Shown: one piece after another, positions 1-64,000 of the stretch
Layout: each line of letters begins with the position of its first letter
How positions within the stretch are numbered: position 1 is the first letter of the stretch
Source of the DNA: Calditrichia bacterium
GTDB taxonomy: Bacteria; Calditrichota; Calditrichia; RBG-13-44-9; J075
Direction of reading: 5' to 3'
DNA: 64,000 nt
Assembly: GCA_020635015.1 (NCBI GenBank)
Contig: JACKAP010000006.1
Coordinates: forward strand, 76,998 to 140,997
The notes under the pieces: generated by a model
What the model saw: only the letters and a program-made list of their open reading frames with translations
What the model was told of the DNA's origin: nothing
The model's database searches: none
Program-made: the position numbers and the translations under genes

Positions 1-1
1 G

Positions 2-940
2 GTGATGAAATCGGCCGGAGAATCGCCCCTGACCTTTGAACGGCCGGAACTGGAACTGGTTGACCGCAACCAAAAAAAGCGCCTGGTGGGCTTTTCGGTG
101 CAGGAATTCACCGATCAAATGAGCGGGGAAGAAGGCTATATCATCTCTCTGAAAGATATCACCTTCACCAAGGAGATCCAGGAAGAGATGCGCCGGGTCG
201 ACCGTCTCGCTTCCCTGGGCGTGATGGCTTCGGGGATCGCCCACGAGATCCGCAATCCCCTGGCGGGCATCAAGGCGATGGCCCAAACCTTCGAGGAAGA
301 GCTGCAGCCAGACGATCCCAAGAACGAATACGTGAAGCGGATCGTGCGCCTGGTGAACCGGTTGGACGATCTGCTGCGCACCCTTTTCTCCTATGCCAAG
401 CCGCCCAAGCCCAACCGGCAGTACTGCAATCTGGATGAAGTGCTGCGGGATGTGTTCAGCCTGATGCGCCAGAAGCTCCGGGAACACAATATCAAACTGA
501 TCAAGCTGATTCATCCGGAATTGCCCCGGGCCTTCGTGGATCCGGGACAGATCCAGCAGGTGCTGGTGAACCTGTTCCTCAACAGCGTGGAGGCGATCAA
601 TAAGAACGGCGAGATTGTCATCTCGATCCAGCCGGTCGGTGAAAAAGAAGCGGCATCCAAGCCCTTCCTTTCCCCGTATCTGATGCTGGGGAAGGCTAAA
701 TTTTTTATCGAGATCCAGATCCGCGATAACGGCTGCGGGATCTCTGAAGAAAACCTCAAGCATATATTCAACCCCTTCTTTACCACCAAGACCTTCGGCA
801 CCGGCCTGGGATTGTCGATCGTCTATCAGATCATCAAAGAAAACGAGGGGTTGATTAATTATGAAAGTGAAGTGGATCAGGGCACGACCTGCTACTTATA
901 TTTACCGGCAGAACAACCCGGTGCCATGATATTGGAATGA
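2..940 (+). CDS. sensor histidine kinase, C-terminal part (5' end cut by window edge)
   Basis: H-box SGIAHEIRNPLAGIKAM. HATPase_c motifs IRDNGCGISEENL and FGTGLGLSIVYQII. Confidence 0.9.
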   Translation: MMKSAGESPLTFERPELELVDRNQKKRLVGFSVQEFTDQMSGEEGYIISLKDITFTKEIQEEMRRVDRLASLGVMASGIAHEIRNPLAGIKAMAQTFEEELQPDDPKNEYVKRIVRLVNRLDDLLRTLFSYAKPPKPNRQYCNLDEVLRDVFSLMRQKLREHNIKLIKLIHPELPRAFVDPGQIQQVLVNLFLNSVEAINKNGEIVISIQPVGEKEAASKPFLSPYLMLGKAKFFIEIQIRDNGCGISEENLKHIFNPFFTTKTFGTGLGLSIVYQIIKENEGLINYESEVDQGTTCYLYLPAEQPGAMILE

Positions 941-1011
941 TAGACAATCAGGGAGGGACTCCGCCGGATTAAATTGGTTACGAAACTGAATTTGCAGTCA
1001 AGGAATCTTCC

Positions 1012-1808
1012 ATGGTCCGTTTTGGTATTACTGAAGACCTCATTCATCAGCCGCTGCTCTATGCCCTGCAGCATTCCCTCATCGATCACCCGTTTGAATT
1101 GATTTCACAGTCGCCGGCACAAAATACGGCCGACCTGTGCCGTGGCAAGCTGGACGCCGCCCTGATTGGCCCGGTCGACTATGCCCGTAACAGCAGTGAA
1201 TTGCTGCTGGTGCCGGATGTTATCGTCTCCAGCCACGGCGCTGCCCGGCACGGCCTGCTTTATTTCCGGGAGAATCAACAGCATATCAGCCGGGTGGTTT
1301 GCCGGGATCTCGATTCCCAATACCGGGTGCTGGCCGATATGGTCATGAAGGAATTCTTCGAAATCGAGATCGAATGGATATCCCTGCCGGGCGGATTTTC
1401 CCTGGAGAAAGCCCTGGGGAATTCCCGGCCTGCCTGGCCGAAGGCCCGGAAGCGCTCCGGGCTTTTCCCCTGGCGGATAATTTTTTCGATCTCCTGGAAG
1501 CGTGGCGTGATAATGCCGAGCTGGATTATGTGCACTATCTGCTGGCCGTGCCGGAGGCCGGGGAGTGGGAAGCGCGGATGGTCGAGCCGCTGCGCCTCTC
1601 CCGGGAACTGGGATTGCGCAATATCAAAAAAATTGCTCAGGATTTTGCGGGCCCTGCCAAAACGGGATGGGATGCCTATTACGACCTGCTGAACGAGGTG
1701 TACCATTATGCGCCGGACGATGCGCTGTGGACCCATCTGCGCGATTATTTTCAATACCTGTTCTACTACGGCGAAATCGAATTCTTGCCGGAGATGCGGT
1801 TCGTTTGA
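1012..1808 (+). pseudogene. MqnA-like chorismate dehydratase (futalosine menaquinone pathway family), reading frame broken once
   Basis: The N-terminal half is in frame 1 (1012..~1420: FGITEDLIHQPLLYAL...LDAALIGPVDY). The C-terminal half is in frame 3 (..1808: ACLAEGPEALRAF...DLLEAWRDNAELDYVHYLLAV). Together they give ~265 aa, a normal family length. The switch is near the G-run ctggggaattc (~1420-1435). Confidence 0.6.
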
Positions 1809-1867
1809 TGAGCGAAGTCTGTGATGGTACATTGAATGCGAAGTTTCTTGTCGTTTTCAATCCGGTG

Positions 1868-1936
1868 TTAGTTGTGGGTGATTGGTTGTTGGGTAAGATA
1901 GGTCTTTGCCAATGACCAATGACCAATCACCAATCG
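1868..1936. repeat. heptamer-arm hairpin: (GGTTGTT/GATTGGT)-core ggtaagataggtctttgcc-(ATGACCA)n
   Basis: Read directly. The core is shared with 20791-20853 (ggttaagacaggtctttgcc). Confidence 0.8.
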
Positions 1937-2020
1937 CAGTTCCTTAAATCTAAAGAACTTAGTGTGCCGTGTAGCAGTGTTTAAAAAAATTTAACCCATA
2001 AAACCGAGAGGCTTGCCGGC

Positions 2021-3217
2021 GTGGATTCCAAGAAAGCGGAACAGCGTTACCTGGATGAAATATCACTTCTGACCAGCAAGGAAGTGGAAGACTATATCCT
2101 GCTCAACCTGAAAAGGATCCGGGAGCGCCGCCGCAAGTTCGATATTCCGGTGATCGGCATTGCCGGTTCAGAGGGAAAAACCACCACCAAGCGGATGCTT
2201 TCGGCCATCCTGCGCCCGGCCCACCAGGTGTTGGAGACCCCGCCCAACTGCTCGACCGCCTCCGGGGTAACCGCCACCCTGCTGGAGATGAACCAGACCC
2301 ATCAATACGCCCTGCTGGAACTGGGGATTGTCAAATCCAAACAGTTTGAACTGGCGGTGCAGGTCGCCGAACCGACCATCGCCGCGATAACCAACATCGG
2401 AGAGGCGCATCTGGCCAACCTGGGCGATAAATACCACATCGCCGATGCCAAGGTCGAGCTGATCAAGCGTCTGCCCCCGGATGGCTATGCGGTGCTGAAT
2501 ATCGATGATGACCTGGTCAGCGAGCTTGCCGCCCATTCGACCAGCCGGAGGGTGATCAAGTTCGGCTTAAATAAAAATGCCCAATTCTTTGCCAATAAGA
2601 TCGAATATCTGGGGCCGGAGGGAATCCGCTTTCACGTGAACGGCTTTTATCCCTTCCACATGCCGATTTACGGTTCTGCCTCAATCTATAATGCCCTGCT
2701 GGCGATTTCGGTGGCCCGGTTGCTGGAGATCGAATTTGAGGAGATCCAGGAAGGGCTGGAGCAGCGTTTTTCCCTGCTCGATCACACCGGCAATCTGACC
2801 CGCCGCGACAATATCAATATCCTCGATTATACCTACGATGCCTCGATCAACTCAGTCACCAAGGCCTGCGAGTCGCTGGCCCAGTTTAAACCCTTCTCGG
2901 AAAAGCTGATCCTGGTGATCGGCGATATCCGCAATCCCGGGCCGGATGTGGCCGGCACCCACCTGAAAATGGGCTACTATATCGCCGCCCAGCCGATCGA
3001 TGTGGTGTTGACCATCGGCGAGGATGCCCGCCTGATCGGCGAGGGAATCCGGCGACTCAATCACACCAAAAAGATCGTGGAATGCAGCGGCGATGCACCC
3101 ACGCTTCTGGAGCGGCTCGCTGCCCACCTGACCCCGAACAGCACCGTGCTGTTTATCGGCAGCAAGGAGCTGCACCTGGAGGATACGCTGCAGGCGCTGC
3201 TGAAGATGATTGGGTGA
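2021..3217 (+). CDS. Mur ligase family protein (MurF-like, lacks the usual N-terminal domain)
   Basis: GTG start. Mur ligase P-loop VIGIAGSEGKTTTKRML, then central and C-terminal Mur ligase-like regions. 398 aa. Confidence 0.75.
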   Translation: MDSKKAEQRYLDEISLLTSKEVEDYILLNLKRIRERRRKFDIPVIGIAGSEGKTTTKRMLSAILRPAHQVLETPPNCSTASGVTATLLEMNQTHQYALLELGIVKSKQFELAVQVAEPTIAAITNIGEAHLANLGDKYHIADAKVELIKRLPPDGYAVLNIDDDLVSELAAHSTSRRVIKFGLNKNAQFFANKIEYLGPEGIRFHVNGFYPFHMPIYGSASIYNALLAISVARLLEIEFEEIQEGLEQRFSLLDHTGNLTRRDNINILDYTYDASINSVTKACESLAQFKPFSEKLILVIGDIRNPGPDVAGTHLKMGYYIAAQPIDVVLTIGEDARLIGEGIRRLNHTKKIVECSGDAPTLLERLAAHLTPNSTVLFIGSKELHLEDTLQALLKMIG

Positions 3218-3326
3218 ATGGGTTAATGGGTGGATGGGTTAATGGGTAAGAACGGATGTACGTCAACTGATTTTACACCCATTCACTCATTCACCCATTC
3301 ACTCATTCACCCATTCACCCATTCAC
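3212..3326. repeat. hairpin of (GGGTGAAT/GGGTTAAT)n and complementary (ACCCATTC/ACTCATTC)n arms
   Basis: gggtgaatgggttaatgggtggatgggttaatggg ... cacccattcactcattcacccattcactcattcacccattcacccattcac. The left arm begins within the last codon of the Mur-ligase gene and spans its stop. Confidence 0.85.
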
Positions 3327-3438
3327 GTTTTTTATATTCCCCCATTGTAAATATCCCATAAAAGCTTTACCTTTAACTCTTTCGAGCCGGAAATGTCAGA
3401 ATTTATTGTGTTGATTTTTTTGAAGTTAAAGGTTTTGT

Positions 3439-4056
3439 ATGATTCACCAGGACATTCACTTTGACACGCCCCACACCCGCACCATCCATAGCGCCGTGGA
3501 AGCGCTGGAAAAGGGCGGCAGCATTATTTATCCCACGGATACGGTCTATGGGATCGGATGCAGCATTTACCGCAAAAGTGCGATCGAACGGCTCTACAAG
3601 ATCAAGGGAAAGTCGAAGTTCGATCCCATGAGCCTGATCTGCAACTCCATCCAGCAGGCGGCGGAGTATGCCCAGATTTCCAATACCGTCTTCCGGATTC
3701 TCAAGCGTTGTTTTCCAGGGCCATACACCGTGGTGCTGCCCGCCAAGCACGGCATTGCCAAGCTGATGCTGTCGCGCCAGAAGGAGATCGGTATCCGCAT
3801 TCCGGACAGCCCGGTTTGCCAGATGCTGGTAGAGGGATTGGGCCACCCGCTGCTCAATACCTCGGTGAATGTATTCTTTGACGAAGACTGGTTTGATGAG
3901 GGGGAAGACACTGAAAAATTTCTCGATTTCGCGGAAATTTTTCTCGATGCCGGCCCGCTTCCGGAAAGTCGGGAATCGACCGTGGTGAAGATCCACGATC
4001 ACGAGATCGAGATTCTCCGCGAGGGCAAAGGGGATCCGGAGGTGTTGTTTTATTGA
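3439..4056 (+). CDS. tsaC: L-threonylcarbamoyladenylate synthase (YrdC/TsaC family)
   Basis: Family motif IIYPTDTVYGIGCSIY. 205 aa. Confidence 0.85.
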   Translation: MIHQDIHFDTPHTRTIHSAVEALEKGGSIIYPTDTVYGIGCSIYRKSAIERLYKIKGKSKFDPMSLICNSIQQAAEYAQISNTVFRILKRCFPGPYTVVLPAKHGIAKLMLSRQKEIGIRIPDSPVCQMLVEGLGHPLLNTSVNVFFDEDWFDEGEDTEKFLDFAEIFLDAGPLPESRESTVVKIHDHEIEILREGKGDPEVLFY

Positions 4057-4099
4057 GGCCGTGCCCGTCGCGCCGGATTGCGCATGGAAGGGCACGTAT

Positions 4100-4127
4100 G
4101 TAGGGTAGGGTCGCGACCCTACCCTAC
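4100..4127. repeat. 28-nt perfect palindrome GTAGGGTAGGGTCGCGACCCTACCCTAC
   Basis: Read directly. Lies downstream of tsaC and is followed by (ACATCCA)n at 4145-4175. A near-identical copy is at 60768-60792. Confidence 0.9.
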
Positions 4128-4192
4128 GCGCGCGAATGGTGCAAACATCCAACATCCAACATCCGACATTCGAAACATCACAAGGAGTTCAC

Positions 4193-4579
4193 ATGAAAAA
4201 AATCATCCGCACCGACAAAGCGCCCCTCCCGGTGGGGCCGTACAATCAGGCGGTCGTCATCAATGGGCTGGTGTTTACCGCCGGGCAGATCGCGATCGAT
4301 CCGGCGACCAATCAACTGCTGCCCGGGGATGTGGAAGCCCAAACCCGGCTGGTGATGGAGAATCTCCGCGCTTTGCTGAATGCGGCCGGCGCCAGCCTGG
4401 AAAGGGTGATCAAAACCACCATTTTTCTCAAGGATATGAATGATTTTCCCCGGGTGAATGCGGTTTACGGCAGTTTCTTTGAAGCAGCCAGTGCCCCGGC
4501 ACGCTCCACCGTCGAGGTGAGCCGCCTGCCGAAAGACGTGCTGGTGGAGATCGAGTGTATCGCCGAAGTGAACGGATAA
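4193..4579 (+). CDS. ridA: RidA/YjgF family reactive-intermediate deaminase
   Basis: MKKIIRTDKAPLPVGPYNQAVVINGLVFTAGQIAIDP. AAGGAG RBS lies 6 nt upstream of ATG 4193. The longer ORF from 4136 runs through repeat DNA. Confidence 0.85.
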   Translation: MKKIIRTDKAPLPVGPYNQAVVINGLVFTAGQIAIDPATNQLLPGDVEAQTRLVMENLRALLNAAGASLERVIKTTIFLKDMNDFPRVNAVYGSFFEAASAPARSTVEVSRLPKDVLVEIECIAEVNG

Positions 4580-4582
4580 CGC

Positions 4583-5476
4583 TTGCCGGCGGCCTATCAT
4601 CTGATCTTTAATCCTGCTGCCGGAAGGGGACGGGCGATACGGGAAACCGCTGCCGTGAGCGCCGAAGTGCGCCGGCAACTGGGAGATGTCGCCATCTACC
4701 ATACCGATCGGAAGGGACACGCCGCGGAGATCGCCGCCTCCCTCCGCGGGCAGGGGGTGACGGTGATTGCCGCCGGAGGTGACGGCACCGTTCACGAGAT
4801 CGTCAACGGGCTGGTGGGAGGCAATTGCACCCTGGGCATCATCCCGATCGGCAGCGGCAACGATTTTGTCAAAATGCTCAACCTGAAGGGCGGCGACTGG
4901 CGTAGCGCGGTGGCGGCGATTCGCCGCGGGCACACCCTGCAGGCAGACGTCGGAAAGGTCGGAGCGGTGTATTTTCCCAACGGGGTGGGGATCGGTTTCG
5001 ATGCCGAGGCGCTGATCGAAAGCCATAAGATGAAGCATTTGAAGGGATTTGCGCTCTATTTCGCTTCGGTGCTGAAAGCACTGCGCCGCTATCGCAACCG
5101 CACCGTGACCCTCACCATCGACGGCCGGCGTCAGACCCGGGAGATTTTCCTGATCGCGGTCGGGAATGGCGAGTGTGCCGGCGGCGGGTTTTACCTGACC
5201 CCCGGGGCGCGGATCGACGACGGCCGGCTGGATGTCTGCATCGCCCGGGCGCTGAAATTAAGCGAGATCCTGCTGCTGCTGCCCCGGGTGGTCAAAGGGA
5301 AGCATATCGGCATGCCGCAGGTGGAATATTTGCAGGCGGAACATCTGCGGATTGAATCCGCGCAGGGCATTCCGGCTCATGCCGACGGCGAATTGCTGGG
5401 AGCGGATCTCCGGGAACTGGAAATCGAACTTCTCCCCGCCGCCCTGAAAGTGATCCATAACCTGAATCCGGATTGA
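4583..5476 (+). CDS. diacylglycerol/lipid kinase family protein (YegS/BmrU-like)
   Basis: Catalytic-domain motif VIAAGGDGTVHEIVNGL. TTG start 4 nt after the ridA stop. Confidence 0.8.
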   Translation: MPAAYHLIFNPAAGRGRAIRETAAVSAEVRRQLGDVAIYHTDRKGHAAEIAASLRGQGVTVIAAGGDGTVHEIVNGLVGGNCTLGIIPIGSGNDFVKMLNLKGGDWRSAVAAIRRGHTLQADVGKVGAVYFPNGVGIGFDAEALIESHKMKHLKGFALYFASVLKALRRYRNRTVTLTIDGRRQTREIFLIAVGNGECAGGGFYLTPGARIDDGRLDVCIARALKLSEILLLLPRVVKGKHIGMPQVEYLQAEHLRIESAQGIPAHADGELLGADLRELEIELLPAALKVIHNLNPD

Positions 5477-5543
5477 GTTTGGGCGTATATTGAAATTGTT
5501 GATGGGGTGGTGTGCTGTGTTCAAGTTGTTTGCGGTTTTAGAT

Positions 5544-5622
5544 CGTTGTTGGTTGTTGGCTTTTGGTTAAAGACCAAAGACCAACAACCAAGGACCAACA
5601 ACCAAGGACCAACAACCAACAA
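5544..5622. repeat. (GTTGTTG)n / (CAACAACCAAGGAC)n hairpin-forming repeat
   Basis: cgttgttggttgttggcttttggttaaagaccaaagaccaacaaccaaggaccaacaaccaaggaccaacaaccaacaagg. Ends just before ATG 5626. Confidence 0.85.
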
Positions 5623-5625
5623 GGT

Positions 5626-6132
5626 ATGCTGTTGAAAAACCTTTGTTTATACATTTTTGTTCTGGCCCTGTGGAGCGTTGCCGGCCGGGCGCAGACAACC
5701 GCGGATAGCAGCACTGTCAATATTGTGAGCAGCGCCGGGATCGATACTCTGCGCCTGCTGTCCGACGAGCCGCTGAAATCCCCGATGGGAGCGATGCTGC
5801 GTTCGGCACTATTGCCGGGGTGGGGGCAGCTTTATAACCGCTCCTACATCAAGAGCGGGGTGGTTGTGGCTGTCCACGGATTTCTGCTCTACAAAGTGCT
5901 GGATAATAACCGGCGCTGGCTGGATCTGCGCAAGGTAAAAGACCCCGGGCGCTACAACGCCAAAGATACCCGTAATCGCTATATCTGGTATACCGGCCTG
6001 GCCTATCTGCTCAACCTGGTCGATGCCTATGTCGATGCCTATTTGTTCGGCTTTGACGATGTCATCGATCTCACCTGGCAGCCGCTGCCGGGGCAAAATA
6101 GCCAGACCCTGACCCTCCACATCAAATTATAA
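5626..6132 (+). CDS. DUF5683-like membrane/secreted protein
   Basis: Signal peptide MLLKNLCLYIFVLALWSVAGRAQ. Motif RSALLPGWGQLYNRSYIKSG. The ORF portion upstream of 5626 is translated heptamer repeat. Confidence 0.5.
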   Translation: MLLKNLCLYIFVLALWSVAGRAQTTADSSTVNIVSSAGIDTLRLLSDEPLKSPMGAMLRSALLPGWGQLYNRSYIKSGVVVAVHGFLLYKVLDNNRRWLDLRKVKDPGRYNAKDTRNRYIWYTGLAYLLNLVDAYVDAYLFGFDDVIDLTWQPLPGQNSQTLTLHIKL

Positions 6133-6141
6133 CCGGCGTCT

Positions 6142-7098
6142 GTGAGTGAATTGATTCGAATCCTGGACTATCTCTACCTTACCCGCCCGGTGCTGTTCTT
6201 CCCGGGCTGGGCCACTCTCCTGGCGGGTTACCTGGTGGCTGCCGGTGATGCCGGCCGGATCCTGCCGCTGCCGCCGGAAATCCGGCCCCTGTTCTGGCAC
6301 GGAGGCATCGTCACCGCCATGCTCAGCTTTGCCGGGGCGATGGGGGGAAGCTTTATCCTCAATCAGCTCCAGGATGTCGATAGCGACCGCAAAAATCAAA
6401 AACTTTTCCTGCTGGGAGACGGCCTGGTGCCGCTGCGTCACGGCTATATCGAGAGCGCGCTGCTGCTCGGAGGCAGCCTCCTCGCTGCCGTTGTCTGTGG
6501 CCTTCAGTATGCGGCTTTTACAGCGGTTTTTATCCTGGTGACCGGCTATCTGTACAATTATCCGCCGTTCCGTTTCAAGGATTATCCCCTCCGCGGCCTG
6601 ATTGCCAATATGCTAATGGGCTGGCTGGCTTTCATCCTGGGCGGGCTGCTGCTGACCGCTTTCAACCATATCCTGTTGCTGCAGTCGCTGCCCTACCTGG
6701 CCTATAATACGGCCCTCTACTTCCTGACCACCATCCCGGACCGGGAAGGGGACGCGGCGGTGAAGAAAGTAACCTTCCCGGTTCGTTACGGATTTTCCGC
6801 CACCTTATGGATCAGCAGCGGCTGTTATCTCCTGGCCGCTTTGCTGGGATGCTACCTGGGAGATCAATTCCTGCTGATCATCCTGGCCGCGGTCGCCCCT
6901 TTCTGGCTCTATGCCCTGATCCGCCATACATCTGCGGCGGTGATAATTGCGCTGAAAATGGGTATTTTCTTTTTTTCGATAGGTGTATGTATTAAATTCC
7001 CCCTGTTTGGCGTATTGATCATTGCGACCTACTATGTGACGCGATTTTACTACAAAAGACGGTTCAACTTCGATTATCCCAATTTCAAAGGCCGATAA
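6142..7098 (+). CDS. UbiA family prenyltransferase
   Basis: Polytopic membrane protein with the Asp-rich motif NQLQDVDSDRKN. GTG start. Confidence 0.75.
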   Translation: MSELIRILDYLYLTRPVLFFPGWATLLAGYLVAAGDAGRILPLPPEIRPLFWHGGIVTAMLSFAGAMGGSFILNQLQDVDSDRKNQKLFLLGDGLVPLRHGYIESALLLGGSLLAAVVCGLQYAAFTAVFILVTGYLYNYPPFRFKDYPLRGLIANMLMGWLAFILGGLLLTAFNHILLLQSLPYLAYNTALYFLTTIPDREGDAAVKKVTFPVRYGFSATLWISSGCYLLAALLGCYLGDQFLLIILAAVAPFWLYALIRHTSAAVIIALKMGIFFFSIGVCIKFPLFGVLIIATYYVTRFYYKRRFNFDYPNFKGR

Positions 7099-7194
7099 TC
7101 GGCGGTTATTGGAAAAACGCGCGAGATGAATGTGAGATTTATTATTTGCGGGTGAAATTAGTTATATATTTTAAAACGGTTCATAGCAAAAAGA

Positions 7195-8601
7195 TTGTCA
7201 ATGGATACGGTACTTAGTCAAATATTTCTCTATCTGGCCAGCATATACATGATCAATGGCATATTGATCAATATCTTTCGCCGTTTGAAGTTAGCCGATT
7301 TTATCGCTCACATATTGACCGGGATCGTCTTTAGCCTGTTGCTGATGGGGTGGGGCGAGTTTTTCGGCAGCGCGGGAACCGCCCCGTTTAACCACAACGG
7401 CCAGCTGGATCTTTTCTTTCGCCAATCCCAGTTGAACAGCGCTGCGGCGGAAGGGGATACGCTGAATCCGGTGCTGTCGCCGGACAGCGCCGCCATGCCG
7501 GTTGCCGGGGAAACAAATGCCCGGGTCGATGCGCTGCCGCCGGAAATCGCGGCGGCGGATAATCCCGACGCCCACTTCCTGCTGCTGATCAAATTCATGA
7601 TCACGGTTGGGTTGCTGCTCTTCCTGATGCAGTTGGGGCTGAACTTTGATCCCCGGTTCTTCCGGATGAAGAAGGAGGAGAACACCTGGCGCCAGGTGGG
7701 CATCTTCGCCGGCCTGACCGCGCTGATCGTCGGTCTGAGCAGCTACTTCCTGGTGCTGGAGCGCGACCTGCTGCTGTCCGGCCTGACCGTGATCGCTTTT
7801 CTCAGCATCCACATCGGTGCGGTGCTCTCCTATAATTTCCCAGTCTCCGCCCGCATGCAGCGGCCTTTCATCTTCCTGATCCAGTTGGCGATCCTGCTGG
7901 ATATTATCGTGATCGGCATCTATTCCGCCCTGGAAATTTATGTCAAATATCAAAATTATACCTTTTCTAAGCATGGTATTCACGGCATCTATTTGCTGAT
8001 CCTGCTGTTGTTCGTCATCCCGATTGTCTTCAACAAGGCCTCCGTCGCCATCTTCAAGACCTTATCCAAATGGATGGGAGAATATACCCTACTGCTCAAA
8101 CTGGGTATCCTGTTTTTCTTCTTTTATGCCGGCTTCCAGGCGGAGCTGTCGGTGCTGCTGCTGGGATTGTGGGCGGGACTGCTCTTCAATGCCCTGATGG
8201 ACATCTCCGAATTCGAATTTCGCCAGAAATTTTTTGCCGGGGCTTCGTTTCTTTATATCCTGCCGTTTGTCGAAATCGGGCGCTCATTGTTTTTTGGCGA
8301 ATTATATCAGCGCGGGTTTTGGATACACCTGGGGGTGATGATCGGTGCTCTGGTGCTGGTTTCCCTGGTGATGGGATTTCTCCAGCGGGGTGAACGGCAA
8401 TATCCGCTGGTCATTTCCGCCGGAACCTTTCCGCGGGGCGAATTGACCGTGTTGATCATCTGGCTGTTCAAGGAGATCGGCTGGATCCCGCTTTCGGTGT
8501 TTACCCTGCTGGTGGTGGTGGTGATCGTCACCAATCTGATCGGGACGGTAATGGGAAAGATCTTGTTCATCCGGCCGCTGCGGCGACAGATGCGCACCTG
8601 A
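7195..8601 (+). CDS. polytopic membrane protein, possibly cation/H+ exchanger family
   Basis: 468 aa with many hydrophobic segments. The N-terminus resembles Na+/H+ exchanger helices, and a ~60-aa soluble insert follows TM2. Family assignment is tentative. Confidence 0.4.
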   Translation: MSMDTVLSQIFLYLASIYMINGILINIFRRLKLADFIAHILTGIVFSLLLMGWGEFFGSAGTAPFNHNGQLDLFFRQSQLNSAAAEGDTLNPVLSPDSAAMPVAGETNARVDALPPEIAAADNPDAHFLLLIKFMITVGLLLFLMQLGLNFDPRFFRMKKEENTWRQVGIFAGLTALIVGLSSYFLVLERDLLLSGLTVIAFLSIHIGAVLSYNFPVSARMQRPFIFLIQLAILLDIIVIGIYSALEIYVKYQNYTFSKHGIHGIYLLILLLFVIPIVFNKASVAIFKTLSKWMGEYTLLLKLGILFFFFYAGFQAELSVLLLGLWAGLLFNALMDISEFEFRQKFFAGASFLYILPFVEIGRSLFFGELYQRGFWIHLGVMIGALVLVSLVMGFLQRGERQYPLVISAGTFPRGELTVLIIWLFKEIGWIPLSVFTLLVVVVIVTNLIGTVMGKILFIRPLRRQMRT

Positions 8602-8636
8602 GCGCGGTTCATTCTAACCTGGAAGGAAAATACTTC

Positions 8637-9560
8637 ATGGCTTCGATTTTCGATAAGATCAAACAAGGATTCAGCAGAACCCGAGAGCAGGTCTTTGACC
8701 GCATCAATCACGCTATCAATGCCAAGAAAAAGATCGATGATGAGCTGCTGGAAGAAATCGAGGAAATCCTGATCTCCGGTGATGTCGGGGTGGAGACCAC
8801 CCTGGAGATCATCGAAAACGTCAAGCAGCGGGTGCGGAAAGAGAAGTATGAAGAATCGCACGAACTCTATCGGATCCTGCGCGAGGAAGTAGCGGGCATC
8901 TTTCCGGAGAAGCAATTCCGGGAAGATGGGCTGAGCAACCGGCCTTATGTGATCCTGGTGATCGGGGTGAACGGCACCGGCAAGACCACCACCATCGGCA
9001 AGCTGGCCAACCGTTTTCGCCAGCAGGGCAAGAAAGTGCTGCTGGCGGCGGGCGATACCTTCCGGGCGGCGGCCATCGAGCAGTTGGAGATCTGGGCGCA
9101 GCGGGTGAATGTCGACCTTGTCAAGCACCAATTTGGCGCCGATCCCGGGGCAGTGGCCTTCGACGCCATCCAGGCGGGGCGCTCGCGCCAGGCGGATGTG
9201 GTGATTATCGATACCGCCGGGCGGCTGCATACCAAAGTGAACTTGATGGAAGAGCTGAAAAAGGTGCAGCGGGTGATCCAGAAAGTGGACCCGGGCGCCC
9301 CCCATCTCAATCTGCTGGTTCTCGACGGCACCACCGGCCAGAATGCCCTCAACCAGGCCCGCCAGTTTATCGATGCCGTGGGGGTGGACGGCATCGTGCT
9401 GACTAAGCTCGACGGCACCGCCAAAGGCGGGGCGGTGATCGGGATCGCCCACCAGTTGAAACTGCCGGTAGAATACATCGGGGTGGGGGAGGGGATCGAT
9501 GATCTCCAGCCGTTTGATCCTCAACTCTATGCGGAAAGCCTTTTCGCAAATGCGGAATGA
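8637..9560 (+). CDS. ftsY: signal recognition particle receptor FtsY (NG domain only)
   Basis: SRP GTPase motifs [22 protein letters not shown] and [11 protein letters not shown]. Confidence 0.92.
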
Positions 9561-9652
9561 ACCGCATCCAGCATCCAGCATCCAGCACCGAGCAAATTAA
9601 CCCGTTCAGGGGATAGCATTCATAAAAACAATTTTGTATATCTCAACTGATT

Positions 9653-11005
9653 ATGGAAACAAAAGCGAAAATCGATGATAGTCCCGCCCGGGAGGGCGCT
9701 CCGAAACGGATCCACCTGACCACCCTGGGGTGTTCCAAGAATACCTACGATTCGGAGATCCTGCTCGGGCAGTTGCGCTCGCGCAATGCCCAGATTGTGG
9801 AAGCGCCGGAGAGCGCCGATGTCATCATCATCAATACCTGCGGCTTTATCGAGATGGCCAAGCAGGAATCGATCGAAGCGATCCTGGAGGCCGAACAGCT
9901 CAAAAAGGATCACCCCGGCAAGAAGGTGGTGGTGTGCGGCTGTCTTTCCCAACGCTACGCCACGGAACTGCGTGCGGAGATGCCCGGCATCGACGGGATC
10001 TTCGGCACCGAGGATTATGCCAATATCCTGAAGTTTCTCGATTATGATCCGCGCCTGTCGCCGGAATTTCTCTATGAACAGCGTATTCTGACGACTTCCA
10101 AACATTATGCCTATCTGAAAATTTCCGAGGGCTGCAATCACACTTGCGCCTTTTGCGCCATTCCCCTGATGCGCGGCCGCCACCGCAGCCGGCCGTTGGA
10201 GCAGATCATTGACGAGGCCCGGCGTCTGGCGGACCAGGGCGTCAAGGAGCTGATCATCATTTCCCAGGATACCACGTTCTACGGGTTGGATCTCTACCAG
10301 TCGCAGCGGCTGGTGGAACTGCTGGAACAGTTGGAGGCGGTGGAGGGCATCGAATGGATCCGGCTTCATTATCTGTATCCCACCACCGTGCAGGACCGGT
10401 TGATCGATTATATGGCCGGCAGCGCCAAGGTGGTGCCTTATCTCGATATGCCGGTGCAGCATATCAGCGACCGGATGCTGAAGATCATGAAGCGGGGCGG
10501 CAAGGCGCACCGTATCCGTAATATTTTCGAACAGGCCCGCGAGAAGATCCAGGACGTTACCCTGCGCACCACTTTCATCGTCGGCCATCCCGGGGAAACA
10601 GAATCAGACTTCCAGGCGTTAAAAGAGTTTGTAGAGGCTTTCCGGTTTGACCGGATGGGGGTCTTCACCTATTCCCATGAGGAAAAGACCTCTGCTTATG
10701 AACTGGAGGATCTTGATCCTGAGGTTAAACAGGCCCGGTATGATGAACTGATGCAGGTGCAGCGCCAGATATCCTTCGACAACAATCAGCAGAAGCACGG
10801 GAAAACCTGCCGGGTGATCGTAGACGAGATCGATTGGACCGCTATGAACGCGTTCGGGCGCACCGCGGGAGATTCCCCGGAAATTGACAATGAGGTGGTG
10901 ATTACCGATCTGAACCGGGCGCTGCGGGTGGGGGAATTTGTAAACGTCGAGATCTTTGATGTCTCGGAATATGAACTTTACGGTAAATTAAAGGATTCAC
11001 CATGA
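9653..11005 (+). CDS. rimO: ribosomal protein S12 methylthiotransferase RimO
   Basis: UPF0004 domain LTTLGCSKNTYDSE. Radical SAM motif CNHTCAFCAIPLMRG. C-terminal TRAM-like region. Confidence 0.88.
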   Translation: METKAKIDDSPAREGAPKRIHLTTLGCSKNTYDSEILLGQLRSRNAQIVEAPESADVIIINTCGFIEMAKQESIEAILEAEQLKKDHPGKKVVVCGCLSQRYATELRAEMPGIDGIFGTEDYANILKFLDYDPRLSPEFLYEQRILTTSKHYAYLKISEGCNHTCAFCAIPLMRGRHRSRPLEQIIDEARRLADQGVKELIIISQDTTFYGLDLYQSQRLVELLEQLEAVEGIEWIRLHYLYPTTVQDRLIDYMAGSAKVVPYLDMPVQHISDRMLKIMKRGGKAHRIRNIFEQAREKIQDVTLRTTFIVGHPGETESDFQALKEFVEAFRFDRMGVFTYSHEEKTSAYELEDLDPEVKQARYDELMQVQRQISFDNNQQKHGKTCRVIVDEIDWTAMNAFGRTAGDSPEIDNEVVITDLNRALRVGEFVNVEIFDVSEYELYGKLKDSP

Positions 11006-12294
11006 AGCGATATGAGAAGCTGGTCTTTTGGATGACGCTAGTGCTGTTGAGCTCAACCGTATTGGCGCAAATTTCCAACCGCTTCCGCAACCGCGAAGCC
11101 GGCGTGCCATTCTTTGAGGCCAAGGTGCTGGAGACCTACTCGGAAGCAGAGGGCAAACTGCTGGCGCGGGCGTTTATTCAGATCGTCAACGACGATCTCA
11201 CCTTCGTAAAGAGCGGGGATGGCTTTCAGGCTGAAGTGCAGATCGAGATTTACCTGCGCCACAAAAGCAGCGATTTTGTGTTTAACCGTACCATTACCCA
11301 AAGCGTTTATACCGAGGATTTTGCCAGAACCAACGATCAGAATATCGTCAATACTTTTTCGACCGATATGGAAGTGGAAGAGGGTGAATATGAGGCGACC
11401 ATCACCGTGCTGGACCAGAATAATAACGAGCAATATACCCGACGCACCAGTTTCAACATCAGTGGCACCAATGCGGTCGATGCCGACCTGATGGTGGGAG
11501 ATATTCTCTTCTTCGACGAATTCCGCAGCGACGAAAACGGGGAAATTGCCGAGTTCAACCCCAAGCTGGATAATAATTTTTCCAGTGACAGCAAGCATCT
11601 TTACTGCTATTTCAACACCTTTACCCGTGATACCACCTCGGAAATGACCGTCGATTATGTGGTGCAGGATGACCGGGGACTGGTGGTACAGCAGAACCAG
11701 TATGTCATTTCCAGCCCGGAAAAGGGTTATCAGGATCATTACATCCGCCTCAACCGCTACTATTTTAGCCGCAACGATTACGCAATCAACATCAAGGTCT
11801 CCTACAATGGTAAATCGGTGCAGCGTACCGCCCGGTTCGGCTTTTACTGGCAGTTCGTTCCCGGAACGGAAAAAGATCTCGATCTGGCGATCAAGCAACT
11901 GCGTTATATCGCCAAGGAAGATTCGATCAAGTACTACCTGAAGAAAGGCAGCTATGAGGAGAAAAAGGCCTTTTTCCAGCGCTTCTGGGAGAGCAAAGAT
12001 CCCAATCCCGATACCGAGGCCAATGAGCTGATGGAGGAATACTATCGCCGGATCAACTATGCCAACGGGCAGTTTTCCTCATCCGGCCTGGGGGGCTGGA
12101 TTACCGACCGCGGGCGCATTTTCATCAAATTCGGCCAGCCGGATGATGTGGAGCGCCATCCCTTCGAGGCGAATTCCTATCCCTACGAGATCTGGCGCTA
12201 CTATTCGTTGCAGAAAAACTTCCTGTTCATCGACCGCACCGGCTTCGGCGATTATGATCTGCATCCGTCGTATTATTATGTGGAATATGAGTGA
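11002..12294 (+). CDS. GWxTD domain-containing protein
   Basis: Signal peptide. C-terminal GLGGWITDRGRIFIKFGQPDD matches the GWxTD motif. The start overlaps the rimO stop (ATGA). Confidence 0.8.
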   Translation: MKRYEKLVFWMTLVLLSSTVLAQISNRFRNREAGVPFFEAKVLETYSEAEGKLLARAFIQIVNDDLTFVKSGDGFQAEVQIEIYLRHKSSDFVFNRTITQSVYTEDFARTNDQNIVNTFSTDMEVEEGEYEATITVLDQNNNEQYTRRTSFNISGTNAVDADLMVGDILFFDEFRSDENGEIAEFNPKLDNNFSSDSKHLYCYFNTFTRDTTSEMTVDYVVQDDRGLVVQQNQYVISSPEKGYQDHYIRLNRYYFSRNDYAINIKVSYNGKSVQRTARFGFYWQFVPGTEKDLDLAIKQLRYIAKEDSIKYYLKKGSYEEKKAFFQRFWESKDPNPDTEANELMEEYYRRINYANGQFSSSGLGGWITDRGRIFIKFGQPDDVERHPFEANSYPYEIWRYYSLQKNFLFIDRTGFGDYDLHPSYYYVEYE

Positions 12295-12296
12295 GG

Positions 12297-12568
12297 TGTT
12301 TGCTCGCTTCGCTCGCGATGTTAGTTCGCTTCGCTCACGATGTTTGCTCGCTGGCGCTCGCGATGTTTGCTCACTTCGTTCGCGATATTTGCGCTTCGCG
12401 CGATATTTGTTCGCTACGCTCACGATGTTTGCGCTTCGGGCGTCATGGAACGAAGAATACCTACTCCTCGATACTCGCAAGGTACCGCGCGAAGCGCAAA
12501 TATCGCTCACGAAGTGAGCAAACATCGCGCGAAGCGCAAATATCGTGAGCGACAGCGAGCAAACATCA
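12297..12568. repeat. array of ~22-bp units (TGTTTGCTCGCTTCGCTCGCGA-like): about 7 direct copies, then about 4 inverted copies
   Basis: Read directly. It occupies nearly the whole gap between the convergent GWxTD and BlaR1-like genes. Units abut without spacers. Confidence 0.85.
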
Positions 12569-12588
12569 CTCAAATGCCAAACTTCCCT

Positions 12589-14190
12589 TTAATTTCCATC
12601 CTTCTTCTTCAGTCCGCTAAAATCAATCATACTTTCCGGGTCCAGTGCTTTGTCATTGTGACGTAATTCGAAGTGCAGGTGCGGGGCGGTCGATAATCCG
12701 GAGTCACCGACCAGGCCGATCAATGTGCCGGCATCAACCTGCTGGCCGTAGCTGACCAGGATGGTGTCCATTTGGCTGTAGAGTGTGGTATAATCATCTC
12801 CATGGCGGAGGATGACGGTATTCCCATAATTCTCCCTAAACTTGCTGAGAATTACCGTGCCGGCGGCTGCGGCGTAAATTTCACTGCCCCGGGGGGCGGC
12901 GACATCGATCCCCCTGTGCAGCATCTTGACTTTCTTGACGGGGTGAATCCGATTGCCATAGCCCGAGCTGACATAGCCGGTTTTTATCGGGCAGTCGAAT
13001 GCCGGACCGGCCATTGCCGGCGGATTTTCCGCTACGGGGCGGTCATCTGCCAACGATTGGTAAGAAGCCATCGGTAGTAAAAACAGGCCGATGAGCATGA
13101 GAACGGCGATGCGAACCAGCGGGTGATGCTTTTTCATAAAACTTCCTCCTTTGATATCGTGAATACGTTGTACCAGAAATTGATGATCGTTGCTAAAACC
13201 GGCATAGAGTTTCCAAGGTTCGGTTCCGCTTTGGTTTAGCCTGAGAACGGCCAGCATGCTTTCGCCATATTCGCGGGGAGAAATTTGCCGCCGGGCCAGC
13301 ACCATCCGGTCACAGATCCGTTCCCGGGCCTGGTTGAGCCGGCGGTTGGCGTACCACACCACTGGATGAAAGAAGTAGATCGCCTGCAGTAATATCTGCA
13401 GCCGGATCCACAGATCGTCATAGCGCCGTATATGGGCCATCTCATGAGCGATGATCGCCTCCAGCAGCCGGGGAGTGTGGAGCGCTGCGACCTTCTGGGG
13501 CAAAAAAATCACCGGGCGAAATATGCCGATGGTAAATGGCGTGGTGCAGTCGTCGGCGCTGCAGAGACGTACCGGCCGGGTGATGCGGAAGGCTTGCCGC
13601 CAATGGGCTGCAGTTTCCAGAATGGCCGGATCGGTAATCGCGCGGGCGCGGGCCGTCAATCGGCGGTAGCGCCGCCGTCGCTGCAGGAATAACCCGCCCA
13701 AACCGGCCGCTCCGCCCAACCAGGCCAATAGCAGCAGCATCTGCTGCACGGCAGGGTCCTCAGCCGGGGCGGCAACACCCTCCAACGTCTGATGCTCGCC
13801 CGGGAGATAGCTGTGCGCGCCGATACCCTCGTCAGTCAATCCGTTGGCGCCATCGCTCCCGCTGCTAAAGATCAGCCCTGATATCACCTCCCATGACGCC
13901 TGAAAGGGCGGCCAGGGGGCCAGCAGATTCCGGGCGCTGAGCGGGGAGGCCCATGAAGGAGGCACGACCAGGCGCAGCAGCAGCAGGGTGCACAAGCCGA
14001 GTTGAAGGTACGCGGAGCGCTTGCCGAACAGACGGAGGAGAATCCAGATTGGAATAAATAAGACGATACTGTAGAGCAGTTCTGCCTGAAGAAATGCAAT
14101 CATATAGGCGCCTGCCTGTGCGGTCTGGTTGAGAAGGTCAACGCTCATTTTAGCCCTCATTTTGATCTTCAGTGGATTGATCATCTTCAT
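12589..14190 (-). CDS. BlaR1-like M56 peptidase sensor fused to a C-terminal M23 peptidase domain
   Basis: M56 zinc motif IIAHEMAHIRRYDD. Canonical M23 motifs LHRGIDVAAPRGSEIY and GDSGLSTAPHLHFELRH. The start may be 14148 (MSVDLL), abutting the blaI-like stop. Confidence 0.8.
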   Translation of the reverse strand: MKMINPLKIKMRAKMSVDLLNQTAQAGAYMIAFLQAELLYSIVLFIPIWILLRLFGKRSAYLQLGLCTLLLLRLVVPPSWASPLSARNLLAPWPPFQASWEVISGLIFSSGSDGANGLTDEGIGAHSYLPGEHQTLEGVAAPAEDPAVQQMLLLLAWLGGAAGLGGLFLQRRRRYRRLTARARAITDPAILETAAHWRQAFRITRPVRLCSADDCTTPFTIGIFRPVIFLPQKVAALHTPRLLEAIIAHEMAHIRRYDDLWIRLQILLQAIYFFHPVVWYANRRLNQARERICDRMVLARRQISPREYGESMLAVLRLNQSGTEPWKLYAGFSNDHQFLVQRIHDIKGGSFMKKHHPLVRIAVLMLIGLFLLPMASYQSLADDRPVAENPPAMAGPAFDCPIKTGYVSSGYGNRIHPVKKVKMLHRGIDVAAPRGSEIYAAAAGTVILSKFRENYGNTVILRHGDDYTTLYSQMDTILVSYGQQVDAGTLIGLVGDSGLSTAPHLHFELRHNDKALDPESMIDFSGLKKKDGN

Positions 14191-14557
14191 AGAGCAGCCG
14201 GGACAGCTCCTCTATTTCCATCTCCGAAAGGGTGTTGCTGCGGGCAAAGAGGTTGATGACAGTTCCGTAGTCTGTCTCCAACACCCGGTCGGCGAAGAAC
14301 TGTACCATCCGCACCAGACCGGCTGGCCGGGATACCCGGGGTTGATAGAGAAAGATGCCGTGGAATTTCTCTCGGGTAAGCAGGCCTTTCTTGACCATCC
14401 GGTCCATCATGGTTTTAGTGGTTGAATAGGCCCATTGCTGGGTAGGGTTGAGTTGATCGTGCACTTCCCGGATGGTCTGCCGGCCGCTGCGCCAGAGCAC
14501 TTTCATGATGCTGTATTCCGCCCGGGATAGATCGGGTATTTCTGTGGGAGCTGTCAT
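14150..14557 (-). CDS. BlaI/MecI/CopY family transcriptional repressor
   Basis: Winged-helix N-terminus LSRAEYSIMKVLW...TIREVHDQL. Lies directly upstream of the BlaR1-like gene. Start chosen at MTAPTE (14557). Confidence 0.85.
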   Translation of the reverse strand: MTAPTEIPDLSRAEYSIMKVLWRSGRQTIREVHDQLNPTQQWAYSTTKTMMDRMVKKGLLTREKFHGIFLYQPRVSRPAGLVRMVQFFADRVLETDYGTVINLFARSNTLSEMEIEELSRLLYEDDQSTEDQNEG

Positions 14558-14587
14558 ATAACACCTGAGTTTGTTTGTCGTTGTTTT

Positions 14588-14600
14588 GTTACACTGTAAC
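14588..14600. promoter_or_regulatory. candidate BlaI-family operator (GTTACA-n-TGTAAC dyad)
   Basis: Perfect dyad gttacactgtaac about 30 nt upstream of the blaI-like start. BlaI/MecI/CopY operators are built on TACA/TGTA dyads. Confidence 0.45.
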
Positions 14601-14970
14601 AGGCTTGCTAAATAAACAAAACTGCAAAACAAAAGTCAAGAAAAAAAATCCATTGGGGAATTTTATGGCCGGGCAGGTGGGGAAGCGGCTATTCTGAGAA
14701 GGCTTGGGTGACTTGCCTCCTGAAGCGATTCTCGGAATAACAGAGGGATTGTGGTATTTACCACAGGACTCATCTGAAACGGGGCTATCGGTAACTCCAA
14801 AAAAGGCAGGAATTAAAACCGGGGTATTAGTTCATAACCGTTAGACAATAAATTTCATCCCCGAAAAATAATGATCTTGCGCAAGACCGAATAAGACTAT
14901 TTTGAGTTGATTGTGAGTTTGGAAGTGCGGTGGTTGGCGTGAAACATTTTGATCAAAATGATGGCTCTGT

Positions 14971-15014
14971 ACAAAGAAAAACTCCCTCTCCATGCCGCTG
15001 CACGAAAGGGAGTT
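14971..15014 (-). terminator. intrinsic terminator downstream of rpmB
   Basis: On the minus strand, an 8-bp stem (aactccct/agggagtt) is followed by ttttctttgt, about 25 nt after the rpmB stop. Confidence 0.55.
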
Positions 15015-15039
15015 CCTATACCGGATAAAAACACAAATA

Positions 15040-15234
15040 TCAGCTGACCGCTTTTTCGACCTTGCCAGCCTGAATGCAACTGGTGCAGACCATAATCCGC
15101 TTGGTAGCGCCATTAATTACTGCCCGGACCTTTTGAAGGTTAGGGTTAAATCGGCGTAAGGTCTTGTTATTTGCATGACTTACATTCTTGCCAGTCATCG
15201 GTTTTTTGCCACATACTTCGCACATTTTCGCCAT
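15040..15234 (-). CDS. rpmB: 50S ribosomal protein L28
   Basis: [36 protein letters not shown]. Start taken at MAKMCE rather than the upstream ORF start. Confidence 0.92.
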
Positions 15235-15567
15235 GTTGACTCTCCTTATGCTTGTAAAAATAAAGACTCTAAATATATGATATGGAATATCTGAAAACAA
15301 ATCTATTTAGAAATTTTCTTAGATTTTTTGCAGTTTTTGGCTAAGTCGTTATTAAACCGAAGGAAAGCTTGCCGTGTTACGTGAAACCCTCTTTTGTGAA
15401 ACAATTCGGTAATTTTTTTGCAATTTTTTTTACGGGCGATTTGGATAATTGGGGGGACTTTTTTTATTATTAGAGGCTCATTTGGGGTAAGGTAAGCCAA
15501 AAACGATTTTCCAACAAATTCAATTGACCGGGTCAATTGGTAAGGGCCTCTCTTTGTCTGGCCAGGA

Positions 15568-17037
15568 ATGGATTTATTAGGGATGAGTGACGTACAGGCG
15601 GTACGCTTGAATATGCGATCTGACGATTTGGATGCTTCAAGGCCGGCAGGGAGCCACCGGGATGGTGTGAAAGACCAGTGGGAGAAATGCCTGACTGCGC
15701 TGAAGACCGCTTTGCCTTCCCAAACCATTCAGACCTGGTTCCTGCCGATCAAGCCGGTATCCCTGATCGATGAAACCCTCATTCTGACCCTGCCGTCCCG
15801 ATTCTTTCAGGAATGGATCGAATCTCATTATGGCGAGTTGTTCAAGGAAGCGATTGCTGCAGCCTTCGGGGAAACGGTGCAGGTCAAATTCCTCATTGTC
15901 AGCGAACAGGAAGAACAACAGCAAATTGCCGCCGCCGCTCCGTCGCCGGAGGAGGACGCAGGCGGCGAGCAGACCGCCATGCCCGCTCCGGAGGCTTGTG
16001 ATTTCGATCACCGTTTCCACTTTGATAATTTTTTCGGAGGGATGGAAAACCAGTTCGCCCTCAAAGCCACCCAGCATGTGGCCCGGCAGCCCGGCACCAC
16101 CGAGTATAATCCGCTGCTGATCCAGGGAGATATCGGCACCGGTAAAACCCACCTACTCCATGCGTTCGGGAATCATCTCCATGAGCACCGGACGGAAACT
16201 CGCCAAATCCTGCTCTCCGGAGAAGGGTTTCTGCATGAATACGTCAATGCTCTACAGAGCAATCGCACCAACCAGTTTATTGCGCAAATGACGGCGGCAA
16301 ACGTCTTTTATCTGGATGATATCCACTTCCTGGCCAATAAGACCAAATCCCAGGAAGGGCTGCTGTTTGTCATCTCCGAGTTACTGAAACGCAAAGCGCA
16401 GATTGTGATCACCTCCCAACTGGCCCCCAATCAGCTCATCCAGTTCAATCCCAAGCTGATTGCCTTCCTGCAGAAAGGGCTGGTGGTCAACCTCGCTGCC
16501 TGCGATTACAATACCCGCGAACAAATCATCCGCCATCATCTGGAAAAAAATGGGTTGCGGCTGGAAGAAAAGATCATTTTTTACCTGGCGGAGCATCTTC
16601 AGAATAATGTGCACCAGCTTCACTCGGTGATGGTGCGGCTGGTTGCTCAGATGTCGCTGCTTGGGAAAAGCATGACCCTGGAGGAGGTGCGCTATATCAT
16701 CTCCCGGATATGCCCCCAGGACGGTGCCGGCACGCCGGGGGTATCCCCGCACCAGGAGATTCGCATCGACAGCATTGTCACTGCCACATCGAATTTTTTC
16801 AACATCCCGGTCGACATTCTCCAGGGTGTTTCCCGCAAGCAAAAGCTGATCAATGCCCGCCAGATAGCCATCTATCTCTGCCGCGAACTCACCAGCGAGT
16901 CACTAAGCGCCATCGGGTATCATTTCTCCAACCTGAATCATGCGTCGGTGCTGTACTCCTATAATAAGGTCAAGCAAAACATGACCCAAAATCCCCGCCT
17001 GAAATCCACGGTCGACAAAATCAAATCTTTGCTCTAG
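15568..17037 (+). CDS. dnaA: chromosomal replication initiator protein DnaA
   Basis: N-terminal WEKCLTALKTALPSQTIQTWFLPIKP. AAA+ Walker A LIQGDIGTGKTHLL. C-terminal DNA-binding signature AIGYHFSNLNHASVLYSYNKV. The true start may be 15613 (ATG) or 15667 (GTG). Confidence 0.93.
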   Translation: MDLLGMSDVQAVRLNMRSDDLDASRPAGSHRDGVKDQWEKCLTALKTALPSQTIQTWFLPIKPVSLIDETLILTLPSRFFQEWIESHYGELFKEAIAAAFGETVQVKFLIVSEQEEQQQIAAAAPSPEEDAGGEQTAMPAPEACDFDHRFHFDNFFGGMENQFALKATQHVARQPGTTEYNPLLIQGDIGTGKTHLLHAFGNHLHEHRTETRQILLSGEGFLHEYVNALQSNRTNQFIAQMTAANVFYLDDIHFLANKTKSQEGLLFVISELLKRKAQIVITSQLAPNQLIQFNPKLIAFLQKGLVVNLAACDYNTREQIIRHHLEKNGLRLEEKIIFYLAEHLQNNVHQLHSVMVRLVAQMSLLGKSMTLEEVRYIISRICPQDGAGTPGVSPHQEIRIDSIVTATSNFFNIPVDILQGVSRKQKLINARQIAIYLCRELTSESLSAIGYHFSNLNHASVLYSYNKVKQNMTQNPRLKSTVDKIKSLL

Positions 17038-17175
17038 ACCGCCACGGGAACCTGAAACCCCGCTTCCGGGTAAAGGATCAATGAACGGTGGCAACAATAA
17101 TAAAAAGCAAGTGCATCGGCGTGCCGGATGCTGTATTATTCCGTTTGATATGTTGAACCAACAGGAGACCCCGGA

Positions 17176-18057
17176 TTGCTGAGGATTCTTTGCTTACTCT
17201 TTATGCTGACGCTATTACTGCCCGCTCAGGAAGATCCATCTGCCGATACCAGCGCAATTTCTACCCCAAATACACCGCCGGAAGCGCGTTTCCGCCCGCT
17301 GGAGCGGGAGGTGCCCAACCGGGCCTTCCGGGTGGGCGAGCGGCTGACCTTTACGATCCGCTACGGCTTTGTGAAGGCCGGGGAAGCGATTATGGAGGTG
17401 ACCGACTCCATGCTGGTGCGCGACAGTATCCCGGCCTATCATATTACCTCCCTGGCCCAATCGGCTTCGTTCTTTGATAATTTCTACAAAGTGCGCGATA
17501 CCGTCGAGACCTTTGTCGACGCCCGGCGAATGTTTTCCTGGAAGTTCAGTAAAAAGCTGCGCGAAGGGGGATATAAATTTGATCTGCTGGTCGATTATGA
17601 TCAGCATTACGGCGCTGCCAAGGTGAAACGGATCCGCTACCATAACAAAGAACCGCTGGAGATCAAAAACCAGAGCGAGTTCAGTCTGCAGATTCCGGCT
17701 TATGTGATGGATGTGCTGGCCGCTTTTTACTATGTGCGTACCCAGAAACTGGAACCCGGCATGCCGCTTTATATGTCAAATCACGATAACAATAAAGTCT
17801 ATGACCTGCAGGTGATCGTGCAGCGCCGGGAACGGATCAAAGTCGATGCCGGCGAATTCAATACCATCATGGTGCAACCCCGCTTGAAAGGGGAGGCCAT
17901 CTTCAAACAAAAGGGCGAATTGTGGATCTGGCTGACCGACGATCAATATAAGATTCCGGTGCAAATGAAGTCGAAAGTGGCGGTGGGTAAGATCACCACA
18001 GAACTGAAGGAAATCGAGGGCGTTCCCCTCCCCTTGCCCTCGCAAGTCAAGCGGTGA
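17176..18057 (+). CDS. DUF3108-like secreted protein
   Basis: Signal peptide. GERLTFTIRYGFVKAGEAIMEV resembles the DUF3108 family. The start could be 17203. Confidence 0.5.
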   Translation: MLRILCLLFMLTLLLPAQEDPSADTSAISTPNTPPEARFRPLEREVPNRAFRVGERLTFTIRYGFVKAGEAIMEVTDSMLVRDSIPAYHITSLAQSASFFDNFYKVRDTVETFVDARRMFSWKFSKKLREGGYKFDLLVDYDQHYGAAKVKRIRYHNKEPLEIKNQSEFSLQIPAYVMDVLAAFYYVRTQKLEPGMPLYMSNHDNNKVYDLQVIVQRRERIKVDAGEFNTIMVQPRLKGEAIFKQKGELWIWLTDDQYKIPVQMKSKVAVGKITTELKEIEGVPLPLPSQVKR

Positions 18058-18428
18058 AATGCGTTGCACTTTTGGTAATTTTGCCAAAAATATGCATAAT
18101 ATTTACACTTTTTGAAAAAGATGCCGTTTGGTGGCGATTGGTAGCCGGCAATATGTTTTGCCGGCATTGCCGATGCTCATCCACAGTAAAGCGCCTGATG
18201 ATGTCAAACCGGTGAATTGACCCGACTTTTCACCCAAAAACCTTCGCGTCGCACCGTCCAGCCGGCAAATGTACCCCCTTCTCTGTGTGAAACATAAAAT
18301 TCGCCAATGTTCGATTGACGCAGCTTACAAATTCGCCGCCGGGAAATTTAATCCGGGACGATGCGCCTCCTGCTGGTAAGATTTTTGCACCGACTTGCTC
18401 TGAGGATAACAGGAGAAGGAGCATTTAT

Positions 18429-20753
18429 ATGGAAGCTATGCTAATAGGAAAGTTTGTCGAGAATTACAAGATCATCGGCGTGCTCGGAAAAGGGGGGATG
18501 AGCACGGTGTTTAAGGCGATCGATCAAACGCTCGACCGGGAGGTGGCGCTCAAGATCATGGAGTCGCAGCTTTCCCGGAGAAAGGATTTTGTTAAGCGGT
18601 TCCGCACGGAAGGGCGCTCTCAGGCCTGCCTGAAGCATCCCAATATCGTCAACATTTATGCCATGCGGGAGGCCGCAGACGGACTCTTCATTGTGATGGA
18701 GTATGTGGCCGGCGGTACGCTCAAGAAGCGCATCGCCCGCGATGGCCCTTTTGCCCCGCTGGAAGCGCTCAATATTCTCAAACAATTGCTGCTGGCGATC
18801 AAGCACGCCCACTCCCGCGGCATCATCCACCGCGATATCAAACCGGCCAACATTTTACTGGACAACAGCGATGTGGTGAAAGTCACCGACTTTGGCCTGG
18901 CCAAAATGCAGCGGGATTTCGGGGTCACCAGCACCGATATTGCCGTCGGCACCCTGGGGTATTCGCCCCCGGAACAGTTGAAGAGCCTCAAGAACACCGA
19001 CCAGCGCAGCGACCTGTATTCGATCGGGATGACGTTCTATGAGATCATTGCCGGTAAGCTGCCCTTTAACGACAACGATTCCAACTTGTCGGTGCAGTTG
19101 GCTATCCTGGAGGGCAAGCTGCCTTCCCCGGATCTGCTCAATCCGGAGATCCCAGCGGAATTTGTGAACCTGATCCGCAAGGCGACCCGGAAAGATCCGG
19201 CCGACCGCTATCAGTCGGCTGCGGAAATGCTTCAGGATGTGCTGGCGCTGGAGCAGCGTTATATCCAGGCCATGCGTAAACGCGACCAGCGGGGCGCTTT
19301 TCGCCGTCTGCCGGCCGGGGCGGCATCGACTGCCGGCAGCACCCGGCCGGGCGGAGCGCTGCCGGAGGAGCGTCCCGCCCCGGCGGCCCCCCCGCAGCGC
19401 CGTCTGCCGGATCGCGCTGCCCAACCGCTGCGCCGGGTGTTTCGTTCATTGCAAAAGCGTTTCGAGGTTAACCTGCGCGCCATGGGGATTTTGACGCTGG
19501 TAATCGTATCCTTGCTGGTGGTGGGGAGCGGGGGATCGATCTATACCCATGGCCAGCGCCCGGATGGAGCAGCAGGCCTCGCCTCACCGGTGATCCCGCT
19601 CTCGATCTTTTCCCGGCCGGAAGGTGCGTCGGTATACCTGAACGGATTTCAGATCGGCACCACGCCGTTGAAGGATTACCTGGTGAGAACCGGCGAGGCG
19701 GCCCTGAAGATCGTTAAAGACAATTATTTGGCGATCGATACCAGCATGGTCTTTTTCCCCGGGGATACGGCGGCATTTTCCCTGCGGCTCTCCTCCGGGG
19801 GCAGCGAGCTGCTTGCCCTGACCGGCAGCGGCAGGCGCTCCCGCCGGGCGGATACGCTGAATGTTCCGCAATACGGCCGCATCAAAGTGATCTCCAGCCC
19901 GCCCGGGGCTGCTATTACGCTCAACGGTACCCCGGTTACGGCGGCGCAAACCCCGCATATTTTCGAAAAAATGCCTCCCGGGAGATACCGGCTGGAGTTG
20001 GCTAAGAAGGGATACCATCCCGCCATCACTCATTTTGAGGTCGTGGCGCAGGAATCGCGGCCGCTGCGGGTCAGCCTGACACCGCAAGTGGGCAATCTGT
20101 ACATTACGTCCAATCCGCCCGGGGCCGATGTCTGGCTCAACGGAAAACGGCTGGCCGGGGTGCGCACGCCGGCGGAACTGCCGGAAATTCCGGTCGGACT
20201 GCAGCGCATCACCCTGCAGAAACCGGGCTTCGAGAAGTATACCGCCCGAGTGGAAGTGGCGCCCCGGAAAACTCGCCAGGTACGGGGGAACTTGCGGCCG
20301 GTACAAGCCCGCCTGAGCGTGGTGGTGCTGCCCTATGGGTCCACTTTCGTGGACGGTGAGTTGAAGAAACACAATACCAACATCCCTTACAATGACGTGC
20401 TGAGCGCCGGGCGATATGTCATTCAAACGGTGCATCCCAAACTGGGTACCTGGGAAAAGGAACTGGTGGTCGATCGATCGCTGCAGCATCAATATATTGT
20501 CGATTTCAACCGTCAATTTAGGCTGCCGGTGACGATCCAGGATGACCGGGGAAACCGTCTCTCCGGCGCCCGGATTTATGTGGATCAGCGGGAAGTTGCT
20601 CTGCATGCGGACGGCACCCTGGAACTGCGAACCGGCCAGCATCTTCTGGAAGTAAGGCGGGAGGGGTATGTACTGCGGGAAGGGCCGATGAAGCTCAATC
20701 TCGACGAGCATTCCGTCAGAACGCTTAATTTTGTTATGGAGCCGGCTCGTTAA
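18429..20753 (+). CDS. Ser/Thr protein kinase with TM segment and multiple extracytoplasmic PEGA domains
   Basis: GVLGKGGMSTVFKA, HRDIKPANILL and DFGLAK. One TM segment (ILTLVIVSLLVVG). Repeated PEGA-like units (GASVYLNGFQIGTTPL, GAAITLNGTPV, GADVWLNGKRL). AGGAGAAGGAG RBS precedes ATG 18429. Confidence 0.88.
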   Translation: MEAMLIGKFVENYKIIGVLGKGGMSTVFKAIDQTLDREVALKIMESQLSRRKDFVKRFRTEGRSQACLKHPNIVNIYAMREAADGLFIVMEYVAGGTLKKRIARDGPFAPLEALNILKQLLLAIKHAHSRGIIHRDIKPANILLDNSDVVKVTDFGLAKMQRDFGVTSTDIAVGTLGYSPPEQLKSLKNTDQRSDLYSIGMTFYEIIAGKLPFNDNDSNLSVQLAILEGKLPSPDLLNPEIPAEFVNLIRKATRKDPADRYQSAAEMLQDVLALEQRYIQAMRKRDQRGAFRRLPAGAASTAGSTRPGGALPEERPAPAAPPQRRLPDRAAQPLRRVFRSLQKRFEVNLRAMGILTLVIVSLLVVGSGGSIYTHGQRPDGAAGLASPVIPLSIFSRPEGASVYLNGFQIGTTPLKDYLVRTGEAALKIVKDNYLAIDTSMVFFPGDTAAFSLRLSSGGSELLALTGSGRRSRRADTLNVPQYGRIKVISSPPGAAITLNGTPVTAAQTPHIFEKMPPGRYRLELAKKGYHPAITHFEVVAQESRPLRVSLTPQVGNLYITSNPPGADVWLNGKRLAGVRTPAELPEIPVGLQRITLQKPGFEKYTARVEVAPRKTRQVRGNLRPVQARLSVVVLPYGSTFVDGELKKHNTNIPYNDVLSAGRYVIQTVHPKLGTWEKELVVDRSLQHQYIVDFNRQFRLPVTIQDDRGNRLSGARIYVDQREVALHADGTLELRTGQHLLEVRREGYVLREGPMKLNLDEHSVRTLNFVMEPAR

Positions 20754-20790
20754 TACACTGCGAGTCAAGTGTTTTTTACTCTCGAGCTGC

Positions 20791-20853
20791 CATTGGTTGT
20801 TGGTTGTTGGTTAAGACAGGTCTTTGCCAAAAACCAATGCCCAACAACCAAAA
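20791..20853. repeat. heptamer-arm hairpin (TTGGTTG)n-core ttaagacaggtctttgcc-(CAACCAA-like)
   Basis: ccattggttgttggttgttggttaagacaggtctttgccaaaaaccaatgcccaacaaccaaaagc. Lies between convergent genes. Confidence 0.85.
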
Positions 20854-20881
20854 GCTAATTTTAACGCTCATACTGACGCCG

Positions 20882-21583
20882 TCACTCATTGAGCAATTCG
20901 TGCAGCTCTTTATATTTCTGACGGCTCAGCGGCAGCTGCCGCCCGTCTTTCAAGGTCACCTGGTAAGTGCCTCCCCCGGTATGGCGGTAAGCGGCGATCG
21001 CCTCCAGGTCGACAAAATAGGAGCGGTGGATTCGTAGAAAGTTGGCCGGGAGGATCTGTCCCAGTCGGTCCATGGTCTTATCCAGGATCTCCCGGCGTCC
21101 GTTTTTCAGGTGTGCCTCCACGTATATCCCGGCGGCCTTGAGAAAAAAGATCTCCCGGACCGGCAGCAGGATGTTCTGATTCTCTTTGCGCACGGTCAGA
21201 TATCGGACGGCCTCTGCCGGAGGAGATTGGCGGTCGAAATAGCGCTGAAGGGCCTGGGAAAGCCGTTCTTCATCAAAGGGCTTGGGGACGAAATCCAGCA
21301 CCCCGAACCGGAATGCCTCAATCGCCTTATCGGTATTGGCGGATATGATGATGGTGTGAAAGGAACCCGACACCGCCAGCTTGAGCAGTTCATAGCCGTC
21401 TTCACCATTCAGATTCAGGTCCAGCAGGCAGAGGTCTACCGGCTGCCGGAACAAAAATGAGGCGGCATCCTCCAGGCTGTGCTGAATATCGATGGCGCGG
21501 ATTTTAGACCCCAGCAATTGCCGGCAGAGACGCTCGATGTATTTGGCGATCGGCCTTTCATCCTCAACGATCAGAATACGCAT
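20882..21583 (-). CDS. LytTR family response regulator
   Basis: Receiver domain MRILIVEDERPIAKYI. C-terminal LytTR motif FLRIHRSYFVDLEAI. Confidence 0.9.
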   Translation of the reverse strand: MRILIVEDERPIAKYIERLCRQLLGSKIRAIDIQHSLEDAASFLFRQPVDLCLLDLNLNGEDGYELLKLAVSGSFHTIIISANTDKAIEAFRFGVLDFVPKPFDEERLSQALQRYFDRQSPPAEAVRYLTVRKENQNILLPVREIFFLKAAGIYVEAHLKNGRREILDKTMDRLGQILPANFLRIHRSYFVDLEAIAAYRHTGGGTYQVTLKDGRQLPLSRQKYKELHELLNE

Positions 21584-21611
21584 GCATCCCTCCCTTTAGC
21601 GCAGTGCCCGG

Positions 21612-23378
21612 TTAATGTTGGGCGATGATGATATTCACTTCCCAGCCATCGCTGCGCAGGCCATAATCCATCTGCCAACGGTGCGGATAACGCTCTTCCA
21701 GGCGGGCCTTGACATACTTCAATCCCATCCCTTCTTCGATCTGCTGCGCCGGCTGCCGGGAGAGCTTCTCCAACTGCGAACCGTCATTCCATAGCCGGTA
21801 GTGCACGGTGCCGTTGTTGCGCTCGCAACTGATCAAAAATTTCCCGTTTTCCCCGCTGCGGTAAGCGTGGGTCAGTCCGTTCTCGATCAGGGTATGGAAG
21901 ATCATCGGCGGTATCTTTTCCTCGCCGGGAAGATTTTGTGCTTCCAGGGCATACTGTACGTCCTGGCGGTAGCCCATCAGGGTCAGGTGGGTGCGGCAGA
22001 GCGCAACTTCGTCGCTTAGCGGGATCTCGGTTTGTGAGGAGATCTGGTTGATCATGCGGAATTCCTCCGCCAGCGATTGGATCAGTTTGATGGCGGTGGG
22101 AGGATCTTCCCGGATCCAGGAAATGATCGAGAGCAGGGTGTTCATCAAAAAATGAGGTTGGATGTGCTTTTTGAGCAATTCGGTCTCCAGCCGGGCGGAA
22201 CGCAGTTTGGCCACCTCATGCTGCTGGTTCTGCTGCTTGATCTGCCGGCTGATGGAAAGCATCACGCAAAAGATGAAAAAGACGATACCGGCGGTATAGA
22301 CGTACCAGACCACACCCCAGTAAAAGAACACCATCATTGCCAGCAGTCCAAGGATCCCGATCAGGGCAGTCAGGCTGCCGGGCACTTTTTTCCGGATGGC
22401 GTATAGCGCCATGCCGGATGCGTAGAGCAGCACCAGCACCGGATCCGACTGGTCGAATAACAGCAGCGGAACCACTGCCAGCACACTGACGATCAGCATG
22501 TGATAATACTTGCGGGGCATCTCGAAAATCAAGATAAAAAAGATCGCCAGCAGCACTCCGCTTAGCGGCGTGATGATATAAGAGAGCCAGACCAGGCTGT
22601 CGGCATAGCGGATATTGATATTCCAGAGCAGTTGATAGGCCAGGATGCCGATCCCCAGCACGCTGGCCAGGCAGTAGAGACTGAACATCAGGTAAGGCCG
22701 CTGCCGGCCGCCCCCCAGGAACAGGGCGAAGCTGAACAGGCAGGCAAAAAAGAATACCCCGATATTAAACAACTGGAGATACATAAACTCGTTCAGCTTG
22801 TCGCGGATATCGGAGAGATAACCCAGCGGTATCCGGAAATAACGGAAAGAGTCATGCACATGCAGGTTGGAGAGCCGGATGGCAATCGTATGGATACCGG
22901 GGGTGGTCCACTCCCGCCTGAGTTTGACCACCCGCAGCAGGTCGCCGGGAATCTCCGCCGCCTGCACCGCCGCCACGCCGCCGTTGCGGTGGATCAGCCG
23001 CCCATCCCAGTAAATTTCATAGGCGGAGACGATCCCGGAGAAATACATCGCCAGGATATCAAAATCGTTCTGTTCTCCTTCCAGCCGCACCCGGGTGCGG
23101 TACCAGCGGATTCCGTGATTGGTTTCCTTTTCTTTGCCGGGATGCAGCCGGCCCCAGGCCTGGTCGTCGAAATCGGACAGCGCCCAAAGCGGGTTGTCGC
23201 CAAAGCGGTATTTCCAGTCTCCCAGCCGTTCGAGCTGCCCGCTCCGGCTGAGATCGAAAACGTGCAGGGAATCGCTGCCGGTCTTTTGAGCGTGCAGCGG
23301 CAGGATGCAGAAGAGAGCGATGGCCAGAATCGTGATTTTTGAAGGAGGAAGGATAAAGGATAAAATGAGATTTGCCAC
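21612..23378 (-). CDS. 7TMR-DISM-type sensor histidine kinase (LytS/His_kinase family)
   Basis: Extracytoplasmic domain, about 7 TM segments, LKKHIQPHFLMNTLLSI (His_kinase motif) and a C-terminal ATPase. The start is uncertain: GTG 23378, or upstream ATGs up to 23504. Confidence 0.85.
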   Translation of the reverse strand: MANLILSFILPPSKITILAIALFCILPLHAQKTGSDSLHVFDLSRSGQLERLGDWKYRFGDNPLWALSDFDDQAWGRLHPGKEKETNHGIRWYRTRVRLEGEQNDFDILAMYFSGIVSAYEIYWDGRLIHRNGGVAAVQAAEIPGDLLRVVKLRREWTTPGIHTIAIRLSNLHVHDSFRYFRIPLGYLSDIRDKLNEFMYLQLFNIGVFFFACLFSFALFLGGGRQRPYLMFSLYCLASVLGIGILAYQLLWNINIRYADSLVWLSYIITPLSGVLLAIFFILIFEMPRKYYHMLIVSVLAVVPLLLFDQSDPVLVLLYASGMALYAIRKKVPGSLTALIGILGLLAMMVFFYWGVVWYVYTAGIVFFIFCVMLSISRQIKQQNQQHEVAKLRSARLETELLKKHIQPHFLMNTLLSIISWIREDPPTAIKLIQSLAEEFRMINQISSQTEIPLSDEVALCRTHLTLMGYRQDVQYALEAQNLPGEEKIPPMIFHTLIENGLTHAYRSGENGKFLISCERNNGTVHYRLWNDGSQLEKLSRQPAQQIEEGMGLKYVKARLEERYPHRWQMDYGLRSDGWEVNIIIAQH

Positions 23379-23637
23379 AGAGACACAGAGGCTGAAAGAC
23401 ACAGCATCGTTGCCAACTCTGTGGTCTCTGTGCCTCTGTGGCATATATCCTATTCGCATTTTCCGCTTGACGCTGTTCTCCCATTCACCCATATACCGAT
23501 CCACGAATTTATAATCAAAACTAATAGATTATACTCCTTCCCCTTCCCATCCGCAATACCAAACATTTCATTTGCATTTCCGGCAGCAGCGGGTATATTT
23601 GTTGCCTGAGCATTTTCATCATATCGGTAGGAAACGA

Positions 23638-25440
23638 ATGAAGTTACATCTTTGGAAAATTTTATGGTTGGTGGGGTTATTGGTCGTTTGGAACAGCGCA
23701 TTAATCGGCGGAGGGGAGATGCAGATTGCTTACCAGGTTGCGTGGGCGCAGCCGAATTCGCATTATTTTGAGGTGACCGTCACGGTGACCAATCCCGGGG
23801 CGGGACCGACCGCGTTCCGCATTCCTGCCTGGCGGCCCGGGCGCTACCGGATCGAAAATTATACCCGAAATGTCATCCAATTTGCCGCCGCCGATGGCGC
23901 CGGTGCGACCTTGAATTTCCGCAAGCTGGATAAAGATACCTGGGAAGTGCCGCATGGCGCGATCGAGCGGATCGTTGTCACCTATCGCTACTACGCCAAT
24001 GTGCTCGATGCCGGGTCTTCTTATCTTGATGACCGGGAAGCCTATCTCAATCCGGTCACCATGCTGATGTACCTACCCGGCCGGGAGCATCTGCCGGTCT
24101 CGATCCGTTTCCCCAATCCCCAGGGCTGGCGGGTGGTCACTGCGCTGGACATCGACCCGGTAACCGGCGCCTATCCGGCGGCGGATTATCACGAGCTGGC
24201 TGACAGCCCGTTCCTGATCAGCCCGGATGTGGAAGTGCTGGAGTTCGAGTACCGGCATGCCCGTTTCGAGATTGCGCTTCAGAGCAAGGTCGATGCCGAT
24301 CTGCAAAAGCTGATCGGCGATATTCGTGAGATCGTGCGGGTGCAAAGCGAACTTTTCGGCGATATACCGTTCAAGCGTTACGTGTTCCTTTATCACCTGG
24401 TGCCTTTCCGCATCAGCCATGGGGTGGAGCATAAGAACTCTACCTCGATCGTGCGCGGGCCGGTGGATTTCAGCAGCCCGGAATTCTATTTTGGACTGCT
24501 TGGGTTTACCTCGCATGAGTTTTTCCATGTATGGAATGTGGAGCGCATCCGCCCGGCGGCGATTTATTACCCGGATTATTCCCGGGAGAACTATACCACC
24601 GGGATGTGGTTTTATGAGGGGGTAACCAGCTATTACGACATGTTGACGCTGTGCCGGGCGGGGTTGATTTCCCGTTACGCTTTCTATAATGATCTGCAGC
24701 GGGTCATCAACGGATTTGAGAAATCCCCCGGGCGCAAGCTCAACAGCCCGGCCATGACCAGTTGGGATAGCTGGGGGCGGGAGCAGGATCCGCCGCCCAA
24801 TACTGCGGTGTCGTTTTATCGAAGCGGGCAACTGCTCGGCCTGCTGTTGGACCTGGAGATCCGCGGTCGCACCGCCAATGCCCAATCGCTGGATGCGGTG
24901 ATGCGCTATCTCTACCGGAATTATGCTCAAAAAGACATCGGGGTGCCGGAAGATGGAATCCAGCAAGCGATCGAAGCGGTGGCCGGCAGCAGCTTCGAAG
25001 CTTTTTTCCGCGATTTTGTCTATGGCACCGAAGATATCGACTATAATGCCTTCCTGCAGCATGCCGGGCTGGAACTGGTCGAGGATGTGGATAGCGGGAC
25101 GCCGGCCGCTTACCTGGGCATCCGCCTCAGCGGTGACAGCCGGGAGAGCCTTATTACCAATGTGTTCCCGGCCTCGCCGGCTCTGGAGGCCGGGCTGGCG
25201 GTCGGTGATGTACTGCTGGCCCTCGACGGGCAGCGCGCTCACGCCGATAACCTCGACCGCCTGCTCCAACCCTATCATCCGGGAGATAAAATAACCCTGA
25301 CGGTGTTCCGGCGGGAGGAACTGCGCCGCTTTGAGGTACTGCTGGGCGGCGGGAAAAATACCGTGCTTAACCTATGGGAATCGCCGGAAGCATCCGATGC
25401 GCAAATACGATTGCGGGATGGCTGGCTGGGTGGCGAGTGA
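23638..25440 (+). CDS. M61 family glycyl aminopeptidase with C-terminal PDZ domain
   Basis: Signal peptide MKLHLWKILWLVGLLVV. Zinc motif FTSHEFFHVWNVERIRP. PDZ-like ITNVFPASPALEAGLAVGDVLLALDG. Confidence 0.85.
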   Translation: MKLHLWKILWLVGLLVVWNSALIGGGEMQIAYQVAWAQPNSHYFEVTVTVTNPGAGPTAFRIPAWRPGRYRIENYTRNVIQFAAADGAGATLNFRKLDKDTWEVPHGAIERIVVTYRYYANVLDAGSSYLDDREAYLNPVTMLMYLPGREHLPVSIRFPNPQGWRVVTALDIDPVTGAYPAADYHELADSPFLISPDVEVLEFEYRHARFEIALQSKVDADLQKLIGDIREIVRVQSELFGDIPFKRYVFLYHLVPFRISHGVEHKNSTSIVRGPVDFSSPEFYFGLLGFTSHEFFHVWNVERIRPAAIYYPDYSRENYTTGMWFYEGVTSYYDMLTLCRAGLISRYAFYNDLQRVINGFEKSPGRKLNSPAMTSWDSWGREQDPPPNTAVSFYRSGQLLGLLLDLEIRGRTANAQSLDAVMRYLYRNYAQKDIGVPEDGIQQAIEAVAGSSFEAFFRDFVYGTEDIDYNAFLQHAGLELVEDVDSGTPAAYLGIRLSGDSRESLITNVFPASPALEAGLAVGDVLLALDGQRAHADNLDRLLQPYHPGDKITLTVFRREELRRFEVLLGGGKNTVLNLWESPEASDAQIRLRDGWLGGE

Positions 25441-25510
25441 ACGAGCGGTATTTTAGCCTATTACAACGGATTTAGGAAAATTACGCTGTGAATTAAGTTT
25501 TTAGCAGTTA

Positions 25511-25584
25511 TAGATTTCTCACAAACTACGTTCGAAATGACGACATTGTGTCATTCCGAGGCGCCAGCCGAGGAATCTGTAATT
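25511..25584. repeat. degenerate copy of the 72-bp 'gtcattccga...gaggaatctg' hairpin element
   Basis: tagatttctcacaaactacgttcgaaatgacgacattgtgtcattccgaggcgccagccgaggaatctgtaatt aligns with 57974-58045. Confidence 0.75.
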
Positions 25585-25674
25585 TTTAAAGACTTAATTC
25601 ACCGTGTAACAATTGCATGCCCCATGCGGGCAATTTTACAGCGGTTTCAGTCGCATATTCTGGCAGGAGATACC

Positions 25675-26550
25675 ATGCATCAAACATTGATTTTACTGGC
25701 AGCCGGGAGGGCTTCCCGGATGAAAAACGCCCCGGCCGGGGAAGGCGTCGCTCCCGAGGATGCGGCTCAGGCCAATTCGCTGCACAAAGGGCTGATTGGC
25801 GTGGGAGAGCAGGGACGCCCCCTGATGGATTACATACTGTATAATGCCTGGAAAGCCGGGCATCGGCGGGCGATTCTCGTGACCGGGGAGGACAACCGTC
25901 ATTTCCAGTCACGTTACGGGGCGCAGCGCCGGGGAAACCGCTTCCACGGTCTGGAAATATCATACGCCATCCAGGCGATCCCGCCCGGGCGGGAGAAGCC
26001 TTTCGGCACTGCCGATGCGCTCTGCCAGGCCCTGGAACAGTTCCCGGAACTTCAGCGGGAGGCCTTTTCCGTGTGTAATAGCGACAATCTCTATTCGGAA
26101 AAAGCGTTCCGCCTGCTGCGGGAGACTTCCAGTCTCCATGCCTGGATCAATTACGACCGGGATGCGCTGGAATTCACGCCGGAGCGGATTGCCGGCTTTG
26201 CGGTGGCGCAGACCGACCGCGCCGGTAAGCTATTGGCAATGATTGAAAAACCGGAGGTACAAGCCCTGGAACAGTATCGTGGTGAAGACGGGAAAATACG
26301 GGTGAGCATGAATCTGTTCAAATTCAGCGGGGACGTGTTTTATCCTTATTTGCGGGATTGCCCGGTGACCCCCGGGCGGAACGAAAAGGAATTGGTAAGT
26401 GCCATCGCCCATCTTGTCGAGGATAATCCCGGCAGCATGCGGGGCATTCCGCTGGGCGAGCATGTGCCGGATTTAACCGAAAAAAAAGATATCGCCCGGG
26501 TGCGGGCGTACCTGCAGCAGCATTACGCCCGCCTGGATTGGGAGGATTAG
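25675..26550 (+). CDS. sugar-phosphate nucleotidyltransferase family protein
   Basis: N-terminal LILLAAGRASRM NTP-transferase motif. AGGAGA RBS precedes ATG 25675. The upstream ORF extension is a repeat element. Confidence 0.7.
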   Translation: MHQTLILLAAGRASRMKNAPAGEGVAPEDAAQANSLHKGLIGVGEQGRPLMDYILYNAWKAGHRRAILVTGEDNRHFQSRYGAQRRGNRFHGLEISYAIQAIPPGREKPFGTADALCQALEQFPELQREAFSVCNSDNLYSEKAFRLLRETSSLHAWINYDRDALEFTPERIAGFAVAQTDRAGKLLAMIEKPEVQALEQYRGEDGKIRVSMNLFKFSGDVFYPYLRDCPVTPGRNEKELVSAIAHLVEDNPGSMRGIPLGEHVPDLTEKKDIARVRAYLQQHYARLDWED

Positions 26551-27242
26551 AATTCGCCGAGCTGTTTCTCGGCAGCTTCCAGCCGGGTCAGGTAATCTTC
26601 GTAAATCTTCAGATTCGCGTCATTGCGCACCGGCCGGGTCTCCAGCCATTTCATCAATTGGGCTTCAGTATCTTTATACGCTTTGATCGCCTGGCGGTAG
26701 GCCTTTCCCTTTTCCGGGGAGAGCGTTTTAACCCGCTTGCTGATCTCTATTTCCCGGAAGCGCAGGAGATCTTTCAGTTGATCGATGAACATCGCCGGGG
26801 TGATTTCCTGAGCGGCGCCTAATTTCCCCAAAACGGTTTTGCCGTCGCTGTCGACGACCATATAGGTCGGAAAACCTTCCACGCCATACGCAACCCGCAG
26901 ATTCTCATTGCGCCCGACATATTTCGCCGGCACGATATTCGGGTTGCGGGGAAAGTCCAGGGTGACCAACACCATCTCCCGGCGGGCGAATTCCTGCCAT
27001 TGGGTCTGGGAGAAAACGCTGCGATCCATCAGTTTGCACCAGCCGCACCAATCAGAACCGGTAAAGTTCAGCAGCACGGGAAGCTGTTTCTCGCCGGCCA
27101 GTTTTAAGGCGGCATCATAGTCCATGGTCCACTCACCGACTTTGGCACCTTCTTTGGCAACCTGATTGGCCTGCAGCGTGCTTGCCAGTAATAAGAGCAC
27201 ATTCAAGATGATTAGCAGGGATGACACTTTCCGGATATGCAT
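26547..27242 (-). CDS. secreted thioredoxin-fold protein
   Basis: Signal peptide. LLNFTGSDWCGWCKLMD CxxC motif. Confidence 0.75.
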   Translation of the reverse strand: MHIRKVSSLLIILNVLLLLASTLQANQVAKEGAKVGEWTMDYDAALKLAGEKQLPVLLNFTGSDWCGWCKLMDRSVFSQTQWQEFARREMVLVTLDFPRNPNIVPAKYVGRNENLRVAYGVEGFPTYMVVDSDGKTVLGKLGAAQEITPAMFIDQLKDLLRFREIEISKRVKTLSPEKGKAYRQAIKAYKDTEAQLMKWLETRPVRNDANLKIYEDYLTRLEAAEKQLGEF

Positions 27243-27405
27243 GATGACCTTCCTTTTCTCAAACTTGTGGTTTGACCGATTATGGCGATCAGCTTAAAAA
27301 TTACGCCGGATCGGCGATTGAATCAATCGAAAAAACCCTTTTTCATCTATTGGATGAACGAGCGTGCGAAAAGTGACATCATGCTGGAAATTGGCGAGAC
27401 GGCAT

Positions 27406-27439
27406 AAAAAAAGCCCGCCGGACAGTTTGCCCGACGGGC
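27406..27439 (-). terminator. intrinsic terminator (minus strand) inside a 525-bp non-coding gap
   Basis: On the minus strand, a 9-bp GC-rich stem (gcccgtcgg/ccggcgggc, one mismatch) is followed by a run of 7 T. Confidence 0.55.
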
Positions 27440-27640
27440 CCCTCCTTTAAAAACCCGTTGTACGGTCCCTCTTCCGGCCAACGGCGTTTTCTAAAAATTG
27501 CCCGCCAGTGTCGCCACCTTTGGGCTTTCCCTCCTTAAGGGAACAAATCGCGAGGTAACTGGAGGATGTAAACCGTCCAGTTACCTCCTCCCTCGATGCA
27601 GGCAGGACCTGCAATACAATGTATTCGATAATTCCGCTTG
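27406..27640 (-). ncRNA. candidate unclassified structured RNA or leader ending at the terminator
   Basis: No plausible ORF. Contains a perfect 12-bp hairpin (27552-27563 / 27576-27587), a further stem ccgttg/caacgg and the terminal intrinsic terminator. I could not match it to a known RNA family by eye. Confidence 0.25.
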
Positions 27641-27773
27641 GATAATATACCAGTTATGATTAGTATCTCCTGTCTTATCGCTAACCGTCTACTATATTGT
27701 TCTGTTGCAGCGGCTGAATATTGAATTTTTTTTGAAAAAAATAAAAATTTTGAACCAGCTTTAAAGGTTGCAC

Positions 27774-28316
27774 ATGACGCCGAGACAAAATCGATCCGAT
27801 CAGCCGGCAAATCCGGAGGTGGAAAAGCAAGTGGAGGCGCTGCTGGGTTTGAAGGAGCAGATAAGAGATGTGGTGAATTATCACATCTGGAATAAAGATA
27901 ACCGGGAAGATATCCTGCAAGAGATTATCGCGGCCGCTATCACCAGCATCCGCAACGGTAATTTTAATCCCGAGGCCGGGGTGAAATTTACGACCTATGT
28001 CTTTAAAATCGTTAGAAATAAGATCACCGACTATATCAAGTCTCAGACAAAAATCCGGGATAATGAGGTGCCCGGACTGGATATTGATCTATTCCCCGAC
28101 GATCCGGATACCCTATCTGAAGAGGATATGGAGGAATTGCGGGAAGCGCTAAGCGACATGTTGAAGCCATTAAAACCGAAATACCGCGAGATACTGAGGC
28201 TGCGATTTATTGAAGGGCTTTCGATCGAAGCAATCAGCAAAATTCTCGATTTACCGCCCCGGAGAGTCAGCGAACGCATTCATTATGCGATTCAAAAGAT
28301 CCGTAAAAAAAAGTAA
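27774..28316 (+). CDS. ECF-type RNA polymerase sigma-70 family factor
   Basis: Region 4 KYREILRLRFIEGLSIEAISKILDLPPRRVSERIHYAIQKIR, plus a region 2-like N-terminus. 180 aa. Confidence 0.85.
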   Translation: MTPRQNRSDQPANPEVEKQVEALLGLKEQIRDVVNYHIWNKDNREDILQEIIAAAITSIRNGNFNPEAGVKFTTYVFKIVRNKITDYIKSQTKIRDNEVPGLDIDLFPDDPDTLSEEDMEELREALSDMLKPLKPKYREILRLRFIEGLSIEAISKILDLPPRRVSERIHYAIQKIRKKK

Positions 28317-28373
28317 AAAAAATCAATATAAGCCCTCATTTTTAGAATAATTATTCGGGAGGGAGTTAAATTT

Positions 28374-29270
28374 ATGCCATGCCATTTAAAAGATCGTGAT
28401 AAAATTATCAGCCGCTACCTGTTGCATGAGCTTAGCGAAGCAGAAGCGATGGAGTTCCAGGCGCACTTTTTCGAATGTGAGGAGTGTTTTCAAGAAATTA
28501 CTTTCAAGCGGAAAGCGTTGCGCTTGTTTCATGACCGCGGTGAAGAAATACTGGAATCCATCGAAACGGAGCCGGAGCCAGAGTTGGATCGAGCGACGCG
28601 TGGATTCTTTGCGCGCTACCGGCCGCATTTCGCTACAGCCGCAGCAGTGTTGATCGTGATGGCGTTGGTCATCCAGTTTACCCCATTGCTGGAAAAACCG
28701 GCTGACCAACAATGGCAGCGGGATATGAAGGTGCCTTATGAATATCGTCCGGGCGACAGTTTCCGCTCTGCCGGTACGCCTAGCGCAAAAAGTACGGCCG
28801 ATTCCCTGGCGGGTCAATTGCAGCGGGGGATAAACCGTTCGATGGGGGCCTATAATCAACCGAATTATGCGCTGATGCTCCAGAATATGGCGCAGTTGGA
28901 GGCGGCCGCAGCGCACTTGCGCGGGCAGCTATCTGCCCAGGATACCGCTGCCGCCATGATCCTGCGCGATTATGAATTCTATTACGGGGTCAGCAGGCTG
29001 GCCCGGGCGCGCACCCAAATAACCGACCTGGATCCGAAATACCGGGAACAGTTGCTCCAGGAAGCGGTCACGAACATCTCCCTGGCCTTAGATCTGGCCG
29101 TGGTTTATGGAAAAACCGATACCGATAAAGAACATTATTTCCTGGGGCTGGCGTACGGCTTTTCCGGTCAATTTTCCCGGGCCGTGGAGGCGCTGGAGAA
29201 GGTTACAGACGTTTCCAACCCGCAGTTTGACAGCCTCGCATCATTCCTCAAATTATGGAAAAACCGTTGA
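28374..29270 (+). CDS. zinc-finger (HxxxCxxC) anti-sigma factor with one TM and an extracytoplasmic helical domain
   Basis: FQAHFFECEECFQE ZAS motif. TM segment FATAAAVLIVMALVIQF. Lies directly downstream of the ECF sigma gene. Confidence 0.7.
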   Translation: MPCHLKDRDKIISRYLLHELSEAEAMEFQAHFFECEECFQEITFKRKALRLFHDRGEEILESIETEPEPELDRATRGFFARYRPHFATAAAVLIVMALVIQFTPLLEKPADQQWQRDMKVPYEYRPGDSFRSAGTPSAKSTADSLAGQLQRGINRSMGAYNQPNYALMLQNMAQLEAAAAHLRGQLSAQDTAAAMILRDYEFYYGVSRLARARTQITDLDPKYREQLLQEAVTNISLALDLAVVYGKTDTDKEHYFLGLAYGFSGQFSRAVEALEKVTDVSNPQFDSLASFLKLWKNR

Positions 29271-29495
29271 AGCCTCGCCAACCGATCTTTCCTGGCCGGC
29301 GAGGCCGGTGAATTCGCTCCAGATAGTTGATGCGGTCTCGGGCCGCCGCAACGACTGCAACCGATGAGATTGATCCTCCGCCGTAATCCAGCGCCAAGTC
29401 GACTTAAATCCATCCCTGGATTTGAAAGGCAATATTCGTATATTTTCCGAAGTCAACAACATCTCAACTGCCGGATAGATTACTTCGGGGGCTTT

Positions 29496-32400
29496 GTGAA
29501 AACGAACCTTTTCGAAATTAAGAGAGTGCTTTATCCGTTGATGCTGGTCGCTGGAATAAGCACATTGTTTGCTCAGGAACCCGGGCAGTATGAGCCCGAC
29601 CCTGCTGATCTGTCCCGCCTTTATACCTTCATGGAAACCATCGCCCGGGATTCGGTCGAAGTGCAGATCCGCGCTTACCGCCAATTTGTCACCGATCATC
29701 CGGAGCAGGAGCGGGCCTGCTGGCATTTGCTGGATTTTATGGTGATGGGCGGCCAACTGGAGGAGGCCCGGGATTTCTTTCAGGAGCAGGCGCTCGTTCC
29801 GGCAGGACGGCGCAACAGCCTCTGGATGCTGGCCCGGATCTACGCCCTGGAGGGCAATGCCGCTGCCGCCTTGCAAACCTACCGGGAAGTCTTTCAAAAC
29901 GGAGCGGCCTCCTTTGTGCTGCTGGATGATTTTGCCCTGTTTATCGTCCAAAACAAACTCGACCTGGAAAGTGAAATCGCGCAGTTGTCGATATCATCTG
30001 CCCAGCAAGCGATGATCCGAGTGGAAGTGTTGCGCCGGCGCGGTGAGGTCGAGAGGGTCCTGACCGTGCTTCAGGAAACGCTCCCCGACTATCAAACCAA
30101 CAAGTATTTGCTCCATCTCGCCGCCTACTGTCATCTCAACTCCGGAGACGAGGCCAGCGCGCTGCGTCTTCTGGAAAAAGGTCTTGGGATTGCCCGCGCA
30201 GAGAATGACCGGTTTATGACCGCCTATTACCTGACCATGATGGCGAATGTTGCCGGGGGCAATCGCGGAAAGGCCTATTGGGAAGAGGCCCGCAAGATTT
30301 CCGAAGGTCTTGCCAACCTGCGCCTGTCTATCAATGTCTATGTTGCCAGTTCCTTCGCGCTGGAGGATAAACAAGCTGCTCTGGGCTATATGGAACGGGC
30401 GATTGAAATTGCTACCGCTATCCGAAGCACACCGGAGATCGTATCGGCCTGGCTGTTGAAGGCCCAGCTGGAATCAGATCTGGAAAATTATAACGAGGCC
30501 CTGGATGCGTTTGTGCGGACGGAACAATATCTTGCTCAAGATGGCAATGAGGTTCACCGCTACGATTTTTACCTGGCCCGGGGAAGGTTCTTTCATAAAC
30601 TGCAACTAAACCAATGGGCCCGGAAGGATTACGAAACGGCCTATGAGTGGGCCCGGCAGAATGGCATGCTTTCCTACAACTATCTCGCACTCTCGCGTCT
30701 GGCCGATATCACCCTGAAAGAAAAAGAATATGAACGTGCCATTGTCCTGTACCGGGATTTCTTGAACCTGCACGCATCGAAGGTGCGTGTGTCCAACCGG
30801 GTTTATTGGCGCTATAAATTGGCGGAAGCATACCAGGCACAACATAAATATGCCGAAGCCCAGCAGCAGTTCGCCCGGGTTTACCAAGCGGCAGATCAAA
30901 TTCCGTTTCCGGTGTATAAAGAGCGGATGAAAGCGTATGCCCTGATACAGCAGGTCGCTATTCTGGCGGATCAGGAGGATCTGAAAGGCGCAAGCCGCCT
31001 GCTTAACAACGATGATCTCCGCCAGGTGTCGAAAGACCAGCAGGATGTCAAGATTGCTTATTTGATGATGCAGGGGCGGTTGTATCAACAAAAAGAGGAG
31101 ACAGACAGCGCGATCGTATGCCTGGAGGAGGCATCGAGAATTATCGAGGCGCAGCGCGGGCAACTGAAAGCGGAGGACCTGCGGGTAGGGTTTTTCAGTG
31201 ATAAAAGCAAGGTATATGATGAGCTGGTCAGTTGTTACTGGCAGCGCTATCGGCATGAATCCCAGCCGGAGGATCTGGAGCAAATTTACACTGCGCTGGA
31301 AATGCGCCGGGCACGGGTACTGCGTGATCTCAAATTTTCCGGGAATAAAAATCTCCGGAGGCAATCCAAAGATCCCTTGTATCAAAAATATCATGCGGCC
31401 TGTAATAGACTTCAAGCGCTTCAGCGCAGGATCCGGTTGAACCCCGGGCTTTATAGTGACTTGCAGCTCCAGTTAAAAACCGCCCGCCAGCAGGTAATCA
31501 ATACCCGGCTTCATTTGCTGAATCAATACGGATCGGCGGCTGTAGAGCAGCAGAAACCGCGACTGGATGAACTGGTCAGCGCCATGCAGTTACGGCAGAT
31601 GAGTCTGCTGTTTTACTGTATCGCCGAAAACGAGGCGTTTGTGCTGGTGGTGAACCGGGGGGAGCCCCGGGTGATCGCTCTGGATGCAAAGCTGGCGACC
31701 ATCGATTCCAAGGTGGATTCCCTGCTCCGGCCGCTGCACGAAATGCCGCCGGGTGGAATGGTAGGAATCCCATTCCGTGCGAAACTGGCCAACGAGTTAT
31801 ATCAGATCCTGATCGCGCCGGTTAAAGCGCAGGTCGACCTGGAGGAACAGGTGATGATCATCCCCGACCTGGCACTGGCCGGGCTGCCCTTTGATATACT
31901 GCTGAGCCAGATGCCCTCCCGGGAAGTTTATACCCCGGCCGATCCGGATACCGATTACCGCGATTCCTTTCTGCTGCATCAGCATGCAATCCTCTATGCG
32001 CCCAGTTCCTGGGTGGTACGCTCCGCTTCCAGCGCCGCCGTTGATTCCAGCGCCATACTGCTGCTGGCCAATCCCTTCTCGAATGATTTGTCACGCCCAT
32101 CGGAAAATGCGCTGCCGGTGAACCGGCAGCTTGAATATTTTGAACCCCTGATTTATGCCGATTACGAAGCGCAGATGATCAAAAGCCGTTGCGAGCAGGT
32201 GGAGGTCTTCCAGCACCAGCAGGCCACGCTCAAGGTGATTGATTCCCTCGGCAGCCGGTATGGGGTGCATCATTATTCGACGCACAGCTTTATCGATAAC
32301 GAGTTTGGGGCGTTTTCCGGCCTGTTTTTTGCCCTGAGTGATGATTCAACCGACGATGGCCTGCTGACGGTTTATAAGATTGCCGATCTGGAACTGAATT

Positions 32401-32855
32401 GTGACCTGGTATGTCTGAGCGCCTGCGAGAGCGGGGCGGGAAAGTTGGTGCGGGGTGAAGGGGTGATGGGAATGCCCCGGCAGTTCCTGGCCGCGGGCGC
32501 CCGCCGGGTGCTGATGAGCCAGTGGCTGGTCTCCGACCGCTTTAGCTCGCTGTTGATGCCGCTGTTTTACGAAGGAGCTATTGGGGAGCGTCAGCCCAAA
32601 GCGGTGGCGCTGCAACAGGCGAAGGTCGGCCTGCTGAGCCAGGTATCCGAAGAGCAATTGCGCTATGCCCATCCGTTTTTCTGGGCCGGTTTTACCCTCT
32701 ACGGCGAGCCGGAGATTGCGCTCGGCCCGCGCTTTCCGCTCTTTTCCGGAAACTGGTGGTTTGTCCTGCTGCTGGGCGCTATTGCCGGTGGGTATTTTGT
32801 CGCCGTCTGGCGCCGAATGAACGGCACCCCCCATTCTCGCGACCGGCGCACCTAG
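29496..32855 (+). CDS. TPR-repeat CHAT-domain (caspase-like) protease, N-terminal signal and C-terminal TM anchor
   Basis: Long TPR-like helical repeats. CHAT catalytic region HYSTHSF...LVCLSACESGAGK. C-terminal WWFVLLLGAIAGGYFVAVW. GTG 29496 precedes the signal-like LYPLMLVAGISTLFAQ; the ORF opens at 29364. Confidence 0.85.
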   Translation: MKTNLFEIKRVLYPLMLVAGISTLFAQEPGQYEPDPADLSRLYTFMETIARDSVEVQIRAYRQFVTDHPEQERACWHLLDFMVMGGQLEEARDFFQEQALVPAGRRNSLWMLARIYALEGNAAAALQTYREVFQNGAASFVLLDDFALFIVQNKLDLESEIAQLSISSAQQAMIRVEVLRRRGEVERVLTVLQETLPDYQTNKYLLHLAAYCHLNSGDEASALRLLEKGLGIARAENDRFMTAYYLTMMANVAGGNRGKAYWEEARKISEGLANLRLSINVYVASSFALEDKQAALGYMERAIEIATAIRSTPEIVSAWLLKAQLESDLENYNEALDAFVRTEQYLAQDGNEVHRYDFYLARGRFFHKLQLNQWARKDYETAYEWARQNGMLSYNYLALSRLADITLKEKEYERAIVLYRDFLNLHASKVRVSNRVYWRYKLAEAYQAQHKYAEAQQQFARVYQAADQIPFPVYKERMKAYALIQQVAILADQEDLKGASRLLNNDDLRQVSKDQQDVKIAYLMMQGRLYQQKEETDSAIVCLEEASRIIEAQRGQLKAEDLRVGFFSDKSKVYDELVSCYWQRYRHESQPEDLEQIYTALEMRRARVLRDLKFSGNKNLRRQSKDPLYQKYHAACNRLQALQRRIRLNPGLYSDLQLQLKTARQQVINTRLHLLNQYGSAAVEQQKPRLDELVSAMQLRQMSLLFYCIAENEAFVLVVNRGEPRVIALDAKLATIDSKVDSLLRPLHEMPPGGMVGIPFRAKLANELYQILIAPVKAQVDLEEQVMIIPDLALAGLPFDILLSQMPSREVYTPADPDTDYRDSFLLHQHAILYAPSSWVVRSASSAAVDSSAILLLANPFSNDLSRPSENALPVNRQLEYFEPLIYADYEAQMIKSRCEQVEVFQHQQATLKVIDSLGSRYGVHHYSTHSFIDNEFGAFSGLFFALSDDSTDDGLLTVYKIADLELNCDLVCLSACESGAGKLVRGEGVMGMPRQFLAAGARRVLMSQWLVSDRFSSLLMPLFYEGAIGERQPKAVALQQAKVGLLSQVSEEQLRYAHPFFWAGFTLYGEPEIALGPRFPLFSGNWWFVLLLGAIAGGYFVAVWRRMNGTPHSRDRRT

Positions 32856-32905
32856 AGGCCTTTTTAAATTCTCGCCAGAGAGGCGAATATTGACAAAAGA
32901 TTATT

Positions 32906-33892
32906 TTATTCGGTAGGATATCGCAGGTTCCACTGGCGGCGCAGGGTATCCATGATGCGCATCAGCGCCAGCGACTCATCCAGGGGCATCGTTTCACTCT
33001 CGGTTTTACCGGCGGCCAGGCAGTGCATTACTTCCCGGGCTTCGTAAAGGTAGCCGTGTCCGCGATAAGGGGTGGGAAATATTTGCGGTTCCCGCCCTTC
33101 CGGGATAACGGTCAGGCTTTCCGGACGGTAGAGCGGGCCATGAATTTCAATCCGGCCCTCGCTTCCCAGCAGCACCGCGCCGCCCGGGGCAGCGGTACGC
33201 ACTGCGGCGAACAGGGAGGCCAGCTGTCCCTCCGGGTATTGCAGCATGAAGGCGCATTGCTCATCGACCCCGGTGGCGCCGATGTGGGCAACCCCCCGGA
33301 TGTCTGCCGGAGCTGCGCCGAAGATCATCGCCGCCAGGGCGAGGGGGTAGATGCCTAAATCCAGCAGCGCCCCGCCTCCCAGCGCCGGATCGAATAGCCG
33401 GCCGGAGGGATCGAAGGGGGCCCGGAAGGCCAACTCCCCGCGCAGCATTCGCTGCTCGCCGATCGTTCCCGCCGCCAGCAACTCCCGCAGCTTGATCAAA
33501 GCCGGTTGAAAACGGGTCCACATCGCTTCCATCAGGAAAAGCTTTTCCCGGCGGGCGAAAGCGATCAACTGTTCCGCCTCCCGGGCGTTGATGGTAAAGG
33601 CTTTCTCGCACAGCACCGCCTTGCCGTGCTGCAAGCAGAGCAGGCTGTCGCGATAGTGGAAAATATGCGGGGTGGCGACGTAGATAATCTCCACTTCCGG
33701 ATCGGCGGCCAGGGCTTCGTAACTGGCATGGCGGCGGGGGATATGATATTGCGCTCCGAAAGCCTCGGCATTTTCCCGGCTGCGCGACCCTACCGCTACC
33801 AGTTCCGCCTCGGGCAGCAATTGAAGGTCGGCGGCAAACTGATGGGCGATCCGCCCCGGCCCCAGGATGCCCCAGCGGTATTTACGGCTCAT
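32906..33892 (-). CDS. Gfo/Idh/MocA family oxidoreductase
   Basis: N-terminal Rossmann motif YRWGILGPGRIAHQF. 328 aa, typical for the family. Confidence 0.85.
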   Translation of the reverse strand: MSRKYRWGILGPGRIAHQFAADLQLLPEAELVAVGSRSRENAEAFGAQYHIPRRHASYEALAADPEVEIIYVATPHIFHYRDSLLCLQHGKAVLCEKAFTINAREAEQLIAFARREKLFLMEAMWTRFQPALIKLRELLAAGTIGEQRMLRGELAFRAPFDPSGRLFDPALGGGALLDLGIYPLALAAMIFGAAPADIRGVAHIGATGVDEQCAFMLQYPEGQLASLFAAVRTAAPGGAVLLGSEGRIEIHGPLYRPESLTVIPEGREPQIFPTPYRGHGYLYEAREVMHCLAAGKTESETMPLDESLALMRIMDTLRRQWNLRYPTE

Positions 33893-34979
33893 CGGATACC
33901 TCGGGACTCGGGATGCTGATCTTCAGGCGGGCGATGCGTCCTTCGGAGCCGGCGGCCCAACAGTCGCCGAAAGGCCCCACCGCCAGGGTGTAATAGCCTT
34001 CCGCACTAAATGGCGCCCAGCTTTCTCCTTCATCAAAAGAATAACTGCAGCCGGATGCGCCTGATGCCACTAGGGCGGTGCGTTCACCCACCTGGAGATA
34101 GATGACGCAGGAGCGGTAAGTCATGGCGGCGGAGTCGGCCAGCGGCTGCCAGGTGCGTCCGCCGTCGTTGGTGCGGGCGGCATTGTGGTTGGCTGAATCC
34201 GGCTGCCGGAAATCGCCTCCGACCGCAATGCCGTTAAGTGCATCACGGAAGGCGAGGGAGAAGATGCCGGAAGATGGGGTGCCGCTCATGACCGGGGTGT
34301 CACTGACCTCCCAGTTGCGGCCGCTGTCGGCGCTAAAGAACACCCGGGCGGCGGTGCCGCCGCTGGCAATCCATGCCCGCCCCTCCGCGCCGGCGATCAG
34401 GCAGCTTCCGCTGGCGGCGAAAGCATATTCGCCTTCTTGCGCCGGTGGGATCTGGATCCGGGGCACTTCCAGCCAGGTTTGTCCGGCATCAGAAGTGCGG
34501 TAAATGACAAATTTGCCATCGACCGGATCGCTGAAGACGATGCCGTTCCGGGCATCCCAAAAGTCCATGCTGCTGAAGAAGCCCTCCGGATGGGGGCAGG
34601 TTAGCTGCAAGGCCCAGTTCTCGCCCCGGTCGGTGCTTTGGTAGATGCGCGACAGCTCGCCGTTGCCGGCGCTCATCAGGTACACCGTATCGCCGAAGGC
34701 ATGCACATCGCGAAAATCAAGGCTGCCGCCGTCCGGCATCCGCCCCGACCGCCAACTGGTGCCGCTGTCGCTGCTGACGGCATACTGCCCGCTGGCCCCG
34801 CTGACCCAGATGTCCCCATTGGCTGCCAGGGAGATGCCGCGCAGGGGCACCACCAGGCCGGCGTCAACCGGGATCCATTGCATCAGCACCGGTGCCGGGC
34901 CCATCAATTGCTGCGCCTGGAGGGAGACGGTCAGCCCGGCAAGCAGAATGCCCCAAAAGAAAAAATGATGTTTACCCAC
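33882..34979 (-). CDS. secreted BNR/Asp-box beta-propeller protein (Ycf48/sialidase-like fold)
   Basis: Signal peptide plus six SxDxGxTW-type boxes (SSDSGTSW, STDRGENW, TSDAGQTW, SADSGRNW, TNDGGRTW, SFDEGESW). Confidence 0.7.
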   Translation of the reverse strand: MGKHHFFFWGILLAGLTVSLQAQQLMGPAPVLMQWIPVDAGLVVPLRGISLAANGDIWVSGASGQYAVSSDSGTSWRSGRMPDGGSLDFRDVHAFGDTVYLMSAGNGELSRIYQSTDRGENWALQLTCPHPEGFFSSMDFWDARNGIVFSDPVDGKFVIYRTSDAGQTWLEVPRIQIPPAQEGEYAFAASGSCLIAGAEGRAWIASGGTAARVFFSADSGRNWEVSDTPVMSGTPSSGIFSLAFRDALNGIAVGGDFRQPDSANHNAARTNDGGRTWQPLADSAAMTYRSCVIYLQVGERTALVASGASGCSYSFDEGESWAPFSAEGYYTLAVGPFGDCWAAGSEGRIARLKISIPSPEVSDEP

Positions 34980-34999
34980 GATTCGATCCTGCCGTATTG

Positions 35000-36214
35000 T
35001 TAATTCTGAACGTTTAACAACAGCAACTGAGAGATACTGCTATTGCCGGCCGCATCGTAAGCCCGGGCCAGCAGACTGTGCAGACCGTTGGGCACGGTGC
35101 CGGTATCCCAGTTCCAGGTAAAGGGCGCGGTATTTTCTGTGCCGGCCAGGAGCCCGTCGACAAAATATTCTACCTGGACCACCTCCTCATTGTCGCTGGC
35201 CTGGACCAGGACTGCGATGGTGCCCGATACATCGGAGAGGTTGATCGGCGCTGTAATGACCACCACCGGCGCAATCTCGTCCCCGGTTTCCGAATATACG
35301 CTAATTAGCTGGGAATAGCCAATATTTCCCTGGGCGTCGCGGGCGGTGGCGTAAATGGAATAGCTTTCTCCGCCGGCCGGCGACCAGCTCGCTTCATAGG
35401 GGGGCGTTGCGACCGAGGTCAGGGAATCGCCGTCGATGTAGAAGGTCACCGCTTCTACCGCCACATTATCCGATGCCTCGGCGCGGATGGTCACCGCTTC
35501 TCCGACAAGACTGTACGCGGCTGGGTGGGTGAGAAAGACGATTGGCGCGGTCATATCCGCCGATTCCGGATAGACCGTCACCAACTGGGAGTAGCCGATA
35601 TTGCCCTGGCGGTCACGGGCGGTGGCGTAGATAGAATAACTCGCTCCGCCGGACGGTGACCAGGTGACTTCGTAGGGGGGGGCGCTTGCCGACGCCAGAG
35701 AATCGCCGTCGATGTAAAAGGTTATTGTTTCCACCGCGATATTATCCATCGCCTCAGCACGGATGATGACCTCCTCTCCGACGATGCTGTAGGCGGCAGG
35801 CTGGGTGATAAATAGGACCGGCGCCTGCAGATCCGGGACGGTGTAGACCGTCACCAGTTGTGAAATACCCAGATTGCCGGACCCGTCGCGCGCTTTGGCC
35901 AGCAAGGTGTGGCTGGTTTCCGGACCGTCGAAAATGATCTGGAACTCGAAAGGAAGCTGGTTGTCGCCTGCCAGGGAATCGCCGTCGATCAGGATGTAGA
36001 CCTCGCGAATCTCACCGCTGTCCTGGGCATCCACCTTGACATCTACCGTGTCGCCGGTATAAGCATACTGGGCCGGTGCCGTGATGGTAACCACCGGCGC
36101 GTAGATATCCTCCGGCGTCGGCGCGACCGTTTCCACCGGATCGGCTTCGTTGCATGCGGTGAAAAAGAGCAGACTGAACAGCAAAATAGAAATCGGTTTT
36201 ACTATTTTCATCAT
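35000..36214 (-). CDS. lipoprotein with four tandem Ig-like domains
   Basis: Lipobox LLFFTAC. Four ~95-aa repeats (…ITFYIDGDSLASASAPPYEVTWSP…ATARDRQGNIGYSQLVTVY…), the middle two near-identical. Confidence 0.6.
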   Translation of the reverse strand: MMKIVKPISILLFSLLFFTACNEADPVETVAPTPEDIYAPVVTITAPAQYAYTGDTVDVKVDAQDSGEIREVYILIDGDSLAGDNQLPFEFQIIFDGPETSHTLLAKARDGSGNLGISQLVTVYTVPDLQAPVLFITQPAAYSIVGEEVIIRAEAMDNIAVETITFYIDGDSLASASAPPYEVTWSPSGGASYSIYATARDRQGNIGYSQLVTVYPESADMTAPIVFLTHPAAYSLVGEAVTIRAEASDNVAVEAVTFYIDGDSLTSVATPPYEASWSPAGGESYSIYATARDAQGNIGYSQLISVYSETGDEIAPVVVITAPINLSDVSGTIAVLVQASDNEEVVQVEYFVDGLLAGTENTAPFTWNWDTGTVPNGLHSLLARAYDAAGNSSISQLLLLNVQN

Positions 36215-36234
36215 CCCAAACTCCTGCTTTTTTT

Positions 36235-36472
36235 GTCCACGGATTACACGGATGAGACAGATGTTATGCACTCACGGCTGAAAACATGATTTATGCTGTC
36301 ATTGCGAGGCGTTTTTTCCGAAGCAATCTCCCGCAAGGTGCAACCATCTGCAGTTAAATTGTAAGCGATCCGCATGAGATTGCCGCGCCGCACGCTACGC
36401 GGCTCGCAATGACAGCACCCGATGACGACCTGAGTTTCATTTAATCCGTGAAAATCCGTGTAATCCGTGGAC
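36235..36472. repeat. 238-bp nested inverted-repeat element
   Basis: Perfect 19-bp outer arms gtccacggattacacggat / atccgtgtaatccgtggac. Perfect 14-bp inner arms gctgtcattgcgag / ctcgcaatgacagc. 8-bp innermost pair gcaatctc / gagattgc. Confidence 0.85.
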
Positions 36473-36526
36473 CGATTTTCTTCTATCGTTTAAATACTCC
36501 CGCCCTCCGCACTCCGCACTCCACCC

Positions 36527-37903
36527 TCAGCCCTTCGCGCTTCGCCCTTTGCCATCTTTTTCCAGCCAGGGCGGCAGCGCTTCCAACTGCTGCACGTATT
36601 CGGTGTTTTCCGCCTGGCGGATGACGGCAATGCTTTTATCCTCACCGATCATCACCACATTGGGACGGAGGTGGATGAACTGCATCCATTGGGTGTTGTT
36701 GTAGGCCCCGACCGGAGAGATCACCACCTGGTCGCCTTTCTCCAGGTAGGGCATCTGGATGGTGTTGCAGATCTCATCGATCTGCATGCACAGCGGTCCG
36801 TAGATGTGATGAGCCTCCTGATTCAACTGGGCTTTATTCTCCGCCGGCAGGATGGTATGGTCGTACCAAAAGGAGGTGAACAGCAGATTGACCCCGGCGT
36901 CCAACACCAGCATGCGCATGCCGCTGTTCATGCGCTTGGTGGCGACCACCTGGGCGATCAGGAAGGCCGACTCATCCACCAGCCCCCGCCCGGTCTCCAG
37001 GAAGAGGGTGGGCAACTGCGCTGCCGGGAAGGCGTTGAGCAGCTCCGCGGTGATCGCCTCGGCATACTGGTCGAAGGAGGGGATGGTCTGGTAGGCCGCC
37101 GGGTAGATCGACGCCTTGAGCTTGTTGTGCGAGGCGAAGCCGCCTCCGATATCGATATAGCGGATCTTGATGCTCTCTGCCTGCTGGATCTGCTGAACAA
37201 AGCCGATCAGCTTGCGCACCTGTTCGCGGTAAACCTCGGCGTTGAGCACAAAGGTGCCGATATGGGAATGGATCCCCACCAGGCGCAGCCACTTGCTGGC
37301 GGCGATCCTCCGTGCCGCCTCGAAGGCCTGCCCGCTCTCCATGTTGAGGCCAAATCGATCCCACGACTGCAAAGTAGAGAGGTTCATATTGACCCGCATG
37401 CCGATCTCGACTTCCCGGCCGAGGTCCTCGGCAATCTGTTCGATCTCGTAAATTTCATCGAAGCTGTCGATGTTGATCATCGCTCCATCCTGAACCGCGA
37501 TTTGCAGTCCGCGAGGCGACTTGTACGGTCCGTTGAAGATGATCCGGTTGCCGGGATTGCCCATCTTGCGGGCCAGTTCATATTCCCATTCCGAGACCAC
37601 CTCCGCCCAGGCGCCGAGCTGGTGATAGCTCCGGCATACCGCCTGCAGATAGTTGGTCTTGTAGCTCCAGGCGAAATGTACTTTGGGATATCGTTTAGAG
37701 AAAGCCCGGTAGGCATTCTGGAAGATCTCCTTCAGCCGCGGGTAGGAATAGACAAAGAGCGGGGAGCCGTAGGCGGCGGTCAACTCGCTGACCGGGATGC
37801 CTTCGATATTGTCCTGAAAGCCGCTGGTCTGCGGTGTGCCGAATTTGCTGGTAATGCCCATTTGCCGCCGCGATATCGCCGGTTTTTGATAGGTCTTTTT
37901 CAT
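36527..37903 (-). CDS. PLP-dependent decarboxylase, Orn/DAP/Arg decarboxylase family (fold type III)
   Basis: PLP-lysine context HFAWSYKTNY. IDIGGGFAS, FLETGRGLV and GPLCMQIDE motifs. 458 aa. Confidence 0.85.
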   Translation of the reverse strand: MKKTYQKPAISRRQMGITSKFGTPQTSGFQDNIEGIPVSELTAAYGSPLFVYSYPRLKEIFQNAYRAFSKRYPKVHFAWSYKTNYLQAVCRSYHQLGAWAEVVSEWEYELARKMGNPGNRIIFNGPYKSPRGLQIAVQDGAMINIDSFDEIYEIEQIAEDLGREVEIGMRVNMNLSTLQSWDRFGLNMESGQAFEAARRIAASKWLRLVGIHSHIGTFVLNAEVYREQVRKLIGFVQQIQQAESIKIRYIDIGGGFASHNKLKASIYPAAYQTIPSFDQYAEAITAELLNAFPAAQLPTLFLETGRGLVDESAFLIAQVVATKRMNSGMRMLVLDAGVNLLFTSFWYDHTILPAENKAQLNQEAHHIYGPLCMQIDEICNTIQMPYLEKGDQVVISPVGAYNNTQWMQFIHLRPNVVMIGEDKSIAVIRQAENTEYVQQLEALPPWLEKDGKGRSAKG

Positions 37904-38994
37904 GATGTCGGTCCTTCATCGGTTGAATGTTGCACAGGATTCGTCTCCGGATAATGGATCTCACCCCGGGAGAGCAGGCTGTCCAGCTGGCTGATTTCGC
38001 CAATCAGATCGATGGTGTAATGGGTGAAGAGTTTGCCCACCTGGTAATCGTTGACCGGTTCCAATTTCCGCCCCCGGGCCAGATCAACGTAATGGGCGGG
38101 CAGGTTGATCTCTGCCGCCACTCCGAGGTAGATCCAGGCGGGAAAGCGCGGGTTGATCTCCAGGATATAGAGTTTCTGGTCGCGCCGGGCCAGCAGGGTC
38201 TCCATCTCCAGCGCGCCCCGCCAGCGAGTGGCGCTAATGAAGCGGCGGGTGAGGTCGAGTAGCTGCTCGTTGCGGATACTCACCCCCGCCCAGCCCTTGC
38301 CCTTGTCGGTGAGCAGGATCTTCTTCATGCACAGGGCGGACACAATGCCGCCGTCGCCCCCGCCCAGCGCCGCTGCATTGAATTCCTCGCCCTGGATATA
38401 TTCCTGCACCAGCAGCGGGTAGCCCCACTTGTTGGCCAGCAGGCGGGCGTAAGAGAGCGCCTGAGGCTGGTCGTGGCAAATGTAAGCGTCGTAATAGATC
38501 CCTTTGACCAGCAGCGGGAAGCCGACCTCCCGCAGCGCTGCCTCCAGATCGGCCAGATGGTGCACCGTCACAGTGCGTGGTACCGCAAAATCAAATTTAC
38601 GGCCCAGTTCCGCCAGGTTGGCTTTGGAGCGGGCCTCGATCTGCGCAGTGGTGGGGATGAACATCCGGGTCCCGCTCTCCCGCAATTCAGCTTCCAGCCC
38701 GGCAAAGTGGGCGATCTCCGAATCCAGGGTGGGGATGATGATGTCGATGGGCGTTCTCTGCCGGATCTCATCCAGGCGCTGCTGCAGCGCCTCCCGCCCT
38801 TCCCGGGGGTAGGGCAGCAGATAGCCGGCACGGAACAGCTCGCGGTCGAACAGCCCGGGATCGATGGCGTCATAGCCGAGGGCGATCAGGCGATAATCCT
38901 GCCCGCCCTGGGCCATCAGACTGCGCGCCACCGCCACACCCGGACCGGGACTCTCCACGGCGTTGACCCCGGTAATGGCTATGGTCAGACTCAT
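37900..38994 (-). CDS. ATP-grasp domain ligase
   Basis: FPLLVKG, PLLVQEYIQGEEF and LYILEINPRFPAW motifs. 4-nt overlaps with both neighbouring genes. Confidence 0.8.
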   Translation of the reverse strand: MSLTIAITGVNAVESPGPGVAVARSLMAQGGQDYRLIALGYDAIDPGLFDRELFRAGYLLPYPREGREALQQRLDEIRQRTPIDIIIPTLDSEIAHFAGLEAELRESGTRMFIPTTAQIEARSKANLAELGRKFDFAVPRTVTVHHLADLEAALREVGFPLLVKGIYYDAYICHDQPQALSYARLLANKWGYPLLVQEYIQGEEFNAAALGGGDGGIVSALCMKKILLTDKGKGWAGVSIRNEQLLDLTRRFISATRWRGALEMETLLARRDQKLYILEINPRFPAWIYLGVAAEINLPAHYVDLARGRKLEPVNDYQVGKLFTHYTIDLIGEISQLDSLLSRGEIHYPETNPVQHSTDEGPTS

Positions 38995-39269
38995 ATGCTG
39001 TTCTCCTGTGTGTCAAAACTGACCAGGCCGAGGTTGATCAGCATTGGGATGAATTCGCGGATATCCTTGTCGAGTACCCGTTCGTCCACTTCGTAAACTT
39101 CCAGCAGGCGGGTTTTGATCGCCTCGGTATCGGTGATGCCTTCTTTGAGGCACTGGATGATGTCTCGGGCAACCTCATTGGTGCTGAGGATTTCCCCGGT
39201 GCCGGGATCGAATACGAACCCGGTATCGCTGATGATGAATTGCTGTAATCTTTCCACATTGTAGCGCAT
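38991..39269 (-). CDS. PqqD family-like small protein (peptide chaperone / RRE-like)
   Basis: 92 aa. FVFDPGTGEILSTNEVARDIIQCLKEGITDTEAIKTRLLEVYEVD...DIREFIPMLINLGLV has the PqqD-family pattern. Confidence 0.65.
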   Translation of the reverse strand: MRYNVERLQQFIISDTGFVFDPGTGEILSTNEVARDIIQCLKEGITDTEAIKTRLLEVYEVDERVLDKDIREFIPMLINLGLVSFDTQENSI

Positions 39270-39287
39270 GGCGAATTCTCCTGAAGA

Positions 39288-39719
39288 TTAGGGGGATACC
39301 AGGTAAGCCCAGATATAGGCGGTCATGCCGTCGAGCTTATAGCCGAGTTTATTGCATACCGCGTCGTCTTCGGCACAGTCTTTTTTTTCCAGCTTGCGCA
39401 GCCAAACCGCGGCCTCGAAGGTGCCGTTGAGGTATTCCGGATCGACCACGATCTCCTTCACCGTCACCCCCTGTTTGATCGAAAAAGAGAGATGCTTGCC
39501 CTCTTCCAGGGTATTGGTCACATTGGGCGGGTAAAGCGAGACCCCCAGCCACATGTCCTTGCCGCTGACGTGGGCAGTGAGGGTTAGTTTGAGGGTGTTG
39601 CCGCCGTTTTTGGTGATCTCGTAGGAGAACCCGATCTGGTCGGTCTGGGCGGCCGCCCCATTTCCAAAGGCGCTGATTAACGCCAGCAGGATGATAAAAA
39701 TTAATGTGTTACGCTTCAT
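39288..39719 (-). CDS. small secreted protein, unknown function
   Basis: 143 aa. Signal peptide MKRNTLIFIILLALISAFGNGAAAQ. Two Cys near the C-terminus. Operon position supports that it is coding. Confidence 0.6.
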   Translation of the reverse strand: MKRNTLIFIILLALISAFGNGAAAQTDQIGFSYEITKNGGNTLKLTLTAHVSGKDMWLGVSLYPPNVTNTLEEGKHLSFSIKQGVTVKEIVVDPEYLNGTFEAAVWLRKLEKKDCAEDDAVCNKLGYKLDGMTAYIWAYLVSP

Positions 39720-39731
39720 AGTGATGACTCC

Positions 39732-40604
39732 TTAGAATTTATAGAACAAACCAAATGTATAGTACACAGCACTGAACTGAAATCCCTGGTCGTCATAGCG
39801 CTCATATTGGACATCCGCATAAGGCTTGAGGTGCTTGCCGAGCTGGTAGTAGGCGGTGAGCCCCAGGTTGGTGGTCAGCATCACGTCGGTGGTGTAGAGC
39901 ACCAGCGTCGAGGGGTTATAAGAAAGTACCTGTTCCCCGAAAATTCCGTAAGCAGTAAGGGTGAGTTTGCGGGGCACGGGGTACCAGGTTAGCTCCGGAT
40001 GCACGCTCCAGCCCCATTTGATATTCTGCACCGGCTGTTCATAAAACGAAAAATGCCCGGAAGCCTGCGCCCAGACATAATAGTTGAACAGGGCCATGCC
40101 CCAGGTGGCGGAGACTTCGGCTTTATCGGCCAGGTCGTTAGGAAAATAGTGCAGATTAAGATCCGCATAATAGCGCCCCGCCGGAGAAAACCAGGAAAGG
40201 GAGAGGTAGCCGGGAAAGGTCTGATCGACCGCCGGAAAAGGCGCCCACAGCGCGCTGCCCTCCAGGGCCAGGGTAAAGCTGCCGCGATGGCGAGTATAGA
40301 AGGTGCGGGCCAGGCTGACCCGCAGGTGGTCGCTGCGGGCCGGCTCGCCGTCGGTTTTGTCGACCGTGATGTCGGTATGGCGCCAGCCCAAGGCCAGCCA
40401 CCAGGTCTTGGCTCGATTGTTATAATAGATGTCGCCCCTTCCGGAGCGAAATACGTCGACCAGGCTGTTTTCGTAGATTCCGTAGACGCCTTTCGCCGCG
40501 ACCGTGAGCGAGGACTGGGCAGATGCCTTGCCGCTCAGGAACAGCGCCAGGCAGATCAGTTGTAAAACCGTAAATTGCAGTAAGCGGGTCGATAAGCGTT
40601 TCAA
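39732..40604 (-). CDS. predicted outer-membrane beta-barrel protein
   Basis: Signal peptide ending ASAQ. Alternating aromatic/polar strands. C-terminal ...YYTFGLFYKF, the terminal-Phe OMP signature. Confidence 0.6.
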   Translation of the reverse strand: MKRLSTRLLQFTVLQLICLALFLSGKASAQSSLTVAAKGVYGIYENSLVDVFRSGRGDIYYNNRAKTWWLALGWRHTDITVDKTDGEPARSDHLRVSLARTFYTRHRGSFTLALEGSALWAPFPAVDQTFPGYLSLSWFSPAGRYYADLNLHYFPNDLADKAEVSATWGMALFNYYVWAQASGHFSFYEQPVQNIKWGWSVHPELTWYPVPRKLTLTAYGIFGEQVLSYNPSTLVLYTTDVMLTTNLGLTAYYQLGKHLKPYADVQYERYDDQGFQFSAVYYTFGLFYKF

Positions 40605-40611
40605 ACCGTAT

Positions 40612-42765
40612 TCACTCCCCGGGTGTCTGTTCGTAATACTCTATTTTATCTAACTTTAATTCGACGCCATTCTCCTGGAGATAATTGAATCCTTCCCCTT
40701 TGCGGAACACCAGTTGGCGGGTGCCAGCCTTGCGCTTGAACGTAAAATGCCATCTGATAAATCCGCCTCGGATCTGCTGGGCCTGCTTGAGCAGAATGGT
40801 TTCGTCGGGCAGTTTTTCCAGGGAATTGTCGATCTCCAGGAAGCAGCGCAGGCCGAAAATGGTAAACAGGTCCAGGAAGTGCACCAGGTAACGGGGCAGG
40901 GTGTAATCCAGGGAGGTCTGGCTGGTCCAATGAAGTTTGCCCGGCGCTTCCGGAAACACCACATCGGTGAGGGTCTGGGCCAGCAGAAACAGGGCGCTGT
41001 TGCGCTTTCCCTGATACTTTTTCAGCGAGAGCACTCCTTCAGACAGGTCGAAATAGAGCCGGTCGCCGTCCTGGTTTTCCAGGCAGAGATTGTTGTAAAA
41101 ATCATTGTGCAGATGCCAGGATTCCTCAGAGCTCAACTTGCCGCTGTTCAGGATCAACTGCCATTTTTTGTAAATTTCATCGAAGAAATATTTGCTGTAG
41201 TCGGCATCATAGCGCAGGTTCTCCACCCGGTCATCTTTGTTGAGGATGCCCTTGGGAAGCAGGCGGTCGGCGGCGTTATCCTGTTTGATCAGCAGATTGG
41301 AAAATTCAAAATAAAGTGCCGGGGCGCCGATGTAATCCTGAGCCTGAAACTGCAGGTGGATATGCGGGTAGGGAGAACGGCCGGAATTGCCGCAGTGCCC
41401 GATTTTATCACCTTTACTGACGGTATCCCCTGCTTTGACGCTGATCGAATCCTTCTGCAGGTGAGCGATGCAGCTGTAGAAATAGGGGGCATGCTCGATG
41501 ATCACGCAGTTGCCCCAGTTGTCGCGGGGATTGGCCTGCCCGGGGCGGTTGTCATAGATGTCATTTTTGACCCGAACGACCGTGCCGTCGGCCGGGGCGA
41601 GCACCAGGGCGTTGTAGCAATAGTAATCGCTCAGCTTCTCCCCGCTGCCGCTGTAAATGCTGCCGCCGGTGTCGCGGATCATGAAGTCGATCCCATAAGC
41701 CCATTCGTCTTTATGGGTATATTCGCCTTTGAATGCCTGGCTCACCACCCAGTCGCTGTAAAAGGGCAGGGAGATCGCCACCCCGTAGCGCCGCCACATC
41801 TTCAGGTTTTCCCGGTAGCTGCTCAGGTTCTCCTCAGGTGATAGCGGGTGGGAACTCAATTCCAGCCCCAGCGAGGGATGGAGGCGCATCTTTAAGGCAA
41901 ATACCACCAGTAGCACCGAGAGGTTGAAAGACAGCGCAAGAGAAGAGAGATAAAACGGCATGGCGATCTCCAGCGCGATCAGGTTCATGTAAACGATAAA
42001 GATGCCGAAGATCGCCAGCAGGAGGCTGGATAGATTCGGGATCAGGAACACCCCGCCCAGCGCCAGGGCGGTGAGCATATAGTTGAAGCCAAGATATTGG
42101 CTGTGAATGAACGCTTCGCTCACCCCGAAAAATTCGTGGATGTAATACCCGCCCAGCCAGCCGATCCCGATCAGCAACAGCGAGAGGCGGGAATAAATCA
42201 GCAGCCCGGCGGCGATCAGGATGCCTGAGATCGGGTTGATGGTGAAAAAGATCGCCCCGAGGTTCTTGAAAAACAGGTTGAGGCTAAGGGGCAAGGCATG
42301 CAGGGAGACGTCAAACACCTGCCAGCGCACCTCCGAAGGGGTCAGGTAGCCGCTGCCAAAGCTGGCGATGATGGCGGTGTAGATGATCAGATTGAAGGGG
42401 AGGCTCATGTAGGGCAGCCCGTAGGCGCTCAAGAAGGTTTTGATCCACATGGTGAAGACGGTCATCAGGATCACCGCAATGATGACCAGGATGACCAGGT
42501 GGAGGGAGACATCGTAATAAAGGCTCAGGCCTAACGCCACCAGAATACCGTTGAAGCCCCATAAGCCTTGCCGTATCTCCTGGCGGCTGAATCCCAGCAG
42601 GTAGGCGACCAGGTTGGCAATCAGCGCCCCTCCCAGGCCGAAGATGCCGTGGGAGGGAATGACCAGGGTTGCCAGCAGGATAATCAATCCCAATGCCTGA
42701 TGTTGTGAAAAGAATATGAGCGAATAGCTTTTTAAGGTACTCTCTGTCCAGAATTTCGCATTCAT
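40612..42765 (-). CDS. fusion protein: urea-transporter (UT)-like polytopic membrane domain + M23/LytM domain + unknown C-terminal domain
   Basis: The N-terminal ~310 aa carry UT-family motifs (IFFSQHQALGL, QGLWGFNGILVALGL). The M23 region has GNSGRSPYPHIHLQF. The last ~220 aa have no motif I recognise. Confidence 0.8.
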   Translation of the reverse strand: MNAKFWTESTLKSYSLIFFSQHQALGLIILLATLVIPSHGIFGLGGALIANLVAYLLGFSRQEIRQGLWGFNGILVALGLSLYYDVSLHLVILVIIAVILMTVFTMWIKTFLSAYGLPYMSLPFNLIIYTAIIASFGSGYLTPSEVRWQVFDVSLHALPLSLNLFFKNLGAIFFTINPISGILIAAGLLIYSRLSLLLIGIGWLGGYYIHEFFGVSEAFIHSQYLGFNYMLTALALGGVFLIPNLSSLLLAIFGIFIVYMNLIALEIAMPFYLSSLALSFNLSVLLVVFALKMRLHPSLGLELSSHPLSPEENLSSYRENLKMWRRYGVAISLPFYSDWVVSQAFKGEYTHKDEWAYGIDFMIRDTGGSIYSGSGEKLSDYYCYNALVLAPADGTVVRVKNDIYDNRPGQANPRDNWGNCVIIEHAPYFYSCIAHLQKDSISVKAGDTVSKGDKIGHCGNSGRSPYPHIHLQFQAQDYIGAPALYFEFSNLLIKQDNAADRLLPKGILNKDDRVENLRYDADYSKYFFDEIYKKWQLILNSGKLSSEESWHLHNDFYNNLCLENQDGDRLYFDLSEGVLSLKKYQGKRNSALFLLAQTLTDVVFPEAPGKLHWTSQTSLDYTLPRYLVHFLDLFTIFGLRCFLEIDNSLEKLPDETILLKQAQQIRGGFIRWHFTFKRKAGTRQLVFRKGEGFNYLQENGVELKLDKIEYYEQTPGE

Positions 42766-42830
42766 CTCCGGCTCTCAGCTTGTGCGATCGAATAGTGAAT
42801 TGCAAACTGGCATTAATCCAACTTTATTAT

Positions 42831-42890
42831 GATGCTGGATACTGGATGCTGGATACAAGATTGGGTCGAGCATCCAGCGTCTTCGGATGT
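42831..42890. repeat. (GGATGCT/GGATACT) hairpin upstream of the six-gene operon
   Basis: gatgctggatactggatgctggatacaagattgggtcgagcatccagcgtc. Confidence 0.75.
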
Positions 42891-42965
42891 ATAGATCGTT
42901 ACCATTCGCATTGTAATATACCGGATTTAATCGCGGTACTCCATCATTGATACATTTTGTTCGCG

Positions 42966-43369
42966 GTTGATGGGTTAATGGGGAAAAGGATAAAGGATAA
43001 AGGATAAAGGATAAAGGATAAAGGTTGAAGATACTGGATACTGGATACTGGATAAAATAAAAATGCTTGTTCAGGTGTGAAAATCGGGTTCATTTAAGCA
43101 TCCAGCATCCAGCATCCAGCATCCAGCATCCAGCATCCAGCATCCAGCATCCAGCATCCAGCATCCAGCATCCAACATCCAACATCCAGCATCCAACATA
43201 TACTCATCAGACAAAGCCATCCGCAAAAACTTGCAAATTTCCTATTGACCTGACCCGATCCCTTCAACATATTTCCGCCGCAATGAAAAATCAACCCATC
43301 AACCCATCAACCCATCAACCCATCAACCCATCAACCGATCAACCCATTAACCCATCAACCCATCAACCC
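42966..43369. repeat. composite simple-repeat element (left copy): (GGATAAA)n-(GGATACT)n-unique core-(GCATCCA)n-spacer-(CAACCCAT)n
   Basis: Read directly. It ends exactly at the ATG (43370) of the S9 peptidase gene. Inverted partner at 45296-45527. Confidence 0.9.
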
Positions 43370-45295
43370 ATGAAAACATTACCCTATGGCACCTGGCCAT
43401 CACCGATTACCGCCGATCTCATCGCTGCCGCCGGGCGGCGGCTGGGCGATATCGCCGTCGATGGAGATTCGGTTTACTGGATCGAAAGTCGCCCGGAGCA
43501 GGAGGGGCGCAATACCATCATGATGTGGAACCCCGGCGGGGAGTTTCGGGAAGTTACCCCGCCGCCTTTTAATGTGCGCTCCCGGGCCCATGAATACGGC
43601 GGCGGCGCTATGGCGGTGTATGGCGGCCGGGTGTTCTTTGTGAACGATGCAGATCGCCAGATCTATCACATTCCTCCCGGCGGATCCCCGCAGGCGCTGA
43701 CCAGCGAATCCGATACCGCCTATGCCGATATGATCCTCGATCCGGCGCGCCAGCGGCTGATCCTGGTGCAGGAGCATTATTTTGATGACAGCCGCCCGCC
43801 CCGCGACATGCTGGCCGTGCTTTCCCTGCGCGGCCGCCCGGGATATTGTGAGCCGCTGGTGAGCGGGAACGATTTCTATGCCAGTCCCGCCCTGAGCCGC
43901 GACGGCCGGCAGCTTTGCTGGCTGAGCTGGGACCATCCGGCAATGCCCTGGAACGGTACTGAATTATGGGTGGCGGAGGTAGGGGATGACGGTCAACTGC
44001 GCCGCCGGCGCCGGATTGCCGGAGGCGCGCAGGAGTCGGTGTTCCAGCCGCAATGGGGTACAGACGGCACCCTGTATTTTGCTTCCGACCGCAGGGAGGG
44101 CTGGTGGAACCTCCATGCCTGGGATGGGCACACCATCCGGCCGGTGCTGGAGATGGCTGCGGAGTTCGCCTTGCCCCAGTGGGTTTTCGGAATGTCGACC
44201 TATTGTATTTTGAATGAGCGTTGTATCGCCGCTGCGTACACCCGGGAGGGGCGCTGGGAGATGGGGCTGATCGATCCGCAGCGCGGTGATCTGGAGGCCC
44301 TGGCGCTGCCCTTTAGCTATATTACCCAGGTTCGCGGCGCCGGGGAGCGGATCGCTTTTGTCGGCGCTGCGCCGGATGCAGCGGAGGCGGTTTATACCCT
44401 GGAACTGCCGTCGCAGCACCTGCAGATGTTGCGGAAATCCAGCGATCTGGAGGTGGATGCCGGCTATATTTCCACCCCGCAGGCAGTGAGTTTTGAAAGT
44501 GATGGCGAGGAGGTGCACGGCTTTTTCTATCCTCCCAGCAATCGCGATTTCAGCGCTCCGGAGGACGAAAAACCTCCGCTGATCGTATTCATTCACGGCG
44601 GTCCCACGGCGGCGGCGAACAGCGGATTGGATCTTCGCAAACAATTTTGGACCAGCCGCGGCTTTGCGGTGCTCGACGTCAACTACCGGGGCAGCACCGG
44701 CTATGGGCGGGCGTACCGGGAAAGCCTCAACGGCCGTTGGGGGGTGGCCGATGTGCAGGATTGCGTCAACGGCGCCCGGCGTCTGGCGGCGCAGCAGCAG
44801 GCGGATCCGGAAAGGCTGCTGATCCGCGGCGGCAGCGCCGGGGGATTCACCGCCCTGGCGGCGCTGACTTTTCACGATTGTTTCCGGGCCGGGGCGAGCT
44901 ATTATGGCATCAGCGATCTGGAAGCGCTGGAGCAGGAGACCCACAAGTTTGAATCGCGCTACAATCATCAATTGATCGCCCCCTATCCCGCCGGTAAGCC
45001 AGTCTACCGCGAACGCTCGCCGCTGCACCATGCCGGGGATCTGAACCGCCCGGTGATCTTCCTGCAGGGCCTGGAGGATCGGGTGGTGCCCCCCGGTCAG
45101 GCGGAAAGAATGGCCCACGCCCTGCGTAAACGCGGCGTGCCGGTGGCTTATCTTACCTTTGAGGGCGAAGGGCACGGCTTCCGCAAGCCGGAAACCATCC
45201 GCCGCGCCCTGGAAGCGGAGTTGTTCTTTTATGGAAGGGTGCTGGGATTCGAGCCCGGGGAGAAGCTTGATCCGGTGCAGATAGATAATTTGTGA
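43370..45295 (+). CDS. S9 family serine peptidase (prolyl oligopeptidase / acylaminoacyl-peptidase type)
   Basis: Beta-propeller N-terminal half. Catalytic nucleophile motif IRGGSAGGFTALAAL and C-terminal ...EGEGHGF. The ORF part upstream of 43370 is translated repeat DNA. Confidence 0.88.
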   Translation: MKTLPYGTWPSPITADLIAAAGRRLGDIAVDGDSVYWIESRPEQEGRNTIMMWNPGGEFREVTPPPFNVRSRAHEYGGGAMAVYGGRVFFVNDADRQIYHIPPGGSPQALTSESDTAYADMILDPARQRLILVQEHYFDDSRPPRDMLAVLSLRGRPGYCEPLVSGNDFYASPALSRDGRQLCWLSWDHPAMPWNGTELWVAEVGDDGQLRRRRRIAGGAQESVFQPQWGTDGTLYFASDRREGWWNLHAWDGHTIRPVLEMAAEFALPQWVFGMSTYCILNERCIAAAYTREGRWEMGLIDPQRGDLEALALPFSYITQVRGAGERIAFVGAAPDAAEAVYTLELPSQHLQMLRKSSDLEVDAGYISTPQAVSFESDGEEVHGFFYPPSNRDFSAPEDEKPPLIVFIHGGPTAAANSGLDLRKQFWTSRGFAVLDVNYRGSTGYGRAYRESLNGRWGVADVQDCVNGARRLAAQQQADPERLLIRGGSAGGFTALAALTFHDCFRAGASYYGISDLEALEQETHKFESRYNHQLIAPYPAGKPVYRERSPLHHAGDLNRPVIFLQGLEDRVVPPGQAERMAHALRKRGVPVAYLTFEGEGHGFRKPETIRRALEAELFFYGRVLGFEPGEKLDPVQIDNL

Positions 45296-45527
45296 GTGGA
45301 TGGGTGGATGGGTTGATGAGTGGATGGGTGGATGGGTTAATGGGTTGAGATGCTGGATGCTGGATGCTGGATGCTGGATGCTGGATGCTGAAATGAACCC
45401 GATTTTCGCACCCGAACAAGCATTTTTATTTTACCCAGTATCCAGCACCTTCAACCTTTATCCTTTATCCTTTATCCTTTACCCTTTATCCTTTATCCTT
45501 TATCCTTTTCCCCATTCACCCATCAAC
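45296..45527. repeat. composite simple-repeat element (right, inverted copy)
   Basis: Starts 1 nt after the S9 peptidase stop. It is the reverse complement of the left element, including the unique core (4 substitutions in ~56 nt by my count). Confidence 0.9.
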
Positions 45528-45562
45528 AAGCAATCGCAAAACCACGAAAGGTAACCGACTTA

Positions 45563-46798
45563 ATGATCTACCAATCCGTCCACAAAACCATTCTCCCCAA
45601 CGGCCTGACCATCGTTTCCGAGCACATCCCTTACGTGCGTTCGATTTCCCTGGGTGTATGGGTGAAGTCCGGCAGCCGCAGTGAAACCCCGGAGAATAAT
45701 GGGGTTGCCCACTTCCTGGAACATCTGCTGTTCAAGGATACCGAGCGGCGCAGCGCTCGCGACGTGGTGCGCAATATCGAGTCTTTGGGCGGAATGATCA
45801 ACGCTTACACCAGCAAAGAGCAGACCTGCTTTCACGTGGAGATTCTTGATGAACACCTTCCCCAGGCGGTGGACGTGCTGGCGGATATCCTGTTCCGCAA
45901 GGGTTTTCCGGAAAATGAGATCGAAAAAGAACGGGAGGTGATCCTGGATGAGATTCAGTCGCTGGAAGACACTCCGGATGAACTGGTGCAGGATATCCTG
46001 ATGGAAAAACTCTACCCCGGCCACAGTCTGGGATTTTCGATCCTGGGTACGGAGCAGTCTATTGCTGCCCTGACCCTGCGCGAGTTGATGAATTTTTACC
46101 ATGCCCATTATTGCCCCGGCAATATCATCATCGCCGCCGCCGGAAATCTGGAACATGCCCGCCTGGTGGATTTGGCACAGGGCAGCTTTTCCTTTTCCGA
46201 TCAGCCTTGCGATTCCAGCGTGGAGGCCCCCCGGCAGTACGGAAAGGGCGAAGTGCGGATCACCCGCCCGATCAACCAGGCGCATGTCTGCCTGGGGATG
46301 CCCGCCTTCTCCTACAGTGATCCCCGTAAATACGATCTACTGGTGCTGAATACGGTTCTGGGCGCCGGGATGGGCTCGCGCCTGTTCCAGAATATCCGGG
46401 AAACATACGGCATCGCCTATGGGATCTACTCGTTTTTTGATTTCTTCAGCGACAACGGCATGTTTGGGGTCTATCTCGGCACCGATCCGAAAAAAGTGCC
46501 CCGGGCGCTGGAACTGGTGGAGAAAGAACTGGCGGTGCTTTGTAAGCGGCAGATACCCCGGCAGGAACTGCAGGAGGCCCAATCTCAACTGAAGGGCAAC
46601 ATCGTACTGGGACTGGAAAGCACCGCCGCGCGCATGAACCGGCTGGCCATGTTGGAAATCTATTTCGATGGTTTCAAGACGATCGATTACATCGTAGAAG
46701 CGATCGACCGCACCACCCGGAGGTCGGTGTGGGAAACCTCCTGCGAGCTTTTCCGGCCGGAGAACTTTCTGCGGGTGGTGTTCTCGCCGGAGGGTTAG
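45563..46798 (+). CDS. M16 family (pitrilysin-like) zinc peptidase
   Basis: Inverted zinc motif GVAHFLEHLLFKDT. 411 aa. Confidence 0.88.
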   Translation: MIYQSVHKTILPNGLTIVSEHIPYVRSISLGVWVKSGSRSETPENNGVAHFLEHLLFKDTERRSARDVVRNIESLGGMINAYTSKEQTCFHVEILDEHLPQAVDVLADILFRKGFPENEIEKEREVILDEIQSLEDTPDELVQDILMEKLYPGHSLGFSILGTEQSIAALTLRELMNFYHAHYCPGNIIIAAAGNLEHARLVDLAQGSFSFSDQPCDSSVEAPRQYGKGEVRITRPINQAHVCLGMPAFSYSDPRKYDLLVLNTVLGAGMGSRLFQNIRETYGIAYGIYSFFDFFSDNGMFGVYLGTDPKKVPRALELVEKELAVLCKRQIPRQELQEAQSQLKGNIVLGLESTAARMNRLAMLEIYFDGFKTIDYIVEAIDRTTRRSVWETSCELFRPENFLRVVFSPEG

Positions 46799-46826
46799 TG
46801 CATAAGTCATCATCCTGTAAATACCG

Positions 46827-46926
46827 TTGCATGGGGCATGGGGCATGGTGTATTACAGTGCGAGTGTCGACGTATACGCTAGCACATGACGGCGCCATGC
46901 GCTTTGCCCTTTGCCCCATGCAAAAG
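46827..46926 (+). repeat. ~95-bp palindromic MITE/REP-like element, copy 1
   Basis: Terminal inverted repeats TTGCATGGGGCATGGGGCATGG / CCATG..CCCCATGCAAAAG, with an internal core tattacagtgcg...gcgc..acggcgcc shared with copies 2 and 3. Confidence 0.85.
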
Positions 46927-47074
46927 CCGTCCCCAATATCCAGTCCCCGGCACGAACGAAAATAAGTATGCTAGATATACACATTTTTTTTGTATGTTGC
47001 TGATGAGACGGGGCGATCTGCGGGTCGCCTTTGTTTTTTGGCAGCATGATGTTGATTGATGAAGAGGAGTCAGG

Positions 47075-48190
47075 ATGATATTTGGCGTTCCGCTCGAAAT
47101 TCGCACCCATGAGCACCGGGTGGGCGCGGTGCCGTCGGTGGTGCATGAATTGGTCGGTCTGGGCCATCAGGTGCTGGTGGAGGCCAAAGCCGGAGAAAGA
47201 AGCGGGCACAGTGATGCCGATTACGCTGCGGCCGGTGCCACCATCGTGCCCTCGCCGGAGAAACTCTACTCTCAGGCGGAAGCGATCCTGAAGGTGCGTG
47301 GCCCGATTCCGGTTGAGTACGACTTGATCCGCCCCGACCACATCCTCTTCGGCTTCTTCCGGTTTTTTAACCGCCCGGAGAAAACCCTGGCCCTGCTGGG
47401 GCGGGGATGCACCTGTTACGCCTACGAAATGTTCAAAACCCGAGACAATCGCCGCCCGCTGCTGGATATCGACTGCCGGATTTCCGGACAGGTGGCGGTG
47501 CAGCAGGGAAGCACCTATCTGATGACCCCGCACGGGGGCCGGGGCGTGCTGCTGGGACGAATTCCGTTTGGCGACCCGCTGAATGTGACCATCCTTGGCC
47601 TGAGTGTCGCCGGGATCAGCGCAGCGGAGTTCGCCGCCCAAAACGGCGCCCGCATCAACATCATCGATCATGATGAAACCCGCTTTGAAGAAGCGGCTTC
47701 CCACCTTCCGGAGGATGTGCGTTTGCTGAAATTCTCACCGGAAACCCTGCAGGAGATGCTGCCGCGCACCGATCTGCTGATCAGCACCCTGCAGGAGGTG
47801 GAGGATCTCTCGCCGGTCGTGCTGAGCAAGGCGGAGGTTGGGCTGATGCCTCCCGGATCGGTGTTGGTGGATCTGGCGGCGGACTTTGGCGGCAGTGTCG
47901 AAACCAGCAATCCCACCTCCCCGGATAATCCCACCTTTGTGGTTGAGAATGTGATCCATTACTGCGTGCGCAGCCTGCCCAGCATGGTAGCGGCGACCGC
48001 TTCGGAAGCGCTCAGCAATGCGCTGTTGCCCTACCTGATTCGTTTCTGTGAAGCGGGATTTGTGGAAACCCTCAGAGCTAACGAGGAACTGGCCACCGGG
48101 CTGGTCTTTTTTGAAGGCTGGGTCACCCACGAAAAGCTGGCGGAGACCCTGGGTGTCAAGTATGTCGATTTCCGGGAGAGCGGTGAGTAA
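47075..48190 (+). CDS. ald: alanine dehydrogenase
   Basis: MIFGVPLEIRTHEHRVGAVPSVVHELVGLGHQVLVEAKAGERSG matches the AlaDH/PNT N-terminus. 371 aa. Confidence 0.85.
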   Translation: MIFGVPLEIRTHEHRVGAVPSVVHELVGLGHQVLVEAKAGERSGHSDADYAAAGATIVPSPEKLYSQAEAILKVRGPIPVEYDLIRPDHILFGFFRFFNRPEKTLALLGRGCTCYAYEMFKTRDNRRPLLDIDCRISGQVAVQQGSTYLMTPHGGRGVLLGRIPFGDPLNVTILGLSVAGISAAEFAAQNGARINIIDHDETRFEEAASHLPEDVRLLKFSPETLQEMLPRTDLLISTLQEVEDLSPVVLSKAEVGLMPPGSVLVDLAADFGGSVETSNPTSPDNPTFVVENVIHYCVRSLPSMVAATASEALSNALLPYLIRFCEAGFVETLRANEELATGLVFFEGWVTHEKLAETLGVKYVDFRESGE

Positions 48191-49049
48191 GCGGCGCCAC
48201 CGGGATTCCATCCGTGCCCTGCTGGCAAAGATCCCCATCCTGACCTATCACAAGATCGAAAACCGCCGGGAAGTGGGCATTAACGCCCTCCCCCCGGAAC
48301 ATTTCCAGGCGCAGCTGGCCTGCCTGCAGGAACTGGGATATACCACCATCACGTTTCACGACCTCCTCGATTCCCCGGAACTGCCAGAGAAGGCGGTCAT
48401 CCTTACCTTTGATGATGGGTATGCGTCGGTCTACGAGCATGCCCTGCCGCTGATGCAGCCCTACGGATTCCGCGGAGTGGTTTATGCGGTTGGCCGCTTT
48501 ATCGGCCGCTGGAATGATTGGGATGCCAATCTGGGCGGCATCCGCTTCCGCCACATGGACCGGCGGCAGCTGCGTGAGCTGGCGGATGCCGGCTGGGAGG
48601 TCGGCGCTCATTCCCTGACCCACCGGGCGCTCTCCTGGCTTGATGAAACAAGCCTTCACCGGGAAATTTTCGGATCACGTGATCTACTGGCTGATGTCGC
48701 CGGTCGCATGCCAGCGAGCTTTGCCTATCCGTTCGGCATGCATCATCTCCGGGTGCGGGAGATGGCCAAAGCTGCCGGATTTGCTTTCGCCTGCGGCGGG
48801 ATTAACAGCGCTGCAGAAGCCGTCGATCCCCTGCAGTTGCGCCGTGTCCCGGTCTACCAGTTCGAAGGGCTCAGCGCTTACCGGAAAAAGCTGCGGATCG
48901 CGGGTTTGCCCCGATTGGAATATCTAAAACTCCGTATCCTGAGCTGGCCGGCGGTACTCACGCCGCTCTATCAAAAGCGCTTCCGTCGGGAATTATTCCT
49001 TGAAATGGAGGGCATGCCGGGGGTATATTCTAATAATTCAAACGATTGA
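48183..49049 (+). CDS. polysaccharide deacetylase (NodB homology) family protein
   Basis: ILTYHKI...VILTFDDGYASVYEHALPLM...HSLTH. The start is uncertain: GTG 48183 or ATG 48162. The ORF opens at 48048, inside ald. Confidence 0.75.
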   Translation: MSKRRHRDSIRALLAKIPILTYHKIENRREVGINALPPEHFQAQLACLQELGYTTITFHDLLDSPELPEKAVILTFDDGYASVYEHALPLMQPYGFRGVVYAVGRFIGRWNDWDANLGGIRFRHMDRRQLRELADAGWEVGAHSLTHRALSWLDETSLHREIFGSRDLLADVAGRMPASFAYPFGMHHLRVREMAKAAGFAFACGGINSAAEAVDPLQLRRVPVYQFEGLSAYRKKLRIAGLPRLEYLKLRILSWPAVLTPLYQKRFRRELFLEMEGMPGVYSNNSND

Positions 49050-49127
49050 GCCGATTATTACCAGCACCTGAGATTGGATTGACGATGCTCAGGTTGCATT
49101 CGCGGCAATCAAAGACGGTCTGTTGAG

Positions 49128-49478
49128 ATGAGCATTCAGAAACCGCCGAAAAAACTCTATTATTCGCTGCGTCAAACCGCCTCCATGACCGGTTTGAGTG
49201 TCGCCGTGCTTAAAAATTGGGAGAAAGAATTTCCCGAAGTTCAGCCCGCCCGCAATCGCGCCGGCAACCGCCATTATACCGATAGCGACTTGACCCTCCT
49301 CTTCCGCATCAAGGAATTACTTTTGGAAAAAAAGTTGTCTCCGGAGGAAATTCACACCCGCCTGCGCAGCCATCCGGCCCAGCCCGCTCCGGAAGTGGCC
49401 GACGTGGTGCGCCTGAAAAAAGTGCTGGCGGAGATCAAGCTGGAGATCGAGGAAATATTGCTGCTGTTGCGGGAGTAG
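49128..49478 (+). CDS. MerR family transcriptional regulator
   Basis: HTH YYSLRQTASMTGLSVAVLKNWEKEF...RNRAGNRHYTDSDL. Confidence 0.75.
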   Translation: MSIQKPPKKLYYSLRQTASMTGLSVAVLKNWEKEFPEVQPARNRAGNRHYTDSDLTLLFRIKELLLEKKLSPEEIHTRLRSHPAQPAPEVADVVRLKKVLAEIKLEIEEILLLLRE

Positions 49479-49482
49479 GGGG

Positions 49483-49604
49483 GACGAAGGGTGAAGGATG
49501 AAGGATGAAGGATGAAGGATGAAGGATGAAGGATGAAGGATGAAGGATGAAGGATAAAGGATAAAGGATGAAGGATAAAGGATGAAGGATGAAGGATGAA
49601 GGAT
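49483..49604. repeat. (GGATGAA)n / (GGATAAA)n heptamer array filling the whole intergenic spacer
   Basis: About 17 heptamer units lie between the MerR-family stop (49478) and the next start (49605). Confidence 0.9.
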
Positions 49605-49970
49605 ATGTCGGAACGTAAATCGCCACGACTCAGTGGAGGCATCCAAAAATTTTGGGAAGAGCGGGAGCAGTTGAATGAAACCGTGCTGAAAAATGCCGGC
49701 CTCACCACCCGGCGTTTTTTCAGTCTGGATCATCAGGCCTACCAGGAAGGCGCTCTGCCGGTCAAGACCAAGGAACTGCTGGGCCTGGTCGCCTCGCTGG
49801 TGCTGCGCTGCGACGATTGCATCTCCTATCATCTGGTGCGCTGCCGGGAAGAAGGGGTGAGCGCGGCAGAATTGGAAGAGGCGCTGTCGATCGGGCTGGT
49901 CGTGGGAGGCTCTATCACCATTCCCCATCTCCGCCGGGCCTTCCGCGCCTGGGAGGAGATGGAAGGCTAG
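49605..49970 (+). CDS. carboxymuconolactone decarboxylase (AhpD-like) family protein
   Basis: LVLRCDDCISYH CxxC motif. About 120 aa. Confidence 0.75.
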   Translation: MSERKSPRLSGGIQKFWEEREQLNETVLKNAGLTTRRFFSLDHQAYQEGALPVKTKELLGLVASLVLRCDDCISYHLVRCREEGVSAAELEEALSIGLVVGGSITIPHLRRAFRAWEEMEG

Positions 49971-49991
49971 CGCCGCACGCACCCTAGGGCT

Positions 49992-51149
49992 TTATCCGAA
50001 CAAGCGGGAGTCTGACACCTCCGGCTCCTGGCTGGAGACGGTTTCCATGTAGGTCTTAATGAATGAAGGGCGGAAGATCTTGCGGTCGAAACCGATATTG
50101 CCCTCATCAGCCAGATTGCGGATCAATTGTTTATAGGATTTGAAGGCCCGGACTTTCACATAAAACGGAATCCAGCGCAGGGGAAACTTCAGCGGTCCCA
50201 GCACCAGCCGCTGCCGCCCGAGATGCTTTTCCAGGTTACCGGGGTTGAGGTAGTTCAGCAGATGGGCCGCCCCCTGATCGACCAGCGCCCGGTATCCTTT
50301 CAGCATCGCCCGTTCGTGAAGGAGATGCTCTTCGATTTGCTGGTGAATATAGTTCAAGCGCCGGTCGGCTTCTTCCGGGGTGATGTCGGCATCATACAGA
50401 TAAGCCTGAAGCTCTTCCGGGGTGGATAAATGCAGGGGCTGGTCGCTGATGACCGTGGCGATTTCCATAAATTGCCGGCGGAATTTGGCCGCTTCTTTAG
50501 CCAGTTCGATCAGGGCGTTAAATAAAATCTCTTCGGTCTTGCGGGGGTTGTAGGGGGGACCCGCTCTTTCCGCAGGTGGTGCCGGCTGCGCCGGGGCCGG
50601 GGGAGCTTCCGGGAAAATGGCCGCGAGCATGGCGCGGATCTCCTCTCGGCTGACCGCGCGGCGGGTGAGGGCGTCATCCAGCGCACCGCGCATCTCGCTT
50701 TCCCGAAGTTCACGCTTTTCGCTGTGGAATTTTTCAGCCAGCTGCTGCAGCAGATGCACCAATTGGCGAATATCTTCCTGGAAGGGATTGAGGTAAGGAG
50801 CCGTTTCATCCGCCCTTCCATTGCGGTGAGGCGCTTCCGGGCGAAATTGATATTCCAGCAAAAATTCCCCGATTTGAATCTTGTCTCCGTTCTGCAATTG
50901 ATAGGGCTGCTCGGCAGCCAGCTTGATCTGGTTGAGATATGTCGCATTGGCGCTTTTGCAATCCACCAGATAATATACCGCGCCCTTCTGCCGAATCATG
51001 GCGTGGCGCCGGGAAACCACTTTCTCCCGGTCTTGCAGTTGCAGGGTGTTGGATGAATGGCGGCCGATCGAGATCAATGCCTGTTCGAACTCCGCCTCCT
51101 GCTGCCAATTTATATCGGATGCCTTCCGGATGTTAAATCTCGCGGGCAT
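49992..51149 (-). CDS. FHA domain protein with Pro/Ala-rich linker and uncharacterised C-terminal domain
   Basis: FHA region ISIGRHSSNTLQLQDREKVVSRRHAMIRQKGAVYYLVDCKSANATYLN. Linker PEAPPAPAQPAPPAE. Confidence 0.75.
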   Translation of the reverse strand: MPARFNIRKASDINWQQEAEFEQALISIGRHSSNTLQLQDREKVVSRRHAMIRQKGAVYYLVDCKSANATYLNQIKLAAEQPYQLQNGDKIQIGEFLLEYQFRPEAPHRNGRADETAPYLNPFQEDIRQLVHLLQQLAEKFHSEKRELRESEMRGALDDALTRRAVSREEIRAMLAAIFPEAPPAPAQPAPPAERAGPPYNPRKTEEILFNALIELAKEAAKFRRQFMEIATVISDQPLHLSTPEELQAYLYDADITPEEADRRLNYIHQQIEEHLLHERAMLKGYRALVDQGAAHLLNYLNPGNLEKHLGRQRLVLGPLKFPLRWIPFYVKVRAFKSYKQLIRNLADEGNIGFDRKIFRPSFIKTYMETVSSQEPEVSDSRLFG

Positions 51150-51201
51150 GCTTACGCTCCTTTCCCAAAAGTGTGCAAACTATGAACATTCCCCGCCGGT
51201 T

Positions 51202-52662
51202 TTACCGATCGCTTTTTTTAGCATAATCGGGATACCAGGCCTTCATACAGTCGTCGCAGATGCCATGACTGAACTCTGCTTCTGAATGTTCTTGCAAATA
51301 CAGTTCCAATTGATTCCAATATCCCTTATCATCACGTATTTTTTTACATGAGGAGCAGATTGGAATCAATCCCCGGAGCGTTTTGATTTTGGTCAGGGCG
51401 TCACGCAGTTCGCGGATCAACTGTTCTTTGGCAGCTTCCGCCTCTACTCGGTCAGTGACGTCTCGGATGATCGACAGCACCGCTTCTGACCCGCAGGCCA
51501 TGATGCGGTTTTCATAGAATCGTTTTTTGCCATGCACCTGCAGGTCGAATTCGAACACCTGCACCGTGCCGGAATACAGCGCTTTGGAAATATAGCCGAG
51601 GGTTCGCTGGTTGATTTCGCCGGGCAGCAGGTCGTGCAGTCTTTTCCCCGGCAGGTCATCGCCGAACAACGGAATGGTGTTCTTGGGCATCTTGCAGGCC
51701 AGCACTGTGCCGTCCTGGTTTAGCTGCATCATCAGATCCGGTATGGCGTTGAGCAGGGCGCGGTTGGTGACTTCGCTTTGCTGGAGGGATTTCAGGAAGT
51801 TCTCCAGGTTTTCCCGGGAGTTTTTTTCTTTGTGCACGCGCTCGTTCAATATCAGGCGTTCCAGCCCTCCGGCGGTTTGCCGGGCGATGTCGGTCAGCAG
51901 GCGCAGATCGCTGTTGCCGAACTTCTTGGCGGATTTATCCTCGATATACAATACCCCCATCAGGGAATCCTTGCTGCGCAGGGGAACGCAGATGGCGGAG
52001 TGCATTTCCTCCGCCAGGAGCGTATCGGCCGGGTCGGTGCCCGGGTTATATATTGCCGCCTCCCCGTTGCCTAGCACTTGCGCCACCAGCGGCCGGCGGT
52101 AGGAGTCGGAGGCCCCATAGTAAATCTGGCAGTAGGGCATCGGGTCCTGGTCGAACAGCAGGATGGCGCCTCCATCGGCGCCGGTCGATTGACAGGACAG
52201 CTTAATCACCCACTCACAAATGGTATCGATATCATTGGTCTGGTTGAATTTCTGGCTGATCTTGTTGATGATCAGATAGTGCAGATCTACCGTGTTGCTG
52301 GGATCCACGCTGTCGGCCTTCGCTGCGGTTTCGCCGGTGGGCTGATCCTGCGGGATGTCGGCAGCAAAGGTCAGGATGGTAAACCCGACCCGGATCTGGT
52401 CCTGATCGGCCAGGCGGATGCGTTTGATCCGCTCGTCGTTGACATAGGTGTGATTCCGGCTTCCGAGATCTTCAATGTAGTAATGGCCTTTCTCGCGGAA
52501 GATCCGGGCATGACGGCGGGAAACCGTCTCGTCATCGATCGCCAGATCATTTTCGATCTGCTGGGAAAGATCATCTTTCCCGATATATATCTCCTCCTCG
52601 GAGAAGGTGTACGCTTCTTCGCTACCGTTTGGCAGGCGTACCTTTAACTTGGCCATGGGCAT
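51202..52662 (-). CDS. FHA-GAF-PAS signalling protein with C-terminal Cys-rich (CxxC...HxxCxxC) module
   Basis: FHA region IYIGKDD...VSRRHARIFREKGHYYIEDLGSRNHTYVN. GAF-like middle and PAS-like region. Ends LIPICSSCKKIRDDKGYWNQLELYLQEHSEAEFSHGICDDCMKAWYP. Confidence 0.75.
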   Translation of the reverse strand: MPMAKLKVRLPNGSEEAYTFSEEEIYIGKDDLSQQIENDLAIDDETVSRRHARIFREKGHYYIEDLGSRNHTYVNDERIKRIRLADQDQIRVGFTILTFAADIPQDQPTGETAAKADSVDPSNTVDLHYLIINKISQKFNQTNDIDTICEWVIKLSCQSTGADGGAILLFDQDPMPYCQIYYGASDSYRRPLVAQVLGNGEAAIYNPGTDPADTLLAEEMHSAICVPLRSKDSLMGVLYIEDKSAKKFGNSDLRLLTDIARQTAGGLERLILNERVHKEKNSRENLENFLKSLQQSEVTNRALLNAIPDLMMQLNQDGTVLACKMPKNTIPLFGDDLPGKRLHDLLPGEINQRTLGYISKALYSGTVQVFEFDLQVHGKKRFYENRIMACGSEAVLSIIRDVTDRVEAEAAKEQLIRELRDALTKIKTLRGLIPICSSCKKIRDDKGYWNQLELYLQEHSEAEFSHGICDDCMKAWYPDYAKKSDR

Positions 52663-52769
52663 CCCTTTGCTGATTCGATCATAATATATCAAAATTTACC
52701 ACACCGCCAAAGAGAATGCAAAAAGGCTTGATTTTTCTTGAATGATCAATCTGAGAGCAGTGTAGGTCT

Positions 52770-52858
52770 TTTTTGCATGGGGCATGGGGTATTACAGTGC
52801 GGGTCTCGGAATATGCGCTTGCGCATTACGGCGCCATGCCCTATGCCCCATGCAAAAG
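52770..52858 (+). repeat. ~95-bp palindromic MITE/REP-like element, copy 2
   Basis: Same termini and core as copy 1. Lies in the divergent promoter region between the FHA-GAF-PAS gene and the MarR-family gene. Confidence 0.85.
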
Positions 52859-52972
52859 TTTTCCACATTTTACAGTTCTCAAAATGCTTGTTTGCAAAAA
52901 AAAATAAAAAATGTGTTGCAACATTAAATGTCTATACATATATTTTTGGCGAATAAAATAACCGAGTATTAT

Positions 52973-53422
52973 ATGGAACTGGAAAAAGAGATTAATCAAA
53001 GCAAGTTTCGCAACGAATATCAGAAGATGATCATCAACATCCTCTTCACCGCCGGGTGGTTGAATCATCACAATTCGCTGAAGTTAAAGCCCCATGGCAT
53101 ATCGCCTCAGCAGTTTAACGTACTGCGGATTCTGCGCGGCCAGCATCCCAATCCGGTCACGATCAACCTGCTGCAGGAGCGGATGCTTGACCGCATGTCG
53201 AATGCCTCCCGGTTGGTGGAGAAGCTGCGCCAGAAAAACCTGGTGGAACGGCGTGTCTGCGAACGCGATCGCCGGGCGGTTGACGTCATCATCACTGATC
53301 AAGGGTTGGCAATATTGGCAGAACTGGATAAAGTGATGATCGAATGGGAAAACGAATGCAAAGTGTTGAGTGAAAGCGAAGCAGATACCCTGAACCGGCT
53401 CCTAAATAAACTGCGCGGCTAG
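52973..53422 (+). CDS. MarR family transcriptional regulator
   Basis: ISPQQFNVLRILRGQHPNPVTINLLQERMLDRMSNASRLVEKLRQKNLVER winged helix. Confidence 0.85.
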   Translation: MELEKEINQSKFRNEYQKMIINILFTAGWLNHHNSLKLKPHGISPQQFNVLRILRGQHPNPVTINLLQERMLDRMSNASRLVEKLRQKNLVERRVCERDRRAVDVIITDQGLAILAELDKVMIEWENECKVLSESEADTLNRLLNKLRG

Positions 53423-53425
53423 GGG

Positions 53426-53478
53426 GGTTATAGATTGCGGTTATTGGCAACAACACCCAATAACCGCAATCTATAACC
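53426..53478 (+). terminator. perfect 22-bp-stem hairpin downstream of the MarR-family gene (no U-tract)
   Basis: ggttatagattgcggttattgg, a 9-nt loop, then ccaataaccgcaatctataacc. Starts 4 nt after the stop codon. Confidence 0.4.
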
Positions 53479-53576
53479 AAATGCCAAAGACTAAAGACCA
53501 AGAGCTAAATGTTTGAAAGACATATTTTATAGTAACCAAACAAATATCACCATAAATCAATCTAAGGAGTTGTATC

Positions 53577-54185
53577 ATGAAAAAGTATTTTGCAGTGTTG
53601 TTGGTTTTCGCCTTGACCGGGTTGGGAGGCAGCTTGTTGGCCCAGACTTACACCGTTGATGTAGAGAATAGCAAACTGGCCTGGGAAGGTGAAAAAGTGA
53701 CCGGTAAGCATCATGGAATTATCAATATTCAATCCGGGCAACTTTCCCGTGACGGTGAAAGCCTGAGCGGCGAATTCACGATTGACATGAATTCGATCGT
53801 TGACTTCGACCTGGAAGACCCGCAGTGGAACCAGAAACTGGTCGGTCATCTGAAGTCGGATGATTTCTTCTCGGTGGACAAGCATCCGGTCTCCACTTTC
53901 AAGATTACCAATGTCGCCGAATATGAAGCCAAAGAAGGGGAGAAGGCAACCCACACCATTACTGGCGATCTGACCATCAAAGGGATCACCCATCAGATTT
54001 CCTTCCCGGCCTATGTCAATTTCAACGGGGAAACCGTGGTGGCCGAAGCGAACTTCGCGATCGATCGCACCAAGTGGGATATCCGCTTCCGTTCCGGCAG
54101 CTTCTTCGAGAACCTGGGCGACAAGCTGATCTACGACGACATCAAATTCGAACTGAATCTGACCGGTGCTAAGGCCGAAAGCTAA
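53577..54185 (+). CDS. YceI family periplasmic protein
   Basis: Signal peptide. YTVDVENSKLAWEGEKVTGKHHG... Confidence 0.85.
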   Translation: MKKYFAVLLVFALTGLGGSLLAQTYTVDVENSKLAWEGEKVTGKHHGIINIQSGQLSRDGESLSGEFTIDMNSIVDFDLEDPQWNQKLVGHLKSDDFFSVDKHPVSTFKITNVAEYEAKEGEKATHTITGDLTIKGITHQISFPAYVNFNGETVVAEANFAIDRTKWDIRFRSGSFFENLGDKLIYDDIKFELNLTGAKAES

Positions 54186-54315
54186 GGATCACCGGTTCAA
54201 GTAAGGCGGCCAGTATTTTGTTTTATAAGTCTGGCCGCCTTATGAATTATGACGGCTATAAGCTAATAAATCAGTTTTTCTTTACAATTATATTTAGCAT
54301 TTTTTTGGCAATATT

Positions 54316-55023
54316 ATGAAAATACTATACATATATCCCCATCCCGATGATGAATCCTTTGGCCCCGGCCATGTGATGGCGAAACAGGTGCGCGATGGCC
54401 ACGAGGTATACTTGCTGACCCTCACCAAAGGAGGCGCCACCCGGCAGCGGTTTAAATACAATCATACGATCGCTGAGATGGGGGAGGTGCGTTACCGGGA
54501 AATGCTGAATGTCGCCAGGACGTTAAATCTCACCGGCATGACCGTGCTGGACCTGCCCGACAGCGGATTGAAGGAGATGGATCCCCGGGAGATCGAAAAA
54601 GTGGTTGCTGCCGAGATCGAGCGGCTGCAGCCGGCAGTGGTGGTGACCTATGCGGTTCACGGTATCAGCGGCTTTCACGATCATCTGGTGACCCATGCAG
54701 TAGTAAAAAGAGTTTTTGTGGATTTAAAGGAAAGAACAAATTATCTTAGACGGTTGGCAATGGTAACACTCACCGAAGCTGATGCGAGTATGGGAACGAT
54801 GTTTAAGCTGAATCATTCCAAGCCTGAGGAAATCGACTGCATCGTGACGGTGGAAGATGCCGACATCAAAAGCTGCCATGCAGCCCTGGATTGCTATACG
54901 ACATTTCAGGAAACGATCGAGAAATCCGGCATCAAATCATTCATTAAGCACCAGGCGGTGTTTGAAATTTTTCAGGAAGATCACAAGCCGCCGCTGACCG
55001 ATCTCTTTGATCATTTGTCCTGA
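54316..55023 (+). CDS. PIG-L/LmbE family deacetylase
   Basis: ILYIYPHPDDESFG motif. Confidence 0.8.
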   Translation: MKILYIYPHPDDESFGPGHVMAKQVRDGHEVYLLTLTKGGATRQRFKYNHTIAEMGEVRYREMLNVARTLNLTGMTVLDLPDSGLKEMDPREIEKVVAAEIERLQPAVVVTYAVHGISGFHDHLVTHAVVKRVFVDLKERTNYLRRLAMVTLTEADASMGTMFKLNHSKPEEIDCIVTVEDADIKSCHAALDCYTTFQETIEKSGIKSFIKHQAVFEIFQEDHKPPLTDLFDHLS

Positions 55024-55140
55024 GCATGATCACGCTGCTGCGGTTCGCTAAATCATTGAACCGGGCTGCTGGTAGGCGTGATGTCTTTACATGCATCCGG
55101 GGGAAGTGGCATTTTCTTTAAATCCAGGAGGGTTGCAGCA

Positions 55141-55707
55141 ATGAAATCGTGCACAAGCGTCCGGGCGATGATGAGTGGGGTATTCATTTCGTTGGTGACC
55201 ATGTGCGCCTGCGCGCCATTAAACTCGGAACGGGAGGACGGTCGAAGTTATACCCCGCCTCCGAAGCCGAAGCAAACGACGACGGTTAAAGCTGATACTT
55301 CCGGTCAGAACGGGCCGGTAATCGGGCCGCCGCTGCCGCCGTCTTATAAAAAACCGGAAAACCCCAAGCCCAAAGCCGTAACACCCGCGCCGAAAGCGGA
55401 GAAGGTCTATTATGGGAAGGCGGTTTATATCGACAATCAGCTGCACGGCCGGCCGACGGCCAGTGGCGAGCGTTACGACCGCACCAAATTTACTGCCGCC
55501 CATATTTTTTTGCCGTTTGGCACCATCTGCCGGGTAACCAACCTGGCCAACGGAAGGACCGTCAATGTGCGGATCAATGACCGCTGCAAGAATGTCGACA
55601 ATCGGGTGATCGACCTCTCTTACGCCGCAGCGGAGGAATTGGACGCGATTCTGGCGGGGGTCATCAATGTAAAAATTGAAGTGGTTAAAGAAGTGGAGTA
55701 TCCGTGA
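55141..55707 (+). CDS. RlpA-like (DPBB domain) lipoprotein
   Basis: Lipobox-like LVTMCAC. GRPTASGERYDRTKFTAAH...VNVRINDR. AGGAGG RBS precedes ATG 55141. Confidence 0.8.
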   Translation: MKSCTSVRAMMSGVFISLVTMCACAPLNSEREDGRSYTPPPKPKQTTTVKADTSGQNGPVIGPPLPPSYKKPENPKPKAVTPAPKAEKVYYGKAVYIDNQLHGRPTASGERYDRTKFTAAHIFLPFGTICRVTNLANGRTVNVRINDRCKNVDNRVIDLSYAAAEELDAILAGVINVKIEVVKEVEYP

Positions 55708-55708
55708 G

Positions 55709-57028
55709 GTGAAAACCGCCTGTATCATCGGCGCCGGCGCCTCCGGTATTACCGCCGCGAAAACCTTCCGGGAGCAGGGAATTGATTTTGACTGCTTTGA
55801 GAAAGGTTCCGGTATCGGCGGCAACTGGCGCTACGGAAACGACAACGGGATGTCTTCCGCCTACCGCTCCCTGCATATCATCTCCAGCAAGTGGAACATG
55901 CAGTATTCCGATTATCCCATGCCGGAAGATTTTCCCGACTACGGCCATCACAGCGATGTACTGCGTTATTTCGAGAATTATGTCGATCACTTTGGCATTC
56001 GCGAGACCATCCGCTTTCATTGCGAAGTGAAAGAGGTGACGCCGCACTCCCGGGATGGCTGGGAGGTGACCCTCGCAGGGGGCGAGCGCCGGAACTATCG
56101 TGCGGTGGTGGTGGCCAACGGCCATCACTGGAATCCCCGCTGGCCGGAATTTCCCGGAAGCTTTCACGGAGAAGCAATCCATTCTCATCATTATAAAACG
56201 CCCGAGGCCTTTGAAGACAAAAATGTGCTGATCGTCGGGATCGGAAATTCCGCCTGCGATATTGCGGTCGACCTCTCCCGCCTGGCCCGCACGGTGCATC
56301 TTTCTACCCGGCGCAGCGCCTATGTGCTTCCGAAATATGTGCTGGGAATTCCCAATGATCAATGGCTTCATCCGCTGTTCGATTATTTCCCGCTGGCCCT
56401 GCGTCGCACCGCCTTCCGGATATTGGCCTACATGACCGTTGGTAACCAGGAGCGCTACGGCCTGCCCCGGCCCCGCCACAAATTGTTGCAGGAGCATCCC
56501 ACTCTGAATCAGGAATTTTTGTCCTACGTGGGACACGGGCGGATCAAGATCAAACCGGATATCCGCGAACTGCAGGGGGAACGGGTGGGGTTCGTCGACG
56601 GCAGCAGTGAACCGTTCGATACGATCATTTATGCCACCGGCTATAACATCACCTTTCCGTTTCTGAAGCCGGAAGTGTTTACGGTGCAGGACAACCGGGT
56701 ACACCTTTACCGGCGGGTGATCGATCCGGAATTGCCCAACTTGTTCTTCCTGGGGCTGATCCAGCCCCTCGGGGCGATCATGCCCCTGGCGGAGTTGCAG
56801 GCCCGCTGGATCGCCGGGCTGCTGAACGGCGAGATGGCCCTGCCGGACGAAGGGCGGATGCGCCGCGATATCGAGGCCGATCGTTCCCTCCTGCGCCGCC
56901 GCTACACCGACTCCGCCCGCCATACCATCCAGGTGGATTTTTGGGATTATGTGCACCAACTGAAGCGGGAAATGCGGAAAGGGAAGAAGCTTGCTGATAG
57001 GAAAAGGAGGATGAAGGGTGAAGGATAA
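55709..57028 (+). CDS. flavin-containing monooxygenase
   Basis: FAD motif ACIIGAGASGITAAK, FMO motif FHGEAIHSHHYK and NADPH motif VLIVGIGNSACDIA. GTG start 2 nt after the RlpA-like stop. Confidence 0.85.
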   Translation: MKTACIIGAGASGITAAKTFREQGIDFDCFEKGSGIGGNWRYGNDNGMSSAYRSLHIISSKWNMQYSDYPMPEDFPDYGHHSDVLRYFENYVDHFGIRETIRFHCEVKEVTPHSRDGWEVTLAGGERRNYRAVVVANGHHWNPRWPEFPGSFHGEAIHSHHYKTPEAFEDKNVLIVGIGNSACDIAVDLSRLARTVHLSTRRSAYVLPKYVLGIPNDQWLHPLFDYFPLALRRTAFRILAYMTVGNQERYGLPRPRHKLLQEHPTLNQEFLSYVGHGRIKIKPDIRELQGERVGFVDGSSEPFDTIIYATGYNITFPFLKPEVFTVQDNRVHLYRRVIDPELPNLFFLGLIQPLGAIMPLAELQARWIAGLLNGEMALPDEGRMRRDIEADRSLLRRRYTDSARHTIQVDFWDYVHQLKREMRKGKKLADRKRRMKGEG

Positions 57029-57145
57029 AGGGCAAAGGATAAAGGGCAAAGGATAAAGGAATAACCTTGATTGACATTGGGACTGGATTTTGTTCTGTTT
57101 CAGCATCCAGCATCCAGCATCCAGTACAACCCATCAACCCATTTA
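57008..57145. repeat. composite simple-repeat element: (GGATAAAGG/GGATGAA)n-core-(GCATCCA)n-(CAACCCAT)n
   Basis: Same module order as the element upstream of the S9 peptidase gene. It overlaps the last codons and the stop of the FMO gene. Confidence 0.85.
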
Positions 57146-57175
57146 CAAAAGAAAAACATCCACCATATCATACAC

Positions 57176-57946
57176 ATGCAACCAAAAACCATCTTCATCA
57201 CCGGCGCCGCTTCCGGGATCGGAGCGGCTACTGCCCGCAAGTTTCACGCGCAGGGCTGGTTTGTAGGTTTATATGATCTGAATCCCGCTCCGCTGGCTGA
57301 GTTGCAGCGCTCCCTGGGCACGGAAAACAGCTGCTTCATGGCCTTGGATGTACGCGACCGGGAGGCGGTGGCAGCGGCGATGGACCACTTCGGGGCGCAC
57401 AGCGGGGGGAGGATGAACCTGCTGTTCAACTGTGCCGGGATCATCGGCATCGGCCCCTTCGAGGACCTCCGGCTGGAAGATCACCTGCGTACGGCGGAGG
57501 TGAATTTTCAGGGGGTGCTCAACTGCACGTTTCTGGCTTTTCCGTTGCTGAAAGCAACTCCCGGCGCGCGGGTGGTCAGCATGTCCTCCGCCTCGGCCCG
57601 CTACGGCACGCCGGACTTTGCCAGCTACTCGGCCAGCAAATTCGCGGTGCGCGGCCTAACCGAAGCGCTGAATATCGAATGGCGCCGGCATGGCATCGTG
57701 GTCAGCGACATCATGCCTCCATTCGTTAATACCCCGATGATCCAGAGCGGGCCGGCCAGCAAGAGTTTCGAGCGGATGGGCATCCGTCTCAGGCCGGAGC
57801 AGGTGGCTGAGGTGGTCTGGAAAGCCGCCCGGGGAAACAAGGTGCACTATCCGGTCGGTTTGCAGTTCAAACTGCTCAACGCCCTCTCGGCCGTTTCGCC
57901 TGACTGGCTGACCCGCCGGGTGATGCGCTGGATTGGGGGATATTAG
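57176..57946 (+). CDS. SDR family oxidoreductase
   Basis: IFITGAASGIGAATA and YSASKFAVRGL motifs. Confidence 0.85.
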   Translation: MQPKTIFITGAASGIGAATARKFHAQGWFVGLYDLNPAPLAELQRSLGTENSCFMALDVRDREAVAAAMDHFGAHSGGRMNLLFNCAGIIGIGPFEDLRLEDHLRTAEVNFQGVLNCTFLAFPLLKATPGARVVSMSSASARYGTPDFASYSASKFAVRGLTEALNIEWRRHGIVVSDIMPPFVNTPMIQSGPASKSFERMGIRLRPEQVAEVVWKAARGNKVHYPVGLQFKLLNALSAVSPDWLTRRVMRWIGGY

Positions 57947-57973
57947 TGTGCGCTACCCGGGCTTTCGCAAGAA

Positions 57974-58045
57974 CAGATTCCTCACTTCGTTCGGAATGAC
58001 AGCACAAATGTCATTCCGAAGGCGCCAGCCGAGGAATCTGTAATT
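57974..58045. repeat. 72-bp hairpin element (cagattcctcacttcgttcggaatgaca / tgtcattccgaaggcgccagccgaggaatctg)
   Basis: Imperfect inverted repeat. A second, more degenerate copy is at 25511-25584, and related arms (gtcattgcgag) are at 36295-36416. Confidence 0.8.
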
Positions 58046-58054
58046 CTACAAGAT

Positions 58055-58678
58055 GTGACCATCTATGCCAAAAGGAGCGACGTGAAAAAAATTCTGATTA
58101 TCTTCGCCCACCCCGCGTTTCAGAAATCGCGGGTGAATGCCCGGCTGATCGAAGGGCTGGCTCAGATGGAAGGGATTACCTTCCACGATCTTTATCAGGC
58201 CTACCCGGAGTTCGACATCGATATCGCCGCCGAGCAGCAGCTGCTGACCGGGCATGACGTGATCGTGTTTCACCATCCCTTCTTCTGGTACAGCACCCCG
58301 GCGCTGCTCAAGGAGTGGCAGGATCTGGTGCTGGAGCATGGCTGGGCCTATGGCAGCCAGGGGAATCAGCTTAATGACAAGTGGTTTTTTAACATCATCA
58401 CCACCGGTGGCGGTGCGGCTGCCTACAGCCAGCAGGGCTATAATTTTTACACCATCCGCCAGTTGCTGGCGCCGATCGAACAGACTGCCAGGCTATGCAA
58501 GATGGTGTTTCTGCCGCCCTATGTGGTGCACGGCACCCACGCCATCACCCCAGAGGAAATCGAAGCATACCGGGAGAAAGGCCAACGGCTGCTGACGATG
58601 ATCCGCGATGGGGATTTTGACCTGGCGGCTGCCATGCAACTGCAATATTTAAATGATTATATGAAACGCTCAGACTGA
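58055..58678 (+). CDS. kefG: NAD(P)H oxidoreductase, KefF/KefG-type ancillary protein of K+ efflux system
   Basis: KILIIFAHPAFQKSRVN...HPFFWYSTPALLKEWQD flavodoxin-like fold. Located upstream of the kefC-like gene. The start may be GTG 58085. Confidence 0.75.
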   Translation: MTIYAKRSDVKKILIIFAHPAFQKSRVNARLIEGLAQMEGITFHDLYQAYPEFDIDIAAEQQLLTGHDVIVFHHPFFWYSTPALLKEWQDLVLEHGWAYGSQGNQLNDKWFFNIITTGGGAAAYSQQGYNFYTIRQLLAPIEQTARLCKMVFLPPYVVHGTHAITPEEIEAYREKGQRLLTMIRDGDFDLAAAMQLQYLNDYMKRSD

Positions 58679-58698
58679 TGACGATGTAATGCGGCGCA

Positions 58699-58798
58699 CT
58701 TTTGCATGGGGCATGGGGCATGGCGCCGTAATATGCAAGCGCATGGTCCGACACCCGCACTGTAATACACCATGCCCCATGCTCCTGGCCCCATGCAA
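58699..58798 (-). repeat. ~95-bp palindromic MITE/REP-like element, copy 3 (inverted orientation)
   Basis: Its reverse complement aligns with copies 1 and 2. Sits between kefG-like and kefC-like. Confidence 0.85.
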
Positions 58799-58875
58799 TA
58801 TAACTTGACACTATACTCAGTCTGAGCAGACTCATTCTGAGCGATCCGAAAAACTCAAAAACAGGAAATAGATCC

Positions 58876-60771
58876 ATGCACGAAGGCGGATTTTTTTATC
58901 AGGCATTTGTTTATCTCAGCGCAGCCGTTGTCTCGGTGCCGGTGGCCAAGCGGCTCGGCCTGGGCTCGGTGCTGGGATATTTGATCGCCGGCATCATCAT
59001 CGGACCTTTTGCCCTGGGCCTGGTGGGGGAGGAAGGGCAGGACGTGATGCATTTTGCCGAATTCGGGGTGGTGATGATGCTGTTTCTGATCGGCCTGGAA
59101 CTGCAGCCGGCCCTGCTCTGGAAGCTGCGCGTGCCGATCCTTGGCCTGGGTGGGCTGCAGGTTGGTTTGACCAGTGCGCTGATCCTCGGTGCGGGAATTG
59201 CTTTCGGACTGGCCTGGCAAACCGCTCTGGCGCTTGGGCTGACCCTGGCGCTCTCCTCTACGGCGATTGTGTTGCAGACCCTGAACGAAAAAGGGTTGAT
59301 GAAAACCGCCGGAGGCCAGAATGCTTTCTCGGTGCTGCTGTTCCAGGATATCGCAGTGATCCCGATCCTGGCGGTGATGCCGCTCCTGGCAAGCGGACAT
59401 GTTGCTGCGGGGTCCGGAGACGGGCATCATGCCGTCACCTGGGTGGAAGGGCTGCCGATCTGGGCCCAGACCGGGGTGGTGCTGGGGGTGGTGGTGATGA
59501 TCGTGCTGGCCGGCCAGTACCTGATCAGCCCCCTGTTCCGCATTATCGCCCGCACCCGCCTGCGGGAAATTTTTACCGCCGCCGCCCTGTTGCTGGTGAT
59601 CGGCATTGCCCTGCTGATGACCCAGGTGGGGCTCAGTCCGGCATTAGGCACCTTCCTGGCCGGGGTGGTGCTGGCCCAGAGCGAATACCGCCATGAGTTG
59701 GAAACCGATATCGAACCGTTCAAAGGACTGCTGCTGGGCCTGTTTTTCATTGCGGTGGGGGCTTCGATCGACTTCAACCTGATCGCCGCCGATCCCCTGT
59801 TGATCACCCAACTGGTGATCGCCCTGATCCTGCTGAAGTTCGTGGTGCTCTTCGTCACCGGTAAGTTTTTCCGCATGAGCCTGGATAATAACCTGCTTTT
59901 CGCCTTTGCCCTGGCCCAGGGCGGGGAGTTTGCCTTTGTGCTCTTCTCCTTTGCGGTGCAGAATCAGGTGATCCCCCCGGCGGTGGCCAATCCGCTGATC
60001 GCGGTGGTGGCAGTCTCCATGGCCCTGACCCCGCTGCTGATGCTGATCAACGAGAAGCTGATCCAGCCGCGCTTCGGCACCACCGAGAAGGCTGCCCGGG
60101 CCGCCGATGAAATCGATGAACAGAGCAAGGTGATCATCGCCGGCTTCGGCCGGGTGGGCAGCACCGTCGGCCGCTTTCTGCAGGCCAACGGGGTGCAGGC
60201 CACCTACCTGGATATCGATCCGGACAATGTCGACCTCCTGCGCAAGATGGGGCTGAAGGTATTTTACGGCGACGCCTCGCGCCATGACCTGCTCCATGCC
60301 GCCGGGGCCGGGGAAGCGGAACTGCTCATTGTGGCGGTGGACGATCCCGTCAAAACCCTGGCGATCGTGGAAACCGCCCGCAAGCACTATCCCAATCTGA
60401 AGATCATGGCGCGCAGCGTGGGCTGGACCGATTCCTACGATCTACTCGATGCCGGCATTGGCGATGTCTACCGCGAGACGCTCGACTCCGCCCTGCGTAT
60501 GGCGGCAGATGCCCTGCACCGGCTGGGATTCCGCCGCCATCAGGCCATGCGGGCGGTCAAAACTTTCCGCCGGCATGACGAGCGCTACCTGCGCGAGCTG
60601 GCCGCGATGCGCCACGACAGCAAAGCGCTGATCCGGGGCGCGCGACAGCGAATCGAAGACCTGGAGAAACTCATGCAGGAAGAGAGTGAGAATGTCGGCA
60701 AGCACAAAGACCTCGGATGGGATGCGACGACATTGATTGAAGAGTATGGAAAAATGCAATCGGATTCGTAG
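58876..60771 (+). CDS. kefC: glutathione-regulated K+ efflux system protein (KefB/KefC family, CPA2 + RCK domain)
   Basis: CPA2 membrane domain followed by an RCK/TrkA-N Rossmann motif VIIAGFGRVGSTVGRFL. 631 aa. Confidence 0.9.
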   Translation: MHEGGFFYQAFVYLSAAVVSVPVAKRLGLGSVLGYLIAGIIIGPFALGLVGEEGQDVMHFAEFGVVMMLFLIGLELQPALLWKLRVPILGLGGLQVGLTSALILGAGIAFGLAWQTALALGLTLALSSTAIVLQTLNEKGLMKTAGGQNAFSVLLFQDIAVIPILAVMPLLASGHVAAGSGDGHHAVTWVEGLPIWAQTGVVLGVVVMIVLAGQYLISPLFRIIARTRLREIFTAAALLLVIGIALLMTQVGLSPALGTFLAGVVLAQSEYRHELETDIEPFKGLLLGLFFIAVGASIDFNLIAADPLLITQLVIALILLKFVVLFVTGKFFRMSLDNNLLFAFALAQGGEFAFVLFSFAVQNQVIPPAVANPLIAVVAVSMALTPLLMLINEKLIQPRFGTTEKAARAADEIDEQSKVIIAGFGRVGSTVGRFLQANGVQATYLDIDPDNVDLLRKMGLKVFYGDASRHDLLHAAGAGEAELLIVAVDDPVKTLAIVETARKHYPNLKIMARSVGWTDSYDLLDAGIGDVYRETLDSALRMAADALHRLGFRRHQAMRAVKTFRRHDERYLRELAAMRHDSKALIRGARQRIEDLEKLMQEESENVGKHKDLGWDATTLIEEYGKMQSDS

Positions 60772-60792
60772 GGTAGGGTCGCGACCCTACCC
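60768..60792. repeat. second copy of the GTAGGGTAGGGTCGCGACCCTACCC palindrome
   Basis: Overlaps the kefC stop codon (TAG 60769-60771). Followed by (CCCCTCAA/CCCATCAA) repeats to about 60826. Confidence 0.9.
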
Positions 60793-60842
60793 ACACCCCT
60801 CAACCCCTCAACCCATCAACCATAACACGGAGCACATACATC

Positions 60843-61790
60843 ATGTCCCCCAAAGTCCACGGCATCCATCACGTTACTGCCATGGCCGGCGATCCCCAGC
60901 AGAATGTCGATTTTTATGCCGGCATTCTCGGGCTGCGCATGGTCAAAAAGACCGTCAATTTTGACGATCCGTTCACCTATCATTTTTACTATGGCGATGA
61001 TGCCGGCAATCCCGGCACGATCATGACCTTTTTCCCCTGGAGCTCTGCCGGGATGCGCGGCCGGATCGGCAATGGTCAGTTGAGCGTCACCTCCTTTGCC
61101 GTACCCGAAGGTTCACTGACCTTCTGGGAGGCGCGCCTGAAAGCGCATCGGGTAAAGATCCGGGGTATTTCCGAACGGTTTTCGGAAACGGTGCTCTCGT
61201 TTGACGATCCGGACGGGCTGTTGCTGGAACTGGTGAGTTCGCCGGCCGAGCGCCGTCCGGGATGGGAGAACGGCAGCATTCCTGCCGATCATGCCATCCG
61301 TGGGTTTTACAGCGTCACCCTTTCCCTGGCGGCCTACGAGCGAACCGCCGGTCTGATGACCTCCACCCTGGGTTACCAGGCGGTGGAGGACGCAGACAGC
61401 CGCTTTCGCTATGAATCCGGGACCGGGGGCCCTGGTACCTATGTCGACCTGTTTTGCCAGCCTTCCGCGCCCCGCGGCACGATGGGCGTGGGCGCGGTGC
61501 ACCACGTGGCCTGGCGGATCAACGACGACGAGTCCCAGCTGCAGCTTCGCCGGGAATTGCTCGCCTCCGGATACCAGGTCTCGCCGGTGATGGACCGGAA
61601 CTATTTCCATTCGATCTACTTTCGGGAGCCCGGCGGGGTGCTGTTCGAGGTGGCGACCGATCCCCCGGGTTTTGCAGTTGATGAACCGGCCGAGAGCCTG
61701 GGCCAGTCGCTGAAGCTGCCCCCCTGGCTGGAGAAGGAGCGGGCGTTGATCGAACAGAACCTGACGCCGGTAACGGTGCGGAAACCCTGA
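60843..61790 (+). CDS. VOC-family ring-cleaving dioxygenase (MhqO-like, two glyoxalase domains)
   Basis: HGIHHVTAMAGDPQQNVDFYAGILGLRMVKKTVNFDD, with a second VOC repeat GAVHHVAWRI. Confidence 0.75.
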   Translation: MSPKVHGIHHVTAMAGDPQQNVDFYAGILGLRMVKKTVNFDDPFTYHFYYGDDAGNPGTIMTFFPWSSAGMRGRIGNGQLSVTSFAVPEGSLTFWEARLKAHRVKIRGISERFSETVLSFDDPDGLLLELVSSPAERRPGWENGSIPADHAIRGFYSVTLSLAAYERTAGLMTSTLGYQAVEDADSRFRYESGTGGPGTYVDLFCQPSAPRGTMGVGAVHHVAWRINDDESQLQLRRELLASGYQVSPVMDRNYFHSIYFREPGGVLFEVATDPPGFAVDEPAESLGQSLKLPPWLEKERALIEQNLTPVTVRKP

Positions 61791-61877
61791 TGAAGGGAAA
61801 AGGATGAAGGATAAAGGATGAAGGATAAAGGGAAGAAGAATAGCCCCATTGTTCACGATGGGGAGGAGGAGTAGCCC

Positions 61878-62516
61878 ATGCAAGGACCTCATCAGGGGCA
61901 GCCGGTGATGCATGCCGGGGCTCCGCTCGATAAAGCCCGGGCGGCAATGATCATGATCCATGGCCGCGGTGCCGATGCCCGGGATATTCTCTCGCTGCTG
62001 CCGGAACTGAACTGTACGGATGTCGCCTGCCTGGCGCCCAATGCCGCCGGCAACACCTGGTATCCCTACAGCTTCCTGGCGCCGCTGGAACGCAACGAGC
62101 CGGGAATTTCCTCCGGCCTGCAGGTGATCGATGATCTGCTGGCCGATCTTGCCGCGCAGGGCTTTCCCCCGGAAAAAATTCTGCTGCTTGGATTTTCCCA
62201 GGGCGCCTGCCTGACTCTAGAATATGTTGCCCGCCATGCCCGCCGCTACGGCGGGGTGGCCGGACTTAGCGGGGGCCTGATCGGCGCGGAAGGTACCCCG
62301 CGCGACTATCCCGGCAATCTGGCCGGCACCCCGGTCTTCCTGGGATGCAGTGATATCGATTTTCATATCCCCAAAGAGCGGGTGTTGGAAACCGCCGCGA
62401 TTATGCGTGACCTGGGTGGAGAAGTGACCGACCGTCTCTACCCCGGGATGGGGCATACCATCAACGCCGATGAGATCCGGGTCGTGCGGGAGATGATCGC
62501 GCAGATCACTAAATAG
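61878..62516 (+). CDS. alpha/beta hydrolase, phospholipase/carboxylesterase family
   Basis: Nucleophile elbow LLLGFSQGACL. 212 aa. Follows the dioxygenase, as in mhqO/mhqD-type pairs. Confidence 0.75.
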   Translation: MQGPHQGQPVMHAGAPLDKARAAMIMIHGRGADARDILSLLPELNCTDVACLAPNAAGNTWYPYSFLAPLERNEPGISSGLQVIDDLLADLAAQGFPPEKILLLGFSQGACLTLEYVARHARRYGGVAGLSGGLIGAEGTPRDYPGNLAGTPVFLGCSDIDFHIPKERVLETAAIMRDLGGEVTDRLYPGMGHTINADEIRVVREMIAQITK

Positions 62517-62572
62517 TGTGCCGAAAGTGTATGTTTCGAGAGTGGAATAGAGCAGAGATTGTTGCCTGGAAA

Positions 62573-62655
62573 GCATTTCGCCACCGAGGCACAGAGCGCA
62601 CCAAGTGTTGTCAGGAAACAACGCATTTTATATCTGTGCATCGGTGGCGAAATGC
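62573..62655. terminator. long hairpin between convergent genes (possible bidirectional terminator or repeat element)
   Basis: Perfect 15-bp arms gcatttcgccaccga / tcggtggcgaaatgc, plus a further 7 bp (gcacaga / tctgtgc). Confidence 0.4.
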
Positions 62656-62668
62656 TAAACGCTTGGCA

Positions 62669-63952
62669 CTAAATTACCAGATCATCCTGGATCACCGCAT
62701 TCTTCGGAATCACTACGATGCCGTCCTGGATGATGTAGTTTTTGCCCTCTTCGTAATTGACCCGGCGGTGATTGGTGATGCGCACATTGTTGCCGATGCG
62801 GGCATTCTTGTCGATAATCGTCCGTTCGATCACCGCATTTTCGCCCACCCCGATCAGGGGAATGCCTTTCTCCCGGTTTTCTTTTTTCTCCGCGGCAGTT
62901 TCGAAAAAGTCCGATCCCATCATCACCACTTCTTTAAAATTACAGTTGTTGCCGACGATTGAGCGTGCCCCGATAATCGAGTCGCGGATCACCGAAGGGT
63001 TGATGATGCTGCCGTCGCCCAGGATAGAATGTTCGATATCGGATTTGAGCACCTTGGCGCCGGGCAGAAAACGCGGATGGGTGTAGATCGGCCGGTCTTC
63101 GTCATAAAAATTGAACTTCGGGAGGGGCCGGGTTAGATCAATGTGAGCGTCGAAAAATGAGCCAATGGTTCCGATATCTTCCCAGTAACCGTCAAAGAAA
63201 TAGGCAAATACGTTCTTGTTAGAAATGGCAAAAGGGATCACTTCCTTGCCGAAATCGGAATAGGAGGTGCCGTCCAACAGATCGCGCAATACCTGGTGAT
63301 TGAATACGTAGATCCCCATGGAGGCCAGGTGAGTGCGGCCGTTGGCAGGCACACCCTGCTTTTCGAAGACTGCTTCCGGCACTTTCAGATTTTCGAGCAA
63401 TTCCGCCTGCTTGGGTTTTTCATGAAAGGTGGTGATGCGCGAATCCCCGTCTACCTTCATCACCCCGAACTGAGTAGCGCGCTCCTGGGGTACCGGGATG
63501 ACCCCGATGGTGATATCGGCCTTCTTTTCGATATGGTAATTGACAAATTTGCTGTAGTCCATGCGGTAGAGATGGTCGCCGGACAGGATCAGCACATGGT
63601 CGCCATGTTCCTGAATAAACCGCAGGTTCTGCCGCACCGCGTCGGCTGTGCCCTGGTACCAGTCGCGATTCTCCATGGTTTGCTGGGCCGAGAGGATGGT
63701 GATGAAGTCTTTCGAAAAGATGCTAAAGCGGTAGGTCAGAAAAATATGCCGGTGCAGCGACTCTGCGCTGAACTGGGTACAGATATAAATCCGCCGGTAC
63801 CCGGAATGCAGGCAATTGGAGATCGGGATATCGATCAGGCGGAATTTTCCGGCGATAGGGACCGCCGGTTTGGAGCGGTATTTGGTTAAGGGGTACAGCC
63901 GGCTGCCCTGACCGCCGGCTAAAATCATGGTAACGACCTTGGAAGATGCCAT
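62669..63952 (-). CDS. glgC: glucose-1-phosphate adenylyltransferase
   Basis: ILAGGQGSRLYPLTKYRSKPAVPIAGKFRLIDIPISNC. C-terminal left-handed beta-helix region. Confidence 0.9.
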   Translation of the reverse strand: MASSKVVTMILAGGQGSRLYPLTKYRSKPAVPIAGKFRLIDIPISNCLHSGYRRIYICTQFSAESLHRHIFLTYRFSIFSKDFITILSAQQTMENRDWYQGTADAVRQNLRFIQEHGDHVLILSGDHLYRMDYSKFVNYHIEKKADITIGVIPVPQERATQFGVMKVDGDSRITTFHEKPKQAELLENLKVPEAVFEKQGVPANGRTHLASMGIYVFNHQVLRDLLDGTSYSDFGKEVIPFAISNKNVFAYFFDGYWEDIGTIGSFFDAHIDLTRPLPKFNFYDEDRPIYTHPRFLPGAKVLKSDIEHSILGDGSIINPSVIRDSIIGARSIVGNNCNFKEVVMMGSDFFETAAEKKENREKGIPLIGVGENAVIERTIIDKNARIGNNVRITNHRRVNYEEGKNYIIQDGIVVIPKNAVIQDDLVI

Positions 63953-64000
63953 TCGATTCCTCTCCGCTTTTTTCCGTCTCAGTGAAATTCAATTTACAGA

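Follow-up and report, generated by a model that had tools for sequence, protein, structure and literature searches.

Heptamer and octamer repeat arrays between the genes of a Calditrichia bacterium resemble long simple-sequence repeats known from other bacteria

The tandem 7- and 8-nt repeats that lie between the genes of this Calditrichia bacterium are not a new system, but an extension to Calditrichia of a repeat kind already documented in cyanobacteria, Xanthomonas and Beggiatoaceae. The same few units, specific to this species, recur at many loci, and whole units are gained or lost between strains that are ~99% identical. These arrays are probably long simple-sequence repeats of the STRR/LSSR kind, prone to slippage, that have spread as small palindromic modules and are tolerated only outside reading frames. 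There is no evidence of one dedicated function for the arrays, which may still have a regulatory role and likely have local side effects as unstructured C/A-rich leaders, SD-like AAGGA runs, 3' hairpins and G-quadruplex (G4)-capable octamers.

In the window, by which we mean the whole 64-kb stretch of DNA that was analyzed, TRF reported 24 period-7 and 9 period-8 rows, which merge into 30 arrays (1241 nt), whereas each of 20 shuffles that preserve the dinucleotides of the window yields 1-5 arrays (19-94 nt). At least 12 unit types are present. As is characteristic of LSSRs and STRRs, the 7-nt units adjoin head to tail over lengths greater than chance (TRF versus shuffles), occupy many dispersed and chiefly non-coding loci, come in several sequences per genome, and vary among strains by whole copies. 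All 13 loci at which an earlier note on this DNA had listed tandem 7- or 8-nt units were recovered by TRF and direct reading, with coordinates agreeing within a few nt. The same note had placed the arrays almost exclusively between genes, and the midpoints of 26 of the 30 are indeed intergenic in a window that is 87% coding (binomial P = 8e-20); the four that fall within genes are all weak (2.0-2.4 copies). Arrays account for 13.7% (about one seventh) of the intergenic nucleotides and are found in 16 of the 44 spacers. However, the GGAT core that had been offered as their general basis is present in only ~11 of 26 arrays, which is under half, and is missing from the GGTTGTT/CCAATGA, GCATGGG, ACCCCTCA and CCGCCCT arrays and from most octamers. 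Features that had been overlooked include an inverted third composite-module copy right after the S9 peptidase gene (45293-45525), three hairpin elements with GCATGGG arms (46827, 52772 and 58701) and a CCGCCCT-type array at 36500. CRISPR arrays can be ruled out, because the units are 7-8 nt long and directly adjoining, as opposed to 23-47-nt repeats with unique spacers.

Several arrays touch gene ends, as had been claimed. The stop codons of four genes (Mur ligase, 3215-3217; S9 peptidase, 45293-45295; FMO, 57026-57028; glyoxalase-family gene, 61788-61790) fall inside an array or within its opening unit, an CAACCCAT array finishes at the S9 ATG (43370), and GGATGAA units span the spacer between the MerR and CMD genes. 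This last array, (GGATGAA/GGATAAA)17.6 at 49479-49604 (+ strand; TRF), fills the whole spacer and has no secondary structure, and the equally unstructured (GGATGAA/GGATAAA)4.7 at 61789-61831 (+; TRF) begins at the stop of gene 60843-61790. Four other single arrays form no hairpin of their own. (AACATCC)3.7 at 4144-4169 (+), which is C-rich on the sense strand, is located 23 nt upstream of a RidA-family start. (GCATCCA)3.4 at 9564-9594 (+; TRF) is located 3 nt past the FtsY stop. (CCGCCCT/CCGCACT)7 at 36500-36548 (-), which is G-rich on the sense (-) strand, occupies the 3' end of gene 36527-37903 and overlaps its last 22 nt. Finally, (ACCCCTCA)3.4 at 60795-60821 (+; TRF) lies upstream of the glyoxalase-family gene, with a palindrome, (TAGGG)2TCGCGA(CCCTA)2, on its 5' side.

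The earlier suggestion that these arrays might be slipped-strand variable spacers is borne out to the extent that copy number varies directly between strains. Over 15 independent contigs, belonging to strains that are 98-99.8% identical, carry the arrays, with copies that differ in 7-nt steps. These contigs originate from different samples and from several sources (an NCBI MAG, megahit and SPAdes-type assemblies in ENA, and Logan). With flanks conserved, GATGCTG is present in 4, 6 or 7 copies, CCTTTAT in 5, 7 or 8, GGATGAA in ~17 versus ~8-9, and AACATCC (at 4144) in 3 versus, in one strain, at least 4. It is exceedingly improbable that the arrays are artefacts of assembly or sequencing. Contigs tend to break at arrays, short-read contigs often terminate within them, and in two scaffolds N runs coincide with arrays, but identical arrays with the same flanks and the same variant units are retained in those contigs across samples and several assemblers. 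The sole apparent module swap, upstream of the S9 gene in one contig (L007), is in a scaffold from a short-read MAG that includes an N run, and could reflect misassembly.

Hypervariable copy number among strains also brings to mind contingency loci, in which neighboring genes would be turned on and off by changes in repeat number (phase variation). Arrays do reside between putative promoters and starts (upstream of S9), and one strain that has lost the MerR stop also has an altered MerR-CMD array. This explanation is nevertheless very unlikely: the flanking genes serve housekeeping or metabolic roles (Mur ligase, Sua5, RidA, FtsY, peptidases, MerR, FMO, SDR) rather than surface or restriction functions, arrays avoid coding sequence, and about a third of the spacers carry one, many more than a set of contingency loci would be expected to comprise. 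Under the slippage explanation that we prefer, replication slippage or unequal recombination would lengthen and shorten the arrays. Units of 7 or 8 nt would shift the reading frame, and many would introduce TGA or TAA whichever of the three frames is read, so that arrays would survive in untranslated spacers only. An array that reaches a gene would then define its stop codon, which would explain why some arrays run exactly from a stop codon.

The arrays had also been described as organized into hairpins, and this holds for approximately 10 of 17 loci, which fold significantly better than shuffles (z -2.1 to -6.3). It does not hold for seven loci (49479, 9564, 4144, 60795, 36500, 61789 and 57000-57145), whose z values are near 0 or positive. 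Hairpins of families A and B and the small hairpin E, to which no strand is assigned, are built from two arrays around a core or from an array and its pairing partner. Element A1 (1866-1938; TRF, fold z -4.0, alignment with A3 and A2) has arms GGTGATTGGTTGTTGG and (CCAATGA)3.7 and a core, TAAGATAGGTCTTTGCCAA, that is common to A3 (20788-20852; TRF, z -2.9), which is located between convergent genes; the two cores have 19-21 nt in common by alignment. Element A2 (5545-5622; TRF, z -3.7) carries (GTTGTTG)3.4 and (ACCAACA/ACCAAGG)6 around GGTTAAAGACC and ends 3 nt ahead of the next start codon. The octamer hairpin B1 (3207-3326; TRF, fold z -6.3, inverted repeat) consists of (GGGTGAAT/GGGTTAAT)5 and (CACCCATT)6.4 around a 28-nt core, with the Mur-ligase stop TGA in its first unit, a G4 motif on the + strand and a T6 run after the 3' arm. 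In hairpin E (42828-42890; TRF, z -4.1), (GATGCTG/GATACTG)3.7 pairs with GAGCATCCAGC; this hairpin is C-rich on the sense strand and lies upstream of a minus-strand UT/M23 gene.

Larger composite modules surround the S9 peptidase gene. Module C1 (42962-43199, +; fold z -2.1 to -2.9) comprises an octamer remnant, (GGATAAA)5, TTGAAG, (GATACTG)3, a 43-nt core and (GCATCCA)14.7, and its GGATAAA and GCATCCA arms pair through GGAT:ATCC only. It is followed by a sigma-70-like TTGACC-17-CATATT (43245-43273) just upstream of (ATCAACCC)10.2 (43290-43371, +), an array that finishes exactly at the S9 peptidase ATG and has G4 motifs on the minus strand. Module C2 (45293-45525, -; fold z -4.7) starts from the S9 stop with six GGGTGGAT-type octamers, followed by (GATGCTG)6, a core and (CCTTTAT)7.7. 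It is the reverse complement of C1 and is homologous to it along the whole composite, with 41 of 43 core nucleotides identical by alignment, and copy-number alleles of C2 are found in 9 strains. The S9 gene therefore lies within an inverted module pair; none of the 6 strains with coverage of this region shows the gene inverted between the flanking modules. Module C3 (57008-57142, +; fold z +1.4) contains (GGATGAA/GGGTGAA/GGATAAA/GGGCAAA)7.6, a 40-nt core, (CAGCATC)3.4 and (CAACCCAT)2, forms no hairpin, has the FMO stop in its first array, and has a core unrelated to those of C1 and C2. An earlier claim that the loci upstream of the S9 and SDR genes share one layout stands for the array order, but the core differs and the SDR start (ATG, 57176) is not adjacent, being 34 nt past the CAACCCAT units.

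A further family consists of ~95-nt palindromic elements whose arms are GCATGGG repeats and whose interior is conserved. D1 (46827-46923, +; TRF, z -4.5) exists as long and short alleles among strains, D2 (52772-52857, +; z -4.4) lies between divergent genes, and D3 (58701-58799, -; z -3.1) has the orientation opposite to both. Arms and interior are conserved over ~95 nt in both orientations, with a mean column identity of 70% (short allele included). The window holds three or four dispersed families with unique cores. A scan of the JGI metagenome set, in which the species does not appear to be represented, gave no match to the D-element core. These families resemble the REP/BIME and REPIN elements found in Proteobacteria, as well as bacterial MITEs, in being short, dispersed intergenic palindromes (A, B, D and C2 fold at z -2.9 to -6.3) that occur in both orientations (D3 and C2 are inverted copies) and combine arms and linkers as mosaics (families A, C and D). 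They differ in that their arms are tandem 7-/8-nt repeats of variable number and in that no target-site duplication is seen. We propose that units would spread inside short (pseudo-)palindromic modules composed of an array, a core and a complementary array, and that such modules would act as non-autonomous elements akin to REP/BIME or MITEs, recombining via their arrays. Module flanks, including those of the D elements, bear no target-site duplication, the strains compared exhibit no presence/absence polymorphism of whole modules, and the 64-kb window, whose proteins were partly screened, yielded no candidate transposase, RAYT or parent IS for the modules. Mobility is thus suggested by dispersed copies only. 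The single IS seen (L009, DDE_Tnp_1) has ends unrelated to the modules, and the D elements do not qualify as MITEs, since their termini are inverted but their flanks show no duplication.

The palindromes and their placement could instead reflect transcript punctuation, wherein arrays and hairpins would serve as terminators, insulators or 3'-end stabilizers (as REP/BIME do against exonucleases) and their position at gene ends would be selected. This is unlikely, even though the ~10 folding loci, the G-rich arms that start at or a few nt from stop codons, the T6 run after B1 and the recurrence of this placement in other phyla are all in keeping with it. Seven loci have no structure at all, B1 is the only hairpin with a U-tract, and none of the array hairpins located in 42500-62000 was picked up when that interval was scanned for the terminator consensus. 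A separate, canonical intrinsic terminator is located at 47010-47041, 90 nt past D1, and the D-element flanks read 5'-TTTT...AAAA-3', which is the reverse of a bidirectional terminator. Moreover, arm length varies freely among strains, and arrays also occur in divergent promoter regions (42828-43371). The terminator or insulator role put forward in the earlier note is accordingly rejected for most loci. Rfam and tRNA scans of the window gave no matches, so the hairpins represent no known RNA family, and counts of sigma-70 and terminator consensus matches are not above shuffle expectation, which makes the promoter-like motifs in cores leads only.

Heptanucleotide STRR repeats with the unit TTGGTCA, which the earlier note also named, were reportedly described by Mazel and colleagues in 1990 from heterocystous cyanobacteria, and we take this unit to be that of STRR2. 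The TGACCAA rotation at 1909-1934 is the complement of TTGGTCA, and the other window units differ from it; a literature search on STRR unit strings retrieved unrelated papers only. The passages of PMC4679880 that draw on Mrazek et al. (2007) give heptanucleotides as the commonest long SSRs and polymerase slippage as the proposed cause. Like STRRs and LSSRs, the arrays described here are tandem 7-nt units of several types per genome, dispersed, mostly intergenic and variable in copy number, for which slippage is proposed. Unlike them, they occur in Calditrichota, use another unit set, include octamers among the heptamers, and in many cases form the arms of palindromic modules with unique cores. 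The resemblance to STRRs in a non-cyanobacterium that had been remarked upon is thus real, and the M16 protein is 100% identical to NCBI proteins of Calditrichae/Calditrichota bacterium. Exact-match protein records exist for M16 and RidA, and none were found for the S9 peptidase, the 1163-aa protein or the glyoxalase-family protein. A literature search on Caldithrix repeats or the MAG accessions retrieved nothing.

Whether this repeat system is lineage-specific has a divided answer: the unit set is specific to the species, but the heptamer habit is shared with four other likely Calditrichia species that use different units. One relative carries 13 copies of GTGGGAA after the stop and 10.6 copies of TCCGCGT before the start in the orthologous S9-M16 spacer. 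Conservation of array position across species is unconvincing, since the S9-M16 spacer has arrays in three of four species and the spacer downstream of MerR does not. (GGATNNN)5 arrays occur in many phyla, usually beside a stop codon; horizontal transfer of GGATGCT/GGATACT arrays across phyla is unsupported, as they have no common core or flank.

The arrays follow a strand rule. The G-rich strand runs 5' to 3' away from the nearest gene end in 22 of 26 window arrays (the GCATCCA array at 9564 is among the four exceptions) and in 43 of 59 GGAT-core arrays across phyla, for which the median distance is 24 nt to the 5' neighbor and 102 nt to the 3' neighbor. A replication-strand bias was rejected by inspection, with 13 versus 15 G-rich arrays on the two window strands. 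Rehm et al. (2015; PMC4692102) reported that the G-rich strand of GGGNATC and GGGGA(C/T)T repeats in Xanthomonas and Nostoc lies near the 5' neighboring ORF regardless of ORF orientation, and described copy-number variation and inverted pairs. The Calditrichia arrays are similar in that those repeats are ~90% intergenic, rare between divergent genes, variable in length among close relatives, and form inverted repeats where copies are paired. They are dissimilar in that most units have no G3 tract, there is no preference for four units, and several unrelated unit families coexist.

This agreement in position and strand raises the possibility that the arrays are G4-forming regulatory repeats like the GGGNATC class, and octamer arrays (GGGTGAAT and GGGTTGAT) together with the array at 60785-60814 do fit (G3+N1-7)x4. 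We regard this as highly doubtful, given that a canonical motif is present at only 4 intergenic loci, that the window total of 8 compares with 2-6 in shuffles, and that copies range from 3 to 17. G3 runs are confined to the octamers and the array at 60785, and the GGAT heptamers, which constitute most of the array DNA, have GG runs only. G4 formation is therefore not the common denominator, and as a general explanation it was rejected.

Another comparison is with the TAACTGA repeats of Beggiatoaceae, cyanobacteria and Bacteroidetes (PMC4679880), which likewise are intergenic, often lie a few nt before a start without a canonical SD, are mixed with other heptamers, undergo 7-nt-step indels among strains and cause contig breaks. 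One relative (L137) has CAGTTAT/CAGTTAA units, the complement of TAACTGA-like units. The window units differ from TAACTGA, however, and Calditrichia arrays are equally common after stops and before starts. The arrays might be binding sites for a protein or the ribosome that tune translation or chromosome structure. Candidate proteins are post-transcriptional regulators of the S1, Csp or CsrA type, which MacGregor 2015 (PMC4679880) proposes for TAACTGA repeats, or a GGAT-recognizing nucleoid protein. The reuse of a small unit set at many loci, the C/A-rich unstructured arrays that adjoin start codons lacking an SD (S9), and the GGATGAA arrays that present an SD-like AAGGA every 7 nt across a stop-to-start spacer would be expected from such sites. 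We consider this role decidedly unlikely, because related Calditrichia species keep the habit with wholly different units, leaving no conserved recognition sequence, and because periods of 7 and 8 coexist side by side and thus permit no common helical phasing. Copy number also varies approximately two-fold between near-identical strains, and the neighboring genes are unrelated housekeeping genes.

If the slippage-prone repeats that we favor are subject to selection on strand, then only one polarity would be tolerated, with the G-rich arm 5' and the C-rich arm 3' on either strand read. Perhaps C-rich unstructured RNA that emerges first would load Rho or disturb expression. The Rho argument is our own, and it fits poorly with single C-rich arrays just upstream of starts. 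Two observations run against slippage acting by itself, namely that a few units recur at many loci per species yet differ between species, and that the strict G-first polarity is left unexplained. A rather improbable alternative is a polarity-constrained system for building spacers, in which an unrecognized host or mobile activity would install and homogenize nested palindromic modules at gene boundaries, with units replaced wholesale between species while the period of 7 or 8 and the G-first order are kept, possibly across many phyla. Modules in such a system would have outer octamer arms, inner heptamer arms and a core that possibly contains a promoter.

Long simple-sequence repeats of this type have practical consequences for the study of Calditrichia. 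The arrays break short-read assemblies of Calditrichia MAGs, create spurious ORF calls (such as a 742-aa ORF with a TTG start across the S9 leader) and shift annotated stops and starts, and they offer ready VNTR markers by which strains of uncultured Calditrichia could be typed. They also extend the unexplained heptanucleotide-repeat phenomenon to another phylum and add two comparative facts. First, units turn over completely between related species, which nevertheless keep the period, location and strand polarity of their arrays. Second, GGAT-core arrays from many phyla also obey the polarity rule of Xanthomonas and Nostoc. Taken together, unit turnover and persistent polarity argue against a sequence-specific binding function and suggest instead a constraint of a general kind, either mutational or linked to transcription, thereby sharpening a long-standing question.

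The intergenic repeat signature in this window is real, statistically overwhelming and variable in the population, and the earlier note, which had spotted it from the sequence alone, described it largely correctly. Tandem Repeats Finder returned 24 rows of period 7 and nine rows of period 8 across the 64-kb window. After overlapping rows are merged, these amount to 30 arrays covering 1241 nt, against an expectation of 1-5 arrays and 19-94 nt from 20 dinucleotide-preserving shuffles. On a gene map derived by codon-usage scoring and corrected by Pfam hits and by gene calls on related contigs, coding sequence makes up 87% of the window, and 26 of the 30 arrays have intergenic midpoints (binomial P = 8e-20); the other four are all weak (2.0-2.4 copies). 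Arrays take up 13.7% of intergenic nucleotides and are present in 16 of 44 spacers.

All 13 loci named in the earlier note were recovered, a few nucleotides off at most. It had passed over the CCGCCCT-type array that begins near 36500, a hairpin element whose arms are GCATGGG, present in three copies (46827, 52772 and 58701), and, downstream of the S9 peptidase gene, the inverted copy of a composite module. Its ‘GGAT core’ captures the largest unit family but not the whole signature, since only about 11 of the 26 real arrays have GGAT; the trait common to the G-rich strands of the window arrays is that C is nearly absent. The minus strand at 36527-39269 carries adjacent genes for an Orn/DAP decarboxylase, an ATP-grasp protein and a PqqD-like protein, which may form a small peptide-modification (RiPP-like) cluster.

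The arrays are excluded from reading frames. Units GGATGAA, GGATAAA, GGGTGAAT and GGGTTAAT carry TGA or TAA, and because neither 7 nor 8 is a multiple of three, an array of such units presents, as a direct consequence of its sequence, a stop codon in all three frames within three units. This accounts for the Mur ligase, S9 peptidase, FMO and glyoxalase-family genes having their stop codons within array units, and for the impression that arrays ‘run exactly from a stop codon’. Arrays that are open on some strands give rise, in public annotations, to long spurious extensions of ORFs and to small ‘hypothetical protein’ calls, examples being window 43067-45295, positions 7447-7718 of a related contig (L007, GCA_020434175.1), and 85-aa ORFs after the M16 peptidase gene in two other contigs (L010 and L012).

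Comparison among strains was anchored on this M16 peptidase (45563-46798). The protein is 100% identical to proteins named Calditrichae or Calditrichota bacterium by NCBI, and its next relatives, many of them named Calditrichia, share about 62% identity or less; the earlier view that the organism is not a cyanobacterium is thus correct. The identical M16 sequence is found on contigs of an NCBI MAG (GCA_020434115.1), of several ENA assemblies and of Logan assemblies, and further contigs were obtained via close variants. These strain contigs are 98-99.8% identical to the window and share its arrays together with their flanks, and many of the contigs terminate within an array. Between strains, copy number changes by whole units with the unique flanks constant: GATGCTG is present in 4, 6 or 7 copies, CCTTTAT in 5, 7 or 8, GGATGAA in about 17 versus about 8-9, and AACATCC in 3 versus at least 4, and for the GCATGGG hairpin both a long and a short allele occur. 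At the tail of the GCA_020434115.1 contig, corresponding to window 49476-49560, the MerR stop TAG has become AAG, and the annotated MerR protein is nine residues longer and ends within a GGATGAA array that also differs in unit composition. Arrays therefore change by whole units much faster than substitutions build up in their flanks. One rival account, that the repeats are assembly artefacts devoid of read support, is ruled out by the recurrence of the same arrays and flanks in independent strain contigs, and the whole-unit variation among those contigs directly supports the proposal that the arrays are slipped-strand variable spacers.

Many arrays belong to composite modules with unique cores, which occur in the window in several copies and orientations. 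Family A (1866-1938, 5545-5622 and 20788-20852) has GGTTGTT-type and AACAACC/AATGACC-type arms, and two of its three copies have the core TAAGAYAGGTCTTTGCCAA in common. Family B is an octamer hairpin at 3207-3326, and family D is an element of about 95 nt with conserved arms and interior, present in three copies in both orientations (46827-46923, 52772-52857 and 58701-58799). Family C has the order octamer remnant, (GGATAAA)n, TTGAAG, (GATACTG)n, 43-nt core, (GCATCCA)n. Its copies upstream (C1, 42962-43199) and downstream (C2, 45293-45525) of the S9 gene are reverse complements of each other, with homology that spans the entire composite and 41 of 43 core positions identical, so that the gene is bracketed by a 230-nt inverted pair. 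No inversion of the S9 gene between C1 and C2 was seen in the strains examined. The likeness claimed between the loci upstream of the S9 and SDR genes extends to array order, which is the same at 57008-57142 (C3), but the core there is unrelated, and the SDR start codon, rather than abutting the CAACCCAT array, lies 34 nt past the last CAACCCAT unit. Single arrays with no partner are located at 4144, 9564, 36500, 49479, 60795 and 61789.

In L007 (7400-7720, equivalent to window 42960-43200), the GGATAAA arm and C core upstream of S9 are replaced by a GGGTTGAT array and a core similar to that of family B (window 3248-3275); with an N run nearby in the scaffold, this represents either module exchange or misassembly. 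One strain (ENA ERZ27309297, positions 174-1470) has an IS4-type DDE_Tnp_1 insertion sequence inside C2, near window 45440, with about 10 nt (ATCCAGCATC) duplicated and a left contig flank that no longer matches the S9 gene. Counting against mobility, we found no target-site duplications, empty sites or partner transposase for the modules examined. The module C core contains TTCACA/TTCGCA-16-TATTTT (43054-43081, minus strand; 45400-45430, plus strand), which points through the TTTATCC arm to the adjacent gene, UT/M23 at C1 and M16 at C2, and could, as a consensus-level match, be a portable promoter. The CAACCCAT leader of the S9 gene has a second motif, TTGACC-17-CATATT, just upstream of it. 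Because such consensus hits are not above shuffle expectation, both are unproven leads. The UT/M23 gene itself (40612-42765, minus strand) is a single 717-aa ORF with a urea-transporter domain and an M23 peptidase domain.

When loci were folded with DNA parameters and compared to dinucleotide shuffles, families A, B and D, module C2 and a small hairpin at 42828-42890 gave significant folds (z -2.9 to -6.3). C1 (z -2.1 to -2.9) pairs only via GGAT:ATCC blocks of four, C3 forms no hairpin (z +1.4), and the six single arrays score near zero, the 127-nt GGATGAA tract being entirely without structure. Organisation as hairpins thus applies to about 10 of 17 loci and fails for C3 and the single arrays. 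At 47010-47041, 90 nt beyond the first family D copy, GGGGCGATCTGCGGGTCGCCTT and an ensuing T-run form a canonical intrinsic terminator, and the organism thus uses ordinary terminators beside its repeat hairpins. This separate terminator, the restriction of T-runs to the family B hairpin, and the TTTT...AAAA flanks of D elements led us to reject the idea that arrays are intrinsic terminators.

Other palindromes are also present. Between convergent genes at 12290-12575, a 286-nt palindrome (DNA dG -103.5 kcal/mol, z = -15), in which 20-22-nt tandem units and their complement flank a unique centre, shows the ‘array plus complement’ design with a longer period. The palindrome (TAGGG)2TCGCGA(CCCTA)2 occurs at 4100-4127 and 60769-60792. 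Both copies come after a stop codon, the one at 60769 immediately so, and both precede a C-rich array, an SD and a start codon. Three more intergenic inverted repeats lack short tandem units: a perfect 22-nt pair (53426-53478), a 24-nt pair with 96% complementarity (62572-62656) and a 40-nt AT-rich pair at 80% (25481-25609).

The arrays also obey a strand polarity, wherein the G-rich strand, read 5' to 3', adjoins its 5' neighbour gene and stands off from its 3' neighbour; on the sense strand, arrays that follow a stop codon are consequently G-rich and those that precede a start codon C-rich. This rule holds for 22 of the 26 window arrays (P = 5e-4, for arrays that are not fully independent), and the G arm comes first on both strands in all 13 array-based palindromes. 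Replication direction was rejected as the cause, G-rich arrays being equally common on both window strands. Tentatively, a G-first palindrome would have its C-rich arm paired once transcribed in either direction, and a C-first palindrome would first expose unstructured C-rich RNA that could load Rho. This reasoning fits poorly with the single C-rich arrays beside start codons.

Four other species, chosen via an M16 homologue, have the S9/M16/AlaDH/deacetylase/MerR gene order in common with the window and GC contents of 46% to 65%. We take them to be Calditrichia, although just one of the four proteins bears that name at NCBI. All four have intergenic heptamer arrays with units that differ from those of the window: GAAGTAA, AGTGAGA and ATTACGC in the first; CAGTTAA/CAGTGAA in the second; AGTTCAA and TTTGTGT in the third; and, in the fourth, GTGGGAA x13 immediately following the S9 stop and TCCGCGT x10.6 immediately preceding the M16 start. 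The array habit is therefore wider than the species of the window, and the unit set is species-specific. A likely Calditrichia relative (GCA_028284905.1, contig L137, 3608-3680) carries CAGTTAT/CAGTTAA/CAGTGAA arrays, the complement of the TAACTGA-type heptamers of Beggiatoaceae, cyanobacteria and Bacteroidetes.

When prokaryotic species were scanned at one genome each, at least 119 stretches of (GGATNNN)4GGAT were recovered. Sources among the matches listed include Cyanobacteria, Bacteroidota, Ignavibacteria, Planctomycetota, Acidobacteriota, Verrucomicrobiota, Chloroflexota, Armatimonadota, Fibrobacterota, Elusimicrobia and Xanthomonadaceae, among others. Within these listed matches, the GGATGCT/GGATACT mixture and the GGATGAA/GGATAAA mixture recur in other phyla, typically with their start at a stop codon, and no common cores or flanks indicative of transfer between phyla were seen. 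The polarity recurs as well. Of 59 arrays among the matches listed, read in the G orientation, 43 are nearer to their 5' neighbour (P = 6e-4); across the 59 the median distance is 24 nt to the 5' neighbour and 102 nt to the 3' neighbour, and just 3 have a divergent gene pair around them.

Comparable repeats have been described. GGGNATC-type heptamers of Xanthomonas and Nostoc are about 90% intergenic, lie <50 bp from a stop codon (sense strand) or upstream of an ORF (antisense strand), are rare between divergent genes, vary in number, are in some cases paired as inverted repeats, and have no known function (Rehm et al., 2015; PMC4692102). TAACTGA heptamers occur in Beggiatoaceae, cyanobacteria and Bacteroidetes (MacGregor, 2015; PMC4679880), a paper that also cites the STRR repeats of Calothrix and, in its summary of Mrazek et al. 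(2007), ranks heptanucleotides as the most abundant long SSR of many prokaryotes, with polymerase slippage as the proposed cause. We found nothing in the literature on heptanucleotide repeats in Calditrichota. The window arrays match the class in every descriptive trait: the size of their units, their dispersed and non-coding placement, the presence of several units in one genome, and polymorphism by whole units. Unlike the GGGNATC type, most lack a G4 motif, whose canonical form is present at only four intergenic loci. A contingency-gene set is ruled out by the housekeeping neighbour genes.

We infer that slippage or unequal exchange resizes the arrays, that frame disruption and built-in stop codons would confine them to spacers, and that units may spread within small palindromic modules, much like REP/BIME or MITE elements. 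Arrays would let modules recombine, and selection may tolerate the G-first polarity alone. No function can be assigned to the arrays, which are a Calditrichota instance of already described intergenic heptanucleotide repeats and not a new system. Of possible interest to specialists are the full turnover of units between species with period and polarity conserved, the polarity rule that extends across phyla, and the way nested modules bracket a gene.

Follow-up and report, generated by a model that had tools for sequence, protein, structure and literature searches.

Does a caspase-like protein encoded directly behind an ECF sigma factor and an anti-sigma factor take part in setting that sigma factor free? 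The question is raised by three adjoining plus-strand genes in a 64,000-nucleotide stretch of a Calditrichia bacterium genome (the window), which encode an ECF sigma factor, a zinc-finger transmembrane anti-sigma factor and a TPR-CHAT protein. The original prediction had described three consecutive genes and had read from them an ECF sigma factor, an anti-sigma factor with an HxxxCxxC (ZAS) motif, one TM segment and a ~190-aa extracytoplasmic domain, and a TPR-CHAT protein of ~1120 aa with a caspase-like His/Cys dyad, a signal-like segment and a C-terminal TM anchor. All three genes lie where it had placed them and each of these features stands.

27774..28316, plus strand: ECF (group 4) sigma factor, 180 aa (Pfam r2/r4/ECF, TIGR02937)
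28374-29270, plus strand: whole anti-sigma gene (zf-HC2, one TM segment)
28374..28520, plus strand: cytoplasmic zinc-finger domain of the anti-sigma factor, C3, H31, C35 and C38 (Pfam zf-HC2)
28629..28691, plus strand: single transmembrane helix of the anti-sigma factor (hydropathy, AF2)
28713..28769, plus strand: conserved juxtamembrane motif of the anti-sigma factor, WQRDMKVPYEYRPGDSFRS (family alignment; low-confidence linker in AF2)
28791..29270, plus strand: predicted periplasmic helical, TPR-like domain of the anti-sigma factor (AF2, weak TPR Pfam matches)
29283..29400, plus strand: decayed 3' remnant of a small gene (DNA alignment with the related loci L008 and L001)
29496..29573, plus strand: signal peptide of the TPR-CHAT protein, start codon GTG at 29496 (start conserved in L001 and L008)
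29601..31535, plus strand: TPR superhelix of the TPR-CHAT protein, aa 36-680 (Pfam TPR families, AF2)
31593..32720, plus strand: CHAT (caspase-like, clan CD) domain (Pfam CHAT)
32283-32285 and 32424-32426, plus strand: putative catalytic His930 and Cys977 of the TPR-CHAT protein (His/Cys motifs)
32754..32855, plus strand: C-terminal TM anchor of the TPR-CHAT protein (aa 1087-1109) and basic cytoplasmic tail (hydropathy, AF2)

Domain composition and predicted topology

The sigma factor begins with a conserved start codon, the ATG at 27774, and matches Pfam Sigma70_r2 (3.9e-9), Sigma70_r4 (1.6e-11) and Sigma70_ECF as well as the NCBIfam ECF model TIGR02937 (2.3e-27, 95.7 bits, cut-off 42.9). Regions r1.1 and r3 gave no Pfam matches, which is the composition of a group 4 ECF sigma factor. 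None of the NCBIfam equivalogs reached its cut-off for this protein. The nearest solved relative is SigW (1.6e-8), and a MAG protein from a ‘Calditrichaeota bacterium’ shares 99% identity with it. The main text of the ECF group classification does not mention CHAT (Casas-Pastor 2021).

The anti-sigma factor matches Pfam zf-HC2 (3e-7, 30.9 bits, cut-off 22.2), and its HFFECEEC motif contributes H31, C35 and C38. Together with C3 these residues are invariant across the homologues and probably form a CHCC ligand set. The zinc-finger domain also gave weak profile matches to RslA, DdvA-Nt and RsrA. The lone hydrophobic segment is found at about aa 86-106 (Kyte-Doolittle maximum 2.2), within one long helix (73-106) in the AF2 model, and 81/84 members of the family have a TM-like segment ahead of the periplasmic domain. 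The C-terminal part of ~190 aa is helical and TPR-like with weak Pfam TPR matches and is predicted to be periplasmic. The AF2 model of the whole anti-sigma factor is weak (pLDDT 63, from 5 sequences), with pLDDT 70-89 for the periplasmic domain, and Foldseek pointed to 3-TPR peptide-binding domains with E-values that were not significant. The periplasmic-domain family comprises 166 representatives at E <= 1e-3 among 1.84 billion.

Between the membrane and this domain lies a motif with the family consensus YvYDdKVPYEY..SS[LF]R[GS], the core of which, VPYEY..[LF]R[GS], is near-invariant: P121 and R131 are each found in 83/85 aligned family members. The motif falls in the low-confidence linker of the AF2 model (aa 102-135), which is predicted to be disordered and to sit just outside the membrane, and it is a candidate cleavage or docking site. 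An Arg at P1 is common among clan CD proteases such as separase, the metacaspases and gingipain R. The same preference has been stated for separase in connection with DdvA, whereas craspases differ (PMC11506125).

The TPR-CHAT protein has 1119 aa and ends at 32855. Its mechanically called ORF begins at 29364, and the true start is the conserved GTG at 29496. Pfam CHAT (2.8e-54) and several TPR families were matched, and the CHAT domain has the caspase-like fold with a His...Cys dyad typical of clan CD. The His of HYSTHSF and the Cys of LSACESG do not vary in alignments of 20 and of 36 homologues, and an alignment with solved structures places both motifs on those of the DdvA catalytic dyad, H862 and C907 (PMC11506125), so the dyad is intact. 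The N-terminus, MKTNLFEIKRVLYPLMLVAGISTLFA|QEP, resembles a signal peptide: the n-region is basic, the hydrophobic core spans 16 aa and the site reads LFA|Q. The C-terminus, WWFVLLLGAIAGGYFVAVWRRMN followed by GTPHSRDRRT, forms the predicted TM helix and the basic tail. An equivalent signal peptide was seen in every sigma-linked CHAT homologue inspected, and the C-terminal anchor is common to L001, L002, L008, L011, L032, L091 and L172. In the AF2 model (pLDDT 85) aa 36-680 consist entirely of helical hairpins. The related anti-sigma factors are likewise predicted to be single-pass proteins with periplasmic domains. Signal peptides and anti-sigma topology thus support the placement put forward in the original prediction, with the TPR-CHAT protein predicted to be extracytoplasmic and on the same side as the anti-sigma sensor domain.

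Conservation of the gene neighbourhood

Conserved synteny, which had been proposed as a check, is strong and holds across phyla. A TPR-CHAT gene was found in 8/8 relatives of the anti-sigma periplasmic domain with enough downstream DNA (the window, L001, L002, L006, L008, L091, L172 and L174; two of the CHAT genes end at a contig edge), with CHAT identities down to ~28% (L002; 29% for L172). A second survey covered 80 metagenomic loci retrieved through the ZAS (zinc-finger) domain of the anti-sigma factor. The sigma gene lay directly upstream in 62/64 of these loci, and it is from this adjacency that the anti-sigma factor is taken to pair with its putative cognate sigma factor. An exported TPR-CHAT ORF followed directly downstream in 27/36 loci with enough downstream DNA, and in a further 3/36 the TPR-CHAT gene was in convergent orientation. 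For the 80 nearest TPR-CHAT loci from GTDB genomes, the density of sigma ORFs at up to 2.5 kb from the CHAT gene was ~8-fold that at greater distances (29 vs 4; p = 2e-6). Gene order around CHAT varies, and the sigma link therefore does not depend on one inherited operon.

The window alone shows just same-strand adjacency, and a nearby sigma gene is missing for ~60% of the closest CHAT relatives in reference genomes (~40% have one). Both observations would suit an arrangement due to chance or inherited order, with the CHAT protein functionally unlinked to the sigma/anti-sigma pair. Yet the synteny is kept at 22-35% protein identity and amid differing flanking genes in Calditrichota, Acidobacteriota, Zixibacteria and unclassified MAGs, and the sigma enrichment near CHAT genes points the same way. 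We consider a chance neighbourhood very improbable, and the comparative data effectively refute it: the sigma/anti-sigma/CHAT linkage is not chance, and the module recurs in many uncultured bacteria.

The two partners also co-vary. Anti-sigma factors with TPR-type ectodomains pair with C-terminally anchored CHAT proteins, and those with ectodomains that appear β-rich by eye pair with unanchored ones. In L169 (Pyrinomonadaceae) a single ORF downstream of a sigma gene is matched by the profiles of both the anti-sigma N-terminus and CHAT.

In relatives of the module a small gene (92-164 aa) separates the anti-sigma gene from the TPR-CHAT gene, as seen in L002, L003, L006, L008, L091, L172 and L174. 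The ORF is intact in L008 (109 aa), and DNA alignment showed that both the window and L001 have lost its 5' half. In the window the remnant lies in the gap of ~225 bp between the two genes. As the small gene has been lost here, the module in the window may differ in its workings from the ancestral form, or may have partly degenerated.

No CRISPR array and no cas or defence genes were found within ~10 kb of the module, and PADLOC gave no matches, in agreement with the original prediction that a CRISPR/Cas7-11 component is lacking at the locus. The neighbouring genes encode an M61 peptidase, an NTP transferase, a thioredoxin-like protein, GFO/IDH/MocA, BNR and Big_7 proteins and a decarboxylase.

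Comparison with known systems

Among solved structures, the CHAT domain is most closely related to DdvA of Myxococcus xanthus (profile search, 2e-6), a transmembrane ZAS anti-sigma factor fused to a periplasmic TPR-CHAT part that acts with the ECF sigma factor DdvS (PMC11506125; Sci Adv 2024). Structures are available for this system (PDB 8ROT, 8RW5, 8RLZ), and its type is characterised by an arrow-shaped homodimer in which the CHAT site of each subunit is turned towards the linker of the other. DdvA has been proposed to cut itself, with CHAT as site-1 protease followed by RseP, as the start of sigma release (PMC11506125). Systems of the DdvA-DdvS type regulate a CBASS/CRISPR defence island beside them. 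Defence genes are found close to only some of the DdvA-like pairs, and the fused form has been reported only from Myxococcota and one Comamonas species (PMC11506125).

The module in the window shares with DdvA-DdvS a sigma gene adjoining an anti-sigma factor with an N-terminal CHCC-type zinc finger and one TM helix, a flexible juxtamembrane linker, and TPR and CHAT parts with an intact His/Cys dyad that are here predicted to be periplasmic. The mechanism we propose below is also the same. Unlike in DdvA, however, two genes encode the anti-sigma factor and the TPR-CHAT protein as distinct polypeptides. The signal peptide and the C-terminal membrane anchor belong to the CHAT protein itself, only a small TPR-like ectodomain is left on the anti-sigma factor, and relatives carry the extra small ORF. 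There is no nearby CBASS or CRISPR island, and the host belongs to Calditrichota rather than Myxococcota, with the split form spread over several phyla. The separate ORFs, the gap between them and the CHAT signal peptide rule out a DdvA orthologue, and we therefore regard the module as a split analogue. This split-gene, widely distributed form was absent from the searchable literature.

Craspase consists of Cas7-11/gRAMP, the TPR-CHAT protein Csx29, Csx30/Csx31 and RpoE. The original prediction had framed the locus as a CRISPR-independent analogue of Craspase, of which the CRISPR-independence holds, but the framing misses the much closer precedent of DdvA-DdvS. The window has no Cas7-11/gRAMP, CRISPR array or Csx30, and Csx29 is cytoplasmic and RNA-activated, whereas the TPR-CHAT protein is predicted to be exported. 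Profile similarity of the CHAT domain to Csx29 (0.004-0.04) is weaker than to DdvA, and the sigma factor gave a partial match of 44.2 bits to the type III-E sigma model NF041236, below its cut-off of 100. With effector and array missing as well, membership of type III-E Craspase was rejected.

A possible site-1 protease and its alternatives

We propose that the three genes form one envelope-to-cytoplasm signalling module of split-gene DdvA-DdvS design. The zinc-finger domain of the single-pass anti-sigma factor would hold the ECF sigma factor at the inner face of the membrane, with the disordered linker and the small TPR-like domain exposed in the periplasm. The TPR-CHAT protein would be exported via its signal peptide and tethered to the same membrane by the C-terminal helix. 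As this anchor follows the protease domain after a linker of only ~10 residues, the caspase-like active site would be held near the membrane, beside the anti-sigma linker. The cue would come from the periplasm, probably in the form of a protein or peptide to which the long TPR superhelix binds, and would trigger CHAT to contact the anti-sigma factor and cut it within the conserved linker, with a candidate site after Arg131 in [LF]R|[GS]. This cut would be the site-1 cleavage that licenses an RseP-type site-2 protease, and cytoplasmic proteolysis would then free the sigma factor for its presumed regulon. No site-2 protease gene is present in the window; such a gene normally sits elsewhere in the genome.

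The scheme resembles canonical regulated intramembrane proteolysis (RseA/DegS/RseP; RsiW/PrsW/RasP; RsiV) in that a single-pass anti-sigma factor holds an ECF sigma factor and a periplasmic cue leads to site-1 and then site-2 cleavage. It differs in the candidate site-1 protease, here a clan CD cysteine protease with a TPR sensor from the same operon instead of a DegS-type serine protease or a PrsW-type metalloprotease. The idea of a ‘site-1-like protease’ in the original prediction is plausible given the DdvA precedent and the conserved candidate motif in the linker; as such a model has already been proposed for DdvA, it is also less novel than was thought.

Synteny from both the anti-sigma and the CHAT side, the shared compartment, the co-variation of ectodomain and anchor, the invariant dyad, the fusions in DdvA and L169 and the near-invariant Pro and Arg of the linker all argue for this mechanism. 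Against it, an ECF-type promoter motif was looked for and none was found, and mutation of the DdvA catalytic residues was without phenotype in the conditions used (PMC11506125). The weak AF2 model of the anti-sigma factor, the lack of a site-2 protease gene in the window, the loss of the small gene and the sigma neighbour in only ~40% of the nearest CHAT relatives also count against it. We put it forward tentatively, at somewhat short of an even chance. Conserved adjacency would equally be expected if the TPR-CHAT gene were a target of the sigma factor, its product being a co-transcribed periplasmic protease directed at other proteins, of the envelope or of foreign origin, once the sigma factor has been freed by another route. 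Target genes often lie directly downstream of the sigma/anti-sigma pair in ECF operons, in acidobacterial-type loci the anti-sigma stop codon adjoins or falls within the CHAT gene, which suggests co-transcription, the long superhelix could hold many different substrates, and L091 has a second caspase-like gene (judged from motifs only) after the CHAT gene. But the link persists where the gene order differs, even in convergent arrangements, which are not co-transcribed, the CHAT form follows the type of anti-sigma ectodomain, and fused anti-sigma-CHAT proteins are hard to square with a mere target gene. We find such an output role somewhat unlikely.

The TPR-CHAT protein could also cover the anti-sigma ectodomain as a non-cleaving co-sensor or shield, with a ligand releasing it and exposing the anti-sigma factor to a conventional site-1/site-2 protease; any proteolytic activity would then be aimed at the ligand or at the TPR-CHAT protein itself. 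Models for such shielding are RseB, which binds RseA, and the bulky DdvA ectodomain, which blocks RseP. TPR-type protein-binding surfaces are found on both partners, and the conserved linker motif could equally serve docking. Removal of TPR-CHAT from DdvA suffices for RseP-dependent degradation, and dyad mutants behave like wild type (PMC11506125). Even very divergent members, however, invariably keep the His/Cys dyad and the GxG...GEG loop around it, which argues that catalysis is under selection, and we judge a purely shielding role to be unlikely.

If CHAT cleavage does occur, it may extend well beyond this locus. It is possible, though on balance doubtful, that exported TPR-CHAT proteins beside ECF sigma/anti-sigma pairs are a widespread and so far undescribed class of caspase-like site-1 proteases that cut at the juxtamembrane [LF]R|[GS], with DdvA as just the rare fused form of a general mechanism. 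Such proteases would then start regulated intramembrane proteolysis in Calditrichota, Acidobacteriota, Zixibacteria and other mostly uncultured lineages. The top Foldseek match (1.2e-13) was separase, which is eukaryotic, nuclear/cytoplasmic, regulated by securin and Cdk and without any connection to membranes or sigma factors. It nevertheless shares the architecture of helical repeats and a caspase-like domain, and its cleavage site, behind an Arg within a disordered motif, is of the type that we suggest for the anti-sigma factor.

Sigma factor, anti-sigma and TPR-CHAT protein

Three plus-strand ORFs follow each other in the 27768–32855 region of the window. Pfam and NCBIfam matches, motifs and topology predictions all bear out the triad of the original prediction, with a correction to the start codon of the third gene:

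27774–28316, plus strand, ECF sigma factor
28374–29270, plus strand, anti-sigma of 298 aa (zf-HC2, 3e-7; HFFECEEC)
29496–32855, plus strand, TPR-CHAT protein, GTG start

The mechanical ORF of the sigma factor begins at TTG 27768, and the gene was taken as 27774–28316. Its product matches Pfam Sigma70_r2, Sigma70_r4 and Sigma70_ECF and NCBIfam TIGR02937 (2.3e-27); no equivalog-level model reached its cut-off in the NCBIfam scan. The nearest solved relative is SigW, and the nearest database protein, annotated "MAG: Calditrichaeota bacterium", is 99% identical, which places the window in Calditrichota. A search for a shared -35/-10 ECF-type promoter 5' of the sigma genes of this subfamily gave nothing convincing, only AT-rich tracts.

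The anti-sigma has a CHCC ligand set (C3, H31, C35, and C38) that is invariant across all homologues and is also described for DdvA, the Myxococcus xanthus anti-sigma fused to a periplasmic TPR-CHAT. A single hydrophobic helix is found at ~aa 86–106, and the C-terminal half is helical and TPR-like. The AF2 model has a pLDDT of 70–89 over aa 140–296 and <50 over aa 102–135. Fold searches with the ectodomain gave generic 3-TPR matches only, none of them significant, and nothing pointed specifically to the scaffold region of DdvA.

The strongest conservation in the ectodomain family is not in the TPR-like domain but in a short motif directly past the TM helix, with the consensus YvYDdKVPYEY..SS[LF]R[GS] (WQRDMKVPYEYRPGDSFRS in the window). 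Of the 85 aligned sequences of this family, 83 have Pro121 and 83 have Arg131, and the motif sits within the low-confidence linker of the AF2 model. Separase, metacaspases and gingipain R cleave after Arg. A near-invariant Arg with a small residue, in a seemingly disordered stretch beside the membrane, may resemble a clan CD protease site with Arg at P1, and the motif is a concrete candidate cleavage site. In the branch represented by two distant relatives, HxxxCxxC is found on a separate small protein (~100–137 aa; L172 1602–2015 and L174 3–311) upstream of a longer membrane protein (390–413 aa) that has lost the motif, and the anti-sigma is split in two there.

For the TPR-CHAT gene, the mechanical start at 29364 (1163 aa) was rejected because GTG 29496 is conserved in a DNA alignment with two relatives; from this start the protein is 1119 aa long. 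It matches Pfam CHAT (2.8e-54) and several TPR families, and its N-terminus (MKTNLFEIKRVLYPLMLVAGISTLFA followed by QEP) has the layout of a classic signal peptide according to prediction. The AF2 model, built from 36 sequences, is confident (pLDDT 85, pTM 0.79) and has four parts:

N-terminus, signal helix
aa 36–680, TPR superhelix
aa 700–1075, alpha/beta CHAT domain
aa 1087–1109, terminal TM helix, then the basic tail GTPHSRDRRT

With a signal peptide and a C-terminal TM anchor the CHAT domain is predicted to be extracytoplasmic, as had been proposed. The proposed catalytic dyad also holds on alignment: His930 (HYSTHSF) and Cys977 (LSACESG) are invariant both in 20 sigma-linked homologues and in 36 database homologues.

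A PDB search with the CHAT protein as single sequence gave nothing, and in one with the full-length profile TPR proteins crowded out everything else; DdvA and Csx29 were revealed only by a profile restricted to the CHAT domain. The best solved relative was then DdvA (8ROT/8RW5; E = 2.3e-6), followed by Csx29 (0.004–0.04), and the His and Cys motifs of the window protein align with ATHG and AACEGG of DdvA. Foldseek with the model found separase (1.2e-13), DdvA (1.8e-12) and Csx29 (2.8e-12), all of the TPR-CHAT class.

Gene linkage across genomes

As far as the contigs reach, five relatives (L001, L008, L002, L006 and L003) have the order sigma, anti-sigma, small ORF and large TPR-CHAT gene. The CHAT proteins are 73% (L001) and 28% (L002) identical to that of the window, and the flanking genes of L002 differ. 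Searched exhaustively with phmmer, the periplasmic domain alone matched 166 cluster representatives (E ≤ 1e-3) among 1.84 billion. Of these, 84 are 250–430-aa proteins with the domain C-terminal, directly preceded by a TM-like segment in 81. We also inspected the contexts of five more distant family members. The small ORF is followed there by a TPR-CHAT-TM gene (L172) or a TPR-CHAT N-terminus (L174), or by a truncated 228-aa ORF on a 2.8-kb JGI contig, and the remaining contigs end before the CHAT position. The gene order of the other relatives recurs in L091, a Calditrichaceae MAG. TPR-CHAT is thus present in all eight anti-sigma-family loci with enough downstream DNA.

A metagenome scan seeded with the zinc-finger motif of the anti-sigma family gave 80 loci. 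The sigma ORF lies directly 5' of the anti-sigma in 62/64, and where at least 2.5 kb of downstream sequence is available a TPR-CHAT ORF is found just past the anti-sigma in 27/36 loci and convergent in 3 more. All CHAT proteins of these loci have an N-terminal signal-peptide-like or lipoprotein-like segment. The anti-sigmas are also single-pass, but have a different ectodomain that by eye appears beta-rich.

For the CHAT side, the sample was the 80 nearest TPR-CHAT loci of GTDB species genomes; these belong to Acidobacteriota, Aminicenantes, Bacteroidota, Calditrichaceae, Zixibacteria and other groups. An ECF-like sigma is found ≤2.5 kb from the CHAT gene, in several orientations, in 19 of the 44 loci with full flanks, and the density of sigma ORFs is ~8 times higher within this distance than farther off in the same loci (29 vs 4; binomial p = 2e-6). 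Synteny, the lack of which the original prediction named as a refutation, is therefore conserved. Judged from these comparisons, the association of sigma, anti-sigma and TPR-CHAT is broad and evolutionarily robust, and chance adjacency of the three genes is effectively excluded.

No neighbour beyond the triad is universal across the compared loci. Other flanking genes vary between lineages, so the conserved unit is the module itself; a glutamate synthase neighbouring other loci looks incidental. The types of anti-sigma and CHAT protein co-vary. Anti-sigmas with the TPR-type ectodomain pair with a C-terminally TM-anchored CHAT (the window, L001, L002, L008, L091, L172, and also L011 and L032, with the CHAT gene ahead of sigma), and those of the acidobacterial type pair with unanchored CHAT proteins.

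The small ORF of the relatives (85–164 aa) has a conserved position between the anti-sigma and CHAT genes. It is poorly conserved and fast-evolving, Pro-rich near the C-terminus and usually without a signal peptide. Intact copies are found at:

L008 1055–1384
L003 3024–3356
L006 1910–2188
L002 4354–4677
L091 4586–4843
L172 3318–3812
L174 1520–1894

The window and L001 have lost the 5' half of the small ORF and retain only a decayed 3' remnant (window ~29283–29400). The product could be a ligand, substrate or inhibitor.

Comparison with DdvA and possible roles of the CHAT protein

The literature contained one directly relevant system, DdvA-DdvS of M. xanthus (PMC11506125). DdvA spans the membrane once. 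Its zinc domain, with CHCC ligands, is cytoplasmic, and its periplasmic part consists of a flexible linker and a large scaffold plus TPR-CHAT region with a His-Cys dyad. Without the TPR-CHAT domain DdvA was shown to become an RseP substrate (PMC11506125). Its authors propose, as a step not yet shown, that signal-activated CHAT clips the linker in trans as a site-1 protease, and they report fused anti-sigma/TPR-CHAT proteins only from Myxococcota and one Comamonas species (PMC11506125). No other anti-sigma with a caspase-like domain in the periplasm has been studied, and DdvA is portrayed as a narrow myxobacterial curiosity; its proteolytic step is still unproven because its signal is unknown. 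We found no paper describing a two-gene (split) arrangement in the literature searched. The ECF re-classification paper makes no mention of CHAT in its main text; its supplementary group descriptions may list such a neighbourhood.

A Pyrinomonadaceae MAG (L169 3897–8047) has an ORF of ~1190 aa that combines an anti-sigma-like N-terminus, a TM helix and TPR-CHAT. Its zinc ligands are lost, and an ECF sigma gene lies directly upstream. This is a DdvA-like architecture outside Myxococcota, to which the fused form was thought largely confined.

Unlike DdvA, which is a single fused polypeptide, the window module consists of split, separately anchored proteins, and a split DdvA-like module is the best-supported reading of the triad. 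Both partners would be tethered to the membrane, their functional parts lying in the periplasm. As the CHAT domain ends ~10 residues before the TM anchor, its active site should be near the membrane, at the point where the conserved anti-sigma linker would exit. The fusions seen in DdvA and L169 (Rosetta-stone evidence), the conserved dyad, the co-variation of the two partners, the persistence of linkage through gene rearrangements and the conserved linker motif together point to a direct functional interaction between anti-sigma and CHAT, which is probably physical and in which catalysis would matter. That CHAT acts as the site-1 protease of the anti-sigma has, in our judgement, somewhat less than an even chance. 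It is unlikely that CHAT is an output protease controlled by the sigma factor, and a little more doubtful still that it is a non-cleaving shield or co-sensor.

The original prediction saw in the triad a CRISPR-independent analogue of Craspase, the type III-E CRISPR system with Csx29. Independence from CRISPR agrees with the lack of cas genes and array, but the module is closer to the published DdvA model than to Craspase. Membership of type III-E was rejected on these absences, the export of CHAT and a sigma score below the III-E model cut-off. With synteny, predicted CHAT location and dyad all as anticipated, sigma release remains a reasonable interpretation of the split DdvA-like module. PADLOC gave no matches with the anti-sigma and CHAT protein, and no defence genes were seen in the window, so nothing here points to the phage-sensing role that has been proposed for DdvA. 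A motif search found no RseP-like site-2 protease in the window.

To our knowledge, of the many ECF groups only a handful have a known mechanism of sigma release. What appears to be new is the split, separately anchored form, its spread across phyla and the candidate cleavage motif, which makes the open DdvA question more tractable experimentally. With the protease encoded apart from its proposed substrate, it becomes much simpler to assay cleavage in vitro and to run Cys-to-Ala tests. If confirmed, the mechanism would add caspase-like proteases to the site-1 proteases triggering bacterial transmembrane signalling, and would bring Craspase, CalpL-type systems and DdvA together as three instances in which a CHAT or other protease controls an ECF sigma.

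Other features of the window and its relatives

In the Calditrichaceae MAG, the TPR-CHAT gene overlaps at its end with a second, small caspase-like gene (L091 8289–9296; FSGHGH ... DACYAGH, by eye only). In ~10 acidobacterial-type loci the sigma gene has, upstream and in divergent orientation, the gene of a giant FG-GAP/ASH-Ig surface protein of 1360–2170 aa (L055 443–5536, L058 3164–7246, L069 3195–7343 and ~7 further loci), which is a possible regulon member in this clade.

The window also contains a Ser/Thr protein kinase with PEGA domains adjoining a LytTR response regulator/histidine kinase pair (18315–23504); these are ordinary signalling components without any evident connection to the triad. 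Many intergenic arrays of 7–8-nt tandem repeats (GGATGAA/GGATAAA, AGCATCC, ATCAACCC, TGGGTGGA) are found at 42974–43401, 45293–45517, 49454–49625, 56981–57082, 61767–61854, 3211–3328 and 9549–9611. The arrays flanking the ORF with its end at 45295 are mutual reverse complements.

One noncoding element lies upstream of the triad:

27405–27690, structured element of ~290 nt, between a thioredoxin-like gene and the sigma gene

An Rfam search with it matched no known RNA family. The element is also present in two relatives, L001 (about 75–365) and L170 (about 25–320), where it is ~90–95% identical as judged by eye from alignments and the sigma proteins are only 65–67% identical; the three copies are too alike for a covariation test. 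Compared with shuffled controls it folds much better (z = -6.7 for the minus strand and -5.9 for the plus strand), and the minus strand has a terminal GC-rich hairpin followed by a U-run at 27405–27440. The element is a candidate new small RNA or leader.

Follow-up and report, generated by a model that had tools for sequence, protein, structure and literature searches.

A widespread bacterial gene cassette combining a PqqD-family protein, an ATP-grasp ligase, a FigC-like decarboxylase and a UT-M23 membrane protein

Operon layout and conservation of the cassette

A six-gene operon from a Calditrichia bacterium raises the question of what a PqqD-family protein, an ATP-grasp ligase and a PLP decarboxylase might do together with a channel-like membrane protein and two signal-peptide proteins. 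The window analysed here is the whole 64,000-nucleotide stretch of contig JACKAP010000006.1 that carries it. An ORF check placed all six genes at 36527-42765, co-oriented on the minus strand, with the following features:

42766-43066, no strand: upstream intergenic region, the presumed promoter site, with heptamer repeat arrays
40612-42765, minus strand: UT-M23 protein gene (717 aa)
41881-42765, minus strand: UT (urea-transporter fold) membrane domain (residues 1-295 of 717)
41335-41778, minus strand: M23/LytM domain, residues about 330-477, predicted to be cytoplasmic
40612-41334, minus strand: C-terminal beta-rich domain (240 aa; residues 478-717 plus stop codon), a LolA/LolB/lipovitellin-like open barrel
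39732-40604, minus strand: 290-aa signal-peptide protein gene (TTG start), a predicted outer-membrane (OM) beta-barrel and fifth conserved part of the cassette
39288-39719, minus strand: 143-aa signal-peptide protein gene, beta-rich with two Cys, a putative lineage-specific periplasmic partner
38991-39269, minus strand: gene of a PqqD-family (RRE-type) peptide-binding protein (92 aa; Pfam PqqD)
37900-38994, minus strand: ATP-grasp ligase gene (364 aa; Pfam ATPgrasp_Ter)
36527-37903, minus strand: gene of an alanine-racemase-fold PLP decarboxylase, FigC/FslC type (458 aa; Pfam Orn_Arg_deC_N)
36235-36472, no strand: nested inverted-repeat element just 3' of the operon, a possible terminator or MITE-like insertion

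Direct reading of the sequence reproduced the co-orientation, the intergenic spacing of 7, 12 and 18 nt and the two subsequent ATGA stop/start overlaps from which a first-pass annotation had proposed co-transcription, and this geometry is upheld. Shine-Dalgarno-like AGGAG/GGGGAG sequences precede the PqqD and 290-aa genes. The same annotation described the operon as bounded by repeats on both sides. The 36235-36472 element is a real inverted repeat with outer arms of 19 nt (perfect complements, 200 nt apart), inner arms of 18 nt and an RNA fold of -117 kcal/mol (z = -5.3); an Rfam search gave no match. The upstream repeats, however, are heptamer/octamer tandem arrays (AGCATCC, AAAGGAT, ATCAACCC) that appear again in at least seven further intergenic regions of the window, and thus represent a genome-wide feature rather than a specific limit of the operon. 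The flanking repeats were rejected as the boundary of a mobile unit. Enrichment of sigma-70-like promoters in the upstream region was not significant.

The operon is the Calditrichota form of a widespread, self-contained gene cassette present in hundreds of bacterial species. PqqD, the ATP-grasp ligase and the decarboxylase make up its cytoplasmic part, to which are added the UT-M23 protein in the inner membrane, the OM barrel and a small protein of the periplasm. Among 86 loci seeded with the UT-M23 protein, a tblastn search detected the decarboxylase in 84, the ATP-grasp ligase in 79 and PqqD in 72, with all misses located at contig ends except in locus L071. The metagenome loci seeded with the ATP-grasp ligase contained PqqD (67/67), the decarboxylase (56/56) and the UT-M23 protein (35/35), and a barrel together with a TPR protein or the 143-aa protein was present in 89 of 94 loci. 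The core cassette comprises PqqD, the ATP-grasp ligase, the decarboxylase, the UT-M23 protein and the barrel, and the co-occurrence of the genes in other genomes goes well beyond chance. Its gene content is constant between phyla and its gene order is variable, and this conservation across phyla shows that the operon is not a chance arrangement. The cassette is accessory and patchily distributed, being universal in no phylum. Natural fusions of PqqD with the ATP-grasp ligase (P0201) and of the ATP-grasp ligase with the decarboxylase (P0164) point to physical and functional coupling of these parts. None of the curated family models and literature searched describes the cassette, its product or its purpose, and the enzyme triplet matched no characterised cluster, in agreement with the initial failure to assign it to a pathway.

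Sister cassettes carry a sirtuin domain, with or without a GNAT domain, in place of M23, and also contain tandem double ATP-grasps. SIR2 is a common defence-effector domain, which would be compatible with an anti-phage or toxin-type system using SIR2 or M23 as the effector. We consider such a system highly improbable: PADLOC matched none of the six proteins, the SIR2 domains of the sister cassettes are of the canonical deacylase type with sirtuin motifs and a zinc ribbon, biosynthetic enzymes dominate the cassette, and its genomic neighbours are variable and include no defence islands.

The PqqD-family protein, the ATP-grasp ligase and the decarboxylase

Profile searches supported all three assignments made in the first-pass annotation. 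The PqqD protein scored 45.2 bits against a Pfam cut-off of 23.4 (E 1.2e-11) and showed weak matches, all below cut-off, to the lasso, PQQ and HPr-rel-A PqqD models. The C-termini of the PqqD proteins are not conserved, which makes PqqD itself an unlikely LysW-like carrier. The absence of a precursor ORF, first noted in the window, was borne out across about 150 loci, where no conserved small ORF was found upstream of PqqD or in the intra-cassette gaps; the window and the Nitrospirota loci have no space for such a gene upstream of PqqD.

The ATP-grasp ligase matched Pfam ATPgrasp_Ter (E 1.8e-7) and, far below the cut-offs, the NCBIfam "CPS-like" PRK12767 models. Comparison of its family profile with the PDB identified the CPS large chain (2e-13), 2pn1 (1e-11), PurD (5e-7), acetyl-CoA, urea and pyruvate carboxylases (ACC and relatives, ~1e-6), Ddl (3e-3) and RimK (0.26). 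By these profile matches, the ligase is closest to the CPS/PurD/biotin-carboxylase clade, and a graspetide- or RimK-type enzyme was rejected.

These results bear on a possible RiPP-type pathway whose precursor gene would lie outside the cassette, in which PqqD would be a true RRE presenting a ribosomal peptide to the ATP-grasp ligase and decarboxylase for tailoring, M23 or the sirtuin would serve as leader protease or tailoring enzyme, and the membrane and envelope proteins would export the mature peptide. PqqD lies well over its Pfam threshold and is fused to the ATP-grasp N-terminus in the manner of RREs in RiPP enzymes, peptides are substrates of both M23 enzymes and sirtuins, and overlooked short precursors are known from scaffold-peptide pathways such as fosfazinomycin. 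This pathway nevertheless appears unlikely to us, given the missing small ORF in or beside the cassettes, a UT pore much narrower than any peptide would require, and an ATP-grasp ligase outside the graspetide/RimK type.

The decarboxylase belongs to Pfam Orn_Arg_deC_N (E 3e-35) and Orn_DAP_Arg_deC, and in the PDB it matched most closely 7kh2, the N-citrylornithine decarboxylase FigC (3e-55), followed by DAPDC (1e-44) and BtrK (1e-25). It scored below the cut-offs of both LysA (223.6 versus 297.9) and FslC (225.7 versus 500). The SYKTN, GGGF and ETGRG motifs, on which the PLP-decarboxylase call had been based, align with the FigC PLP-Lys (K63), glycine loop and E287/R290 motif, respectively. 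Its catalytic loop shares the C-M-Q motif with FigC, and the specificity helix (LLFTSFWY) is devoid of the Arg that binds the distal carboxylate in DAPDC (residue roles taken from PMC7857480); both motifs show almost no variation among 80 orthologues. Judged by this alignment, the specificity residues ally the enzyme with FigC and not with LysA, and a LysA assignment was rejected. FigC, SbnH, AcsE and BtrK all decarboxylate amino acids pre-conjugated via the side chain (PMC7857480). A pocket without residues for a charged distal group suggests that the cassette decarboxylase is likewise adapted to an amino acid conjugated through its side chain.

The membrane protein and its envelope partners

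Both domain assignments proposed for the N-terminal two thirds of the 717-aa protein gained profile support. The UT domain covers positions 2-291 of the 292-position Pfam UT model (E 3.4e-52), and its AF2 model (pLDDT 93) superimposes on the Desulfovibrio urea channel (3k3f/3me1) with Foldseek TM-scores of 0.85-0.89. Across the UT-M23 family, the duplicated signature motifs, GFN and LP(x)FN, do not vary. Ser121 takes the place of the pore Thr of the first half and Ala that of the second, and the score against NCBIfam Yut (109 bits) is below the cut-off of 275. The conserved UT fold and motifs could indicate uptake of urea, ammonia or a small amide, which the CPS-like ligase would use to carboxylate or carbamoylate an acceptor; CPS, urea carboxylase and other bicarbonate-activating enzymes are its best solved relatives, and the tandem double ATP-grasps of sister cassettes resemble the two CPS halves. 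However, PqqD, the decarboxylase, M23 or the sirtuin, the LolA-like domain and the envelope proteins would all be without a function in such uptake, the cassette contains no urease or allophanate hydrolase gene, and the "CPS-like" models score far under their family cut-offs, making this explanation improbable.

The M23 domain (Pfam Peptidase_M23, E 4.5e-16) has fold matches to ShyA, Csd1/2 and LytM. Across 81 sequences H351, D360, H435, H468 and H470 never vary and H425 hardly does, which suggests an intact site. The HxH half aligns with characterised M23 enzymes, and the canonical HxxxD spacing is absent, with H351 nine residues before D360. Several features predict that this domain is most likely cytoplasmic rather than periplasmic: the UT domain is not followed by a TM helix, the K+R bias favours the cytoplasmic side, UT proteins have a known N-in/C-in topology (PMC9097623), and the same position is occupied in sister cassettes by sirtuin and GNAT domains, which depend on NAD and acetyl-CoA. 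The C-terminal region, previously noted as about 220 unrecognised residues, measures 240 and is a LolA/lipovitellin-like domain with a lipid-binding-type fold, which points to a lipid ligand.

This fold could also fit remodelling of an envelope or lipid-linked precursor, with M23 and the LolA-like domain acting on a lipid-anchored peptide (a lipid I/II stem or lipopeptide), the ATP-grasp ligase adding an amino acid, the decarboxylase turning an embedded diamino-acid end (e.g. the meso-DAP D-centre) into an amine, and the TPR protein and barrel as envelope partners. Peptidoglycan peptides are the substrate of all characterised bacterial M23 enzymes, the DAPDC-descended decarboxylase has lost exactly the binders of a free distal carboxylate/amine, as would suit an amide-linked end, and three Ignavibacteria loci have a gene of the S66 LD-carboxypeptidase family after the cassette. 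We regard this remodelling as rather improbable, since it leaves PqqD, the UT channel and the M23-to-sirtuin swap unexplained, the cassette is patchy and accessory, and the S66 gene is a lineage-specific neighbour.

By inspection, a signal peptide ending in AXA-Q is present in both the 290-aa and the 143-aa protein, neither of which has a match in Pfam or NCBIfam. The 290-aa protein ends in FGLFYKF and aligned by hhalign over its full length with the ~273-aa Ignavibacteria proteins encoded after UT-M23 (94.7% probability, E 6e-8), as well as with the C-terminal half of the ~440-aa Bacteroidota TPR-plus-barrel proteins (92.5%). Of 94 loci with sufficient flanking sequence, 90 contain a homologue, and this homology to barrel-like proteins of other cassettes backs the earlier identification of the protein as a probable OM beta-barrel. 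The 143-aa protein has only eight relatives among 5.8 billion proteins, those named being Calditrichota-like, and shares 40% identity with a 139-aa gene product of the Nitrospirota cassette L001 and 50% with L087. Of 94 other cassettes, 92 have in its place, close to the UT-M23 gene, a gene for a periplasmic TPR protein of ~207 aa, for which the 143-aa protein is a lineage-specific substitute.

Proposed function and comparison with known systems

As the leading reading, to which we give a probability of roughly 35%, an amino acid would be joined to a carrier presented by PqqD and then decarboxylated, after which the amidase tethered to the channel would set the amine free for export. The ATP-grasp ligase, docked on or guided by PqqD, would amide-link the amino acid to a carboxylate or amine of a peptide-like carrier encoded outside the operon. 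The decarboxylase would then strip the alpha-carboxylate from the tethered amino acid, leaving an amide-linked amine. M23, positioned where the UT channel opens into the cytoplasm, would cleave this amide, as the sirtuin deacylase would in sister cassettes; hydrolysis of an amide on an amine is the activity common to both. The freed small polar product would exit via the UT pore and be handled by the periplasmic protein and OM barrel, and the LolA-like domain may serve to bind a hydrophobic portion of either the substrate or the membrane.

The core co-occurrence, the fusions, the FigC-like decarboxylase, the predicted cytoplasmic location of M23 and its invariant His and Asp residues, the M23/sirtuin swap, the conserved UT fold, the signal peptides of the envelope partners and the absent precursor argue for this reading. 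Against it stand the lack of any carrier peptide or protein among our finds, the non-conserved PqqD C-termini, the non-canonical HxxxD spacing of M23, the lipid hint of the LolA-like domain, for which this reading accounts only loosely, and the nearest solved ATP-grasp relatives (CPS, PurD, biotin carboxylases), which are not peptide or protein ligases. Small polar molecules also do not normally need a dedicated OM barrel and periplasmic partner. The pore of known UT channels is ~2-3 Å wide (PMC10541013), and with one pore Thr replaced by Ala the UT solute could be an incoming substrate rather than an outgoing product.

The cassette UT domain shares its fold (TM-score up to 0.89) and duplicated signature motifs with dvUT, Yut and UT-B. 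In contrast to these channels, it is fused to ~420 predicted-cytoplasmic residues (M23 plus LolA-like), falls under the Yut equivalog cut-off, has lost one pore threonine to Ala and is not accompanied by urease genes. Similarly, M23 has the fold, HxH and surrounding motifs of ShyA, MepM, LytM and Csd, but in place of secretion the predictions give it a membrane tether and a cytoplasmic location, and the spacing of its first zinc motif is non-canonical. The Bacteroidota barrels with N-terminal TPR and a separate TPR protein resemble AlgK/AlgE, PgaA, BcsC and Slam, and weak TPR_Slam matches were obtained. Unlike those systems, the cassette has no glycosyltransferase or polymer synthase, its barrel is much smaller (~260 residues) and in no Pfam family, and the window has the unrelated 143-aa protein in the TPR protein's stead.

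With the RRE/PqqD-dependent peptide pathways (PQQ, lasso, mycofactocin) and the scaffold-peptide pathways (PEARLs, fosfazinomycin) the cassette shares a stand-alone or enzyme-fused PqqD beside a modifying enzyme, and a hydrolase could release the product. The cassette differs from RRE/PqqD and PEARL pathways in having no precursor gene, radical-SAM enzyme, lasso cyclase/protease or PEARL enzyme. Among NIS siderophore decarboxylases (FigC/FslC, SbnH, AcsE), FigC is the best structural homologue (3e-55), and the two enzymes agree in their C-M-Q loop and in having a specificity helix of the Thr/Tyr kind without the DAPDC arginine. Nevertheless, no IucA/IucC NIS synthetase occurs in or near the cassette, and the proposed citrate binders of FigC, H357 and R387, correspond to Ile and Gln.

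The parallel with butirosin BtrJ/BtrK drawn in the first-pass annotation is apt in that BtrI/BtrJ/BtrK likewise form a trio of small partner, ATP-grasp ligase and AR-fold decarboxylase, and BtrK is a homologue (1e-25) that decarboxylates glutamate only if it is tethered via the side chain (PMC7857480). It holds as an analogy only: aminoglycoside genes and an acyl carrier protein are absent, the decarboxylase is nearer to FigC than to BtrK, the partner has a PqqD/RRE fold instead of being a phosphopantetheinylated acyl carrier protein, and the cassette adds the UT-M23 membrane protein, the OM barrel and the periplasmic protein to the trio.

A six-gene operon and its counterparts across phyla

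The six minus-strand genes at 36527-42765 encode a 717-aa fusion protein (UT-M23, with a urea-transporter-fold membrane domain, an M23/LytM domain and a C-terminal region of ~240 aa), a 290-aa putative outer-membrane barrel, a 143-aa protein, a PqqD-like protein (92 aa), an ATP-grasp enzyme (364 aa) and a PLP decarboxylase (458 aa). The positions of the six ORFs in the first-pass annotation, which a model had made from sequence alone, match those from ORF reading exactly, and direct reading of the sequence bore out the gaps described there (7, 12 and 18 nt) as well as both ATGA overlaps. Shine-Dalgarno-like motifs stand ahead of two genes, those of PqqD and of the 290-aa protein (TTG start). 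The GC content of the region is unremarkable, and terminator-like or promoter-like matches within it show no excess over shuffled controls. The window comes from a Calditrichota MAG, and an NCBI entry labelled 'Calditrichaeota bacterium' matches the 143-aa protein at 100% identity.

The operon represents a single version of a gene cassette that is widespread, strongly conserved and apparently undescribed, and in which known folds occur in an unprecedented arrangement. More than 700 relatives of equal length and domain content share the UT-M23 architecture with its ~240-residue C-terminal region, spanning Calditrichota, Nitrospirota, Nitrospinota, Deltaproteobacteria, Ignavibacteria, Chlorobiota and Bacteroidota. 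When each species was represented by a single genome, a scan revealed this architecture in at least 566 genomes, mostly from Bacteroidota and Ignavibacteria with some from Chlorobiota, Fibrobacterota, Marinimicrobia and Bradymonadales, and homologue and context searches added the carriers from Calditrichota, Nitrospirota, Nitrospinota and Deltaproteobacteria. The cassette is also present in hundreds of environmental contigs. Algoriphagus, Fontibacter and Polaribacter are cultured carriers; for Ignavibacterium album and Melioribacter, the carrier genomes are MAGs.

The first-pass annotation had named co-occurrence of the operon genes in other genomes as a check, and this held from two different seeds. 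In the loci seeded with UT-M23, tblastn with the window proteins detected the decarboxylase in 84 of 86, the ATP-grasp in 79 of 86 and PqqD in 72 of 86, and all absences except that at L071 lie at contig ends. Metagenome loci seeded with the ATP-grasp and having enough sequence contained PqqD (67/67), the decarboxylase (56/56) and UT-M23 (35/35) without exception. The commonest gene order is PqqD, ATP-grasp, decarboxylase, UT-M23; UT-M23 comes first in the window and last in Nitrospirota, behind the barrel gene and a 139-aa gene. Thus, gene content is kept while gene order changes, which argues for selection on the gene set.

IS200/RAYT-like transposase genes lie between the decarboxylase and UT-M23 genes at L029:8128-10001 and L056:1643-2611, so the cassette tolerates interruption at this junction. 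The same junction holds an ECF-type sigma factor in four loci (L086, L093, L132 and L143), and a gene for an AraC-family regulator with an N-terminal MxCxxC-like motif is found directly upstream of PqqD at L015:6527-7108 and in about 20 other Bacteroidota loci. Both proteins may be regulators of the cassette. The cassette of a Nitrospirota locus is immediately preceded, on the other strand, by FeoB and FUR genes (L001:2741-5180), a neighbourhood not seen in other lineages. A metal link, at which these features hint, was set aside: an HMA domain in the MxCxxC-like N-terminus is unsupported by Pfam, and FUR with FeoB is confined to the Nitrospirota lineage. In Ignavibacteria, the barrel gene is followed by a Peptidase_S66 gene (LD-carboxypeptidase/MccF family; L003:13622-14563, L075:13715-14656, L083:10703-11686), which may be functionally linked or just a lineage-specific neighbour.

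The neighbours of the operon in the window (Big_7, BNR, GFO oxidoreductase, CHAT-TPR, and S9 and M16 peptidases) do not accompany the cassette in other loci and were discarded as parts of it. Among them, a 1163-aa TPR-CHAT (caspase-like) protein at 29364-32855 adjoins a zf-HC2 anti-sigma-like protein at 28374-29270, a pair unrelated to the cassette. PADLOC gave no significant match to a known anti-phage defence system for any of the six operon proteins, and a defence function for this conserved gene set is extremely unlikely.

Of the two repeats proposed to bound the operon, the downstream one is a genuine nested inverted repeat, and the upstream one belongs to widespread tandem arrays.

Repeat elements in the window
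36235-36472, nested inverted repeat (~238 bp) downstream of the operon, ahead of the next gene
3207-3326, intergenic array of 7-/8-nt tandem repeats
5572-5622, intergenic array of 7-/8-nt tandem repeats
42985-43371, intergenic array of 7-/8-nt tandem repeats
45293-45508, intergenic array of 7-/8-nt tandem repeats
49482-49604, intergenic array of 7-/8-nt tandem repeats
57008-57060, intergenic array of 7-/8-nt tandem repeats
61789-61831, intergenic array of 7-/8-nt tandem repeats

The outer arms of the inverted repeat (19 nt, 200 nt apart) are perfectly complementary, its inner arms (18 nt) contain GTCATTGCGAG, and its RNA fold has a z of -5.3. The element occurs once within the window, and an Rfam search of the operon flanks including it gave no credible match. 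It overlaps the annotated GTG start of a 423-aa Big_7 protein, the true start of which is probably an ATG near 36214. The upstream repeat is part of the heptamer/octamer arrays seen in many intergenic regions and is therefore uninformative on the operon specifically. The array units include AGCATCC, AAAGGAT, ATCAACCC and GGATGAA, and some arrays form inverted sets on either side of a gene. They also yield spurious ORF stretches, among them the HPASSIQ repeats at the N-terminus of the S9 peptidase ORF at 43067 (742 aa), the real start of which is probably near 43367. Another intergenic region (12297-12567) carries two facing arrays of 18-22/40-nt repeats with TGTTTGCTCGCTTCGCTCGCGA and its reverse complement.

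The UT-domain protein, its sister forms and its envelope partners

The urea-transporter call of the first-pass annotation, named there as a point to check, was confirmed by Pfam UT over the full model length (E 3.4e-52), as was the M23 call by Peptidase_M23 (E 4.5e-16). In a confident AlphaFold2 model of UT-M23 (81 sequences; pLDDT 93.3, pTM 0.85), residues 1-295 resemble the Desulfovibrio urea channel dvUT with a TM-score of 0.85-0.89, and the UT signature motifs GFN and LPxxxLPFN are conserved. The domain scores 109 bits against the urea-transporter equivalog TIGR03441 (cut-off 274.6). Of the two pore threonines that are the constriction residues of real urea channels (PMC10541013), that of the first half is Ser121 and that of the second half is Ala.

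The N- and the C-terminus of UT proteins are cytoplasmic (PMC9097623). The model contains no transmembrane helix between the last UT helix and the M23 domain. Lys and Arg in the loops of the UT-M23 family amount to 6.3 on the side of the N- and C-termini, plus 7.4 in the post-membrane linker, versus 3.0 on the opposite side. From the missing helix, the known topology and this charge bias, we infer that the M23 domain and everything C-terminal to it are cytoplasmic. Such a location is unusual for the M23 peptidase family. In the same model, residues ~330-477 match the M23 peptidases ShyA, Csd1/2 and LytM. H351, D360, H435, H468 and H470 are invariant and H425 nearly so; the HxH half (H468, H470) aligns with the active enzymes LytM and ShyA, and H351 lies nine residues ahead of D360, where the canonical HxxxD spacing of the zinc ligands is four.

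An exhaustive ATP-grasp search (3316 matches at E <= 1e-3, 205 at E <= 1e-30) uncovered natural fusions and a set of sister cassettes.

Natural fusions and sister cassettes (coordinates within each locus)
L170:3550-4983, P0201, natural fusion of PqqD and ATP-grasp
L168:8001-10616, P0164, natural fusion of ATP-grasp and PLP decarboxylase
L167:6366-13217, sister cassette
L171:7366-14217, sister cassette
L172 (GCA_009772835.1), sister cassette
L170:977-9344, sister cassette
L174:1251-7583, sister cassette

P0164 is followed by the gene of a 637-aa protein, for which Pfam gave no match and in which no UT domain could be detected. Many of the ATP-grasp relatives are tandem double ATP-grasps of ~710 aa, and the sister cassettes have the order periplasmic TPR protein, PqqD, double ATP-grasp, decarboxylase, UT-domain protein. 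In L167, L171 and L172, the UT-domain protein has a SIR2 domain where the M23 and LolA-like module would be, and L170 has both SIR2 and a GNAT acetyltransferase in place of this module. Canonical sirtuin motifs are present in the SIR2 domains (GAGISxxxGIPDY, TQNVDxLH, the catalytic LHG and two CxxC pairs), and UT–sirtuin fusions appear to be undescribed. Since sirtuins need NAD and GNATs need acetyl-CoA, the C-terminus of the UT domain is placed in the cytoplasm here as well. Thus, the membrane partner that stays constant beside the enzyme trio of PqqD, ATP-grasp and decarboxylase is the UT domain. Judged from sequence, the enzyme tethered to it would swap between two unrelated catalysts with a probable common activity, cleavage of an amide on an amine.

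The C-terminal domain of UT-M23 is modelled as LolA/LolB-like, a lipid-binding type of fold that is characterised by an open beta-barrel with a hydrophobic cavity. With such a domain next to an M23 peptidase, the cassette could serve in remodelling a lipid-linked peptide, for example a peptidoglycan precursor; set beside the sister proteins, in which both domains give way to SIR2, this seems decidedly unlikely. The UT, M23 and LolA-like parts are each assigned to a known fold family, but the literature searched does not describe them in a setting like this one, fused, cytoplasmic and with biosynthetic partners.

The 290-aa and 143-aa proteins have no match in Pfam or NCBIfam, and the cassette barrel has no homology to Pfam barrel families. 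In Bacteroidota, UT-M23 is followed by a ~440-aa signal-peptide protein with an N-terminal TPR region and the C-terminus ...GGIxWxF, and then by a ~207-aa TPR protein; in Ignavibacteria, a TPR protein precedes a ~273-aa protein with a terminal F. Profile-profile comparison aligned the 290-aa protein over its full length with the ~273-aa protein (94.7% probability, E 6e-8) and with the C-terminal half of the ~440-aa protein (92.5% probability), which shows homology at the profile level to the putative barrels of both lineages. Among 94 loci with enough flank, a barrel homologue is present in 90, a TPR protein in 92, and a barrel together with a TPR or 143-aa protein in 89. The 143-aa protein is limited to Calditrichota, Nitrospirota and a few metagenome contigs, and there it stands in for the TPR protein.

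The enzyme trio and the search for a precursor

Both halves of the alanine-racemase-fold decarboxylase are supported by Pfam (3e-35 and 1e-12), in agreement with the first-pass call. Its closest solved relatives are the N-citrylornithine decarboxylase FigC/FslC (3e-55), diaminopimelate decarboxylases (DAPDC, 1e-44) and BtrK (1e-25). It scores 223.6 bits against the LysA equivalog TIGR01048 (cut-off 297.9). In DAPDC, an Arg of the specificity helix holds the distal carboxylate and an acidic residue beside the catalytic Cys holds the distal amine (PMC7857480). The cassette enzyme has Thr in place of this Arg (LLFTSFWY) and a C-M-Q loop instead of C-E-S/T; with the failed cut-off, this residue pattern indicates that it is not LysA. 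FigC/FslC identity was rejected as well (225.7 bits, cut-off 500): the proposed citrate ligands of FigC, H357 and R387, are replaced by Ile and Gln, and no cassette contains an NIS synthetase (IucA/IucC). With FigC the decarboxylase has in common the C-M-Q loop and the Thr/Tyr helix, which are features of the subfamily only. LLFTSFWY and GPLCM(Q/N)ID are nearly invariant among 80 orthologues from all phyla. The residues suggest that the substrate is most likely an amino acid with a neutral distal end, i.e. already conjugated, and a single conserved substrate across the orthologues is implied.

The ATP-grasp call was also upheld (Pfam ATPgrasp_Ter, 1.8e-7). A profile of 18 orthologues matched carbamoyl-phosphate synthetase (CPS, 2e-13), the structural-genomics protein 2pn1 (1e-11), PurD (5e-7) and, at about 1e-6, the biotin-carboxylase domains of ACC, urea carboxylase and pyruvate carboxylase, followed by D-Ala-D-Ala ligase (3e-3) and RimK (0.26). 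These affinities, together with the UT fold, would suit an uptake of urea or an amide into a CPS-like reaction; we regard such a route as very unlikely. LysX, L-amino-acid ligases and graspetide ligases were not matched by the profile (for the latter, none at E <= 1). Graspetides need an MdnB/MdnC-type ATP-grasp and a core peptide with Thr/Ser/Lys and Asp/Glu as cross-link residues. A microviridin-type ATP-grasp was rejected, as the profile finds CPS, PurD and biotin carboxylases rather than graspetide ligases and no precursor was found.

The PqqD assignment, another point named for checking, stands well above the Pfam gathering threshold (45.2 versus 23.4 bits, E 1.2e-11), and the protein is a standard PqqD fold of ~80 residues without a conserved tail. 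The LysW/LysX system combines a small carrier having a strictly conserved acidic C-terminus with a RimK/LysX-type ATP-grasp. PqqD was rejected as a LysW-like carrier: its C-termini vary in length and last residue, and the E-value of the RimK-type match is only 0.26. In the BtrI/J/K pathway, the tether is a phosphopantetheinyl acyl carrier protein. A carrier pathway of this type was rejected in turn, the small protein being a PqqD with no PP-binding match.

The claim that no precursor ORF fits the intergenic gaps proved correct for the window (gaps of 7-18 nt), and neither the window nor the Nitrospirota loci leave room for one upstream of PqqD. For the genome loci, clustering of the 25-110-aa ORFs in the 900 nt ahead of PqqD returned just antisense and tRNA-overlap artefacts, and several loci have no ATG ORF within 350 nt upstream. 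Unusually long gaps inside cassettes contain IS200-like transposases, ECF sigma factors, an eIF-2B-like protein and T9SS-type proteins, none of them common across lineages. Altogether, ~150 loci revealed no conserved small ORF upstream of PqqD or within the gaps; one ORF of 47 aa close to the UT-SIR2 cassettes is probably spurious. A RiPP gene cluster with a precursor adjacent to the RRE and modifying enzymes was therefore rejected. A RiPP pathway with its precursor encoded elsewhere in the genome would accommodate both PqqD and these negative searches; next to an ATP-grasp profile devoid of graspetide ligases, we consider it unlikely.

The literature searched contained no description of the cassette in any combination of PqqD, ATP-grasp, decarboxylase, UT, M23 and sirtuin, and NCBIfam gave below-cut-off matches only, with no curated family model for the cassette as a system. 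Hence, the check on whether the enzyme triplet is an already characterised cluster returned no published or curated match.

A proposed scheme for synthesis, release and export

The first-pass interpretation of an envelope-spanning module coupled to cytoplasmic ligation and decarboxylation is supported and extended by the observed set of parts, natural fusions, topology arguments and residue patterns. On these we propose a scheme of ligation, tethered decarboxylation, release and export, to which as a whole we give a probability of roughly one in three. PqqD would dock the ATP-grasp to a peptide-like carrier, or present the carrier to it, and the ATP-grasp would form an amide between carrier and amino acid. 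The decarboxylase would turn the tethered amino acid into an amine, and the M23 domain (or the sirtuin) would then cleave the amide where the UT channel opens to the cytoplasm. The small polar product could then exit via the UT pore, to be handled in the outer envelope by the periplasmic protein and the outer-membrane barrel. The weaknesses of this scheme are that the carrier is not among the cassette genes, that the ATP-grasp affinities are CPS-like, that the UT pore is narrow, that the dedicated barrel is unexplained and that the C-terminal domain has a predicted lipid-binding fold.

More speculatively, the cassette could represent a new class of synthesis-coupled secretion machine. The UT fold would provide a small metabolite, an amine or amide, with a conduit of its own for exit (or entry); the metabolite would be built on a PqqD-presented carrier and freed only at the channel mouth. 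The tethered amidase that gates its release would be interchangeable, M23 in one clade and sirtuin in another, and a periplasmic adaptor would join the channel to its own outer-membrane barrel. If so, the UT family, cytoplasmic M23 domains and PqqD would gain roles beyond urea transport, cell-wall hydrolysis and RiPP maturation, respectively. Each conserved part would act atypically for its family: a urea channel fused to an enzyme, an M23 domain on the cytoplasmic side, a PqqD without a precursor peptide and a descendant of DAP decarboxylases with a neutral pocket. The exchange of M23 for a sirtuin and the natural fusions set concrete, testable limits on the chemistry, and genetics and metabolomics are feasible because several carriers are cultured. 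A new metabolite is the likely result, possibly together with a novel coupling of biosynthesis to export across a two-membrane envelope.

Among known systems, BtrI/J/K of butirosin biosynthesis is the nearest in logic, so that the BtrJ/BtrK comparison made in the first-pass annotation remains apt as an analogy; however, that pathway uses an acyl carrier protein as its tether and has none of the membrane parts of the cassette. The decarboxylase groups with FigC, SbnH and AcsE at the subfamily level, but the cassette is without the NIS synthetase. PqqD brings the cassette near RiPP and scaffold-peptide pathways, although it lacks their defining precursor. On the envelope side, the pairing of a TPR protein with a barrel resembles the outer-membrane modules of exopolysaccharide secretion and Slam.
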